Source: Chiloscyllium plagiosum
Lineage: Eukaryota
Reading direction: 5' to 3'
Assembly (NCBI RefSeq): GCF_004010195.1
Contig: NC_057751.1
Coordinates: 232,979 to 296,978 of the forward strand
DNA: 64,000 bases
Shown here one piece after another: positions 1 to 64,000 of the stretch. The notes below the pieces were generated by a model. The model was not told the DNA's origin and searched no databases. It worked only from the letters and a program-made list of their open reading frames with translations. Each line of letters starts with the position of its first letter. Within the stretch, counting starts at the first letter, position 1. A program made the position numbers and the translations under genes.

Positions 1-960
1 GTGGTGTTCCACAAGGCTCAGTGCTGGGACCACAACTTTTCACTATATATATTAATGAACTAGGTAAAGGAACTGAAGTCATTCTGGCTAGGTTTGCAGA
101 CAATAGAAAGATAGGTAGAGGGACATGTCTTATTGAGCAGGTGGGGAGACTGCAAAAGGATTTGGACAGGTCAGGAGTCAAGGCAAAGAGGTGGGAGATG
201 GAGTACAACATGGGAAAGTGTGAGGTCATGCACTTTGGTAGGAAGGATACAAGCACGACTACTTTCTAAATGGGGAGAAATTTCAGCAGTCTGAAGTGCA
301 AAAAGACTTGGGACTTCTAGCCCAGTATTCTCTCAAGGTAAACTTGCAGGTTGAGTCTATAGTTAGGAAGGCAAATGCAACAATGGTATTTATTTTGAGA
401 GGAATTGAGCTCTGTAAGGATATGGTCAGATCACATTTGGAGTATTGTGCACAGTTTTGGGCCCCATATTTCAGAAGGATGTACTGGCCCTGGAGCCTAT
501 TCAGAGGAGGTTCACGAGAATGGTCCCAGAAATGAAAGCTTAACAGATAAGGAACGTTTGCGGACTCTGGGTCTATACTTGGAGTTTAGAACGATCAGGT
601 GGGGTGGGTGTCAGAGAACACCGAGTGGCCTGGACAAAGTGGATGTTGGTAACATGTTTCCAATGGTCAGAGAGACTAGGAGCCGAGGGCAGAGCCTCAG
701 AGTGAAGGGAAGACGTATTAGAATGGAGATAAGGAGTAATGTCTTCAGCCAGATATTGGTGCATCTACGGAATTCATTGCCACAAAAGGCTGTGCAGGCC
801 AGGTCATTGAGTGTATTTAAGACTGAGATAGATTGATACTTGAGTATCAAGGGATCAAGAGTACTGGGAGAATGGGGTTGAGAAACTTACCAGAAATTAT
901 TGAATGGGGCAGAATAGACTAGATAGGTTGAATGGCCTAATTTCTGCTCTTATGTCTTAT
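1..960 (+). mobile_element. CR1 LINE, decayed 3' part of ORF2 (RT C-terminus) and 3' UTR
   Basis: Frameshifted CR1 motifs LGPQLFTIYINEL, FADNRK (FADDTK), KCEVMHFG, RSHLEYCAQFWAP; tcttat-type 3' tail at ~945-966. Confidence 0.9.
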
Positions 961-1307
961 GCTCTTACCTGATGCTGGCAAATCAACAGACACTCCAAGA
1001 GCGACAAGCCCAAGCTGCACAACAGTTCCTCCCAAGCCAACCCCTTCACTCCACGAGTTGTGCTTAGGAACTTTCTCGGAAAGTTCCATTACAAATACTT
1101 ACCTCCTGAAGTGAGGAGAACAAGACAGTACTCCAGGTGTGAAGTCACCAATAGCCTTGCTACAACTGTACAATACCCGTACTGTTGAGGCAAGAAAACC
1201 CTTCTTTAGTACTAACTGTTTGCAATAAAAGCCAACATTCATTTCAATAGTTCTCTACTTTTCTATTCTCCCTGAACAATGTGCACAAGATTACATTCCC
1301 CAACATT

Positions 1308-1520
1308 ATACATGTCTTTCTGCTATAACGTGTTTTGTCAAGGCAAATTCGCTGTAACACGATTGATGAATTGGGAATGTTAAAACCCAAATTTTAAAAC
1401 TTGTGTTGGTCGTAACATAATTACATTGCCGACACTGTAAGCGCTGTTTCTAAAATGTGATTTTTCTCTTACACGGGGTCACACAAAAATGCATCCATCA
1501 ACTGTATAAAAACTACTGTG
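1308..1520. mobile_element. Possible decayed Tc1/mariner (Tigger-like) MITE
   Basis: Left end ttctgctataacg resembles Tigger-derived MITE termini; right end is degenerate. Confidence 0.35.
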
Positions 1521-2329
1521 GTCCATCTATCAAATTCTTGCCCACTCATTTACCTTAAGTAATTTGCTCTGCAAATTCCGTGCCCACTCAAATTTTGCTC
1601 CCTACTCTTTCTCATCCTCAAATTTGTCTGATATACAGTCAATCCATTCATTCAAGTAGCAAACACAGTTTGCAAATTGCAGTGGCCCCAGCATGAACTC
1701 CAACAACAGTTCACTTGTCACAGTTTGATCCATTTATCTGGATTCTGTTTGCTGTTCTTTCACCAATCCAATATCCATGTTCCTATATCGAGCACCATTG
1801 GGAAATCTGAATCAAGACTTCTACTGGGTCTCAGTCACCCCTCCACTGCTTATGTCCCCCCACAGAACCCTCTCATAAAACCACAGTGACACGGCCAGAT
1901 TATACAGTGAGTGTTCCATACATTGTACCACTACCTCCTTCCTAAAAGACCCTGGCATTTTCAAATGATAAAGGCTCCGATTTCCACTTCATTCCTTCCA
2001 CAAACACAGGTGTTGCATTTGGGGGTTTCCAATCCACTGGAACCTTACCAGAATCTAGGAATTTTAAGATGATTACAGCCAATGCACTGATTTCCTTTCA
2101 GACCCTCACATGGGCCTCACAAACGTTTGGACTTGTCAGCCTTCAGTGGCAATTCTGCTCCTAATGCTCATTCTCTATTGTTCACAATTATTTTAAAGTC
2201 TTCCCTGTTTCTACCTCTTGACAATTCTCCGGCATCTTATTGGGTCTATGACTGTCAAAATTTCAGTAATTTCCTTCGTTCCAATCATTAATCCCCCAGA
2301 AATTAAAACAAATCTCAGGATTTATTTTA

Positions 2330-2890
2330 ATTGCTCCTACGTTCTTGGAAATTTCTAACTAACCATTTTTATATCATTTGTTTTGTCTTATTTGCTTGCA
2401 TTTTTTTGTCATTCTTTAGTAGTTTCTGCAATTTGCCCAATTTTTTGACTTTTTCTTGACACAACATATTTTTCAATTTGATGTCACCCAAAACCTCAAT
2501 TAGTTATCCTTTTCACACACCTTTCTTTTTGTTTGGGCTGCATCTTTGCTCAGAGTTCCAAAACAGCCCCCGAAATATCTGCCACTGCCTCTCTACCAAT
2601 TTACCTTTTAACCTATTGTCTCGTTCCTCTTCAGACTCTTTCTTCAAAACTGTCTGAATACCTTTATTAACATGTAATATTGCACTTTCCCACCCACACA
2701 ATCCTCATTCTCAAACTGGATGCGAAACTATGTTATGATCACTCTTGCCCAGAGAATCCTTTACCAAGAAATCATCAATTCACCCTCCCCCATAAGGTAT
2801 TTGCTGAGAAACTGTTCTAAATGCATTCGACGAACTCATATACCCCCGTTACCAATTTGATGAGTCTAATAGGTGAAGATTACGACTTTC
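2330..2890 (-). mobile_element. Decayed CR1 LINE fragment (endonuclease/linker region)
   Basis: Minus-strand remnants including SDHN-like codons (ttatgatcact on +) and LKGKLVERQWQIFR. Confidence 0.6.
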
Positions 2891-3039
2891 CACGAATATT
2901 GCAATGATCTTGCAAAGCCCACACCTTACAAACCCTGACCTCTGCAACCATGTGTCTTTAGCTTTATTTACCCACGATCTTTCCAGACCCCCTTATCTTT
3001 ACTTCGCCCTTTGATTTGATTTGCTGGGGGAAGGAATGA

Positions 3040-3640
3040 CCATGAGCCCGCGCTTCCTTTGTTACTCTCACTGATCCCACATCGTGTTGTAGCTCCGCAG
3101 CCTGAAGGCCCAGGCCCAGGCCCAGGCCCTGAGAGAGAGAGAGAAGGGGGAGCACGAGCCAGGCCGACACCGAGCGACGGGAGCGAAACAGCGACGCCGT
3201 GGTCGGGAAGAGAGCCTGGGCCCGGCAAGCCTCTGACTCTCCTCCTCCTCCTCGACCGGCGGCGGCGCCCTGGGCTCGGGCGGGAAGCCGCAGGCGGGCC
3301 TCGGGCTCTAGGCCCCAATTCTCGCGCCCTTTTCCCCGGGGAGAGGGCCTGAGGCTTCTCTCCAACCCCCCGAATAAAACCGCCCGAGGCCTGCTCCCTG
3401 CCGCCCGTCCCCTCATCTCCCGCCTCCTCCGAGGGCCCGACGCCTGGAGGCGGCCTCTCACCTCCCGAAGCCGATCCGTCGTCGCCGCCGCCTGACGCGC
3501 TGCCCGCTGCCGCTGGAGGACTCCTCCAAGACCGAGGAGTGTGCCCTGCGCCAAGCAGAACGCCACGCCTCCTCCGTCCCGGAGCGTACCAGCACCACCT
3601 GCACCTCCCTCTGGTGGCGCCTAAAGCTACTGCAGGTGAC
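3040..3640 (-). promoter_or_regulatory. CpG-island promoter and non-coding first exon of the next minus-strand gene (CCAR2 expected by synteny)
   Basis: Sharp GC/CpG-rich island in a CpG-depleted background; minus-strand donor GAG|GTGAGA at 3462/3461; TGACG half-CRE at ~3494; human gene order is SORBS3-PDLIM2-C8orf58-CCAR2. Confidence 0.7.
3602..3635 (-). promoter_or_regulatory. CTCF site with upstream motif
   Basis: Minus strand CTGCAG-N12-CCACCAGAGGGAGG: core motif plus correctly spaced upstream TGCAG motif. Confidence 0.55.
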
Positions 3641-3853
3641 TCTGCAGAAACCACAAGAGGCCAAAAGCAAGAACTGTACATACTCGATGGTTTCATTTCT
3701 TCCTGCAGAGGCTTTGGGTGTCACTGCCAGGGCGAGCATTTGCTCAGTTGTTCACTATAACAACTTGCATAGAAATGATTCGGAGGTGCTGGTGGTGGAC
3801 AAAGTTAAAAATCACACAACACCAGGTTATAGTCCAACAGGTTTATGTGGAAG

Positions 3854-3888
3854 CACTAGCTTTCGGAGCGCTGCTCCTTCATCAGGTG
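3854..3888 (-). ncRNA. Minimal type-I hammerhead ribozyme motif (family A)
   Basis: cac-CUGAUGA-a-ggagc(agc)gcucc-GAAA-GC-UA-gug: stem I cac/gug, 5-bp stem II, palindromic AGCU stem III. Confidence 0.75.
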
Positions 3889-4089
3889 GTTGTGGAGAAT
3901 AACATCGTAAGACACAGAATTATAGCAAAAGTTTACAGTGTGATGTAAATGAAATTATATCTTGAAAAAGACCTGGATTGTTTGTTAAGTCTCTCATCTT
4001 TTAGAATGATTGTGCTGGTTTCAGTTCTTTCATTTGTAAATCCCAGAATTCTGTCACTTTTGAGAATGTAAAGAAGTTTACTCCACCAC

Positions 4090-4124
4090 CACCTGATGAA
4101 GGAGCAGCGCTCGGAAAGCTAGTG
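4090..4124 (+). ncRNA. Hammerhead motif (family A), stem II closing pair mutated
   Basis: cacCTGATGAaggagcagcgctcgGAAAgctagtg. Confidence 0.6.
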
Positions 4125-5119
4125 CTTCCACATAAACCTGTTGGACTATAACCTGGTATTGTGTGATTTTTAACTTTGGATAGAAATGGTTTGCAGGATA
4201 TGGGAAAAGCCAAGAAATTGGCACTAGGTGATAGAACCAGAGTAGGCTGAATGGCCTCTTCTGTACCAGAACAATTCTATTCTTCTGTTTCACCCATCCC
4301 TGCTTGGCCCTTGAACTGAGTTACCTGAGGCCACTTCAGAAGAAAAGACCCCAGCCCCATCTCATTGGATCTGTGGGTCTCAGGTACCAGTTGATAGTAG
4401 ACCTGAATATTGAGTGATTCACTTCATCATTCTAACACCCCCCCATCAGCCCCACTATTCCACAAGCCTGTCCCAAATGTGGGAATCAATGTTTTCTCAT
4501 CAACCTGTTTAGAGATGTTATGACACACCCTCTGAAGTAGGTGGGATTGAACCTGTGCCCCCGGCACACTACCACTATAGCAGCAAGCACCCCTTAAATA
4601 TATGAAAACCCAAGTAACCCACATATATGAGCAATCTACCTGAATGACTGCCATGTAGGGAAAAAAAATTCACATCAGGTTTTACCTTTCACAGAAAATA
4701 ACTATTTATTGTGAACCATGATGTGGAGGAGCTGGTGTTGAATTGGGGTGGACACACACAACTTTAATAAAAAAGAGAGATAAGGATTACTAATCTACAA
4801 CAATGTGATTTCAATCATATTCTACAAAAGTCCTAAATATACAAACATACATAAACAGACATTTATGATGACAACAGACAAATCACAGACAGTTTGACAC
4901 AGCTGTTATGGGTAAAAAAAATACAAAGGGGGGATGAAAGTCTGAAGATGAAAAGTCCAGATCACAAGTGTGGGTTAAATTGTCTCTCACTTCAGCAATG
5001 TTGTCTGTGAAATTGTGGCTGTTCTTCACTTCCATAGTTGATCGGTGGACCTTGGTCTTATTTGGTTGGAAGCCCTCTTTTAAATTTCTTGGTTTTTCTG
5101 TCTATTTTTTCCATATGGA

Positions 5120-5860
5120 GAGATAGAGATGGAAGAGATATCACTTTCCAGGGCAAGAGCATTCCAAACACTCACTACTCTTTGAGAGGTTTTAATGAAG
5201 TATCCCCTTATTCTGTCAGTGGGTCCCCAGAGCCCCAATGGTGGAAACAGCCGCTCAGAATTGTTTCTGTTTCAGGAAGATCACCTCTCATTTTTATGAT
5301 CTTTGATGACTAAAGGTCTAACTTGTTTAGCCATTCTCTACAAGTCAACTTCTGCACACCAGGAGTCAACCTAGTTCTTTCACCTCCAATGCTAGGACAT
5401 CCTGTCTGAAATACAAGGACTAAAATTATACGTGCTACTCCAGGTGTGGCCTCACCATCTCCCCAGACAGTCGTATCAAAACTTTTCTGTTTTTAAACTC
5501 CAATCCCAGAGCAATAAAAGTCAACATACTATTTGTCTTCCATATTACTTTCTGTAGCTGCCTAACATTTTGTGTTCTGTGCACAAAAACACCAGGTCGC
5601 TCTGCACTGCACTTTTTGGAGTTTCGCTCCATTTAAATAATATCATCCGTGTGATTCTTCCCATCAAAATGCATGACTTCACTGTTTCCTATATTAAACT
5701 CCATTTGCCGAGTTTTTGCCCTTTCACAACCTTTGTAAGTTCCCTTGTAGATTTCTCATGTCCTCATCACAATATTCCCTGCCACCTATTTTTGTATCAT
5801 CAGTACATGTGGATACATTACACTCTGCCTGTCCTTCAAGTCAGTAACACAGATAGTGAC
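5120..5860 (-). mobile_element. Decayed CR1 LINE 3' fragment
   Basis: Minus-strand ADDTK-like codons (ttttgtatcatcag on +), WQMEFN, MVRPHLE motifs. Confidence 0.8.
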
Positions 5861-6910
5861 GAAGGGAGACCAGAGGACTCAGACAACACTTAGGAGGAGG
5901 AGGAACTGTTCATGGTATTCGTTTACTGAACCTCGGGGTCTCTGTCGAGTGAATGCAGCTTTGGAACTGAAACGGAGATTGCGGAGGGCCATACTCGCAA
6001 CATTCATCAATTTCAAAAGGGGAGGGTTAAATATCCACTGATAAAGCGCCCTGGAGCTGCACTCAGCAGGCAGCAATGTGTTCCCCACAATAGGTACAGC
6101 TCTGAAATCTTGCCACAGGACGGTGCCAGTGAGAGACCTGTGATATTGAATGGGACAAGGGTCAGGAAAGTCAATTATTTTATCAAAGGAGCCAATACAG
6201 ACACAATGGCTAAAAGACCTCCTTTTGTGCTGGCTCATTTTATCAGAACCTACAGCGTCATCCACTACACACTCTCTTCCTTGTTCCTCTCGACCTGTCT
6301 GCAGCTTTCGGGATATGGGTTCAAATTTCACCAAGGCAGCTCTTGGAACTTCACTTAAGATCAAAACTGTTAGCAAAGTCTCAACTCGGTCACTATGGAA
6401 CTCTCCAATCGACTGTCGTAAAAACTCCTGAGTAAGGCCAAACATGGTTCATTAGTTTGCGGCTGACACCAAAATTGGTGGTATAGTGAACATTGAAGGA
6501 GGCTATTGAAGATCAATTGGGGAACTAGCAGTGAGATGGACTTCTGCTGCTGGAGAACGACAAGAGGAGCTGCTGTCTCTGTGCCTTTGATTCCCACAAC
6601 TGGGACTGTTCAAACCTGCATTACCTACACACTACTGCCAATTAATAGTGGATTTTGCCACTTTTTCTGACGTCTGTTCACAGTGCTCTCCTGGAGCTTC
6701 TTTCCTTTTCTGCAAATTATTATCAGCTTCAGTTCCCTCACTGAAGTGAAACACAAATCTCCTGAAGAGAATTCTTTCTGTTGTTCCAGCAGCTTCTGTC
6801 TATGGGACTGAACCCAGGCCCAGCACCACTCTGAGAGCTTGGGCAATGACCTGTGTGTCAAGCAATGGGAACTCTCTGGAGCTATGCTGTCAGCTTCCTT
6901 CATATCTTAC

Positions 6911-7026
6911 CGGTGGTTCTGATGAGTAGAGCCTTTAAACCTGGTCACAAAAGTCCTCCTTGTCCTGGACGTATCTGTCAGACGATGCAGGATTTCCCTC
7001 ATCCGACCCCAGCCAGCCTGGGGAGC
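6911..7026 (-). CDS. C8orf58: C8orf58-like exon (APQAGWGRMREILHRLTD...)
   Basis: tttgtttgtatcAG acceptor, CG|GTAAGA donor, phase 0->2; conserved W-x-R/K-V-x-x-L-L-x-R block. Confidence 0.8.
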
Positions 7027-7275
7027 CTGATACAAACAAATGAACATTGAGAGAACAATAAGTACCCTCAATACAACTCAAAGTGGGTGAGTGCTCCTTG
7101 TAATGATTGGAACAAGGTCAGTCAGGCAGACCTCATAGAATCTGAGCTCCCCAATTGTTAATCTGGTCCAATAAGAAGCCTTGGCTGGCAGAATCAATAA
7201 TGTCTCAATGTGCAGATTGGAGGGAGGGGGGAGAGAGGGGGAGAGAGAGATAGAGAGACAGACAGGCAGAGAGAC

Positions 7276-7307
<32 letters not shown>

Positions 7308-10300
7308 CGAGAGGTTTTACGTCCACGTCCATGGATTATTTGAATGTATTTGAGATCTGTGATTCATGGCTTTGTCATACACAGACAGGAAAGATCAGGC
7401 AATGATGTGAGAGAATGGCAAAGCAGGTAGGAAGGGCAAAGTGGCCCAATGCTGCTCCTTTATGGCAAACAGGGTGGACTGGGCAAACAGGAGGTAGATG
7501 CAGTTCAGTACAGGTGTGAAATCCATGCCTCTTGGGTAACGGACAGTTAAAAGGATAGCATTGGAAATGGGGAAATAGGAACAAAGAATAGAGAGTACAA
7601 GAGAGGGACAGGAATATAGAATCTTCAACTCTGGCATTAGGAAAGACTAACATAATTCTGCTGTCCAGACATGAGGACTGGATAGAAAATGATGCAATTC
7701 CTGCACGAGTCTTGGCAGCAGCATCAGCAGTAGTATTGTGCACTTCAGGCCACTCTGTTATTGGAGGAATATTCCAGAATTAGCAAAGGTGGGATTTTAG
7801 CATTGGATCGACAGGAAGGGGATGAACATCAGCGGTGATACTGGGGAAATCCAGAATTGTAGAACCTGAGTGAGAGAGTTCATACAGGAGTTGAACACTC
7901 AAAAGGATTTTGTAAGGGGACAGGGAAGAAAAAAAGAGGTCCCAGAGAAGGGAAGGTCAGTGCCAAGGAGCAAATAATTGAGGAGAATTATTGGAGGAAT
8001 GGTTTCACACAGGTCAATATTCAGTTAGAAAAGGGGTAATGACTAGTGGATTATGAAAATGGAGCATCTATTAAACTGGACATAAAAACCTGAGAAGCCA
8101 GTTTGTAAAATAGTCCACAAAAGGGCTGAGAAGAGATAGCAGCAGAGGTACAATGGGCAGAATGGTCACAATGTCTGTGAAAACCCGGCAGGCAGCAGGG
8201 GAGTTAAGGTGAATTATGGAGACGTTACCTTAGTATCTTGTCCAATGTTGTGTGTCTGTGATCCTTGATGAACATCACTGGTCAGATCTTCCTTACTCTC
8301 GGACTGACAGGAATCACATTCATCGAGAGGGAACACACTGCTCCCTGTGAGGCAAACATAATGACAGCAGAGAGTGACCTGACAGACAACACCGTCCGGC
8401 CTTTAGTTACACTCCGATAGTGTAACATTCCCTCAGTACTGACCCTGTTACAGTGTGGTGGTTTCTCTCTATTCCATTGGTACTGTGTGGAGTGTAAGGA
8501 GGCTGTGTGCAAGGTTGAAGGTGAGGTTGTGGGCACGTCACATTGAGATAAGACCAATAGCTTTGAATTTTCTGTAATGCTTATCGGGAATTTAATGGCT
8601 TCCTCTCCCTTCACCCCACCCCACCCCACTCCCTCCACCCATCTCGTCTCGTACGTCCTCAGACTCGTCTGTCCTCAGGCACAACCTTCCGCCCAACATG
8701 GCTGCCCAGTCTCCGATCCCTATGACTAGGAGTGTACTAGGAGGAAGATCAGCATAGTGGGACAATGACACATTCACCTCTCACCATTGCCTGGCCACAG
8801 CGTGCCTGAGTCTGATGCCCACCTCTTCTGTAAGGAGGAATGTTGCTGGTGCCTGGGATGTTGCAATGAGTCAGGGAGTTGGCATTGGACAGGGCTTGTG
8901 AAACTGTGGGTGAGCAGTTGAGTGTCCTCTTGCCCAGGTTGTCCTGCCCATTGTAGGAAAACTGCCGCTGAGCCACAGCTGCAGTACTGTTGAAGGAGCT
9001 CCTAGATGGAAGAGAAAACATCACAAACTGCATTGAATGCACACACACCAAGCTCAGCAAAGAACTGAACTCTCCCTCTCACCTGAGGACTCCTGTATGT
9101 CTTACCAGTTGTTTCTCTTTCTGCCTCAGCTTCTCTTCCATCTGCAGTTTGTCTTGTTTCAGCAGTGAGTTCCTTTCCTGAAGATCAGCGATTTTGTCCA
9201 ACAGACGACAAACTTGCTCCAGATACTTGTGGCTGGGAACCCTTAAGGCAGATCCTTCCCTTCTGGCCTGAGAGAGAGAGAAAGAAAGAAAGAGACAGAG
9301 AGCAAAGATTGAGAGTGTGAGAGGGAGAGGGGACAAGTACAGGCAGACAGACAAGTACTGGCCTTTCTGGAGCCGGCTCCAACTAGGAGAGACTAACATG
9401 TGAGACCCTGAGGTGACCTATCTCTGAATCCAGCAACTAAACTTGCATTCCCAGATACACACCCAGAAAACAACAGTCTGACGATTGTGGCTCAGACAGC
9501 CCCACACAGGAAAGCTAACACCTTCAATACGTTATCTGGGCCGACATGACACTAATTGTTAAAGTTCACTTGAGAATGTAACTTTAAAAACAGTTTTGCA
9601 ATTTACAAAAGAAAGAACTGAAACCAACATGGTCATTCTCAAAGATGAGAGACTTAACAAACAATCCAGGTCTTTTTCAAGATATAATTTCATTTACATC
9701 ACACTGTAAACTTTTGCTATAAATTCTGTGTCTTACAATGTTATTCTCCACAACCACCTGATGAAGGAGCAGCGCTCCGAAAGCTAGTGCTTCCACATAA
9801 ACCTGTTGGACTATAACCTGGTGTTGTGTGTTTTTTAACTTAATACTGAATGGACTCACAAACTCCTAACATTCGCTTGCACCTGTGTTTTTGTTTTTGC
9901 CGCTGTCTACCTATTTTTATATTATTAGATTATTTACTATCTATGCTACTTTACTATGTGGTCTGCCTGTATTGCTCGCAAAACAAAGCTTTTCACTGTA
10001 CCTCGGTACACGTGACAATAAATTCAATTCAACTCGATTCAACTCGATTGCTCTTCAATCAACACTGGTCCTATCTGAACGATACGTGAGACCAGAGCCA
10101 CGGCAATGACTGTTATCCTGCTGTCTGAAATGGCTGAGGGAGTCAGTGGGCTATAGTCAAAAAGGCAGCTCTGCAAAACCGAGTGATTGAGGGGAAGGAA
10201 ATGTTGGCGTGTTCACATCTCAAGAACAAATAAGAGACACACACACTCTCATACAACACTGATCTACCAAAACATTGGCTCCTGCAAACATCATTGCATA

Positions 10301-11824
10301 TCAAGGTGGAATCAGAGCATGGAGTAAATGTCATGGTGAAGGGTTAACACAGAGTGCTGTGGGAGACACTCTGTTAGACAAAGTGCCATTTGAAATTCCT
10401 AACATTTCTCCTGGTTGAGGTAGTGTCTTTGGAATGTGAACCATGCAAGTTGGGATCAGATAAGATTCCACAGTCTCCCATATTCCTTCCAGAGGGATCA
10501 GTGCACCCTGGTTGAGGGGTTTGGATTAGTCAGAGCTCCAGCAATCAAGGACTGAAACAGTGTGAAGCTGGTTCTAGCAGGGAGTCACTCTCACACAGTA
10601 GGAATAAATCTAGATTTGAAATGTTAGCTTGCTCGCGCTCTCCATGTGTGCTGGCTGACCCACTGTGATCTCCAGCATTTGTTGTTTTCACTCTCAGAGA
10701 GCATTTGGTTTCAGGGCTCTCCCTTGGCACAGTTTGGAAGAACAGTAAGTGAAATATACTGGACCAAATAGTTATCCCTCAGTCCACACGACACAAAAAA
10801 GTCAGATGATATGTTCAATTGCTCTTTCTGGGATCTTGCTGTGTGTAAGCTGGCTGCCTTATTTGTTGTATTCGGGACAGCACTGATAAACGTTCCAGAT
10901 CTTAAATCCTTACAGACTTAAGGAACTCACTGATGGTGCTCTGGAAATGTTAATTTCTCAACAAGAGTTCACCATTATTGAGGTTTTGACCTTGAAGAAT
11001 TTCAAACGGGGGGAATTAAAGCAGGTTTTATGCAGTGTTAATGATAGACAAGAAGTAAGATACAAACCCCTTCTTTCCACCAGCCCTGAAAATGTTTATA
11101 TTCTCCCTGCCCTGCCTGCAACAACTTTGAGCTGGGCATCCAAACTCCTGCACAGTGCCATCAGCAGTTTCGATATTGACCTCTCCTACAGGAAGCAGAG
11201 CTGGACAACTTGTCCAGCTCAATTTTCTCAGCTCAGTTCTTAGTGAGCCCTGTGACTATGCTGATTCTGAACTCACCATCTGGGACTGCCCTGGGAATTG
11301 CCAGGTTTGATGACCCTAGCCTGCTCAGCCCCTCACCTTCCAACATTTCAACTTCTCCCACACCATGATGCTGGCTCCGAATTCACATCAAGTCCTACAC
11401 CTACCCATCACCTGCTGTGCCCACCCATCTACTAATGGCTGCTGGTCCAGTGCCACTTCCATTTTTTGACATTGTTACCCGTGGTCCTTACCTCAAGGTG
11501 ACGATTGATGCTGTTAGTGTCTGGGGTCCTCTGAAGCAGACAATGAGACCTCCACACAGCCCCATTCCCGCGGCTGGACAGTGCAGGCTGTGACTGGGCC
11601 AGGGGCCTGAGTAACAAGAGTGAGTGTCGGTGGTTGACTCGGCCAAGCTCAGGCTCCCAGGGTTGATCTGCCTCTCCCCGTTTCCGTGATAATGTTCTCT
11701 GGAGCACTCGCTGCAGGTTCGGATGGACTGGCTCCAGAGGGGGCAGAGGGCTGCTCTGGACACCCCCGTCTGAGTCTTGGCTCATCTCCAGCTCCGACTG
11801 GTACTGAGTAAACTGGGTGGCCAT
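6911..11824 (-). CDS. C8orf58: C8orf58-like (DUF4657) gene, 5 coding exons resolved, terminal exon not resolved
   Basis: Phase-consistent exons 11824-11492, 9267-9106, 9001-8785, 8344-8229, 7026-6911; KYLEQVCRLLDKIADLQ ~ human RYLEHLCLVLEQMARLQ; WGRMREILHRL ~ WDKVKVLLNRI; position downstream of PDLIM2. Confidence 0.8.
7330..8170 (+). mobile_element. Highly decayed CR1 LINE fragment
   Basis: Remnants of WQMQF..KCE-like codons and CR1-like 3' region. Confidence 0.5.
8229..8344 (-). CDS. C8orf58: C8orf58-like exon (GSSVFPLDECDSCQSESKEDL...)
   Basis: tttgcctcacAG acceptor, AAG|GTAACG donor, open frame, phase 1->0 fits both neighbours. Confidence 0.7.
8785..9001 (-). CDS. C8orf58: C8orf58-like exon (ELLQQYCSCG...KRWASDSG...)
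   Basis: ttttctcttccatctAG acceptor, ATG|GTGAGA donor, open frame, phase 0->1. Confidence 0.75.
9106..9267 (-). CDS. C8orf58: C8orf58-like exon, coiled-coil (HKYLEQVCRLLDKIADLQERNSLLKQDK...)
   Basis: (CT)n-rich acceptor, CTG|GTAAGA donor, 162 nt, phase 0->0; DUF4657 core motif. Confidence 0.85.
9520..9841 (+). mobile_element. Penelope-like pLTR fragment, family A
   Basis: Near-identical reverse complement of 3800-4060; carries an intact hammerhead motif. Confidence 0.75.
9755..9789 (+). ncRNA. Minimal hammerhead ribozyme motif (family A)
   Basis: cacCTGATGAaggagcagcgctccGAAAgctagtg, identical to 3854-3888 minus. Confidence 0.75.
9845..10050 (+). mobile_element. 3' end of a LINE (Rex/Babar-like) with (attca)n tail
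   Basis: aagcttttcactgtacctcggtacacgtgacaataaa followed by attca-like repeats. Confidence 0.5.
11492..11824 (-). CDS. C8orf58: C8orf58-like first resolved coding exon (MATQFTQYQSELEMSQDSDGGVQSSPLPP...)
   Basis: ATG at 11824 with an in-frame TAA 6 codons upstream; GAG|GTAAGG donor, phase 0; SQDSDGG..SPL and LQRVLQR resemble human SRDSG..SPL and LGEVLER. Confidence 0.7.
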
Positions 11825-12774
11825 GGGATCCTGGGGGATTTACCACAGACTGACAACTTGTACTGTCCCGTGCCTGAGCTTCACTCCAGACTCTTCCAAC
11901 TGGGACTTGATGATGACTAAAGTCTCTGACAGATCACTTCTGTCTGAGCCGCTCTAAGGATCCATCAGACAGAGGGTTGATGTGTCAACCCAGGGTTCTC
12001 CCATCTAACAGTCCTCCTCCGAGGAACTAGAAACAGCAGAGGGCTGGTAGGCAGCAGGCTGTCGATACATGCAGCTCCAGTCAAATGTTGTGTCCTGAAG
12101 TCACTGCAACCTGGAGAATGTAAATTCCTCAAGGCTGACTGAAATCTTCTGAGCAGGCAGGTCACACCCACAGCATCTTACACAACCCTCCTGCTGTACG
12201 AGAAACACACCCTCAGAGCTGGTCAAACAATCGCTGCTTCATTCACAACCAAAGACTAAGGTTTAACTTCAGAGATTGACAGGGCAGGGAGCATGTGTAG
12301 ACATGTGACAGTGTCACGGAGACAGAAAGGGGTCAGGGCTGACAAAAGGGACTGAGTCAAACAGTAACACGGGGCACGCCTGAGAGCCAGAGTAGAAGCT
12401 CAAGCAAGGACAGATTTTTCAAGAAAGCCAGAAAAAGAAAGAATCAAACAGTGTGTGTGAGAGAGAGAGAAAAAAAAACACAAGAAATAGTCGAATGAAA
12501 ATGTGAAGGAAGAGACAGGGAATGTGGGAAAGGAGATAGTGAGTGATAGCCTGTTGATGGATTGGTTAATAGGCAGAAAGCAGAGAGTAGGATTAAATGG
12601 GTCCTTCTCAGGTTGGCAGGTTGTGACCATTTGGCTACTGACTGGATCCCAGCATATCCCCATCTATACCAGAAGTCTGCTGGAATGTGAGGATGTGAGA
12701 TTGAGACTAACTGAGATTGAGCAAGATCATGGTAGATGGGTCTTGGCCTGTATGTACAAGAGAAGGAAGTTGGA

Positions 12775-13100
12775 ATCATACAATCCCTACAGTGCAGAAA
12801 GACGACATTTGGCTCATCAAGTCTGCACTGACCCTTCAAAAAGCATCCCAACTCAGATCTACCCTATCACCGTAACCTGCATTTCCCATGTCACACCCAC
12901 CTAGTCTGCACAATCCCTGGACACTACGGCCAATTCAGCATTGCTAATTCACCTAACCTGCACATCTTTGGACTGTGGGGAGAAACCGGAGCACACCCAA
13001 TCAGACACGGGAAGAATATGCAAACTCCAACACAGTCACTCAATGCTGGAATCCAACCCGATCCCTATTGCTAGGAGGCAGCAGTATGAACTACTAATGT
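12775..13100 (-). mobile_element. HE1-like V-SINE (decayed)
   Basis: Reverse complement of the V-domain (cacatctttggactgtggg..aaaccggagcac) and tRNA-like head. Confidence 0.75.
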
Positions 13101-13411
13101 TGAAATCATCAAAGTCTTAGAGCTGTAGCTTATTTAAATTAGTGTGACAGAAAGTTCCTGAGGGTGAATGGGAATTTGATTTCATTAGGAAAGCTTTACG
13201 AGAGGACAGGGTAAACATTGAAGACCATCATCCTGCTCTCAAGTTGGGAAGATCAGGATTGGTTTTTCTTTGGAGAAAATGAGGATGCAGATGCTGGAGA
13301 TCAGAGTCGAGAGTGTGGTGCTGGAAAAGCACAGGGCGGGGGGGAGGTTTGGAAAGTTTTTGCTTTCAGTTTACAGAAGTCCTGGTTGAAGTTGGATGCA
13401 CGATATAGTTT

Positions 13412-13727
13412 TGCGGTTAGCACTGCTACCTCACAGTGCCAGGGACCCGGGTTCGATTCCCGCCTCGGGCAACTGTCTATGTGGGGTTTGCACATTCTCC
13501 CCGTGTCTGCGTGGGTTTCCTCCAGGTGCTCTGGTTTCCTCCCACAATCCAAAGATGTGCAGGTCAGGGTGAATTGGCCATGTTAAATTGCCCGTAGCGT
13601 TAGGTGCATTAGTCAGGGGTAAATGTAGGGGAATGGTTCTGGGTGGGTCACTCTTCGGAGGGTCGGTGTGGACTTGTTGGGCCGAAAGGCCTGTTTCCAT
13701 ACTGTTGGGAATCTAATCTAATCTCGA
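13412..13727 (+). mobile_element. HE1-like V-SINE (tRNA-derived)
   Basis: B-box gggttcgattccc, V-domain gtgtctgcgtgggtttcctcc, (ctaat)n tail. Confidence 0.85.
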
Positions 13728-13882
13728 AAAGGAGTTAGTTCAGAGAAATTAGGAAATAGAATACACCAGTGCAAGGGATGTTAGTGTGAAGGTTCCAGTC
13801 CTGAAATGTTTGGTTCGAACCTGGAGGGGGTATTTGAATCTTAATGTCTGGAATGGATTGTGCATTCAGGGAAACAAGCCTC

Positions 13883-13918
13883 ATTCCTGAAGAAGGGCTT
13901 ATGCCCGAAACATCGATG
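13883..13918 (+). ncRNA. Hammerhead motif (family B) in a pLTR fragment
   Basis: attcCTGAAGAagggc(ttat)gcccGAAAcatcgatg. Confidence 0.6.
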
Positions 13919-15699
13919 CTCCTGCTACTCAGATGCTGCTGACCTGCTGTGCTTTTCCAATACCACACTTTTCAGCAAAGGAGCAATCAACGTTTGACAG
14001 TCACCTTTGATGCAAGTTTGCTTCCATCATGTGGTCGTATCTGATGCAATGCTCATATTCTCATTTGTAGCATCAGAATCTGAGTGTGGATATCATGGTT
14101 TTGAAGATTCCAACAGACATTTATTGCAACTCACTATTGTACATAAAAATTCCATGCCTTGAGCACCTAGTGACCTGGTGAACCAGGAGGTTACACAGAG
14201 TGACCAACATCCAATCGGGTGTCATGCTTTCTGTAATCTGGCGACTTTCTGAGAAGGCAACTCAGATCTTGAGACCCTTGGGTCACGTGCTTTCACAGGT
14301 GTACTGACCTTGAGACACAATGGCCTGGAGAACTTGCCGTGTATTCTTCACTTACTGTGCAGGTTTCAGGCAGGCTGTCCTGTGCTGTCACCCTCTTCAT
14401 TCAGAAACAGGATGTTACGACAGCTCACCTGACAGAACCGTGTGGAATGTGAAACCTGCTCCAAAAGACAATGGAGCTAATCTCAGTTGATGACACCATC
14501 TGCAGCAGACAATGGGCTCTGGCAATTTAGCCACAAACACTTCATCATTCAAGCACTCAGTCTCTTTATACCTGCTCTATAATTGGATGAAACTCAACAA
14601 TGAATCCTTGATACAGGTGACTCAGCTCTTACTCCAGTCACTGAGCATTTGCTCTATTGTTGGTATTTCCTCTTTGTCACCTTGTTTATGGGATTGGGAT
14701 TGCTGCATGTTTGTACCCAGACTATGCTGAGGATGGGAAAGGGCAAAATAGAACTGTCACCTCTCTCAATGTGAGAATTACAATCATCACTGCAATCAAG
14801 CATTTGATGGCCAGAGTGAGAAATAAAACAGGGATGGGGTAGTAAATTCTGAGACAGAGCGAGAGAGTGGAAGCGAGTGTGAGGGTGTGCATGAGTTTGG
14901 GAGAGTGAGTGTGTGCGCGTGTGCCAGAGACTGAATGTGTGTGTGAAGTTAAAGATCACACAACACCAGGTTATAGGCCAGTAGGTGTGTCTGGAAGTAC
15001 AAGCTTTCAGAGTGCTGCTCTTTCGTCTGGGAGTTGCCTGACCAGGACTTCAAAATGAACCTGTTGGACTGTAACCTGGTGTTGTGAGATTTTTAACTTT
15101 GTCCATCCCAGTCCAACACCGGCACCTCCACATCATGAGTGTGTGAAGACAGTGTGAGAGACTGTGTGTGTGTGCGAGAGAGAGTGTGAGTGAGTGAGAG
15201 AATGAGTGTGAGAGAGAAAGAGAAATGAAACTTGTGCTCAGTCTGACTCTCATGAGCCATAGTTGTAGTCAGAAGTCAGACGACACCAGGTTATAGTCCA
15301 ACTGTTTTATTTGAAATCACAAACTTTCGAAGCGCTGTCTCTTTTGCGCTTAGTTTCTAGCTTCCTTCTCCTCTGAACCTGCTCATAGGTAATGAGTCGG
15401 ATGTGAGTGCTTGCAGGAGCAGAGTTTCTGAGACACATTCAAAGTGGGAAGGGTGTAAACAGCACTTGAAGGTACAGAGAAGGAAGCAGGTACAAACACC
15501 CTCAGCACCTCTCAATCAGGAACCATATAACCAGTGTTTTTGTTTTGTGTGTAGATATTAGAGGACAGGCCCCAATATCAGATCCTGAGCACAAGCTTCT
15601 CCTATAACAGAAATCCAACTTCAAAAACCCCATGATGTGATCATACTGGGATTCATGTGGCCATGGAGATGGTGGATGTTCATGGCACAACATTAGGAT

Positions 15700-15875
15700 T
15701 ACTGTTGTCAACTGGGTCAAAATCCCAAAATTCCCTCCTGAAGGGCACTGTGGGTCGGTCAACCTACAGCACATGGACTGCAGCGGTTCAAGAAGGCAGC
15801 TCACCCCCACCTTCTTAAGTAACAATTAGGGATGAGCAACAAATGCTAGGCCCAGCCTGTGACACGCATGTGTCA
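15700..15875 (+). mobile_element. SacSINE1/partner-LINE 3' end
   Basis: cacatggactgcagcggttcaagaaggcagctcacc..ccaccttct tail, also seen at ~27900 and ~31560 on the minus strand. Confidence 0.65.
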
Positions 15876-17213
15876 CGTGTGAGGAAGAAAACAGTGCCCT
15901 GCAGTCCCAAGATGTGCCAGCAGAGGCTGATAGGGGCCAGCATATGGCACTGGCTGCTATCAATGCCCAGCCACTGGGAGGCGCAGGACTGCAGTCGAAT
16001 AGCTCACGTAGAAACTATCACAGTGAGTAATTTAGGGCAGATTTAGCCAGTGCCATCCCGGGGATGAGGGGGTAGTACATTGGGCCTGTGCTTTCTGCAG
16101 TTTCGAAGATGACAGTCTCAGAGATACATATCCCTGAAGGAGGCATGATACAGTAAGCTCTTGAGAGAGAGGCAGTGAGAGATTACAGGGAAATCGAGAA
16201 CAGGGAGGCAGGGTCTCAGGCTGAGAGGGACAATCACTGCAGATGAAGATGAAGAGAAATCCCAACAGTGATAGGGAGCCTTCCGAATTCTGACACCAAA
16301 GTTGTGCAGGGTCACAGAGTATATTGAGATTGACAGAATGTGGAGCACAAAAAGACATCAGATGGAAAACGTGGATGTGGACCAAAGATTAGCCATGATC
16401 TTACTGAATGGTGGTACAGATTCAGGGGACAGAATGGCCTGCTCCCCACTGTATTTTTCTAACCCTCACCATTGTTGAGTCTGTAACCAGTGAGTCTTTC
16501 CTCAGATAAGATTGCTGGATTCATTTTGGAGAATGAAACACAGAGTTGGGGTGTGTTTGAAAAGACTCAGACCAAGGTATTTAACTCTTTTTCTCAGAGA
16601 CACGATTTCCAATTACACTTTGTAATAAAGCAGATCTAAGCACATAAATATGGGCCCTGTATCATGGTGAGGTGCCAAAGCTCAGGGAATGGTCCTGTCA
16701 GACTGCTCCAAGCACCCTGTGTCTAAAGACCCAGTCTAGAAGCTCTAATAGCTGACCTAGGCTGACCCTCCCAGTATAATATCACAGGAATGTTGTCCTG
16801 CCACATTTCTGGAAAGGACACAAAAACGTACCACCTGCCTCAGGCATATAAATTAACCTCCCAGTGGCAATGGGCAGAATAGGGGAATTAAAGGCTGAGT
16901 GCAGATTATCTGGATGCTATTGCAGTGTTGTCTGTGGGATCTTGCTGTGCGACTGTGACTGCTGTCTCTCCTCAGTGACAGCAGTGCCTGCAATTTGAAG
17001 AGGTGCTACAATCATGAAAGGCCCAAGTGAACGTACATTTCCCTTTTAAATAAAAAAGGTGACACTGTTCACATTCTGCGAGGGAAGAATTACTTCACAA
17101 TGGCTAATCTAAAGAGCCCCAAACAAATCCAGGTCAAAGATTCAGAAAACCTGCAATCTTTGTTTTGTTGTTCGGCTGGGGTCAAAGATTAATCCACAAA
17201 ATGCCATCATTCC

Positions 17214-17219
17214 TTTATT
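17214..17219 (-). terminator. Candidate PDLIM2 polyadenylation signal AATAAA
   Basis: tttatt on + strand ~90 nt past the stop codon. Confidence 0.4.
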
Positions 17220-17307
17220 AAATCAATCAAATAAGCAGGTATTTGACAAAGGGGATCCACACTGGCTGTCTGGAGGGTTTCAGAGGTCAGTCTTGCATCT
17301 GACCAGC

Positions 17308-17476
17308 TCATGAGCTCCCCTCTGCTTCCTGGAACCGTTTCTGAGCATGTTTCTCACAGTACATCTGATCTTGAAACCAGAAATGGCCTCTCATGCTGAG
17401 GTTCAGGCCACAGTCAGTGCAGGCGTAGCACTGCTGGTGCCGGTAACAGCCGTCTCGAATCTTCACCACCTCCGTC
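17308..17476 (-). CDS. PDLIM2: PDLIM2 last coding exon (LIM domain C-terminal part)
   Basis: TEVVKIRDGCYRHQQCYACTDCGLNLSMRGHFWFQDQMYCEKHAQKRF...stop; gtcacAG acceptor. Confidence 0.95.
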
Positions 17477-20400
17477 CTGTGACACGATAGAAATGACACA
17501 ATGACAGAATCTTAAACTGCTGTCCCTCCAGTCACACACCCCTACAGCAGGTCAGGAAAAGTGGGACACCTTCCCTGGCTCATCCCATACAAGTCAAATG
17601 GATTGATCCCAGGCTGCGAAGACAGAGTGGTTTAGTCTGGGATCCAGGAACCATTGCTGATGTGTTATTGAACTGGATCTAGAACAGGCAGCGTGGGTTT
17701 CTTGCTGTTCCCGTGTAGCTTTGTTTTTTGCGCACCCACCTCCTCTTGCCCCTTCCACCTTTGGCTAATTACAATCCCTTGAGCCAAGCTGGACAATACT
17801 CACGTAATGCTTGATCCACATTTCTCACACACACGATATTTGGGCACTGGTGTGTTTGGGGCGGAGGGAGAGAATCTTCCCGGGAACTGAACTACTGCTC
17901 CTGGTCAGGGTAGAGGCGAAGGAGAAAAGGAGACTTTGTCACACCCAGCGAACAACTTTCCTCCCTCCCCAGCTCCACCATCCGTCATATGCTCCCCTGC
18001 TCCTGTAGCCTCTCTGTCTCTTCCACACCATCCTCCTAACATCTCAAAATCTCCCACCTCCACCAGCCAGCTCTGCCCCTCCTCACCGTCCTGGTCTGCA
18101 TCCAGTGCCTCCTGAAGCTGACGGAAACGATTGGATTGTCGAGGAGGTTCCTTTGCAGCTCGGTTCTCCTGGATCATCTTATAAACCTCCGAGTCTTTGT
18201 CGATATGATTTGAGGAACGCCGATCTGGGACCCTGGGGGCAGTGGGACAAATGGGGATGTGGCCAAAAATCAGTCAAAACCCATTTTAATAACTATCTCA
18301 CCACCTGCCCCAGTACCCACTTCACCGCCCACCCACCCGGGCAGCACCCACCTCACTGCCCACCTACCCGGGCAGCACCCACCTCACCACCACCCACCCA
18401 GACAGCACCCACCTCAACACCCACCTACCCGGGCAGCACCCACCTCACCACCCCCCGCCCAGCAGCACCCACCTCACCACCACCCACCCTGGCCGTCTGT
18501 TAAACCTCTTTGGATCAAGCAGCACACAAATAGCTGCAGGTTCAGGAGTAATGGGATTAAAAGTTTGAATCAATATTTGCAAACTGCTTTGCTACAGTGC
18601 ATTTAATAGTAAAAGAGCACAGCTGGTCAGGCAGCATCACAGGAGCAGGAAAATCGACTTTTCGGGCCAGAGCCCTCAATTCCTGATGAAGGGCTCCAGC
18701 CCGAAACATCGATTCTCCTGCTCCTCGGATGCTGCCTGACCTGCTGTGCTTTTCCAGCAACACACTCTCGACTCTGATCTCCAGCATCTGCAGTCCTCAC
18801 TGTCTCCCATTTAATAGTAATACCTCAGCTGAAGTACTGTGAGTAGTTGTAGACACCACATTATAGGAACAAAGTGAGCAGACGAGAGAGTGAGTGTAGA
18901 ACATTACAAGAATGGTTCCAGGAATGAGAAACTTCAGTGATGTTGAAGGAAATTGGGGTGTTCTTCTTAGAGAGGAGGTGGCTGAGAGATTTAAGAGAGG
19001 ATTTTGAAAATCACAAGCAGGCTGGACAGAGTAGATCAGGAGAAAGTATTCACACTGGTAAAAGGAACAAGAACAAGAGGGACATAGATTTAATGCTATG
19101 TGCAAACAAAGCAAGGGTGATGTGAGAAAAAAAACTTGTTCACACAGCAAGTAGTTAGGGTCTGGAGTGCACAGGCTGGAAATGTGGTGAAGGCAGATTC
19201 AGTTGAAGCATTCGGGGGGGGGGCATTAGATGGTTACTTGGATAGAAATAGTGTGTAGGCAAATGGGGAAAAAGCAGCAGAATTGCACAGTGTCATGATG
19301 CTCATTTGGAGAGCCAGTGAAGACCTGATGAGCTGAATGGCCCCCTCCTGGATTCTAACACTTAGGTCAAAAGACCCTTCACAGGAACACAAACGGTTAA
19401 AGTTTGATGTTCACCACATTGAGGCAGATGAGCAAACACCAAGGAGGAAGTCAGCTTTCCAAAAACGCAAATCCGAAAATGAAGGGCCCAAGTCTCTGAT
19501 GGGAGAGGGAATATTGCCTGTGATATCTTGCCGTACTCTGCTCGTCGCAGCCTGCCCCCCAGAATACTATCTGAACCGGCCCCTTTCACATCACTCATCA
19601 ACTGCGAAAAGTCTTTCTCTGGTTGTACAATCTCCTGAGGTAGTGAAAGGTGCTATTGAAAAGCTAGTCCTTATGTTAATGGTGTGTGGCATGCTGCGGA
19701 CACATTGGCACGTACCTGTTGCTCAGAGCGGCAGAGCTGGGAGAGTGTGATCTTTCAGTCCTATGCCTTACCTCCGAGGGACTCGAGTCTGTGGAGTGGC
19801 TCACTCTGGGCACAGAGTAGGAACTGGAGACAGGAGAGAGGCTCCTGCGGACCTGAATCCCTGCTTGGAATCCCTGAAAAAGCAATCAGAAGCAGCAAGG
19901 ATCAAGACACCAAAGCATCAAACCGACTGAGGGCAAGAGGAGAAAGGCCTTTTGCCCCTCACCAGGAGACTGGGAACAAAGAGATATCCTCCATACATTT
20001 GGGCCTTGATGCTCACAAAATTGCTTGTGTCTACGTTAAATCATCCTTCCTCACTGTTTTCAGTGTCTGAGCACCAGCAAGACATCCTGAGACTCAACAG
20101 GAGTCACAGAGATCCAGGGTTACCCCCACTGACATACATAGTCTCTGTCTCTCTCTCTCTCTCTCAGCAGTTCTGCACATCCAGGGTCCTGGGATCACTC
20201 ACCTTCGGCACCATATTTCCCCGAAATGCTGTCTCCTCCTTCTCTTCTGAGCTCCAAGCTGGGGATACAGTCCTGGAATCAAATGAGAATTCAATCCATG
20301 TTCAGCACCATTCGCACCATTGCAGATACTGAAATATTGAAGGGTATTTGGATCCTTGTTTTCCTGATATATATTAATGACGTGGATCTTGATGTATAGG

Positions 20401-23400
20401 GGACAATTTCAAAGTTGGAAGATGACATGCACTTTGAAGAATTATTAACTTTGAGGACTGTGTAGAACTCAAGAAGATCATTGTCAAGTTGTTGGAGTGG
20501 GCAGATAGGTGGCAGATGAGGTTATAGTCATAGAGATATACTTGGGTCTAACTTGTCCATGTCAACCAGATATCCTAAATTAATCTAGTCCCAGCGGTCA
20601 GCACTTCACCCATATCTCTCTAACCCTTCCTATTCATATACCTGTCCAGATGCCTTTTAAATGTTGTAATTGTATTAGCCTCCAACACTTCCTCTGGCAG
20701 CTCATTCCATACATGCACCATCCTCTGTGTGAAAAAGTTGTTCCTTAGGTCCCTTTTAAATCTTTCCCCTCTCACCTAAACCTGTGCCATCTAATTCTGG
20801 ACTCCCCCCCCACTCCAGGGAAAAGACGTTGTCCGTTTACCCTATCCATTCCCCGAATTATTTTATAAACCTCGATAAGGTCACCCCTCTGCCTGTGACG
20901 TTCCAGGGAAAACAGCTCCAGCCTATCCAGCCTCTCGGTGCAGCTCAAATGCACCAATCCTGGCCAACATCCTCACAAATCTTTTCTGAACTCTTTCAAG
21001 TTTCACAACATCCTTCAATTAGCAGGGAGAACAGAATTGCATGCAGTGTTCCGAAACTGCCCTAACCAATGTTCTGTACAGCCATAACACGACCTCCCAA
21101 CTCCTATATTCCATGCACTGACCAATAAAGTAAACACATCAAATGCCTCTTCACTATCCTGTCTGCATGTTATCCACTGTCAAGGTTCAATGCAGAGAAG
21201 CATGAGGTGGTGCACTTTGGTCAGAAAACCAGTGAAAGACAATAGAATTGTACCCCCTATTTTATGAAGGAATATAGGGACTGGATGTTTATGTGCAGAG
21301 ATCGTTGAAGTTGGCAGATGAAGAGAGCAGGGAGGAGAAAGTGAGGACTGCAGATGCTGGAGACCAGAGTTGAAAAATGTGGTGCTGGAAAAGCGCAGCA
21401 GGTCAGGCAGCATCCAAGGAGCAGGAGAATCAGAGAGCAGTAAATAATGCATATTGTTCTCGGTTTTCTTGACAGCAGCAGAAAAGATGACGTTGTACAA
21501 GACAAAGGACAAACACCTTACCCAGAGGAGACAGACATGTTCAAATAGAATTCCCCTCCAAAGGTTTCAACTGACTCAGAACAGTGACAGAGATTGGCCA
21601 TGCAGAAGTGGACTCACCTCATGTTAGTATTGGGAGAGATGGATTTCTGATCAGGTGCAGGAGAGAGGGATCGGACAGATGTGAGGTTTGGGGATCGTGG
21701 ACTGTTGCTTGCACTCCACCTTCTCTTGACAAGGTTCGTATTCTCATCCTTGTCCGTGTGTAGGACACTCTTGGAGAGAGCAAAGAGGAAAAGGGAAAAT
21801 TAGTCCAATTTCTCAAAACGTGAGAATTTCCTCCCAAGCCTTAATTCAACATCTGCATTATGATAGTCTAACAGTCAATGAGCAACACACTCCCTTTTAA
21901 AATGTAGGCAATATCAATCAACTTGCTCACAGCAGCCTTCCTCTGGCAGTGTGGTACTCCCACCATACCTCCCCTCTGATAATGTGGCAATCCAGTATTA
22001 CTGAGGTGATATTTGGATTCTCTGAATGTACTGGTATGGGGATAGATTGGGAAGGGGGACGGAGGTGGCTCAGTAATGATCTTGCTGAATGAAGAGAAAA
22101 CCCCACAGGCCACATAACCTCTTCCTGCTCCTGATGTTCCAGCTGAAGGTTTGGGGTCAATCCCAGGTCAGTACTGTCAGAATGTTCCGAGATTCCTGAG
22201 AGGTAGATGAACAGAGAGAGGTAAAGGTGTTTATGCTGCTTGGTACCATCCCTGCCTCTGAGCCAGCAGGCTGTGGTTCATGTCCCACCTGTACAACCCC
22301 TATACAAGTAGATTCAGAAATACCTGGACAGAGACAGGGAGAGACACAATGTTACCATCTTAAGTTTGTGCAGCCCAAACACAGTGCATATGAATCTAGA
22401 GGAACCTGGAGGCAGAGTAAATGCAGACAGTGAACCAGTGTGGTACTCTGTGCAATGGAAGTGATTTGGCAGTACTGTGGAGCAAGGCTGAAGCAGACTG
22501 GAACCCCCTCTGTACCCTGCAACCAATACTCACCTCGAATCTCTGTGCAAGGAAAGTGTTTGTGGGAGATCCATCAAGGGGTCCAGGGGAACCTGCCTCT
22601 GGCCTTCAACAAACAAAAAAAAAAGCCACAATGAGACATCACAGCATTGAAAATCAAATTACTTCCATCATTAGGAAGACCAAGCCGTTGTAGTTAAACT
22701 TCCCTACACAAGACATTGATTTCAAATCTGCAATTACCCCCATCTCACTCAAATCTATCAGTGCTACAGTAAGGTGCTGTTGTGGGGTAGTGGTAACAAC
22801 TCTTGCTCTGGACCAGGAGGCCTGGGTTTATGTCCCATCTGCTCAAGGTCTGTAATAACATACATGAACAAATGGATGAGAGAACATAGAATAAGTATTG
22901 AGTTCATTAATGGACGAAACAAACCTATGGAAACACATGCTCAAATCCTGAAAGCTGCAGTTTGAGAATTTCAGTGAGAGGTAAACCCGAGTGATAGTGA
23001 GGCCCCAGATTCACATCACTGCCCCACTCCTCCCCTTCCAGGGAAGAGGAGTCCTATTCTCGTCCAGAATGTCCCACTGTGACCGGGTGGACTCAGACTG
23101 GCCGGATGTCCACCTGACAGACCAGGTTCCAGTGATTCAGGAAGTGATGGGTAAAATGGACAGCAGTCCGACTCTTGGATCTGGAATATGGAAAACACCG
23201 AGACTTGGGTATGATACAACAGGCCTGCTCGTCATTACCCTGTTTGGGCAAAAATCACTGGGACAGACCCTCTCACATTAACCCACATGCAATAGGGCCA
23301 GACAGCATTTACCACCATTTCTCGTAGGTACCAACTGAGGAATACTCCGAGACCATCTCAGTGTACATTACCCTCCCGACCCAACTCCCTCTTAGTCTCC

Positions 23401-26400
23401 CAGAACCCTTCACCCCTTTCATCTCAACCCATTCCCTAAGGTCTATATTCTCCTCCCTCATCAGCTTGAACCATCTCCCCCTCTGGCCTATTCCACCCCG
23501 TTACCCATTTCCCCCAAACCCTGAAGGAAGGCACTGGGAGAAAGGGAGCAGACTGGCTTTTAAAGCAGCAGCCCCAGTTATAGCCAATCAGGTCAGTGGG
23601 AATTTAGAAAGGGTGGGTGAAGAGGAAGAGTTCAACAGACACACAAACACACGTACAGACACTAACAGGTCTCGTACCCCCGAAGCCTCTGAATGGGACA
23701 GAAGGAAGGGCAGGTCATAAAGTCGCTGCAACATTGCCCGATTCCTGCTCCATTTGTTGTAGTTACAGACACGGTTTACCCAAATTACACTGAGCCCAAC
23801 CTGGTTCCTCTCCAGCCTGGAACTGAGAAAACCTGTCCTCTCCTTTAGTCCCTGCATTAGCAGAGGTACTGGAACATACTCCATGTCCATGCGCAGAGTC
23901 AGACTGAGGGAGAGATGACCACCAGAGTATCCCTCACCTACCTCTCCTCCAAGTGGATCCTCAGCCACAGTCAACACAGGATTGATCGACAGACATAGCT
24001 GACGACTTGCCTCACTCAGTGGCAGGCAGCAGCCTGTACACTGGTGTTGTTCATCTGAAATTTTCCACAGTTCGGCATTTCAGACCGCGTCCCCAAACTT
24101 CTGCATCTCTCACAGCCACACACCTCTCAATGTCGAGGATGAGATCCCCTTCACACATTCTGATCCGGTTCTGAGCCTCCATGTTGAGCATGTCAGAGGT
24201 TTCAGTCCCATTGATGCTCGTGATCAGGTCTCCCAGCCGGAGATCCACTAAGTCTGCTTTGCTCCCACTAGTGACCTATGAGTAGAGAAGGTAAAGAGAG
24301 GGGTTCATAATCTAAAAAAAAAAGAGTTCTGTTTGTCTCTTTACTTCTGGTGCCCAGTGCCAGCTGGATCGGTGAATTATGGACACCGGATAATTGGCAT
24401 GAGGAGCAGGGCTGTAGGGCGTAGACAAGAGATTGAGACGCAGGTAAATTTGTTTTCGTTTTGCAGAGGAAGCTGCTGTGATCCCAGGCATGCTGCCTAA
24501 AAGGAACAGTGATGGAAACAGCTGAAACAAAAACTTTCAAAAGAGAATTAGATAAATACATCATCACTGTCAGAGTTGCACCCATCCAGGCCAGTGGAGA
24601 GTACTCCATCACACTCCTGACTCGTCCATTGAAGATTGTGGACAGCCTTTGCATGGTCAGGACTTGAGTTATTCACTGTAGTATTCTGATCCTCTGACCT
24701 GCTCAGGTATAGTTAGTCCAGTCCAGTTTCTGGTCAATGGTAAACCCCAGGAGGTTAACGGTAGGGAATTCCGTGACAGTAATGCCACTGAATGTGAAAG
24801 GGAAGTTTAAGAGTAGATTCCGTCTCAAATGCTCGTTGCCTGGCTCTGTGTGGAGTCTGTGTAACTTTCCCCTCATCAATACAAGCTGGATATTGTCCAG
24901 CAAACAGCATATGGACACAGGTTGCCTCATGATGTGGGGCAGGGCACAGTGTGATTGTGACAGAGGACCAGAGATCTTTATGGTGAAGGGACAGTAGTAC
25001 GCTTGGCCAGAGCTGCGATCTGTGTTGGGTGACAATCACAGGTAGGCCAGCAGGAAAGTGTTGAAACAAACCTGGTTTCAGCAGCACTGCAGAGACAGGA
25101 TATAGACCAGCATGAGGCCCCACTCATGTGCCACTTAACCGCACGGGCTTGCCAAAATATTAGATGTAAAGGCAGCCAGTAGGAGTCAGAATCCAAACTG
25201 GCTCACAACCAGACAACGGTAAGACAGTTGAGAAATGTGAACAAATATCGATGCGGAGACAGTATCAAAGGGCAAAACAGGCAAGGTTTTGTTTCAACCC
25301 CAGTTCAAAATTATACTGGCTCTTTACTGCCATTGATAGGGAAACAAGGTGTGGGAATATATACAGCAAAACTGAGGAGCCAGAATAAGGACAAGGTGAC
25401 AATTGTTCAGATTGGGTGGAACCCAGAAACCATTCCAACGTCCTACAGCAAAAGAGCTCAGTTTCCACATTTTAACAAAGGGTGGAACAAGATCTCAATC
25501 GCCAAGAGTACTCGACTGACCAGACAGAGAGGTGGACGGCAAAAGGACACAAAGATAGCAAGGAGGCAGAGAGAAAGAACAAGGGAGGGAAAAAGTGAGA
25601 GAGTTTCAAAAGAAAACGTGAAAACAGAGACAGGACAGAGAAGCAGATGGAGGGATAGCAGAAAGAGAGAAGAAGTGACAAAAACAGAGAAGCAGGCAGA
25701 CAGGAAGAGAGAGAGAGAAGAGGGTTGGAAGCGGAAGGATTAAAATGCTCTCAAAAGGTCAATGGTATCGAGGGTTCTGATGGAATCTGGCTCTGAGCTC
25801 ATCATCTCAATGCCCCAAGTATTAACCACATCCCAGTACATGAGCAAATGAACATGCAGTGACTGTCAACCAATGGAACTGCTGTTAAAACACTGCTGGT
25901 TGGTGAACTCCACCTGCTGTGAACACGTGACAGCAATCCCCATACAGTCCCAGACAACTGACTCCTGATACCCTCAGGGCGAATGCAGGGAGGGGGTTAA
26001 TGAATGCCGCTCTGCTAGTTACACCCATTTTCTGGGAATGACTTAAAAATAAACACTGGCAGCTGACGTGTCTCAGAAACTGGCTTCAGTGAGTGCAGGG
26101 CAGCAATACGAGGGCTCAGCTGATACCACAAATGGGGCAACGTGCACAGCACAGCATTCAGCTCCAACCCTGCTTGAAACATCCTGACCTGAGAACTCGG
26201 AATTAAATCTCTCCTCATCCTTCCCAATCCCCCGGACTCCGGCTAGTTTCCCCAGCCCTCCACGTCTGTGTAATTCCTCATTTCCAGCTCCATTTGAGGG
26301 AATCCCTTCTGATATCCCAAGTGTCTGCTTCCTTCGATGGAGCATCTCTCTCCAGATGAGGTCCAGCCAGTGTCAGTCATGCTTTCCTTTACACACAGCT

Positions 26401-29400
26401 ACTTTTGTAGTGTCTGCCCAGAGAAGGAAAGCTGACAATCTCATTTTAAACACTGACACTAAAATGCTGCTCCCCAATCAATAACATTGGTCTTAATGCA
26501 CCTTCTCCTCCCAACACCCCACCATCACCCTCACTAGGGGTCACAGCGACACTGAAAACCTGATGTTAAGTTCCACTGTCAGCAAAGCATCAGACTGCTG
26601 CAAGAACTGACAGACCCATTCACATCCTTGAGGGAGGCAAAGCTTCTATCTTTGTCACCTCTGCATTGTGTGGTTAATTTTCAACTGCCCTCCCAATCAG
26701 CTTTAGGAGGGATGCCCACATCCAGGGAGCGTTTGACAGGGGACAGTGTCGGGGGAGCTTTATTCTGAATCTAACCTTTTGCTGCCCCAATCCTGGCAAT
26801 GTTTGATGGGACAGTGTTGAGGAAGCTTTACTTTGTGTCAAATGCCTTGTACCTTTTCTGACAGTATGAGCTGATAAATGAATGGATTATTTAGTGTTTG
26901 GTCAGGACAGGACTAGACATCGCCGGGGACGGGAGGATGAGACAGGGAGGCAGGCTTCAACAAAGCTCCCACCAAATTTCCTCGTTTGGAGCTACAGAGG
27001 AGGGAAAAGGTTGAAGAACTGAGCGGTGACAGACTAACCACTTTGACTACCAATCGGCAATAAGGGAAAATTTAGAGTGCGATATTTAATGTCGAGCTGA
27101 TTTGGAAATTGGAGAGAACGTATAAACAGGAAAGAGGAAGGAGACATAGTACAGCAAGAAACCCCAGAAAACTGCTCATTCGCAAGCAGCACGTCATTGT
27201 CACAAAGTCCAGCTCAACCTCAATATCAGACATTGGAAAGACTGAGTGAGCACCCATACACTCCCAATTTAGTGGGCCGAGATGTACCATCCTGCAACCA
27301 AAACAGGATGGGCCACGACACTGACCTCTACTGACTGCCAAAACCCAAATATCCAGCTGACCAACTCCAACACTGAGCATTCAGTGACACAGGGAGAACT
27401 CATGTGGACAGGAAGGGATAGTGAATATGGACAAAGCCTCAATGAGGCTCTAGTGAAATATGATTATGAGAAGCCTCTCAGAACAAGGGTTAATGTTGGC
27501 CATTCACTGCATCAGAGAGGTAGGGGCCAGGGAGTACTGTTCCTGTTGGTTCATGATTTAGGAAACAGAATCAAGCTTCCTCCCTGAAAACAGAAAGGAA
27601 AATATGAAGAAACCTTTCAGCACAGGGAACGACAGAGGGACAGGATGGAACAGTATTTAACATGGGACTGGGCAAGAATGTTCAAGGCTGTTCAGAAATC
27701 ATTTCTATTGACTTATTCCACATAGGCCCCAAGGCTTGAGCTGCTTTCTCTCAGTGTGTATCTGTACTCTCTGACTCTGCAGTTCAATGCCAAAGCTATC
27801 ATTCTGATGTCCCTCAATCATGTCCAACCCCATTTATCTCTTTTGTTTTAAATGTGAATGGTGGATATCACTGGCTGGGCCAGCATTGACTGCCTGTCCC
27901 TACTTGCTCTTCAGAAGGTGGTGCTGAGCTGTCTTCTTGAACCACTGCAGTCCATGTGCTGGAGGTAGACCCACAATGCCCTAAGGGAGGGAATTCCAGG
28001 ATTTTAACTAAGAGACACTGAAGGAATGGTGATGTATTTCCAAGTCAGAATGGTGAGTGACTTGGAGGGGAACTTGCAGGTGTTGGTGTTCCATGTATCT
28101 GCTGCCCTTGTCCTTCTGATTGGAAGTGGTCTTGGGTTTGGAAGGTGCTGCCTGAGGATCTTTGATGAATTTCTGCAGTGCATCTTGTAGATAGTGCACA
28201 CTGCTGCTACTGAGCACTGGTGGTGGAGGGAGTGAATGCTTGTGGATGTGGTGCTACGCAAGCAGGCTGTTTTGTCCTGGATGATGTCGAGCTTCCCAAG
28301 TGTTGATGGAGTTGCATCCGTCCAGGCAAGTAGGGTGTAATCCATCATACTCCAGACTTGTGCCTTACAGATGATGAGCAGGCTTTGGGGAGTTATTCAC
28401 TGTGGTATTCCAAGTCTCTGACCTCTTCAATGCAGGTGAGAGACATGGTGCCTGTCATTAAGGGTGGGAATGTAGGAAAGGGAGACAGAGACCATGGATA
28501 AATGAGTGTGGGGATAAAAAGACAATGCCTCACCGGTGGGGGTGAAGAGACGACAGAGTGAATGGGAGGACCAGAGGAACATCTAGAAATTGGAGAACTG
28601 AAATCTAAAGTGCTGAGGGGGGTGAGTGAGTCAGAGTCACAGAGATGTACAGAACGGAAACTGACCCTTCGGTCTAACTCAGCCATGCTGACCAGATATC
28701 CCAACTCAATCTAGTCCCACCTGCCAGGACCCAGCCCACATCCCTCCAAACCCTTCCTATTCACAGACTCATCCTTTTAAAAGTTGAAATTGTACCAGCC
28801 TCCACCACTTCCTCTGGCAGCTTCATTCCATACATGTACCTCCCTCTGTGTGAAAAAGTTGCCCCTTAGGTCTCTTTTATATCTTTCCCCTCTCACCCTA
28901 AACCTATGCCCTCTAGTTCTGGATTTCCTGACCCCAGGGAAAAGACCTTGTCTATTTATCATACCCATGCCCCTCATGATTTTGTAAACTTCTATAAGGT
29001 CACCCCTCAGCCTCTGATGCTCCTGGGAAAACAGCCCCAGCCTGTTCAGCCTCTCCCTGTAGCTGAAATCCTCCAACCCTGGCAACATCCTTGTAAATCT
29101 TTTCTAAACCCTTTCAAGTTTCACAACATCTTTCCGATAGGAAGGAGACCAATATTGCAAAAGTGGTCAAAACAATGTCCTGTACAGCCGCAACATGACC
29201 TCCCAACTCTGTACTCAATGCTCTGACCAATAAAGGAAAGCATATCAAACACCTCTTCACTATCCTATCTAGCTGCGACTCCAAAGTCTTTTTGTTCAGC
29301 AACACTCCCCAGGACCTCACCATTTAGCGTATAAGTCCTGCTCTGATTTGCTTTCCCAAAATGCAGCACCTTGAATTTATCTGAATTAAACTCCATCTGC

Positions 29401-30668
29401 CACTTCTCAGCCCATTGGCCCATCTGGTCAAGATCCTGTTGTAGTCTGAGGTAACCTTCTTCGCTGTCCACTACACCTCCAATTTTGGTGTTATGTGCAA
29501 ACTTACTAACTATACTTCCTGTGTTTAAATCCAAATCATTTATATAAATGACGCAAAGTAGTGAACCCAGTACCGACCTTGTGGAACTCCACTGGTCACT
29601 GGCTTCCAGTCTGAAAAACAACCCTCTACCACCACCCTCTGTCTTCTACCTTTGAGCCAGTTCTGTATTCAAATGGCTGGTTCTCCCCATATTCAATGAG
29701 GTCTGGCCTTACTAACCAGTCTCCCATGGGGAACCTTGTCGAACACCTTACTGAAGTCCATATAGATCACATCTACCACTCTGCCCTCATCAATCCTCTT
29801 TGTTACTTCTTCAAAAAACTCAATCAAGTTTGTGAGACATGATTTCCCACACACAAAGCCATGTTGACTATCCCTAATCAGTCCTTGCCTTTCCAAATAC
29901 ATGTACATCCTGTCCCTCAGGATTCCCTCCAACAACTGGCCCACCACTGAGGTCAGGCTCACTGGTCTATAGTTCCCTGGTTTGTCCTTACCACTTCTCT
30001 TGAATAATGGCACCACATTACCCAACCTCCAGTCTTCCGGCACCTCACCCGTGACTATCGATGATACAAATATCTCAGCAAGAGGCCCAGCAATCACTTC
30101 TCTAGCTTCCCACAGAGTTCTTGGGTACACCTGGTCAGGTCATGGGGATTTATCCACCTTTACCCGTTTCAAGACATCCAACACTTTCTCCTCTGTAATA
30201 TGGACATTTTTCAACATGTCACCATCTATTTCCCTGCAGTCTATATCTTCCATATCCTTCTCCACATTAAACACTGAGCTAGCTCTTCCAGCCAGGAGCA
30301 CATACATTGCATTGCTGGTAAGTCACCTTATCCCAATCCAACAATTCCCATTTCCACAATTAGAGCTCTCCTACTAGCCATGAGATTTCAACCATGAGCC
30401 ACACAGAGCAGAGGCAGTGAACTAGGCGCTACGCAAAGGCAGCAAACGTGACTCCCTGCCCAAGTCGCACTGTACCTGACGTTCCAGCAGAGCCAGCCAA
30501 CAGAGTGCCCCTCACTCAGCCTAATTCCACCCCACAAAAGGCTTCGATCCACCCCCAAGGTCCCCGGGCACTCACCTTGGAGACGGTGATTTTCTTGTGA
30601 AAGTCTCTGCCGCCGGTAATACGGAATCCCCAGGGTCCGGGGCCACACAGTTTCACCGTCCGAGACAT
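17308..30668 (-). CDS. PDLIM2: PDZ and LIM domain protein 2 (mystique/SLIM), complete multi-exon gene
   Basis: Exons 30668-30576, 24275-24124, 22603-22534, 21769-21618, 20272-20203, 19873-19716 (or -19772 plus 19634-19537), 18232-18087, 17900-17804, 17476-17308, all phase-compatible; PDZ PWGFRITGGRDF, ZM DKDSEVYKMIQENR..PRQS..FRQLQEAL, LIM CEKC..H..CYACTDCGLNLSMRGHFW..YCEKH. Confidence 0.95.
17804..17900 (-). CDS. PDLIM2: PDLIM2 exon (LIM start)
   Basis: GAVVQFPGRFSPSAPNTPVPKYRVCEKCGSSI; AC|GTGAGT donor; phase 1->2. Confidence 0.92.
18087..18232 (-). CDS. PDLIM2: PDLIM2 exon (ZM/DUF4749 motif)
   Basis: IDKDSEVYKMIQENRAAKEPPRQSNRFRQLQEALDAD; phase 2->1. Confidence 0.93.
18305..18492. repeat. 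C-rich minisatellite (~30-bp unit cagcacccacctcaccaccc...)
   Basis: About six imperfect tandem copies. Confidence 0.85.
18613..18807 (+). mobile_element. Short fold-back Penelope-like derivative, family B
   Basis: 13-bp TSD catttaatagtaa (18600-18612/18808-18820); inverted arms around ~18678; hammerhead motif at 18679-18714. Confidence 0.8.
18880..19345 (+). mobile_element. Decayed CR1 3' fragment
   Basis: LGxFSLExRRLRGDL-like remnants and CR1 3' UTR ending gctgaatggcc. Confidence 0.65.
19537..19634 (-). CDS. PDLIM2: PDLIM2 candidate exon (EIVQPEKDFSQLMSDVKGAG...)
   Basis: cactacctcAG acceptor, weak GA|GTACGG donor; phase 0->2 bridges the 19772 donor to the ZM exon. Confidence 0.5.
19716..19873 (-). 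CDS. PDLIM2: PDLIM2 Ser-rich linker exon with two possible donors (19772, 19716)
   Basis: tgctttttcAG acceptor; GFQAGIQVRRSLSPVSSSYSVPR; donors GAG|GTAAGG and CAG|GTACGT. Confidence 0.8.
20203..20272 (-). CDS. PDLIM2: PDLIM2 linker exon (TVSPAWSSEEKEETAFRGNMVPK)
   Basis: gattccAG acceptor, AAG|GTGAGT donor, phase 2->0. Confidence 0.8.
20330..21310. mobile_element. Nested CR1 LINEs: older + strand copy interrupted by a minus-strand copy (~20525-21182)
   Basis: + strand IYINDVD..KLEDD remnants resume after 21183 (aggtt duplicated); inner copy encodes LELFSLERHRQRGDLIEVYKII. Confidence 0.8.
21331..21431 (-). mobile_element. Solo pLTR-end fragment, family B
   Basis: Same sequence as the 3' end of 18613-18807, inverted; 9-bp TSD agagagcag (21322-21330/21432-21440). 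Confidence 0.7.
21618..21769 (-). CDS. PDLIM2: PDLIM2 exon (SVLHTDKDENTNLVKRRWSASNSPRSP...)
   Basis: Long polypyrimidine tract + AG, AG|GTGAGT donor, phase 0->2, Ser/Pro-rich like the human linker. Confidence 0.85.
22534..22603 (-). CDS. PDLIM2: PDLIM2 exon (PEAGSPGPLDGSPTNTFLAQRFE)
   Basis: Matches human SQATSPGQTNGDSSLEVLATRFQ; T-rich acceptor, GAG|GTGAGT donor. Confidence 0.9.
24124..24275 (-). CDS. PDLIM2: PDLIM2 exon 2 (PDZ)
   Basis: VTSGSKADLVDLRLGDLITSINGTETSDMLNMEAQNRIR; 152 nt, phase 0->2. Confidence 0.95.
24560..25215 (-). mobile_element. Decayed L2/CR1-group LINE RT fragment
   Basis: STIFNGRVRSVMEYSPLAWMGA and NLLGFTIDQKLDWT motifs. Confidence 0.75.
27860..28435 (-). mobile_element. 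L2/CR1-group LINE 3' fragment sharing the SacSINE1-like tail
   Basis: MDYTLLAWTDATPSTLGKLDIIQDKTACL..HSLHHQCSVAAVCTIYKMH. Confidence 0.8.
28632..30275 (-). mobile_element. CR1 LINE (HER1-like), 5'-truncated, RT domain
   Basis: PGNYRPVSLTSVVG, SQHGF..KSCLTNL, MDFSKVFDKVPH, IYINDLD, RGDLIEVYKIM. Confidence 0.95.
30576..30668 (-). CDS. PDLIM2: PDLIM2 first coding exon (PDZ start)
   Basis: MSRTVKLCGPGPWGFRITGGRDFHKKITVSK; 93 nt; AAG|GTGAGT donor. Confidence 0.96.
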
Positions 30669-31030
30669 CTCGCTGCGCGTCTGCAAACTATCCAGACGGG
30701 CGCCCGCCCCTTAAACCTCCGGCTCCACCCTTCCATATCCCTCCCTCTGTCACACACTCCCTCCCGCTGCTCCTGCCTGCTCACCTTTATTAGAAATCCG
30801 GATCCTCCCAAATCTCCTGGCTCTGCTCTCAGAGAGCTATCACTCACTGACTCAGGTTGAGACACAAACCATCAACCCAGCTCCCACCAGGAACAGGGTG
30901 AGTCGCAGTTGAACTGTGCTGCCGTCCACAGTCAAATAGCCGTCCATTTCAGGCGTGTCTCCATTCAAGGGGAGTTGAGGCGGAAGCATGTAGAGTTCAG
31001 ACGGCCACTCGGCTTGCTCCTGACCGAGCC
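30669..31030 (-). promoter_or_regulatory. PDLIM2 promoter/5' UTR region
   Basis: Local CpG enrichment, GC box (ggggcgggcg on minus at ~30701-30710), AP-1 TGACTCA at ~30848, candidate upstream donors at ~30784 and ~30847. Confidence 0.5.
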
Positions 31031-31999
31031 CTGTTGTAGGTGGAACACTTTCACAAAACCCAAAACGTTGCTTCATCATTAATCTCCTAAAAACCAGAAG
31101 TCAATTCCTCAGTCCTCTTCCAATTCAAATACCACAATTCTTAAATGTTTGCTCTGGTGATGAAATCCCTCCATTGTCTTTCCCTTTCCCTGTCTCTGTT
31201 ACTCAACTCACTCCCCACAGCTCTCTCTCTCAATATTTACTTGCACAAGATCTTGGAGCACAGTTCGGCTATTCAGCCCATTGAGTCTGTTCTGCAGGTA
31301 GATGGAGTTTCTTCAGTCTGTTCCAAGGCCTTCTGAAACCTCTCCAGCAGCCTCTGAGTGTCCCCCGTTTGTGGAGAGGTTTTGTTCATTTTCAATGTGG
31401 AGAAACAGGGAGTGCTGAGGGCTAAACTCAGCTCAAAGCCAATCGTGAGCAGCTCCCAGTGCACCGTGCTACTTGTCCCCACCTTCTAAACGCTGAACAA
31501 ATTCAGACCTCAGGTCAGCATTTATTGCCGGTCCCTAGTTGCCCTTTGAGAAGGTAGGGTGAGCTGCTTTCTTGAACCGCTGCAGTCCATGTGCTGGAGG
31601 TAGATTTGCAATGTTCCTCAGGGAGGGAATTGCAGATTTTAACTAAGCGACACTGAAGGAACGGTGACTTCTGTTTTTGTCCCTGATTCACAGTGTGAGC
31701 GGTTCTTTTGGTTTTTATTCAGATCTTAGGTTGTAAAATTAAAATTCCACAGCCCTCCTGATCAAGCACGAATTGCTTTCTCATAAGATTGCTGGAAAGG
31801 CCAACTGTTTCCCAAAGCAGCGTTGCATGAAGGGAACTTGGACAGAACTGGGCCTCACCTTGCTCCGATGCCACACAATGTACCTGACTCCTTCCTGATG
31901 CCCTCAGGCAGTTAGGGAGGGGCAATGAATGTGGCTTTGCCAGTTCCACCCACATTCCAGCAGCCAATTAAAAGTAAACATTAGGAAACCACACATGTG

Positions 32000-32740
32000 T
32001 CAGAGTTGTAAACAGAGAGTATTGGAGATCCTCAGGAGGTCAAGCTGTATCCATGAAGAGATAAACATTTCTGACTGCGGACATGTCCTCAAGACCAGGA
32101 GGCACAGGAATGGTGGTCTGTGATAAGGTGTAAGGCCTTATGGAAGACGAAATTCCAAAAAGGACAGTGGTGTGGCCCATCATGGGAATGGGACAATGTA
32201 AGAAACAAGAGGAGGTTCGAGGCAAGGGCTAACAGGCAACAGCAGAATTGGCTGTATACCAGAAGCTGCCATTAACAACGCTGATGGGGCTGGTCTTCAG
32301 CTGAAGTGGCTGGACTCCATGTTGACTCCAGAACGGTGGAAAGACGAGGGGGAGCTCTACAAACTGAGACTGAGCCTCAGTGACAAAATGTGAGGACTGA
32401 GGAAAGAGAGGTCAGAGCAGGACTGAGAATGTCTCTTCAGAATTGGAGGTGGAGGAGTGAAGGAAGGGAAGGATTGAAATCAGAAATGGACCCTTGGAAG
32501 GTGAAGGAAGAGTAGACATTGAAGCAAAGTTGATAGTTTGGGTGAGGGCACGAAATAACAGTGATACTGACAGTTACTGATGTACCTGTCAGAAATCACA
32601 CAATACCAGGTTATAGTCCAACAAATGTATTTGAAATCATGAGCTTTCGGAGCGCTATTCTGTCGTCAAGTGAAGTACTGATGTACCTGGAAAGTATTCA
32701 GGGTCAGCCTCAGGGAAGAGTTGAGGAGAACCGAGAATGT
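32000..32740 (-). mobile_element. Highly decayed Penelope-like (Neptune-type) fragment
   Basis: Sequence resembles 40040-41560 and pLTR-type ends; a family A fragment is inserted at ~32590-32675. Confidence 0.45.
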
Positions 32741-35700
32741 GTCTGTCTGGACCACAGTAGGTACTTGTAATTTCCCCACTGTAACATCATTTACTATAGT
32801 CCTTCAGCTCCCTCCAATTTCTGCTGAATCCTTTGTTCTATGTCTTACTCAAGTACTTCACCCCATTGCTGCCTGGCCCTTCACATCCCACCCTCTCTGT
32901 AATCTTGACCCATCCATGAATTCTGTTACTTGTGTTTTAATTCACAGCAAATCGCCTTTCTGATCATCCTGTGCACACTGACCTACACTGACTCTCACTA
33001 CAGCAACTCCCTGATTTTTAAAATTCTCATCATTTGTTTGAAACTGCTCCTTGGCCTCTCCCCTCCCTACCTCTGTATCTGTTAGCAATACTGCAACCTT
33101 CAGAGACTGAAGTTCTGGCCTCGTGAACATTCCTCATTCTGAAGTACTGCATCAGACTCCATCGAATGGTTCAACAAATGAGGGTTGTAAACAGAGGAGA
33201 TGTGATCAAACAGCTCCCATTGCCAGAGGACACAGATTCAATGTGATTGTCAAAAGGAACAATGGCGGTGTGAGCAATGCACTCTTTCATGCATCCAGTG
33301 GTGCTATCCAAATGCAATTTCACTGCACCTTTCGATTGTTGTTGTCCCTCCCACTGTCATTGCATTCAGTCAAAGAAGCAGAAAGCTAGAAGCGAGGCAG
33401 AGGAAATGGAGAAGTTCACAGATTGAGGAGGAAGGAAGTTCAGCGCTGTGTCTTCAGAGAAGGCTGAGAGTCTCAGTGACGATCACCGCAACCCTGTCAT
33501 TTGCAGTTTGACCACATCCTCTCGGAACACAATCAGCTTCTCTTTTATTGTTAAACCAGACTGGGGCTATCAGTGACAAACAACCTCTCCCAGATGCTCT
33601 TATTTTCACACACTGCCTGGAGATGGAGAGAAACAGGGATCACTCCTCTGACTACGATCATTATTCCAGGTCTGGAATAGTGCCAGGAAAGTCCTACCCT
33701 CTTCATTGTTTGTTTCTGGGAGGGGTGTCACTGGCAAGACTAGGATGTACTAGTTGACTGGGGCAGGTGATGATGTTGGTGAGCTGCCTTTTTTAATCAC
33801 GGAGAGCAGGTTTGACACAACGAGTGTCCCTCAAAGACGCAGTGAAAGGTCAGGGTCAGTGCCATTGAGGTGGTACTGGAGTTGTATTTTAGGTTGGGAG
33901 GGCAGGTTTCCTTCCTCAAGGATCTCAATGAGCCAATGGGATTTTGAGACAATTCCACAGTATTAGTCACTTCAGTTTGGAGAAGATTTTCTGTTTTGTT
34001 TTGAAACTGAATTCTAATTCTCAAAGGATTATCATACGATTTGAATTCCCACAAGACTGAGAGAAATCATCAACCTGACTGCGCCTTCCATACCATTCCC
34101 AATCCTTTCAATTCCCTTTATACCCAAAAATCTGTCAATCTGAGCCGTGAATATAATCAACTAAGCACCTATAGCTCGCTGAGTATGAGAATTCCAAAGA
34201 TTTGGCACTTTCTGAGGAGGTTTATTTTTGTTACAATCCTAAATTGATTGAGATTGGACCGCCAGGGAACGTCTTTTTCCAGCATCTATCCTGACAAGTC
34301 CCTGCAAGTTTCCTGTTGTGAGATCCCTTCTTATTTTTCTGACGTCCACAGAATTGAAAAGACAATCTCTAGTGGTCCAGGTAGCAGTCAAGTGAACCAA
34401 CCTTTCCTGTACTGCCTGTGGGTCAAGTGTGTCCTTCCTTAGGCAAATAAAGCGTGCACAAGTTAGGTGTGATCTCACCAATGTTTTGTATCACTGGAGC
34501 AAGATCTCCGTCTTCCTAGATTCCAATACTCTTGTTAAAAATAAAGTACCTTTTGCCTTTCTAATTGCCTGCTGTACATACAATTGTGAGAGTCTGAAGT
34601 GGAGTCAAATGTAAACTCTGTTTCTCTTTCCAGAGATGCTGTCAGATCTGCTGTTTTCTCCAGCATTTTGCGTGTTTATTTTATGTCACTATGATCAGGT
34701 ACAAAGTCACCCAGATCTGCCTAAAGTGAACATTTCCCACTCTCTCTCTTGACCAGAAATACCCAAAGTGAAAACTTTACTCTGCACTGGCACGTTCCTC
34801 TCCACTGACCCATCAATCACCCTTGACAGCTCATTTGGGAGCTGTTGTTGAAGAAGTCATCTTGGTAAAGGAATACACCATGAAGTTGAGCATGACTTCT
34901 GACAGTGACTTTTATTGAAAGGCAGATATTTGCAGAGTCCCCTTCCCAAAGTGCTGACCAGATAATGCAGTGGTTATGATCATAGGAAACACAAACCACT
35001 TGTTGATAGAGGGAGTGATATATATGAGAGAATATTCACTCTTCTGCTTCCAGTTGTGGCCCTCGGATATTTTACATTTACCCAAGAGCTGGTGCAGACT
35101 GATTTAAGTGATTGACAGTATCTCTGACATTGCAGCACACCCTCAGTACTCCCTCAGGAATGTTAACCATTCTTTCCTGTTCAAAATTCTCAATTCTCCA
35201 CAACCATTTGATGCAAGCTAGAGTTCAGAGGTCAGCGAGGAACCCACCCAGTCAGGGCATGTTGTAGTTATAGTGTTAAGGAAGATTCCCTCCATCAGAC
35301 TGTGGATATCAGGCCAGGGTCACCGAGTGAGGTACAGAACAATGAGCCAGTGAGCCACATACACAAACACGCTGACAGACAAGATTAACTCACCAATCCT
35401 GTCAGTTCTGACAGCCTGAGAATCTGCTGGGATCCAGCACAGGGACTTCTAACCCAATTCTCTACCTGCTCCACGCTTCTCTCTGCAGTATGGCAGCAGA
35501 CACACTTTGGATTACTCTTGCCCCTCTCTCTCTCTCTCTCTCCCTGTTCAAGTCAGAGATATTGAGTTAAAACTATAAGCGAAAGGCAACATCGGTGAAG
35601 TGGTACAGTTTTAAAAGGGGTACAGGTGCAGAGAAATTTGGGCCTACCTGTGTACAAATCTTTGAAGCCGACAACAAGTTGAACTGGCTGTTAACAAAAA

Positions 35701-36064
35701 CATTCCTCTGGAGGTACCAAAGCAAGGTAATTACCTGTCAGTGGTTAGGTTTCTGTTGGGGTATCGCTTTGAATCCTGGGCATCACACTTGAGGTGGGAT
35801 TTCAGGCCGTGGAGAGGTGAGGAGATTGACTTCTGATACTTGGAAAAGCTGGTACTGTTCTACATCAAGCAAAGAAGTTTACAGGAGATCGAATGTTCGG
35901 TGTTAAAAATCATGAAGGATGACTTGGAAGAAACTTAGTTGTGGCAGCAGGTGATTTTAACCAGATATACAGGGGAGATGGGAAGAATATATTTTTAAAA
36001 AAATATAGTGAGTGGCTCAGATTTGTAACACACTACTGAAAAGGGCAGTGGAATAACGTTCCCC

Positions 36065-36950
36065 ATGGTAGACTTCAGCAAGGCATTTGATAAGGTTCCC
36101 CATGGTAGGCTCATTCAGAAGGTCAGGAGGAATGGGATACAGGGGAACTTAGCTATCTGGATACGGAATTGGCTGGTCAACAGAAGACAGCGAGTGGTAG
36201 TAGAAGGAAGATATTCTGCCTGGATGTCTGTGGTGAGTGGTGTTTCACAGGGCTCTGTTCTTGGGCCACTACTGTTTGTAATTTTTATTAATGACTTGGA
36301 TGAGGAGATTGAAGGATGGGTCAGCAAGTCTGCAGACGACACAAAGGTTGGAGGTGTCTTGACAGTATAGAGTTGTAGGCTGCAGCGTGACATTGACAGG
36401 ATGCAGAGATGGGCTGAGAGGTGGCAGATGGAATTCAACCTGGATAAATGCGAAGTGATGCATTTTGGAAGGTCAAACTTGAAAGTTGAGTACAGGATTA
36501 AAGACAGGATTCTTGGCAGTGTGGAGGAACAGAGGGATCTTGGTGTGCAGGTACATAGATCCCTTAAAATGGCCACCCAGGTGGACAAGGTTGTTAAGAA
36601 AGCATATGGTGTTTTGGCTTTCATTAACGATAGAGTTGATAGCCAGAGACTTTTTCCCAGGGCAGAAATTGTTAACACGAGGGGTCATAGTTTTCAGCTG
36701 TTTGGAGGAAAGTATAGAGGGGATGTCAGAGGCGGGTTCTTTATGCAGAGAGTTGTGAGAGCATGGAATGCGTTGCCAGCAGCAGTTGTGGAAGCGAGAT
36801 CATTGGGGATATTTAAGAGACTGCTGGACATGCATATGGTCACAGAAATTTGAGGGTTTGTACATTAGATTTACCTTACATGAGGATCAATGGTCGGCAC
36901 AACATCGTGGGCTGAAGGGCCTGTTCTGTGCTGTACTGTTCTATGTTCTA
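36065..36950 (+). mobile_element. CR1 LINE RT fragment with internal deletion
   Basis: [54 protein letters not shown], (ttcta)n tail. Confidence 0.95.
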
Positions 36951-37393
36951 AGAAGGTTCAATGATAGGGTTACATGGTAGGACAATGCTAATGGTCAAGG
37001 TCAGTAAATCCCAAGGACAATGTTAATGTTCTGGGACAGGAGTTCAAATACCAGCACTGCAGGCATTAGTATAGCGGGGATTGAAAACTTTAGTTTGTTG
37101 AACTCTGTCCTCTCTTCGGTCTGTCTTTAAAGCAGTTCATTCTAAGCAAGCACCCACTCACTCAGCTCCCTGATCTCTCCTTCCATGACGCCATATTACA
37201 CTTTGATAGATCATACCATATTGGGAAGCACACAGGGCCCGGTCACTCTATGAAAAGGGGCTATGTAAATGCAAGTTTTTGTGTGTAACATGCTGAGGCA
37301 ATGAGCCTGTAAGTCGTGAGAGTTTCCAACAACTCTGTTCCATGGCCACAAAACACCTGAAAGGAAAGAATTCCTGAATCTGTGATATCTTTT

Positions 37394-37399
37394 TTTATT
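37394..37399 (-). terminator. Candidate SORBS3 polyadenylation signal AATAAA
   Basis: tttatt on + strand, preceded on the minus strand by UGUA/AU-rich 3' UTR end; ~1.3 kb after the stop codon. Confidence 0.6.
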
Positions 37400-38394
37400 G
37401 GAAAGTAGAGGACATTTATACAAATATATGATGAGTAAATAGTGACACAGACGAAAGACTGAACTCAGCACGATTCCTGGTACACAACTGTGAGGGTCGA
37501 GCACTAGATTCTGCAGACAGCCACAGCACAAAGATCACAAACCCACCCCGGGACACAGTTAGAGACAGCCAAAAATATCAGCAGCTGGATCCCTTCTGAA
37601 GACAGCAGCCTGGAACACTTTCCACGTGGAGAGGGCACCTCCTCCTACAGCCTGGGATCATCCTGTGCCTGTATTCTGGCACTGTCTGCTCAGCACCTTG
37701 CTATTTGAATGTGAATGGCGACTCACTGACAGTCCCCATCACCCCACCAGTGCCATTCCTTTATAAGGAGCTCGCGGCCCTGGGCTGATCTCAGCAAACA
37801 GAGTCTGGACTCTCACAGTCTAGACTCTCGCAGCCTGCAGTTTCACTGTCTGGGACTCACGTAGTTTGGGACTCTCCCGGTCTGGACTCAGATAGAGGTC
37901 TGCTTTGTGGCTGTTCAGATTGTCCCCTTCTGAAATGCAGCATGGTTGCTACCTTTCACTGAAGCTCTCGGAGAACCTGACAGAGCTGACTGGATATGTG
38001 TGCATCAGAGGATTGACTGATGGGTGACTGTCTCAGTATGTGAGGGGGTTCCCTGAGTAACTGTCCATTCCCAGTATGGGACGACTCCAGGGTAAGGAAT
38101 GATAAGCTCGATCCTGCACACCAAACACTCAGCAGTACCCCCAGTACTCCCCTTCACAGCACAGTCACTCCTGTAGCTGGGAGTCATGTGATTCCTTTTG
38201 ATTCATCACAACACTCCCCAACTCTCCACCCCGGCCTTGAGACACACTTCCACTCGGATCTGGTAGATCCCATCAGTTGATTAATCTCTTCTAGATCCAG
38301 TTCCGGTTCAGGTCCACACTGAGGAATAATGAGTAGTCGGAGGACAGGTTTCAGATCACAGGTCTCAAGGAGATATTATCTGACCTTAAAGTGA

Positions 38395-38640
38395 CAAACA
38401 GAGAGACAGAACAAGAGAGAGAGAGAGAGACAGAAAGAGAGAGATTGAGAGAGACACAGAGAAGAGGAGGAGAGAAAGATAGAGAAAGAGAGACAGAGAG
38501 AATGAGACAGTAATAGAGAGAGGGTGAGAGAGACACAGAGGCAGAGAGACAGTGCACGAGAGAGAGACAGAGAGACAGAGGAAGCGACACAGCAAGGGAA
38601 AAACTGTGAGATTGAGAGAAATACAAAGAGGGAGAGAGAG
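38395..38640. repeat. (GA)n-rich low-complexity tract in SORBS3 3' UTR
   Basis: Imperfect gaga/gaca repeats. Confidence 0.85.
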
Positions 38641-38690
38641 TAATCAGGCCTGAATAACTGTAATGAAGGTCATGTTGTTGATGCAGAAGA

Positions 38691-38752
38691 TTAAGCTGGT
38701 CGCACATAGTTCCCAGGGAATGTTCCGAAATTGTTGGTCCGGCGAGATGTAC
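38691..38752 (-). CDS. SORBS3: SORBS3 last exon ([20 protein letters not shown])
   Basis: SH3-3 C-terminus; ctaccttgcAG acceptor. Confidence 0.95.
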
Positions 38753-41700
38753 CTGCAAGGTAGAGACAGAATGACCAAGCGAAGAAGATCAAGGCTACAC
38801 CTTGAATCTGCTGTGTTACACAGCTCAAAAACTCCGAATGCGAGGGTTTTCTTGAGGCTGATATGTGAGAGCACAGGACTTACCTACAAACCAGCCATCA
38901 TCACATTTCTCCATCACATCGACAAGGTCACCTTCCATCAGTTCCAGTTCATCGGCATTCACTGGATGGTAGTTATACAGTGCCCGGTACCTGCGACACA
39001 GAGACAATTTCAGTCACATGGTATCAGCTGACCAACTCTTCTCCCCAAGAAATCCCACGCCATTTCCTCCTTCCTCAGAGAGCTATCACTCTGTCGACAT
39101 CTTCAGACCAGGCTATCTGTATTACTCCTGAGGACAGACTGGAGAATAATGGACCGTCTCCAAATGCAATCTGGCTCTTTCCTCTGAGACACAGTGGGAT
39201 TGGATTTTCAACCCCATCAACACCTCGACCACCGATCCTGATCTTCCCAGGTATGATACCTGAGTGATTCCCTCCAATACCATCGGATCCCATCCCTAAA
39301 AGTGGAGTGAACGAGTTAGGGTTACTCACGGACTCCAGCTTTCACCAATTCCAGTTCTGGTATTTTCTGTCTGGAATCCAACAAGCTTCATAGGAGTCCT
39401 GTGAGATTGCAGTCTGGGGTCAGAGGACACCTGAAATGATCCAATCAGCAGAGGAGAAAGAGTTGAGTTTGAGAAGCAGCAGGGTCAATGGTGCCCTGAC
39501 CTCACCTGTGTGCCCATGGGAAGTGGGCACAGCGTGTTTGTACCCAACTAAGGACAAATCGATCATGAGAGAGAGAGAGACTCGATGCACTCCCTGTGAA
39601 ACCACATCCGGCCACTCTGAGCTAACCTTCTTCAGCAGTCTGACTTCTTCTTGCACACTTTGCAAAGTCAAAGGTCACATGACATCAGGTTATCATCCAA
39701 CAGGTTTATTTGAAATCACAACCTTTCAGAGTGCTGCTCCTTTGATAGGCGAAGTGCACATTATGCACTTTTACATTCCCATGGCCAGCAGACACAGCCT
39801 GGTGTTCCCATACTGTTTCTGGGTCAGAATAGGACCCCCAGTGGGGCTGCTCTCCATGTGCTTAACGTAACTTAATGGGTGCAATCTGGGAAGTGTGGCC
39901 CAAGGTGGTTTCTGATCAGAAGCATGGATTCTGCGCTGCCTGTCATTCTGGTCTCTTGGAGGAATCTGATTGACAGATTCAGAGACTGGGAGAAGCTGCA
40001 GCTTCTTCTGGCTGTTCTGATCTCAGTCCAGAGCAGGGAGGACACAGGTCGGGCTCTGAAGTTGTGGAACTCAATGCTGAATCCGAGAGGTTGTAAAGTA
40101 CTTCAGTGGCAAATGAGGTGCTGTTCCTCCAGCTTATGTTGTGTTTCATGGGAATTTTGCAGTAGACCCAGAACAGAAAATTTAGTACAAGAACAAGTTG
40201 GTTGATTCAAATGGCAAGCAGCTCACATGTCAGAGCTATTCCTACGGACAGAGCAGATGTGTTTTGCAAAGTAATTACCCTGTCTGCATTTGGTCTTGCC
40301 AATGTAGAGAAGACCGCATTGTGAGCAGTGATTTAGAATACTGGATTTGGCCAGAGGACCTGTTTCTACACTGCAGGGATGCTATGATTCTAAGCACAAG
40401 GAAATCACTGCTTTACTGGAAAGTGTGCTTCAGTTCCTGGACAGTGAGCAAGGAGAAGTGGAATGTTAGGCCTTCTGTGATTTCTAGGGAAAGTGCCTTG
40501 AAAAGGATGAGGACGTGTGGGAAGTGACAATGGAATTTACCAGGGTGTCACAGAGAGAATGGTCCCTCCGGAACGCGGAAAAGGGAGGGAATGGGAAGAT
40601 GCGTTAGGTGGTGTCAACCTGCTGGAGGTGGCAGCAATGGCAGAGGTTGACTCTTTGATTTGTGGATACTGGCAGTACTGGCATGATACCCTATCATGTT
40701 CTGGGAAGGAGGGGAAAGAGTGAGGGCAGAAGTGCAGAAAATGGTTGAGGGCCCTATCAGTTATAGTGGGAGGGAATTCTTGGCTGAGGGAAGAGACAGA
40801 CATGTTGGAGTGCCCCTGTGGAAGGAGGGATTATTGGAACAGACATGATGGAGATAAGACAACCTGGGAGAATGGAATAGAGTCCTTACAGGAAACAGGA
40901 CGTGAGGAAGGATATTGAAGGTACATGGCAAGTCACTGGGTTTGTGGCCAGCCTATCCCCAGAAATGGAAATACAGAAGTCAAGGAAGGGATGAGTCAGA
41001 GCCAGACCAAGCGAAGATGAGTGAAGGAAGCAAATTGGAAGCAAAATTGATTATTCTTTTCAATTCTGGACAAGCAGCATCATTGATATACAGGAGAAAC
41101 AGGTGGGGTGGGGACCCAGATAGGATTGGAACAAGGAATCTTCTGGACCCACAAAGAGACAGACATAACCGGGAACCATGTGGGCACCCATGGCTACATG
41201 TTCAACTTGGAGAAAGCGAGATCAGGTAAAGGAGATGCTGTTCACAGTCAGAATGAGCTCAAGCAGGTGAAGGAGGGTGGTTTCGGATGGAGACTGTTGA
41301 GCCTCTATTTGAAGAAGAAGCAAAGAGCTTTCAGACTGTCCTGATGGAGGGGGATTGGGGTGAAAGGATTGTGCAGGAGATGGATAGAACCAGTGGAACC
41401 GCTGCAAAGTGTCAGAAAAAAAATCACAAATGTAACTGGGGAGAGGCTGGACAAGGAGGGAAAAGTCAAGTCAAGATAAGAAATGAAGGTCAATGGGACA
41501 GGAACAGGCTGAAAGGCCATGTCAGCAAGGGTAGTCCAGTTTGTGGATTTGGAAAATAATATGGTGGAAATGTGTCAATAGATAATAGGTGCAGGAGTAG
41601 GCCATTCAGCCCTTCGAGCCTGTACCGCCATTCAATATGATCATGGCTGATCATTCCTAATCAGTATCCTGTTCCTGCCTTATCTCCATAGCCCTTGATT

Positions 41701-44700
41701 CCACTATCCTTGAGAGCTCTATCCAACTCTTTCTCAAATGAATCCAGAGACTGGGCCTCCACTGCCCTCTGGGGCAGAGCATTCCACACACCCACCACTC
41801 TCTGGGTGAAGAAGTTTCTCCTCATCTCTGTCCTAAATGGCCTACCCCATCAGTCCAGATTCCTCCCCAGAAAGGAAAGTGTTTGTCCCCTCTCTGAAAT
41901 AGGAAATTATTTGGAAGCTCCTTGAACTGCAATTGCTGCTTTTCATGAAACTTTCCAGAATGGATTCAACTCCATTTTGTACATTCCTTCTCAGAGTGCG
42001 GGTATTGCTGCCAGCTGAACATCCTGAATTGTCCCAAGATGGTGCACAGGGTGTTATTGTAAATTCATTAGCTTTTCTTCTGTGGCACATGGGCAAACAA
42101 TGCTCTGATTTAATTATTCTTATTTTTGTTTTCATATTTGTCCACAGCTTTGTCCCTCCCTGTGTCAGCCATCTCCTTTAGCACCACAAGCACTCCTCGA
42201 ACCTTGGCTTCTTGTGCAATCCAAAACTGAATCACACCACCATTGGTGACTGTGCCTTCAGTTCCCTCAGCCTCAAGCTCTGGGATTCTCTCCCTGCAAC
42301 TCTCCACTTTGCTTTCCATCCTTAAAACCCTCCTTCAGGCTCACCCCTTCGACTGAGGGTTTAGTCATCCGTCCCTCATATATCCTTGAGTGGCTCACTC
42401 TTGTATTTTATTCTAGAATGCTCCTTGGGACATTTTGCAACATGAAGGATTTATATCAACTGTGATCAAGATCCATAAATATATCATCGACTTTTGGAAA
42501 TTTTGTTTCTAAAGTGGAGAAATGATGTGTAGCTTTAAGTTTGACTTGTATGTCTATATTGTGTATATTAAGAAGGGGAGACATGGTTTCACTTCACACT
42601 TGTTATGCTAAGGGTGTTGGAATGTCTAAAGTTTATTGACATATACATTTATGTGAGGATTTACAAACTTGATACAGCCTGAGTTGAATACCAGTACATG
42701 AGGGAAAAAAATGTCGAGATAAATAATCTGCTCTTATCTAGTGACAAGAGTCCAGCATCTAGATTAGAGTGGTGCTGGAAAAGCACAGCAGTTCAGGCAG
42801 CATCTGAGAAGCAGTAAAATCGACCTTTCGGGCAAAAGCCCTTCATCAGGGATTGATGAAGGGCTTTTGCCTGAAACGTCGATTTTACTGCTCCTCAGAT
42901 GCTGCCTGAACTGCTGTGCTTTTCCAGCACCACTTTCATATAGACTCTGGTTTCCAGCATTTGCAGTCATTGTTTTTATTAAGAGTCCAGCATCACAGAA
43001 CGACAGAATAATCTTGGTCAGGCAGTCTGGAGGTTCAGTCAAAGCAAAAAAGTGGCTTTTGTTTCGCAGTCTCCATCAAAGTCAGGGGCTGGGACAAACT
43101 CCTGAATGTTTTAAGAGAAAAGAAAATCTAGAAACAGAAAACTGCTGAAGCTAAGGGTATGGAAGATCCATGGGTTTGTTCTGAATGTGCATAGAAGATA
43201 TTAAAAAGAAAGTTCCGGAAACAATACTCCAAAGGAACAAGGAATATTAAAGTGAAGAGAGGGTAACCCTACACTGCAGTTTGAGTATTCTGTTAGATTG
43301 CTATTCACTGCAAAAATTTGAAAATTTATTCCTGATATTTATAATAAGACATTTCAAATAGTTCTTGTATAATGTAATTAAGTTGGTATTTTCTTTTACA
43401 TTTACAAATAATGAACTTTCTGTCCTTTTGTTAAAGTACATTGGCAGCCTCTTGTGAAGACATTCAGTGATTGCAAACAAAAAGCAAAAATATAGTTTAG
43501 AATCTATCCAACCAAATCTCATTCTGGGATCCAATTTATCCAACGTGGCATCCATTAGGGTGACAACACAAATCAAGTTGTTTGCAATCGCTTACCTGGG
43601 AGGTCTGCACTGGTTGCTTAGTGGAGGATACAGTCGCCATAGTTCCTGTGCCTACCGCTGGTTGAGGCGGTGGTGACGACAGCTGCCAGGAGAGAGGGTC
43701 AACGGGACTGCCTCCGTGCTGACTGGTTGGCAAAGCTGGCATTGCATGCTGATTGGTGTTCGATGCTACAACTGCCTGCTGTCTGCTGGTTGGCATTGGT
43801 ACAGAATAGTGATTGGCTGGTTGTCTGGTCAATGAATCTGATCCCTCCATTTTTGTGGAGACTGGTGAGCTGGGGGAATAATACTGGGTTGGTAGAGTTG
43901 AAGAAGTATTGGGGTAATGCTGAGTTTGGGCGATGGATGGGTTGGTGGAGTAATGCTGGGTTACAGGGGTGTGGCGTTGCTGGGTTGGCAGAGTTAGTGA
44001 AGTGTTCAGATATTGCTGGCTTATGAGAGTGGGGGAGGTTTTCAGGTATTGTTGGGTTGGCAGAGTTGATGAGCTGTAGGTGTATTGTTGCATTTTAGGG
44101 GTAGGGTTGGGGGATGTTTTCAGATATTGCTGGGTGGTACAATTNNNNNNNNNNNNNNNNNNNNNNNNNNNNNNNNNNNNNNNNNNNNNNNNNNNNNNNN
44201 NNNNNNNNNNNNNNNNNNNNNNNNNNNNNNNNNNNNNNNNNNNNNNNNNNNNNNNNNNNNNNNNNNNNNNNNNNNNNNNNNNNNNNNNNNNNNNNNNNNN
44301 NNNNNNNNNNNNNNNNNNNNNNNNNNNNNNNNNNTGCTGGGTTGGTACAACTGGTGAGCTGTTGGGGAATTGTTGGGTTTTTGGGGTAGTGTTGGGGGAG
44401 GTTTGCAGGTATTGCTGGGTTGGTACAACTGGTGAGCTGTTGGGGAATTGTTGGGTTTTTGGGGTAGTGTTGGGGGAGGTTTGCAGGTATTGCTGGGTTG
44501 GTGAAGTATCACCATGAGATAGGGTTGAAGGGCTCGGTGAAACATTGCAGTGTTGCTGCATTGGAAAAGTTGATGGACTATGGGGGGACTGCTGACTTTG
44601 GGAGACTGGAACTGAGCCAACGGCACTCTTGACTTTTGGACTTTTCACCACTTGTACGTAATTGGCCGGAAAGATTCCTTGTCGGTTGGTGCCTGTTATT

Positions 44701-47700
44701 CTTCCTTCGAACCAATTGTCATCGACTCTTCGTATCAATGAGATTGTTTCACCCTGATACACAAACAAACAATCAGCTGAGGGGTTCTGGACTGGGGTGA
44801 AATATCGCCTGACTCCAACCCAAACTCCTCTGATTTGCTGCACACTTCCTCATCCACACTTCTGTGACCTCCAGAGCTGACTGTGAAGTGGATGGTCTCA
44901 TGCATCCTAACCTCAGTAAACCTTATCTCATCCAGAACTGTACTGTCCTGAATTTGATCACCTGGAGAGGCTCTCTGTTAAGCAATCCCTCCATTTCAAA
45001 ATTCTCATTCTTGTTTTCACACCTTTCAATATCTCTGGAATTTCCTTTACGTCTACAACTTTCAAAAGTCTCTATGCTTTATTAAGTGTGGCCTTTTACA
45101 CATTCTCAGTTTCCATCATTCTATCCTTGGCACCATGTTTTCAGCTGCCTGGATCCTAAGCTCCGGAATTTCTTCCCTCAGCCTCTTTGCACCTCTAAAT
45201 CTCACTTTGCCTTTAATATATTCCTTAAAGTTGAAACTTTATTGCTGGAACAGCACAGCAGGTCAGGCAGCATCCAGGGAACAGGAGATTCGACGAACAC
45301 TTGCGCCCACACCTCCCCCCTCACTTCTCTCCAAGGCCCCAAAGGAAACTTCCATATCCGCCACAGATTCACCTGCACCTCCACCCACATCATCTACTGC
45401 ATCCGCTGCAGCCGGTGTGGCCTCCTCTATATTGGGGAGACAGGCCGCCTACTTGCGGAGCGATTCAGAGAGCACCTCTGGGCCACCCGGACGAACCAAC
45501 CCAACCAACCTGTAGCACAGCATTTCAACTCCCCCTCCCACTCCACCGAGGATATGCAGGTCATTGGACTCATCCACCGCCAAACCACAACAACCCGACG
45601 GTCGGAGGAGGAGCGTCTTATCTTCCGACTGGGAACCCTCCAACCGCAGGGGATGAACTTGGACTTCACCAGTTTCTTCATCCCCCCTCCCCCCACCTTG
45701 TCTCAGCCGGATCCCTCCAGCCCGGCACCGCCTTCCTGACCTGCAGTCTTCTTCTTGACCTCTCCGCCTCCATCCTACTCCGACCTATCACCCTCACCTT
45801 GACCTCTTTCCACCTATCACATTTCCAACGCCCCTCCTCCAAGTCCCTCCTCCCTACCTTTTATCTTCTCCTGCTGAACACTCTCTGCTCATTCCTGAAG
45901 AAGGGCCTGTGCCCGAAACGTCGAATCTCTGTTCCATGGATGCTGCCTGACCTGCTGTGCTGTTCCAGCAATAAAGTTTCAACTTTGATCTCCAGCATCT
46001 GCAGACCTCACTTTCTCCTCGAATATATTCCTTAAAACCAACCAGTTCAATTAAACTGTTACACATCTGTCTCAACACCTGCTGATGTGACTTGGTAACA
46101 AAACCTTTCCTCGATAACTGCTCCTGGGAAGTGCCTTCGGTAGTTTTACAAAATTAAAGGTGCAATATACATTTGCTGTCATAACTGTTGATCATTCTAC
46201 AAGATGCTGCGATTACTCACATCCAGGAACATGGACATCCTCAAACCAGAATTAACTTCTATCTTCAGAAACCAGGATTATCTGTTTGATACCTTTAAAT
46301 TTATGAAAAGAGCTGAAAGGATAGATGTGGAGAAGATGTTTTCACTTGTAGAGAGAAGGAGACTCAGGACAGAAATAGAAGTCAGAAAACAATCTAATGG
46401 GGGAATAGAATCGGATGTAGGAGATTAAATGTACTCTTATGGAGCAGAGACACCAGGAGGGATTGCTTGGGCTGAATATGCTGTCCATATTCATGATATC
46501 TGGATAAGGCAAGCATTCTGCTAACACTCTTTTAAATTGCTGACACCACCTCAACCATGATTCCTGCACATGGATCACTCTCTCATTTTGGTCACTGCCC
46601 AGGCTCAAACTGCAGTTGGCAACTCAACTTTCTGCACTTGTCTAACTTTCCACTCACCCAAGTTTCTCACTGAGCTCTGCACATCTGCATCAATTCCTTT
46701 CCACTGCAGCACTCATAGGGCACTCAGAATTTTCTCCTTGTCCTTGGCTCACTCCCACTCTGAACAAGGCTCACTGTCTGTGGCGGCCTTCTGTCTCCTA
46801 AAGTGATGGTTTCCCTGTGATAGTCAGCTTTGTGTTTGGCTCACATTAGCACAGAAATCTCTGGGATATTTGCTGCAGAAGATGACAGTGGGTGTGACTC
46901 ACAAGCTCTGTTTCTCAGGGCCCTCTTCTCAGCCAGCTGAGCTTTCTGCTTCTGTTCACCTTTCCACCATCTCCCAGTTGGCAGTGTTAATGTCCTTGCT
47001 TGCAGGTGTCCTCGATCCAGAGATATGGGTGCCAGGATGGTGTGGCCCAATGGTCAGCTCACTATGTGGAAGATCATTGAGTGTACAGCTCGCCTTCATT
47101 CAATGAATGTGGCCCAGCCAATACAGACTTGTTGGCTTCGCAATGAGTTGGTAAGCTTGTCTGACCAAGACATGCCAGAGATATCTGAGACAGAGAAGGT
47201 GGAAATAGCTCAGCCTTTTCGCCTACCTAACATATGGTTCTCAGGCCTCACTATGTAGAAGAGCTTGCAGAGGTTAGGGTTTGGTCCACTCACAGTGTGA
47301 TGTTCTTGATCAAGATGCTGTTGGTACACACTCTGTTACTCAGTTCAGATACAGCACTGCAGCTTTTGTGTTGCCTGTGTTGATTTCAGCATCAAGTGAT
47401 AGATGAGTGAGACCTGCAACGCCGAAGTCGATGAAGTCATACTCAGTGTTGATAAATGGCAGGGTAGCAACATCCTGGATGATGGCATTGTCTTCCTGAT
47501 GTTGATGGTTAAAATAGACCATTTCCATGTAAGAGAGTTTGTGTGTTTGCGCTGAAAATGTTCCTCAGTGCAAAATGTTCATGTGGGATCAGTGGCATTA
47601 AGCAGCTCTCAGATAAGAATTTGGTGTACTTTTGCCTTGGATCTCAGGCAAGCACAGCTTTCTGTCAGTTCTGTATCATTAAGGAGACATTCTCTGTTGA

Positions 47701-50700
47701 TGAGCTGAAGGCCTGTGACAGCAGCAAAGAGAATAATATGCTGAGGAAAGTGTTCTGATGTTGTCCGAATATGAGCTGGCCTTATCCACCATACTGTTAT
47801 CAGTCGAGGAGGTCACAGTGAGGTGTTTAACAGGCAGCAAATATTTTCCAGCTATTCACATGTTTGCATGCCTTCGTGAGATTGATGAAGGCATTATCTC
47901 CTTTGTTCAGAGCTTTTCTTTTGCAGCTGTAGGACTGAGATGATCACAACAATTGTAGATCATACCATTACTTAGGATGAGGGTTGGATATGTCTTACCA
48001 GGACCTGCAGTCTGACAAGGGTAATTTGATCAACTACTTTTCCCGTGATGTGCAGCAGGAGGGAGAGATGTTGATAGCTGTTGCAATTGGCTGCAGCCAC
48101 CCTTGTTCTTGGGCAGGATCACAATCTTTTCATCACACATTTCTTACCGCACTGGCCTCTACTTCTTGTAGAGGCTGGGAAGTTAGTGCAGATGCTGCAG
48201 GATTGCTGGTTTCCCCTGATTGAGAAGCTCTGATGGTGCAGCATCAGCTGCTCTACCGTAGCTTTGATATCCATCGTGACAAGCAGGCTCTCTATGATGT
48301 CTGGAGCTTCCTCCGTGACAGTTTTCTCCCCACAGTATAACAAAGGTACTGTTGGAGTCCAAACGAGAGTCCCTGTACAGACTGGGTCAGTAAGACAATA
48401 CAGTCACTGGGAATATTGTCAAAAATCTGGTGAATTGCAGGGAATGCACAACTGCTCCAACACTCACTGAACCTGAAACTGCTCGATTGTAACTTCCTGC
48501 TGCCTGAACCAGTTCACAATCCCTGTGCAAATCTCCACATTCCCACAAGATGGCGCTGACACTCAGGCCGGGGAGCCTAGAGTGAAGGAGAGAGTGAAAG
48601 TGTGAGGCAGAGACAGAGAGACAGAGACAGCGAAAGAAATATTATATCAGAATTTGAGCATGATACAGCGTGAGAGGAGGACATTCATCGATTCATGCCT
48701 GTGCAAGCTCTGCTGTCTGTCCCCTGACCCATTTTCCTATGAACACTGATTTTGCACCCTCATTTGAAGGTTGTCATGTTCCAAATAATCTGGATTTACT
48801 TTTGTTAAATTAAAACTTTACAGACACACACCTTGCGAAAAGAGAGCTCCACACTTAAATTTCCCTTGAAGTTAAATATGGCAACAGCTTCTCCATACTC
48901 CAGGATTTGGATGGGTGGGTTCTTGATTGGTGTTGGTCTCTCAGTGTCAGGAATAAACTGAAATAGGAAAGCAAGAGATGAAATATCAGTCAGTTCACAG
49001 TAGAGAATCGAGTCAACATGGGGAAAAGGCGGGAGATTGGCAGTCACTAATGCTGTAACGATTCTGTGAGCCCACTGAGGCTGGGATTGCAGTGAAATGT
49101 CACAGACCCCTCGTCGCCTGATACTGCTCTGTTAGGGGAGGCAATGTCCTAATTGTATTATCACTAGAATATTGTTGAGGGCAGCACGGTGGCCCAGTGG
49201 CACTGCTGCCTCACAGCGCCAGGGACCCAGGTTCAATTCCAGCCTCAAGTAACTGTCTGTGTGGAGTTTGCACGTTCTCCCCATGTCTGTGTGGGTTTCT
49301 CTGTCCTTCGAGCAACGAACCAGTGATTTAGTGCATTTTGCAGTCCTCCCAGAAATGGGTGAGTTTTTATCCTTGTGTGAGAGAGGAAAATCATACCAGA
49401 ACATATTACCTCAACATAAGATGTTGGGAAGATCCCGAGCCTCCCATAGTGCTCCCCTTTCAGCCAGTTCTGGTCGAGCACTTTATGGATGTAAACAACG
49501 TCTCCCTTCTGAAGAGTAAGTTCCCTGGAGAGCCAACCATATAAATCATATCAAAGCAATGGTCAAAGGTTGTAGGATGCCCATAATTCAAAGAGAAATG
49601 ACTGCAACACAAGACACCAAGCAGCCAATGTCCAGTTCTATCATCGAAGACAAAAAAGGTTTCTTGGAGCAGCTGCCCAAGGGCATGACAGCAACATCTG
49701 TAGAGAGTGGGATTTTCAGAAAGAGAGAACAAACTTACTCAGGCACTTAACTCCCACTCTTCTGAATCCTAACAATTTATCCACATTGGATACAGTTGGA
49801 TAGACCTCATGTGCCTTCCCAGTAACTGATTGAGTCCTCAGTTACAGACTGGCTAGCAGAATCTATTCAACCACAAGGGTTTCCAGAATTCAATCACTGA
49901 ATCCACATATGAGAAAGTGAGGGAGTCACTGGCTACTGAAATTCCCCCTACTCTGACTCACGGGACCAAAACCAGCTTTAATATTGGTTTGTGCCAACTG
50001 GGCACAGCCTCTTCTGCAGATGGACTAGTTCCAGCTTTCACTGGGTCTCAGGCCCACCTGACTTTATCATGTTCAGTCATATCTCAATCTCACTGGTTCT
50101 GGCACACTCAACTTACTTTGCAGATTCAGCCTGGAAGTCAAACTTGGCCCGTGCTGCCTTCATCTGTGAAGATAATAAGAAGGGTTAGGAGGAGAGAAGA
50201 GTCTGTGGGGGTTAAGCTCCCAGCCTGGTTCCCAATAGAAACAAACTGATTCAATTCAGTTTTTTCTGTTCTTTATTCTTTATAGGATTCGTGTTTCATT
50301 GCCTAGGGCAGCGTTTATTGTCCACCTGTAATTGTCCAGAGGCCAGTTAAGACACATTGCCGTGAGTCTGGAGTCATGTGCAGGACAGGCAAGGGTAAGG
50401 ATGCCTGATTTCCTTCCCTTCAGGACAGTGGTGAACCAGATAAGTTCTCTGACAATTGACAAAGCTCCAGTGGTGGTCACCATTAGCCAGATTTTCAATT
50501 CCAAATGTATTCACTGAATTCACATTCAAACAGACACAGAATAAAATTTGCTCTAGCCTTTTATACTGACTGTAAATCTCCCTATACGTGCATTGTCCCC
50601 ATCAACGAATCTCACGAGAGGTAGAACGTATAGCTTCCTTTACTTTATTAAACTGAATGTGAAGTTCTCTCTGCTCTTTTAAAGATCCCTGAACAGTGGC

Positions 50701-53700
50701 CGCAGCTAACATGTCCACAACAGGGTTAGATCCAGAACAAAGCTCCCTCTTCATTCTTCTGATCTTTCAGAGTACTTGGGATTTTTTTAACCATCTGAGA
50801 ATTGATGATCCGAAGAGCAAGATTGTAGACAGGGCAGCACTCTCTCGGTCTTGTCCTAATGTCGAGTGGCAATCTGGCTTTTAGGCTGAAGGCTGTGCAG
50901 TGGTATAGGAATAGTCTGATTTGGAAATACTGTCTTCTGCTGCCAGTTTGTTTCCTGTGTGTGACCTTCCATACTTATGGAAGGCTGCACACCTGTTCAG
51001 TTCACAGGGAATATTGTTTGTTTGTTGTATTTCCCCAAAGAGCACTGGGGAAAGTTTCATGGCTATTCAACCGACCACCGTGACACAGGACCATAATTCA
51101 CCTTCCTGACTGGCTGCGCCTGGAGCTAAAAATTGTTTGCGCCTCATTATTCTCTCTCATGACTACTCTCTGAGCGATGAGATTTGAGGACTATGTTTGG
51201 GATTAAATAACACGAAATACTGCACTGAGTGACCTTCAACCTGTTGTTGCTACCCAGCCCAGTCTCTGAGCTTACCTTTCGCGTTTCGGAGATGTGTGGC
51301 CCATCTGTCAGGTTGTCTTGTCTCCCATCAGGACTGTTCCCATTATTCACACAGCTCCGAGGACCTACAAAGAAAGAGAATGGAAAGGCTAGCACTTCCA
51401 TCGCACCCTTTCACCATCGCAGAATATCCCAAACTGTTTTACAGCCACTGATCAACTTCGTGATGTGGAGCCATGGTTGTCACATCCGAAACAGAGCAAA
51501 CGCTTTGCTTTATCAGCTGACCTCAGAGATGGCATCTCTGAAAGTGCAGCACTCTGACAGAACGACACAGGGCCTGTCAGTCTGCGCTGTGTACCCTGGG
51601 GCCAAATATTTATCCCTCAACAACATTTCATAAAGGAGTTATTTGGTTCTTGTTGTTGTATAATTGGATGGATATGACAAGATTAATCTGAGCTCAGCCA
51701 CAGCTCTGCTGACTCTGCAGTACAACCACAAACCAAGAGGTGCAGTGTTATGCAGGTTGGGCACACAGCAAATGGAGTCTGGCCTGGTCTCTTCATGGAG
51801 ATTCACGCGTCTTATTTAGTTCTTGTTAATCATTGTTCATGTCCCAGAGTTAATGTAACCTGTACATAATCACTGTGATGTTATTGTCTAAGACAAGTCT
51901 TACAAGACTTGTTTCTAGTCCATCCTTCACCACAGACTGCTTGAAAGCTCCTCACAAGAATAAGTGGACTGATGGCAGCATTCTTCCCCAACTGGCCTTT
52001 CTCATCACTACTCGAACACTGGTCCTGCTGCTGTACGTGGGAGCTGGTTGAGGGTAAACCTGCAGCTTTGCTTCCTACATAACCAAGCTTCAAACATGAG
52101 TAAACTGGCTGCAAGCTGGTTTGGAACATCTTGACGGTCTGACTGGCGCTAGTGAAATGCAACTCCTTTCTTCTCACCTCCTGAAGATGCTGGGTGATCT
52201 CTGGTGCCAGTGTCTCCATGGAGGCTCTGGTTGCCAGGCAACTCGCTGCATTGACCACTGGGTTGGAGATTGACGGACGACTGTTCCCACCTGGGAGGTG
52301 TGCTCATTACACTGGAGCAAGAAGAGAAAAGTGTAAAGTGTTATACAGTTCACTCAGGGTAGTAAAACCCAGCCTGGAAACCCTCTCTTCAATCTACACT
52401 CAAAGGGGAGTCCCGACTCATGGCAACTGATCAAACATTGACAAGCCGAATAAAACAAAGAACGTTGCTCCAAACTCCACTGACAAATTATTTTCAGAAA
52501 CTAAAATGACAACAGTCACACCCGATAACAAACAAACAGGAATCAGAGAGTACAAAATGACATAGGGAAAAGTGTGGAAACAGAGGCAGAACAACGTGTC
52601 CTTGAAACAGTGTGCTGGAAATATCCAGCAGGTCAGGCAATGTCTGTGCGAGGGAGACAAAGTTAATGATTCCAATTGTATAGGACTCCAACTGCTGAAC
52701 ATTTTGTCCTTGTTCAGGCTGGGCACTATCGTTGTGAATGAGCAAAACGTCCTCGTAAATAAATTCAACATCCACTTACAGTGCAGAGATTAAACTTGTA
52801 CACAGCCTCCAACTGTGGTCTCGTGGTACCAGGCTTTGCAGAGATTTACAACTTTTTGTCCACTTTGAAAGTCTTGCCTCTGGCTGGAAATCTGTGACCA
52901 GACCAGGTCTTTGCCTGGAGGACTGCTCCAAATAAACCCCCAAATCCCTCTGCTCCCACACGGCTCGCAGATTGACAGATAACACCAGCATCAGCTGTCA
53001 CTAGACTGCATTTATTCTTCAGAGCCCAATATTGTCAGGCCACTCTCGTTTCTAAAGAGCTATTCATTAACAAGACAGAGCCAACCATGCCTGCAAAGCT
53101 GTTCTGTATATTAATCACGTTGTCCGACACAGCAACAGCTATCTCCTGCATATTAATGAGTCTCTCCTGCATATTAATAAGTCTGTCTGCATTCCATTGA
53201 GTGACCTGCATGTTTCTTACTAAATTATGCACAATTCTTTCTTTCTCCAATTTGATCGGTGAAATTCTTTCTCAGTCTGCCCCTCCCTTTCTCTCTCCCT
53301 CCATTGAACACTGTCTGCCTCTCCCACTAATGCTTGTTCAATAACAGTTTGCATTCATCATTGCTTCTCAAATGGGTGGGTAGTAATTCAAAACCAGACC
53401 CCACCCAGTCAAATCCAGTTTTACCCAGTGATTCAGAGCCTCTACTAATAGGTGGTAACAGGCATCAAGTGGTGTGGCTAAGCTGATCAAATAGGCCTTC
53501 TCTGGAAGAAAAGCTGTCTTTGGGTTACAATGGATGTCTGATGGGAACAAGGATCAGACAGAAAACATGTTTCTTCCAGAAGATGTAAACCACAGGCTCA
53601 ATTCCATGTTGGTATTGTGTCTTCCTTGCCCTACCTTAATTTCCGACCATATTTGGAATAATCTGATGCCAGTGGAGAAAAGAACCCCATTTGTGTTCAA

Positions 53701-56700
53701 ACCTCATGTCACATCAGGGAGACCCAGTGAGGACAGTCCATTTCTTCCCAGCTCAATCTTGTTGATGCCTAGGCCCTCAATCCAACAAGGTGAACCTCCA
53801 ATCTGGTTGAGTGAGATTCAGTACAGGCAATCAGGAAGTGACTGTTGTCTTATAATAACCAAGCCACTCAACGGCTGCAGATGTGACACCTGCCCAGATT
53901 AAGCCCGTTTGTGACTGCAGCCCCACACCAACATAGTCTAACTGCCCTCTAAAGTGCTCCAACGTAACATAGGATAAGATAAAGCTGATTGAAAGGCCCC
54001 CAACAGCACTGTTTCAAGGGACAGGATCATTCAAAGTTTGTGCGATGATTTGTAGCTCGGGTGCTCATTGTTGTGGTTCTGTTTGCCGAGCTGGGAATTT
54101 GTGTTGCAGACGTTTCATCCCCTGTCTAGGTGATATCCTCAGTGCTTGGGAGGTTCCTGTGAAGCGCTTCTGTGATGTTTCCTCCGGCATTTATAGTGAT
54201 TTGTATCTGCCGCTTCCGGTTGTCATTTCCAGCTGTCCGTTGCAGTGGTCAGTCTGAGAGTGGCTGTTGGTTTGTGTGCTGTTATGAGTCCTAGTGGTCG
54301 CAGTAGTCTGGATGTCAGTTCAGAAATGTTTTTGATGTATAGTAGTGTAGCTAGTCCTTTGGGTTGTGGCATGACCTCATTCTGTTGTCTTTCCCTTAGG
54401 CATCTGTTGATGAAATTGCTGGGGTATCTGTTTTTGGCGAATACATTGTATAGGTGTTCTTCTTCCTCTTTTTGCAGTTCTGGTGTACTGCAGTGTGTTG
54501 TGGCCCTTTTGAACAGTGTCTTTTGTGTGTGTTGGGGTAGTTGCTTTCGTAGTTTAGGACTTGGTCTGTGTGTGTGGCTTTCCTGTATACCTTTGTGGTG
54601 AATTCTCCGTTCGCTGTTCCCTGTACCATCACATCTAGGAATGGGAGTTGGTTGTCCTTTTCTTCCTCTCGAGTGAATCGGATTCCTGTGAGTGTGGCGT
54701 TGATGATCCGGTGTGTGTTCTCTATTTCTGTGTTTTTAATGATTACAAAGATATCATCTACATATCTGACCCAGACATTGGGTTGAATTTGCGGTAAGAC
54801 TGTTTGTTCTAACCTTTGCATTACTGCTTCTGCTATGAGTCCAGAGATGGGTGAACCCATGGGTGTGCCGTTGATTTGTTCATATATTTGGTTGTTGAAT
54901 GTGAAGTGTGTTGTGAGGCACAGGACCAGTAGTTTGAGTATGCAGTCTTTGTTGATAGGTTCACCATCCTGTTGTCTGTTCTGTATGTCTAGCAGGTTGG
55001 CTATTGTTTCTCTGGTTAGGGTTTCGTCGATAGAGGTGAACAGTGCCATTACATCGAATGAGACCATGGTTTCTTCCTTGTCTATGTGTATATTTCTGAT
55101 GATGCCCAAGAATTCCTGTGTTGACTGTATAGAGTGTCTGGATCCGCTGATCAGGTGTTTCAGTTTCTGCTGTAGTTCTTTAGCCAGTTTGTGTGATCGT
55201 GTCCCTGGTAGTGTTAGTATGGGTCTGAGTGGGATGTTTGGTTTGTGCACTTTAGGTAGTGCATAGAATCTGGGGGTGTTGTTGCTTTCAGGTTTCATTC
55301 TCTGTAGGTCAAACCTGGTTATCTGTCCGAATTCCTAGAGGCATGGCACTCATCCACAGATTCAATCAATAAGCAGATCGACCTGGACCCAATATACCGA
55401 CCACTGCAACGGACAGCTGGAACTGACAACCGGAAGCAGCAGGTACAAATCACTATAAATGCCGGAGGAAACAACATAGAAGCGCTTCACAGGAGGCTCC
55501 CAAGCACTGAGGATGTCACCTAGACAGGGGACGAAACATCTGCAACACAAATTCCCAGCTCGGCGAACAGGACAGGATCATGTTATATCACACTTCTGCA
55601 TTAGATAGTAGTACATATAACATCACACAGATGCTCTTGACAGTGATGTTCAGGTGAAAGAATGAGAAAAGGCCTTCTGTTCTGGCCTTATCGTGGAAGT
55701 GCTGAATGATGTTTGAAAACCTGATACAGTTATACAACACAGCAGCAGAAGCTAAGGCTTAGGGTTGGAGTCAAAGAAGTACAACAGGAGTTTTGAATGA
55801 AGGTCAGTGAGGTTTCAGAACATGACTCAGAACAAGGTCACGCTACAGTGGGGGAACAGGCTGGAAGGAACTTGCTGTGTTTGCCTCAGCACACAGAGGT
55901 TGCTAGTCTGTCTCCTGGATACATAGTGGATGTCCATACTCTGCTCCACCCAGATATAATTCATTGTAAACAACAAATTACTGTAGATGCTGAAATCTGC
56001 ATTGAAAACAACAAATGCTTGAGATCACAGGATCCATGGAAAGAGAGCAAACTAATGTTTTCAGTCGAGATGACTCTTCATCAGAGCTGAACTCTGTAAC
56101 CGTAACTCTCACGCCGGGTCACACTGTTGAATATTAACACAGGGTCTTGGCCCGCTGTTGGGGGGACAATGGAGGAAGCTCTTTCTGATGCAATGCCCAC
56201 TCCTGATAGGTGCAGCTAGTCTGTATTCATTCACTCTCACTGTGCCCTCATGAACAACCAACTGGCAGCTTCCAAAACGGCCACGACAGGAGACCCTGAC
56301 AAGACTAACTACAGACTTTGAGCTATTTTTAGCTTGACAAACTATCCATTTAGCAACAAGATTAAGTTTGCACTGAACCCCTGCAAAGGTGTCTGCAGAA
56401 TAATTACTTTGTAAATTAGGAGCTGAGGAGGCAACTTGAATGTTATCTGAACTCTTGTCTGGACATTTTTACAAAACTGTTTGCAATGCTATAGAAATAG
56501 CAGCATGAGGAGGCCATTCAGTCCATTAATCCTGCTCTCTCATTCAATATTATCACAGGGCCAGGAGTTGGCCATTCAGTTCTTTGAACCTGTTCCACCA
56601 TCAACAGGATCCTGCTGATCTGTGGCCTGACTCTGTGTACCTGTCTTTGACCCATATCCCTTAATACCTTTATTCATCTCAGATTTAAAATTAACAAATG

Positions 56701-59700
56701 ATCCAGCATGGGCTGTCATTTATGAAGGAGCTTTCCAAGCGCCTACCGCCCTTTGTGTACAGAACCGTTTCTTCACATCTCTCCTGAACAGTCTGGCCCT
56801 CATTCTCAGAATATGCCTCTTCTTCCTAGAATCCCTCACCAATCTTGAAGACTTTGATCAGATTACTCCTTAACTTTCCACATTCGAGAGAAAACAGGTC
56901 TAATTTATGTATACTCTCTTCATAATGTAACCCTTGAAGTCCAGGTGTCATTACGATCATAAGACACAGGAACAGAAATGAGGCCACTCGGCCCATTGAT
57001 AAGTTTCTCAATCCCATTCTCCCGCTTTCTTCAGGTAACCCTTGATCCCCTTGACAATCAAGAACCTATCTATCTCTGTCTAAAATATACAAAATGACTC
57101 AGCCTCCACAGCCTTCTGTGGCAGTGAATTCCATAGATTTCCCACTCTCTGGCGAAAGAGGTTTCTGCTCATCTCTGTTCCCTTTACTCTGAGGCCATAC
57201 CCTCGGTCCGAGTAAACCTATGATGTACTCCCTCCATCGCCAAGAGATGGGGTGTAAAGTGTGGTGCCCAGATCTCCTCACAGCACTCCAAGTCAGGTCT
57301 AACCAGGGTTTTTTTTTATTAGATTACTTACAGTGTGGAAACAGGCCTTTCAGCCCAACAAGTCCACACTGACTTTCCGAAGAACAAACCACCTACACCC
57401 ATTCCCGTACATTTATCCCTTCACTGAACACCATGGGCAATTTAGCCTGCACATTTTTGGACTGTGGGAGGAAACTGGAGCACCCGGGGAAAACCCACGC
57501 AGACACTGGGAAAATGGGAGAATGTGCAAACTCCACACAGACAGTTGCCTGAGGCGGGAATTGAACCCAGGTCTCTGGCACTGTGAGGCAGTAGTGCTAA
57601 CCACTGTGCCACCGTGTCAGCCACTATCAACAGCTTAACTTTCTGCATCCTTGTACTTCAATACTCTCGATATAAAGGCCAGCATTATTTTCCAGAACTG
57701 TTCATTGCATTTTGAAGATCAATGCACCTGAACCACCAACAGTCATCGAGGTGGAGTGTCATACAGCATAAAAATAGATTCTTTACTCCAACCAGTCCAC
57801 ACCAACTATGTTTCCAAACCAAATTAGTCCCACTTGCCTACGTCTGGCCCCTTTCTTATTCATGTACTTATCTTTGGATATTCATTACATATAACCTCAC
57901 ACCTCCTGGAAAGCATTCCAATCTATCCGTTACCTGTCCAGAATGGATAATCTCATGCTTTCTGACAATGAAATCCGTCAGCCACAGTTTTGCTCATTCA
58001 CCCAGTCTATCACTATCTCTTTGTGTTTGTTGGTTTTCTGTATACGCAGCTTTGTAGTTCTCCGTTGTCTGTTCTTTCGACTGTGACGTCCAGGATGCGA
58101 GTTTGTTGTCGCTTTCTTCCTCCTTGGTGAACTTTATGCCTGTGAGGGTGTTGGTGATGTATACAGAAAACTGACAAACACTGACCAAAAACTTAACTAC
58201 ACCAGCAACCATCCCAACACACACAAACGAAGCTGTATCAGAACACTATTCCAACGAGCCACATCACATGGCAGCACAGACGAATTTCAGAAAACAGAGA
58301 GAACCAACTATACAATGTATTCAAGAAGAACGGATACTCAAAAAATACGGTCCGCAGATTCCTCAAGAACAAACCACGACAAGCAGACCAAACACAGCCA
58401 GAAACCCTAACCACCTTACCATACATCAAAGAAGTTTCAGAAATGACAGCCAGACTACTAAGACCCCTTGGAATCCTAGTAGCACACAAACCCACCAACA
58501 CTTTCAAACAAAAACTGACAAACTTAAAAGACCCAGTACATCCCATGGACAAAACCAACGTCGTCTACAAAATTCCATGCAAGGACTGCCAGAAACACTA
58601 TGTAGGACAAACAGGAAGAAAGTTAGCCACCAGGATACACAAACACCAGCTAGCCACAAAAAGATACGACCCTCTCTCCCTCGTAGCCCTACACACGGAG
58701 GAAAAAGAACACCATTTCGACTGGGGCAACACATCTATCCTGGGACAGGCTAAGCAAAGACATGCCAGAGAATTCCTAGAGGCCTGGCACTCCAACCACA
58801 ACGCCATAAACAAACACATAGATCTAGATACCATCTATCAACCTCTTAGAAAAGGAACAGGAAATGACATCACCACAAATCCCAGGAACCCCATCCAGGA
58901 GAAAGATATAATTAGAAAGCAGGAGACAACAGCTTCGCTTCACTTGGAGGTCGCCACTGATGATGTTATTTAGCCAGGTAATGAAATGTCTGGATATCAA
59001 ACCTACAGCTCAGCGAGCAAACTTACACCCTAAATATTCATATATCCCACACACCCTCACTGTAACACATTCATATACCCCACACCCCCTCATTTTAACA
59101 CTCTGAAATACCCCACACCCCTTACTGTGACACACTGATATACCCCACACCCTTCACTGTAACACATTCATATATCCCACACCCTCACTGTAACAGACTC
59201 ATATATCCCACACTCTTCACTGTTACATTCTGAAATACCCCACACCCCTCACTGTAACACACTCATATACCCTACACCTCCTACTGCAAACACACTCATA
59301 TATCCCACACCTCTCATTGTAACATACTGATATACCCCACACACACATATATTCCACACCTATCACTGTAACACTCTGATATATCCCACACCCTTCACTG
59401 TAACACACTGATATATCCCACACCCCTCAATCTAACACTTAGTCATACACTCAAGTTAAAGCAGATACGTAGTGTCACACAGTCTTTCTGTTGACCTGTT
59501 TTAGAACAACGTGTACTGTGGTTTCTGGTAAACCTAGTAGGCACTTTAATCTCAGGAAGTGGCTGGAAGAATTCCACCCGAAATACTGTCAATTACCAGT
59601 GATCCCCAGGTGTCGACTGACCTTATTTCCGTACCTACCCTGCCTTTCTGTGTCCACAGCTAACCAGTTCACACTCACCTGACACTAGCAGGCTGCCCTT

Positions 59701-62700
59701 GAAACTGCCGTCTTCCCGAGCTTTCCTGAAAGAAAGCAGACGGAGAAGTGTTGAAAGACCAAAGTCCGGAACTCAGAAGGAGACAGAGTGGAATGATCGG
59801 AATGGGGAATTCTTGGAAGCTGTCAGTTACTAACAGTTAGTCAACAAGTCAACACTGGGTCCTAAACTCCACCTGATATCATCCTTGGGTAGAAAAGCTG
59901 CCAGCAAATCAAACAATGTGTCTATATCTCACCCCGTCTGTCACTGTCCCTGTCACTGTCCTAGGAGGTTTGACGGGGGTGAGCAATACCTTGCCACTGA
60001 AGTAAGTGAGGATAGTTGTACAGCTGTTGTGTGGAATAGAGGGACAGGAATCTTTTGGCAGAGATGGTGTGAGGGCTCCGAATGCTGAGGGGACAGGGGG
60101 AAATTGAACAGGCATTTTGCCCAATTCACTGAAGGAATAAAACTGTTTTTATGAGGCACTTACAAAGTGATAGAGATTCTCATCAAACCTCTGAAGGTGC
60201 TTCACGGGAACAATACCAGGCAAGAATTGATAGTGAGGCAGAGAGATAGGGCAGGTGACCATGGTTCAAGATGTGTAGGTTTTCTGCTGTGCCTGAAGGA
60301 GAGGAGAGGAGAAGAAAGAGAGGCTGGAGAGGTCAGGAAGTAGTTCCAAAGGTGAGGCTCCAGGCTGAAGGCATACTGTTGTCTCAGGGAGTAAGGGTCT
60401 GAAAGGATTAATACTGAGGAGTGTCTTACACCTCACCCAGCTTGGTGGAATTGACTTAAGGGCAAAACAGCTTCTGCTTTGGAAGGAGTGAGAGGGAACA
60501 GCTCTGTACCAATGCCTATCATGTCAACGTAACTGCTGCTAGGAGGAATGAGTAGCCTCTTATTAACCACAAGAACCTGTTCTCATGAGAAAAGGTGCAG
60601 AAGAAATTTTACAAGGATGTTGCTGAGCCTGGAAGGTCTGAGTGAAAAGGAGAGGCTGGCTGGACTGGGGAATTTTTTTGTGAACTTCAGAAGCTGAGGG
60701 GTGACCTTGCAGAGGTTTATAAAATCAGGAGGAGCATAGATAAGGAGAACATCCATAATCTTTTTCCAAGGGTATGTGAGTCCAAAACCAGAGATATAGG
60801 TTTGAAGTGAGAGAGGCGAGATTTAAAAGGAACATGAGGGGCAATTTTTTCACACACAGGACAGTGCCTGTGCAGAATGAGCTGCCAGAGGAAGTGGTAA
60901 AGATGGGTACAATTAGAATATTTAAAATACATTTGGACAGGTACACGGATAAGTAAAGTTTAGAGGGATATGAACCAAATACAGGCAAGTGGGACAAGTT
61001 CAGTTTAGTATGCCTGGTCAGCATGGTCGAGTTGTACTGAAGGGTCTGTTTCCATGTTCTATGGCCTCACTGGAGCACAATGCATCAAGCAGGCCAGAGA
61101 GATTTGATGCAGAGAAAGAGCCTGCCCCCATGGTGAGGGATAGATCTGCTATAACTGCACATACAATACGTGTGTTAATCTCCATAAATCTATCATGGAT
61201 GGAATGATTTACGTCAGGGAAGCATCGATTTGAGGAGTTCTGAGATCACAATAGAGTTCTGGATTTAGAACATCGGAAGCGATGCAGTGACTTGAAAATT
61301 GGCATGAAAATGTTGCTGCACGGCAGACAGCCTGTGACAGTCAGTGAGTTGAGAGAGTGAGGGCTGACCAGTTGTCAGTGTGAGTTGGGGTCCTGACTGG
61401 ACGGTTCAGTATGAGCTGAAGTTTCTGCAGGGACAATGACCAGATGCCAGCGAGGAGTGTTTTGTGAGACAGAAAATGGATGAGCTGAAATCATGTTCAG
61501 GACCCAGTGCCAAGTTACTTGTTGTCTCAGGGATGTATGAGCAGGGAGATCTGTACCTGGCACTTCCCGCCTCTCTTTGCCAGCCGCAGCTTTAGGTTCT
61601 GTAGATCAGAATCCAACTCAGCTTCCAACTGGCTTAGCTCTTTCTCGAGTGAAGTCTGTAACAAATAAACAATAATCATTCCCTGACACAAAGCCACAAT
61701 GTACCTTCAGTGCACAGACAGTCCTGTCTCTTTGCAACCCTTCTGCCTCTCCATTAATTGGCTTTACATCTGGGACTGGATTTCCCTCACTCTTGCTGAG
61801 ATCTCCCCAGCCATCTCTCTCCATTTATCATTCTCATTTGTTTTGCTGGAAAAATAGTCACTCTCTATTCAGCCCCTTCATCCAAATCGGTGAGTTTGAT
61901 TGTAGAAGGTTGAGGTCTCTTCACTGATCCCTGTGGCACTCTAACAGTTCAGGTTTGCCAACCCAAACATGATCCATTCACCTTAGATCTCAGTTTCCCT
62001 CTTGTGAACTGATCTTCTATCTAACAAGATATGTCATCCATTTCATCATGAGCTGTTAGTTTGTGTAGAAACCTCTGACAGGGCATTTCTCTACCTCTAT
62101 CTCACTCTGAAGGAGAAAGTGAGGATTGCAGATGCTGTAGATCAGAGTCAAAATGTGTGGTGCTGGAAAGCCTCAGCCAGTCAGGCAGCATCCGAGGAGC
62201 AGGAGAGTCGGCTTTCTGAGCATAAGCTCCCATTCCTAATGAAAACTCTCCTGCTCCTCGGATGCTTCCTGACTGTCTGAGGCTTTCCAGCACCACACAT
62301 TTTGACTCTATCTTGCTCCATCTTCCTGACCCTCTCATTTTATCTCTTTCATGCAAGTTGTTCCTTTCTTTCTCTACTTGCTTTTCTTTTTTGTAACTCA
62401 ATCTGTACCACCATTTGTCTTTAACTCTTGCTCTATCTCTCCCTTCATATCTCTGTGCCATTTTCTATCTGTTAAGAGAATATTCTGACTCCTGCTGCAG
62501 TATGTGGGTTTGGATTTCAAGACTTCTTCTTTACCAACTTGTCCCTTCACTCTTTCTGGACAACTTTCAATGTGGGACAGAGAGGGTCAGACGTGACAAA
62601 GCAAGACCCAGGCACCAGTCACCTGATTCAAACCTTCGTTTGAGAATACAGCCATGAGCTGAGGGAGTCCCTTACCTCGATGGAGTTTGAGAGTCTCCTG

Positions 62701-63822
62701 GTTGAAGAATTCAGAGCAGATAATTCAGCCTAAAATATTGGAAATGGAGCACCATCAATGCAGGCAACAGCAAATACTGAGTGAACTCTCCCCTGCCCCA
62801 ACATACGGTGACTCCCTTGATGCTAATCCAGAGCTCTCACACCGTCACTCAGTAACTCCTCGACCGGCCCCTCACAGCGCCCTGTGTTACTGACGGTATC
62901 CCCACTTAATCCCATTCCCTCACACTGTCACTCAGTAACCAGCTTGAAGAATCGTGTATAATTTGCAAAGAGCCACAACTTCTTGAACTCACAATGCTGA
63001 TCTGAAGTTTCCAGTGGTCAGATCATCTCAGGTTAGGCAAAATATTTTGATTATTTGATCTGAGACAAACTGACCCAGATAAAAGGTTAACTTATGTCAG
63101 AGGCTTCCAGTTTTCACAAACACAGTCTGAAGTTCTGCAGAGTGAAAGAGCTGAGTTCACAGTCTGACACTGATCCTGTGTCCCTCTCCCAAGAGATAGG
63201 CACAGCCAAACAACATTGAGATAACAATTCCCACCAAACAACAGTGAGAGACAGAGGGAGATACAGAGACATAATCAAAGACAAAAAGAGAGACAGTCTA
63301 AAAACAGACAGGAAGGAGAGAAAGTAAAAAAAGAAAGTGAGACAACGGATTATGGAGAAAGGTGTGCAATAGGAGGGTCGGGAGATAATGTGGGAGAAAA
63401 AGTAGACTTGAGTGAGGAGTACTGAGGTGGAGGGAGAAAAAGGGAAATAGAGAGAGAAAGAGAGTGAGTTACAAAACTGCAGGCAGTTAACGTCTTCCTC
63501 AGTGTGGTCTTCTGGCTCATACTCCTGTGAAAGAGAGAGAGAGAGAGAGACAGGGGGAATAGCTAGTGGCAGAGTTAGATAGATAGGTAGATAGAAAGAG
63601 AGAGGGGAGATGAGATATGGAGAGGAACAAATAGAGATACACTGTGCCAGAAACAGAGAGGTGGAGCCAAAGAGGGAGGGAGAGTTGAGAACCAGAAAGT
63701 GACTGACCTGTTCTTCTGGCCCCTGCACTGTCCAGTCTCCTGGCTCATAGTTGAAGATGCTGTTGTGCTGAGCCTGCAGCCTCAGGCCTTCACTCTCCAC
63801 TCCTCGGAGTTCCAACTCCTTC
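38691..63822 (-). CDS. SORBS3: Vinexin / sorbin and SH3 domain-containing protein 3, 3' part (5' exons lie beyond the window)
   Basis: Phase-consistent exons 63822-63708, 62729-62676, 61655-61557, 59725-59679, 52311-52178, 51364-51276, 50163-50117, 49524-49410, 48957-48832, 44753-43596, 39430-39330, 38990-38884, 38752-38691; three SH3 domains; [16 protein letters not shown] ~ vinexin LERELAELSAELDKDL; adjacent to PDLIM2. Confidence 0.93.
38884..38990 (-). CDS. SORBS3: SORBS3 SH3-3 exon
   Basis: [35 protein letters not shown]; G|GTAAGT donor. Confidence 0.96.
39330..39430 (-). CDS. SORBS3: SORBS3 linker exon ([13 protein letters not shown]...ESWSP)
   Basis: catttcAG acceptor, CC|GTGAGT donor, phase 0->2; ends W-S-P like human WTP before YRA. 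Confidence 0.85.
40040..41560 (-). mobile_element. Decayed Penelope-like element (Neptune-type RT + GIY-YIG)
   Basis: Minus-strand remnants VAMGAHMV (RT GxAMG motif) and [13 protein letters not shown] (GIY-YIG). Confidence 0.75.
41578..41850 (-). mobile_element. Young CR1 3' end
   Basis: ggagtaggccattcagcccttcgagcctg..ccattcaat..gatcatggctgatc typical CR1 3' UTR. Confidence 0.8.
42760..42980 (+). mobile_element. Short palindromic Penelope-like derivative, family B-related
   Basis: 14-bp TSD aagagtccagcatc (42746-42759/42981-42994); ~81-bp inverted arms with a 5-nt loop; hammerhead motif at 42818-42853 minus. Confidence 0.85.
43596..44753 (-). CDS. SORBS3: SORBS3 large exon: SH3-2 C-half plus Q/Y/S/P/T tandem-repeat linker (contains assembly gap)
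   Basis: [35 protein letters not shown]; frame open on both sides of the N gap; CAG|GTAAGC donor, phase 0. Confidence 0.85.
44145..44334. other. Assembly gap (190 N) inside the coding tandem repeat
   Basis: Run of N. Confidence 1.
44335..44502 (-). repeat. Coding tandem repeat, 78-bp unit ([26 protein letters not shown])
   Basis: Two identical 78-bp copies (44335-44412, 44413-44490); degenerate 12-aa units continue at ~43880-44144. Confidence 0.95.
45230..46021 (+). mobile_element. 5'-truncated Penelope-like element (Neptune-type GIY-YIG endonuclease + pLTR) inserted in an L2-like remnant
   Basis: [36 protein letters not shown]; 5' inverted pLTR piece 45230-45294; direct repeat aatatattccttaaa (45215-45229/46022-46036). 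Confidence 0.9.
45891..45926 (+). ncRNA. Minimal type-I hammerhead ribozyme motif (family B)
   Basis: auuc-CUGAAGA-a-gggc(cugu)gccc-GAAA-C-GUC-gaau: 4-bp stem I, 4-bp stem II, palindromic ACGU, GUC cleavage triplet. Confidence 0.8.
46830..48360 (-). mobile_element. Decayed RTE-clade LINE
   Basis: Minus-strand remnants [24 protein letters not shown] and [16 protein letters not shown], typical of the RTE ORF C-terminus. Confidence 0.7.
48832..48957 (-). CDS. SORBS3: SORBS3 exon (SH3-2 N-half)
   Basis: [42 protein letters not shown]; 126 nt. Confidence 0.95.
49180..49305 (+). mobile_element. HE1-like SINE 5' fragment
   Basis: ggcagcacggtggc..gcactgctgcctcacagcgccagggacccaggttcaattcc. Confidence 0.75.
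49410..49524 (-). CDS. SORBS3: SORBS3 exon (SH3-1 C-half)
   Basis: [38 protein letters not shown]. Confidence 0.96.
50117..50163 (-). CDS. SORBS3: SORBS3 exon (SH3-1 start)
   Basis: [16 protein letters not shown]; 47 nt; AA|GTAAGT donor. Confidence 0.93.
50285..50530 (-). mobile_element. SacSINE1/DeuSINE-like element
   Basis: aaggatg..gatttccttccct..aggaca..gtgaaccagat Deu-like domain. Confidence 0.6.
51276..51364 (-). CDS. SORBS3: SORBS3 exon ([14 protein letters not shown]...ETRK)
   Basis: ctttctttgtAG acceptor, AAG|GTAAGC donor, phase 1->0. Confidence 0.85.
52178..52311 (-). CDS. SORBS3: SORBS3 exon ([19 protein letters not shown]...)
   Basis: ttttctcttcttgctccAG acceptor, G|GTGAGA donor, open frame, phase 2->1. 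Confidence 0.8.
54106..54145 (-). ncRNA. Hammerhead motif (family C)
   Basis: gca-CUGAGGA-u-aucaccu(agac)aggggau-GAAA-C-GUC-ugc. Confidence 0.75.
55504..55543 (+). ncRNA. Hammerhead motif (family C)
   Basis: gca-CUGAGGA-u-gucaccu(agac)aggggac-GAAA-C-AUC-ugc. Confidence 0.7.
56500..57310 (-). mobile_element. Cluster of decayed CR1 3' fragments
   Basis: Repeated ggccattcag..CR1 3' UTR segments; [21 protein letters not shown]. Confidence 0.7.
57319..57616 (-). mobile_element. HE1-like V-SINE
   Basis: Reverse complement of the tRNA-like head (cacggtggcacagtggttagcac) and V-domain. Confidence 0.85.
58020..59033 (+). mobile_element. Penelope-like element 3' part (Poseidon-type GIY-YIG) with 5' inversion
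   Basis: [43 protein letters not shown]; 58020-58157 is the adjacent RT segment in inverted orientation. Confidence 0.9.
58954..58993 (+). ncRNA. Hammerhead motif (family D), slightly decayed
   Basis: cca-CUGAUGA-u-guuauuu(agcc)agguaau-GAAA-U-GUC-ugg. Confidence 0.65.
59034..59440. repeat. Minisatellite, ~31-33-bp unit (tatatcccacaccctcactgtaacacactca)
   Basis: About 12 imperfect tandem copies. Confidence 0.9.
59679..59725 (-). CDS. SORBS3: SORBS3 exon ([15 protein letters not shown])
   Basis: gctttctttcAG acceptor, AG|GTGAGT donor, phase 0->2. Confidence 0.75.
60590..61045 (+). mobile_element. CR1 3' fragment
   Basis: FTRML..LEGLS..ERL..LRGDL..VYKI remnants and CR1 3' UTR. Confidence 0.8.
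61557..61655 (-). CDS. SORBS3: SORBS3 coiled-coil exon ([25 protein letters not shown]...)
   Basis: Matches vinexin LERELAELSAELDKDL; 99 nt, phase 0->0. Confidence 0.9.
62110..62308. mobile_element. Short palindromic Penelope-like derivative, family B (hammerhead core lost)
   Basis: Inverted arms gagtcaaaatgtgtggtgctggaaagcctcag.. / ..ctgaggctttccagcaccacacattttgactc. Confidence 0.8.
62676..62729 (-). CDS. SORBS3: SORBS3 exon ([18 protein letters not shown])
   Basis: atattttAG acceptor, GAG|GTAAGG donor, 54 nt, phase 0->0. Confidence 0.8.
63492..63524 (-). CDS. SORBS3: Candidate SORBS3 33-nt cassette microexon ([11 protein letters not shown])
   Basis: Very strong (CT)n-cacAG acceptor, weak GAC|GTTAAC donor, frame-preserving. 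Confidence 0.4.
63708..63822 (-). CDS. SORBS3: SORBS3 exon ([12 protein letters not shown]...[12 protein letters not shown]...)
   Basis: SIFNYEPG matches the SORBS-family SIFxYEPG motif; gatctgcAG acceptor, CAG|GTCAGT donor. Confidence 0.88.
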
Positions 63823-64000
63823 CTGCAGATCAGAAAGGAAATGCCAAATCAAGCGTTATGGTTGCTTAGGGAGATGAGAGCCAAGGCTGAGCATTTGTTG
63901 GAGAAACTCCACATTTCACAACATGTTGAGACTACAGTCTGTGGCTGAGCTGAACACAAACACATCGCTCACATTCCACAATCACTGTTTCATTGCTCAG

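What the first reader, a model, noticed from the sequence alone, without database searches (positions are those of the whole stretch)
3854..58993. Dense population of minimal hammerhead ribozyme motifs in at least four covarying families, spread by Penelope-like elements and tiny fold-back derivatives
Seen: ten or more motifs share the architecture stem I - CUGANGA - one extra nt - stem II - GAAA - palindrome - NUH - stem I'. Positions: 3854-3888(-), 4090-4124, 9755-9789, 13883-13918, 18679-18714, 42818-42853(-), 45891-45926, 54106-54145(-), 55504-55543, 58954-58993, with decayed copies near 15000, 32640, 39720 and 56070. Stem sequences differ between families but pairing is kept. Stem I is cac/gug, auuc/gaau, gca/ugc or cca/ugg; stem II is ggagc/gcucc, gggc/gccc or gucaccu/aggggac; stem III is a loopless palindrome (AGCU or ACGU). 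Established: PLE pseudo-LTRs carry minimal type-I hammerheads that are thought to need dimerisation through the palindromic stem III. Inference: this shark genome hosts a high-copy self-cleaving-RNA retroelement system whose 100-400-bp protein-free members insert with their own TSDs (retrozyme-like or extreme 5' truncations). I am not aware of a description for elasmobranchs but cannot search.
Basis: partly seen in the sequence, partly recalled or inferred. Interest (0 to 1): 0.75.

Follow-up and report, generated by a model that had tools for sequence, protein, structure and literature searches.

The report
Penelope retroelement tails carrying minimal hammerheads
The small hammerhead-ribozyme motifs are real and sit in the end-repeats of abundant Penelope-like jumping genes in a likely carpet-shark genome, and the short protein-free copies are likely ordinary dead-end insertion products of those genes, not a new self-cleaving RNA element.

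Summary
All ten motifs are at the stated coordinates and far above chance (6 strict hits against 0.11 in shuffles). The stems covary between families, but copies are decaying: only 5 of 10 keep the stem III palindrome. Families B, C and D lie directly behind Penelope-like element (PLE) protein remnants. The short copies are TSD-flanked solos or head-to-head inverted pairs. In 7 of 7 pairs one arm has the long 3' end and the other the short one, and both ends recur in runs from three organisms. No hammerhead lies in a tandem repeat, so these are not retrozymes. In three fold-backs tested, the core is predicted to be fully or partly paired with its own antisense arm. Minimal hammerheads in PLE repeats, solo copies, opposite-strand pairs, tails and TSDs are all published. 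I found no paper on these shark families. The scan noted the same thing before, in this genome and one other. One lead remains: 5' ends crowd at the hammerhead's 5' edge and a few lie near the cut. My prior prediction of a pile-up at the cut was not borne out, and that test was partly masked.

The parts
3781..4179 (.). Family A head-to-head inverted insertion: minus arm with core at 3885 and long 3' end, plus arm with core at 4093 and short 3' end; 12-bp TSD with 1 mismatch (3769-3780 / 4180-4191)
9566..9841 (+). Family A single arm: upstream repeat, TATAAA 40 nt before the core, intact hammerhead 9755-9789, short 3' end; 5' end and TSD not found
13272..13334 (-). Family B tail fragment (long end), no hammerhead, no TSD found
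13875..13971 (+). Family B short copy, hammerhead 13883-13918 with decayed palindrome, short end, no clear TSD
14949..15138 (.). Decayed family A fold-back, one short and one long end; about 10-bp low-complexity TSD; plus arm begins near the predicted cut
15266..15344 (-). Decayed family A copy (second subfamily), no TSD found
18613..18807 (.). Family B fold-back, 195 bp, hammerhead 18679-18714 on the plus arm, 13-bp perfect TSD
21331..21431 (-). Family B solo, 101 bp, long 3' end, 9-bp TSD; its 5' end is the first base after the predicted cleavage site
32589..32675 (-). Decayed family A solo, 87 bp, 14-bp perfect TSD; 5' end about 7 nt before the core
39663..39753 (-). Decayed family A copy, about 295 nt downstream of a same-strand degraded PLE ORF; the link is suggestive only
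40046..41320 (-). Heavily degraded RT-to-endonuclease remnant related to the family B proteins (about 40% identity)
42760..42980 (.). Family B near-perfect fold-back with cores back to back at 42849(-) and 42853(+), 14-bp perfect TSD
45230..46021 (.). Family B insertion: short inverted arm to about 45296, GIY-YIG remnant from about 45298, 3' repeat with intact hammerhead 45891-45926 and long end; 15-bp TSD
52606..52705 (-). Old copy with a B/E-type tail and a degenerate motif
54031..55569 (.). Family C insertion: long minus arm (RT remnant 55328-54268, internal deletion, hammerhead 54106-54145, long end) and plus arm from 55329 (hammerhead 55504-55543, short end); 12-bp perfect TSD. A9, the extra U and G10.1 form an ATG that opens a short frame
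56000..56095 (-). Fifth hammerhead family (core at 56084), decayed; relative at 10606-10690(+)
58022..59034 (+). Family D: thumb and endonuclease remnant 58159-58868, hammerhead 58954-58993, inverted ORF piece 58158-58022; no TSD found
62111..62305 (.). Decayed family B fold-back, long and short end; only a weak, offset 8-bp repeat in the flanks

Best explanation
The motifs are minimal type-I hammerheads in the 3' pseudo-LTRs of several Penelope-like retroelement families, and the 90-400-bp copies are likely dead-end cDNAs made by the parent elements' RT-endonuclease. Mechanism (inferred, by analogy with the Anolis enzyme): a PLE protein dimer nicks both strands of AT-rich DNA 9-15 bp apart and primes reverse transcription inside the RNA at two sites about 30-45 nt apart, downstream of the hammerhead. 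Priming from one nick gives a solo copy. Priming from both gives a head-to-head pair with one long and one short 3' end inside one TSD. Most cDNAs stop within about 100 nt, at or just past the hammerhead, either by running off a transcript that starts in the repeat or by stalling on the structure. Once inserted, copies decay neutrally. The ribozyme would cleave weakly, as a dimer or with protein help, only in transcripts of full tandem elements. Shown here: motifs, ORF links, TSDs, two 3' ends, decay, no tandem arrays. Inferred: the enzymology, the cause of the 5' ends, any cleavage.
For: ORF links: Pfam RVT_1 at 54396-55334 (E 7e-12) and GIY-YIG at 45086-45739 (E 8e-5); best relatives are shark proteins at 87-89% and 78-81%; tblastn places ORF ends just upstream of the B, C and D motifs. 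TSDs of 9-15 bp at 8 of the 17 intervals examined. An exact match of 9 bp or more arose in 0.35% of 2000 random flank pairs (with windows narrower than). In 7 of 7 inverted pairs one end is long and one short (0.008 if independent). Laid on the B copy: 38,757, 3,019, 2,161 and 10,732 records in four runs from three organisms. Loose ends with diverse AT-rich flanks lie at 46018-46020 in all four runs and at 45970-45971 in all four, and depth in the raw RNA run rises from about 60 to about 1600 towards the tail. The same fold-back form occurs in unrelated families among 120 metagenome loci. Literature: PMC4209133, PMC3846280, PMC8557442, PMC11167929, PMC2377424.
Against: Family A has no securely attached ORF in the window: the remnant at 40046-41320 is only adjacent, and its spacer does not align to the A or B upstream sequence. 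Nine of the 17 intervals examined gave no convincing TSD. No whole genome was held, so length distributions rest on about 20 arms and on one read lay of family B alone. Random truncation alone does not obviously explain 12 of 17 structurally fixed 5' ends falling between -14 and +29 of the core.
Confidence: 0.86

Rival explanations
1. The short copies are non-LTR retrozymes: tandem hammerhead repeats expressed as self-cleaved circular RNAs and re-inserted on their own.
For: Protein-free copies with their own TSDs. Non-LTR retrozymes derived from PLE repeats were reported in one chondrichthyan (bioRxiv 10.64898/2026.07.22.740005). Some joints near 45891 are not typed and could be direct repeats.
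Against: 0 of 16 tandem-repeat rows contain a hammerhead. Nearest same-strand cores are 3.4 kb apart. Paired copies are inverted, and the core is predicted paired (unpaired probability 0.0 for both 3.8k arms, at most 0.09 for six of seven core bases at 42.8k; partly open at 18.7k). Motifs are minimal, not canonical.
Confidence: 0.04
2. The hammerhead cleaves PLE RNA in vivo, and a share of the short copies are cDNAs that ran off at the cut, so the genome records ribozyme activity.
For: The TSD-flanked solo 21331-21431 begins exactly at the first base after the cut. Arms at 15.05k and 62.24k begin within about 2 nt of it. Joints 45924/45925 to 45891 in the DNA run and an opposite-strand joint 45891/45929 in 3 RNA reads. 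One metagenome partner arm begins at +29, with the cut at +28.
Against: My prediction, noted before the lay, of loose ends at 45923 was not seen among the six best-supported ends per run, and the table of common starts and ends was empty. A 1-nt gap in the reference at 45928 masks the site, and 822 rows were not shown. 4 of 12 short arms near the cut is not significant (P 0.09). Neighbouring ends at +20, +23 and +24 lie before the cut and need an uncut template. In Anolis, no RNA-seq ends were found at the cut and insertion did not need cleavage (PMC11167929).
Confidence: 0.15
3. A SINE-like non-autonomous family: short copies are themselves transcribed and re-copied in trans.
For: Several copies are of similar size (87-101 bp solos, about 200 bp fold-backs). 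Copy number of the tail far exceeds that of the ORF end.
Against: Junctions differ in every fold-back. The short copies begin downstream of the TATA-like box, so they would lack it. No two insertions among the 7 pairs share a junction.
Confidence: 0.08

Closest known systems
Minimal type-I hammerheads in pLTRs of metazoan PLEs (Cervera and De la Pena 2014, PMC4209133)
   Same: No real helix III, palindromic 15.2/16.2 positions, extra nucleotide between 9 and 10.1, G10.1-C11.1, several consensus families per genome, mostly solo copies, some pairs 100-700 bp apart on opposite strands, thousands per genome in coelacanth and Xenopus.
   Different: Sharks are not named in the parts I read or in the searched supplement. 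Stem I is 3-4 bp and stem II 4-6 bp here.
Canonical endonuclease-positive PLE insertion units (PMC3846280; PMC8557442; PMC2377424)
   Same: Strong 5' truncation, inverted 5'-truncated copy head to head, 8-10 bp TSDs (here 9-15), 30-40 bp tail at one end only.
   Different: Here many units have lost all ORF, and the junction lies inside or beside the hammerhead. No full-length or partial-tandem copy lies in this window.
Poseidon element PAc of Anolis carolinensis (Frangieh et al. 2024, PMC11167929)
   Same: ORF starts at the start of stem II (families C and D have ATG there). Two RT start sites define the tail, both strands are cut and extended, and targets are AT-rich.
   Different: Families A and B have no ATG at that place. 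No biochemistry exists for the shark elements.
Non-LTR retrozymes (PMC7229834; bioRxiv 10.64898/2026.07.22.740005)
   Same: Short, protein-free, hammerhead-bearing, related to PLE repeats, long TSDs.
   Different: Retrozymes are direct tandem repeats expressed as circles. These copies are solo or inverted, and minimal.

Membership tests
Minimal type-I hammerhead of PLEs | Core CUGANGA...GAAA...UH with closing stems I and II | tested here: met
Minimal type-I hammerhead of PLEs | Palindromic loopless helix III allowing a dimer | tested here: met
   Intact in 5 of 10 and in at least one copy of A, B and C; the single D copy is decayed. The dimer can be drawn but is not the minimum-energy cofold.
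Minimal type-I hammerhead of PLEs | Self-cleavage at the predicted site | not testable with these tools
   Needs a bench assay; the read lay was inconclusive.
Endonuclease-positive Penelope-like elements | RT followed by C-terminal GIY-YIG endonuclease, upstream of the repeat | tested here: met
   B, C, D:
Endonuclease-positive Penelope-like elements | Attached ORF for family A | tested here: inconclusive
   Only an adjacent degraded ORF at 40046-41320.
Endonuclease-positive Penelope-like elements | Inverted 5'-truncated copy, TSD, tail at one end | tested here: met
   7 of 7 pairs long+short; clear TSD in 6 of 7 pairs and 2 solos
Endonuclease-positive Penelope-like elements | Partial-tandem full-length unit with direct pLTRs | tested here: not met
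   None in this window; the genome was not available. Expected to be rare.
Neptune/Nematis clade (family B) | CX2-5CxxC linker before GIY-YIG | tested here: met
   Present in relatives P0122 and P0123; the window copy is truncated inside it. No tree was built, so Neptune and Nematis are not separated.
Penelope/Poseidon clade (families C, D) | No Zn-finger linker; ORF start inside the hammerhead | tested here: met
   the 54142 copy has ATA in place of ATG. RT phylogeny not done.
Non-LTR retrozymes | Direct tandem repeats with at least two consecutive hammerheads | tested here: not met
Non-LTR retrozymes | Expression as circular RNA | tested here: inconclusive
   No clear back-joint in 3,019 poly(A) reads, about 2% of one run; such a library would miss circles.

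The most novel reading that the evidence does not exclude
The short copies are complete run-off cDNAs primed at the 5'-proximal start site of the PLE transcript. Their 5' ends would mark the transcript start (just behind a TATA-like box) and, in a minority, the hammerhead cut, and the one-long-one-short rule would show that each subunit of the protein dimer uses a different start site. Shark genomes would then hold tens of thousands of snapshots that test the open questions of how PLEs insert and whether their ribozyme acts in vivo.
Probability: 0.22. Interest if true: 0.55.

Novelty: new member of a known kind. Interest (0 to 1): 0.2.

Why it matters
As it stands it extends a published feature of Penelope-like elements to shark families that I did not find described. 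Its value is as material: the copy number is high enough to map insertion ends at single-base resolution and to ask whether the PLE hammerhead cleaves in vivo, which the papers I read leave open.

Tried and rejected
Rfam scan: 0 matches at gathering score, uninformative for minimal motifs. No whole genome was held. A viral-contig scan with the family A motif gave 0. The metagenome scan gave 120 loci; only 2 matched the window, over the 35-43 nt motif alone, so they served as unrelated comparison families, host not determined. No RNA holder on record was listed by the run search. The cut-site pile-up was predicted and not seen, with the site partly masked. The loose ends at 45929, 45938 and 45939 were rejected as real ends because their consensus continues the hammerhead. 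The end at 45891 (185 reads, agreement 0.4) may be real 5' ends or subfamily divergence. Copies without junction or TSD (13.3k, 13.9k, 15.3k, 39.7k, 52.6k, 9.7k) were dropped before counting 5' ends; 52.6k proved to be another subfamily. The self-alignment of metagenome fold-backs ran across palindromic centres in several of its 18 rows, so those 5' values were not used. A hammerhead-like string at 9478-9517 has only 2 bp of stem I and is at chance level. The dimeric fold is not the lowest-energy cofold, which says little because the energy model ignores the core. The search of earlier findings by relatives returned nothing.
Full report
Observation. All ten intervals carry the stated architecture. 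A strict descriptor gives 6 hits against 0.11 in 100 shuffles; the loosest gives 11 against 1.03. Stem pairs change between families while pairing is kept: I.1 10/10, I.2 9/10, II.2 10/10, II.3 10/10 with four pair types. Pair type follows family, so this is about four independent observations. Individual copies are decaying. The palindrome survives in 5 of 10; four losses are CG>CA/TG and one is AGGT, in a window with CpG o/e 0.28. Only 3885, 9758 and 45895 are fully canonical. A profile search adds about a dozen further decayed or partial arms of A and B and a fifth family at 56084. PLE-derived sequence in 17 intervals covers about 6.6 kb of the window.

What they belong to. Family C follows an RT remnant (Pfam RVT_1) whose best relatives are Chiloscyllium punctatum proteins at 87-89%, so the host is likely a carpet shark. 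Family D follows a related thumb and endonuclease remnant. Neither has a Zn-finger linker, and in both the extra nucleotide is the U of an AUG at the start of stem II (ATA in the 54142 copy). The Anolis Poseidon ORF starts at the same place (PMC11167929). Family B follows a GIY-YIG remnant whose relatives carry a CX4CX2C linker, the Neptune/Nematis mark (PMC8557442). No tree was built. Family A has no secure ORF; one decayed copy lies about 295 nt behind a degraded same-strand ORF.

Anatomy of the insertions. Seven insertions are head-to-head pairs with both 3' ends outward; five are ORF-free and two carry ORF. In 7 of 7 one arm ends long and the other short (0.008 if independent). TSDs of 9-15 bp were found at 8 of 17 intervals examined: six pairs and two solos of 87 and 101 bp. 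Laying four runs on the B copy (45610-46060) gave 38,757, 3,019, 2,161 and 10,732 records from three organisms. Loose ends with diverse AT-rich flanks lie at 46018-46020 and near 45970 in all four runs, and depth in the raw RNA run climbs from about 60 to about 1600 towards the tail. Depth is not a copy number, but the family is plainly abundant and mostly reduced to its last 130 nt. Unrelated families among 120 metagenome loci show the same fold-backs and two ends.

Not retrozymes. No tandem repeat contains a hammerhead (0 of 16 rows) and same-strand cores are at least 3.4 kb apart. A fold-back transcript carries one sense motif and its antisense copy. The core is predicted fully paired in both 3.8k arms, almost fully at 42.8k and partly at 18.7k. 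As a caution, five of seven core bases are also predicted paired in the non-fold-back context at 45.9k, so minimum-energy folding is a weak guide.

Mechanism. The Anolis enzyme cuts and extends both strands at AT-rich sites, is predicted to be a dimer, and starts reverse transcription at two internal sites that define the tail (PMC11167929). That accounts, by inference, for solos, inverted pairs, the long/short rule and the TSDs. Of 17 arms whose 5' end is fixed by a junction or TSD, 5 are long (165-1190 nt upstream of the core), 8 end between -14 and +7, and 4 between +24 and +29, the cut being at +28/+29 (read). A TATA-like box lies 40 nt (A), 53 nt (C) and 50 nt (D) before the core; B has only TTTAT. 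Penelope transcription is known to start in the pseudo-LTR, from a promoter described as TATA-less in Drosophila (PMC2377424). Run-off from such a transcript, or stalling on the structure, could explain the crowding; I cannot separate them.

Test of in vivo cleavage. The solo 21331-21431 starts exactly at the cut. I predicted a genome-wide pile-up at 45923 before laying reads. It was not among the six best ends per run, and no common start or end was listed, but a 1-nt gap in the reference at 45928 masks the site. Four of 12 short arms near the cut is not significant (P 0.09), and ends at +20, +23 and +24 need an uncut template. The question stays open, leaning negative.

Literature seen. PMC4209133: parts 1-2 of 4, plus a supplement search with no shark terms (one file could not be searched, which may bear on the shark claim). 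PMC11167929: parts 1-2 of 4 and passages. bioRxiv 10.64898/2026.07.22.740005: parts 1-3 of 5; its supplements are closed, so the chondrichthyan species and families are unseen. Passages only: PMC6155905, PMC8557442, PMC3846280, PMC7229834, PMC6765202, PMC2377424. Lunse et al. on dimer cleavage was seen only as a reference. Six searches listed no paper on minimal hammerheads in shark PLEs; the library lacks most subscription journals, and Repbase and Dfam could not be checked.

Verdict. A real and tidy example of a known feature, in families probably not yet described. Interest 0.2. Three earlier notes of this scan reached the same reading on other DNA; they came after my own reading and are not independent support.

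Noticed in passing
window:45610-46025: In the raw RNA run A>G differences occur at 52% of A positions against 11% in the DNA contigs, while other transitions rise only 1.5-2 fold. This may be A-to-I editing of fold-back RNA, but reads and contigs are counted differently, the individuals differ, and T>C is not raised.
   Followed up: partly
window:45978-46009: Reads of the raw RNA run are about 3:1 skewed to one strand over the tail, which under the usual library orientation means sense transcripts.
   Followed up: no
window:15037-15047 and 62228-62243: In two fold-backs the plus arm appears to begin with the start of the hammerhead core and then jump to the sequence after the cut, skipping stem II; a template jump or a later deletion.
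   Followed up: partly
window:58022-58158: Inverted ORF piece abutting the main family D copy, like a twin-priming inversion with internal priming rather than a tail.
   Followed up: partly
window:9478-9517: Second hammerhead-like string 280 nt upstream of the family A motif; only 2 bp of stem I, at chance level.
   Followed up: partly
L027:967-1001 and L058:1331-1365: A 35-nt motif 94% identical to family A in metagenome contigs, with unrelated flanks.
   Followed up: no
window:43536-44849, 49245-49550, 17905-18273 (minus strand): Host exons with SH3 domains and a DUF4749 domain; from recall these resemble the SORBS3 and PDLIM2 neighbourhood. Seven of ten listed motifs lie on the opposite strand to these exons.
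   Followed up: no
window:59038-59440: A 32-bp minisatellite starts right after the family D 3' end.
   Followed up: no
window:44145-44334: Run of 190 N inside a 78-bp repeat in a long open frame.
   Followed up: no
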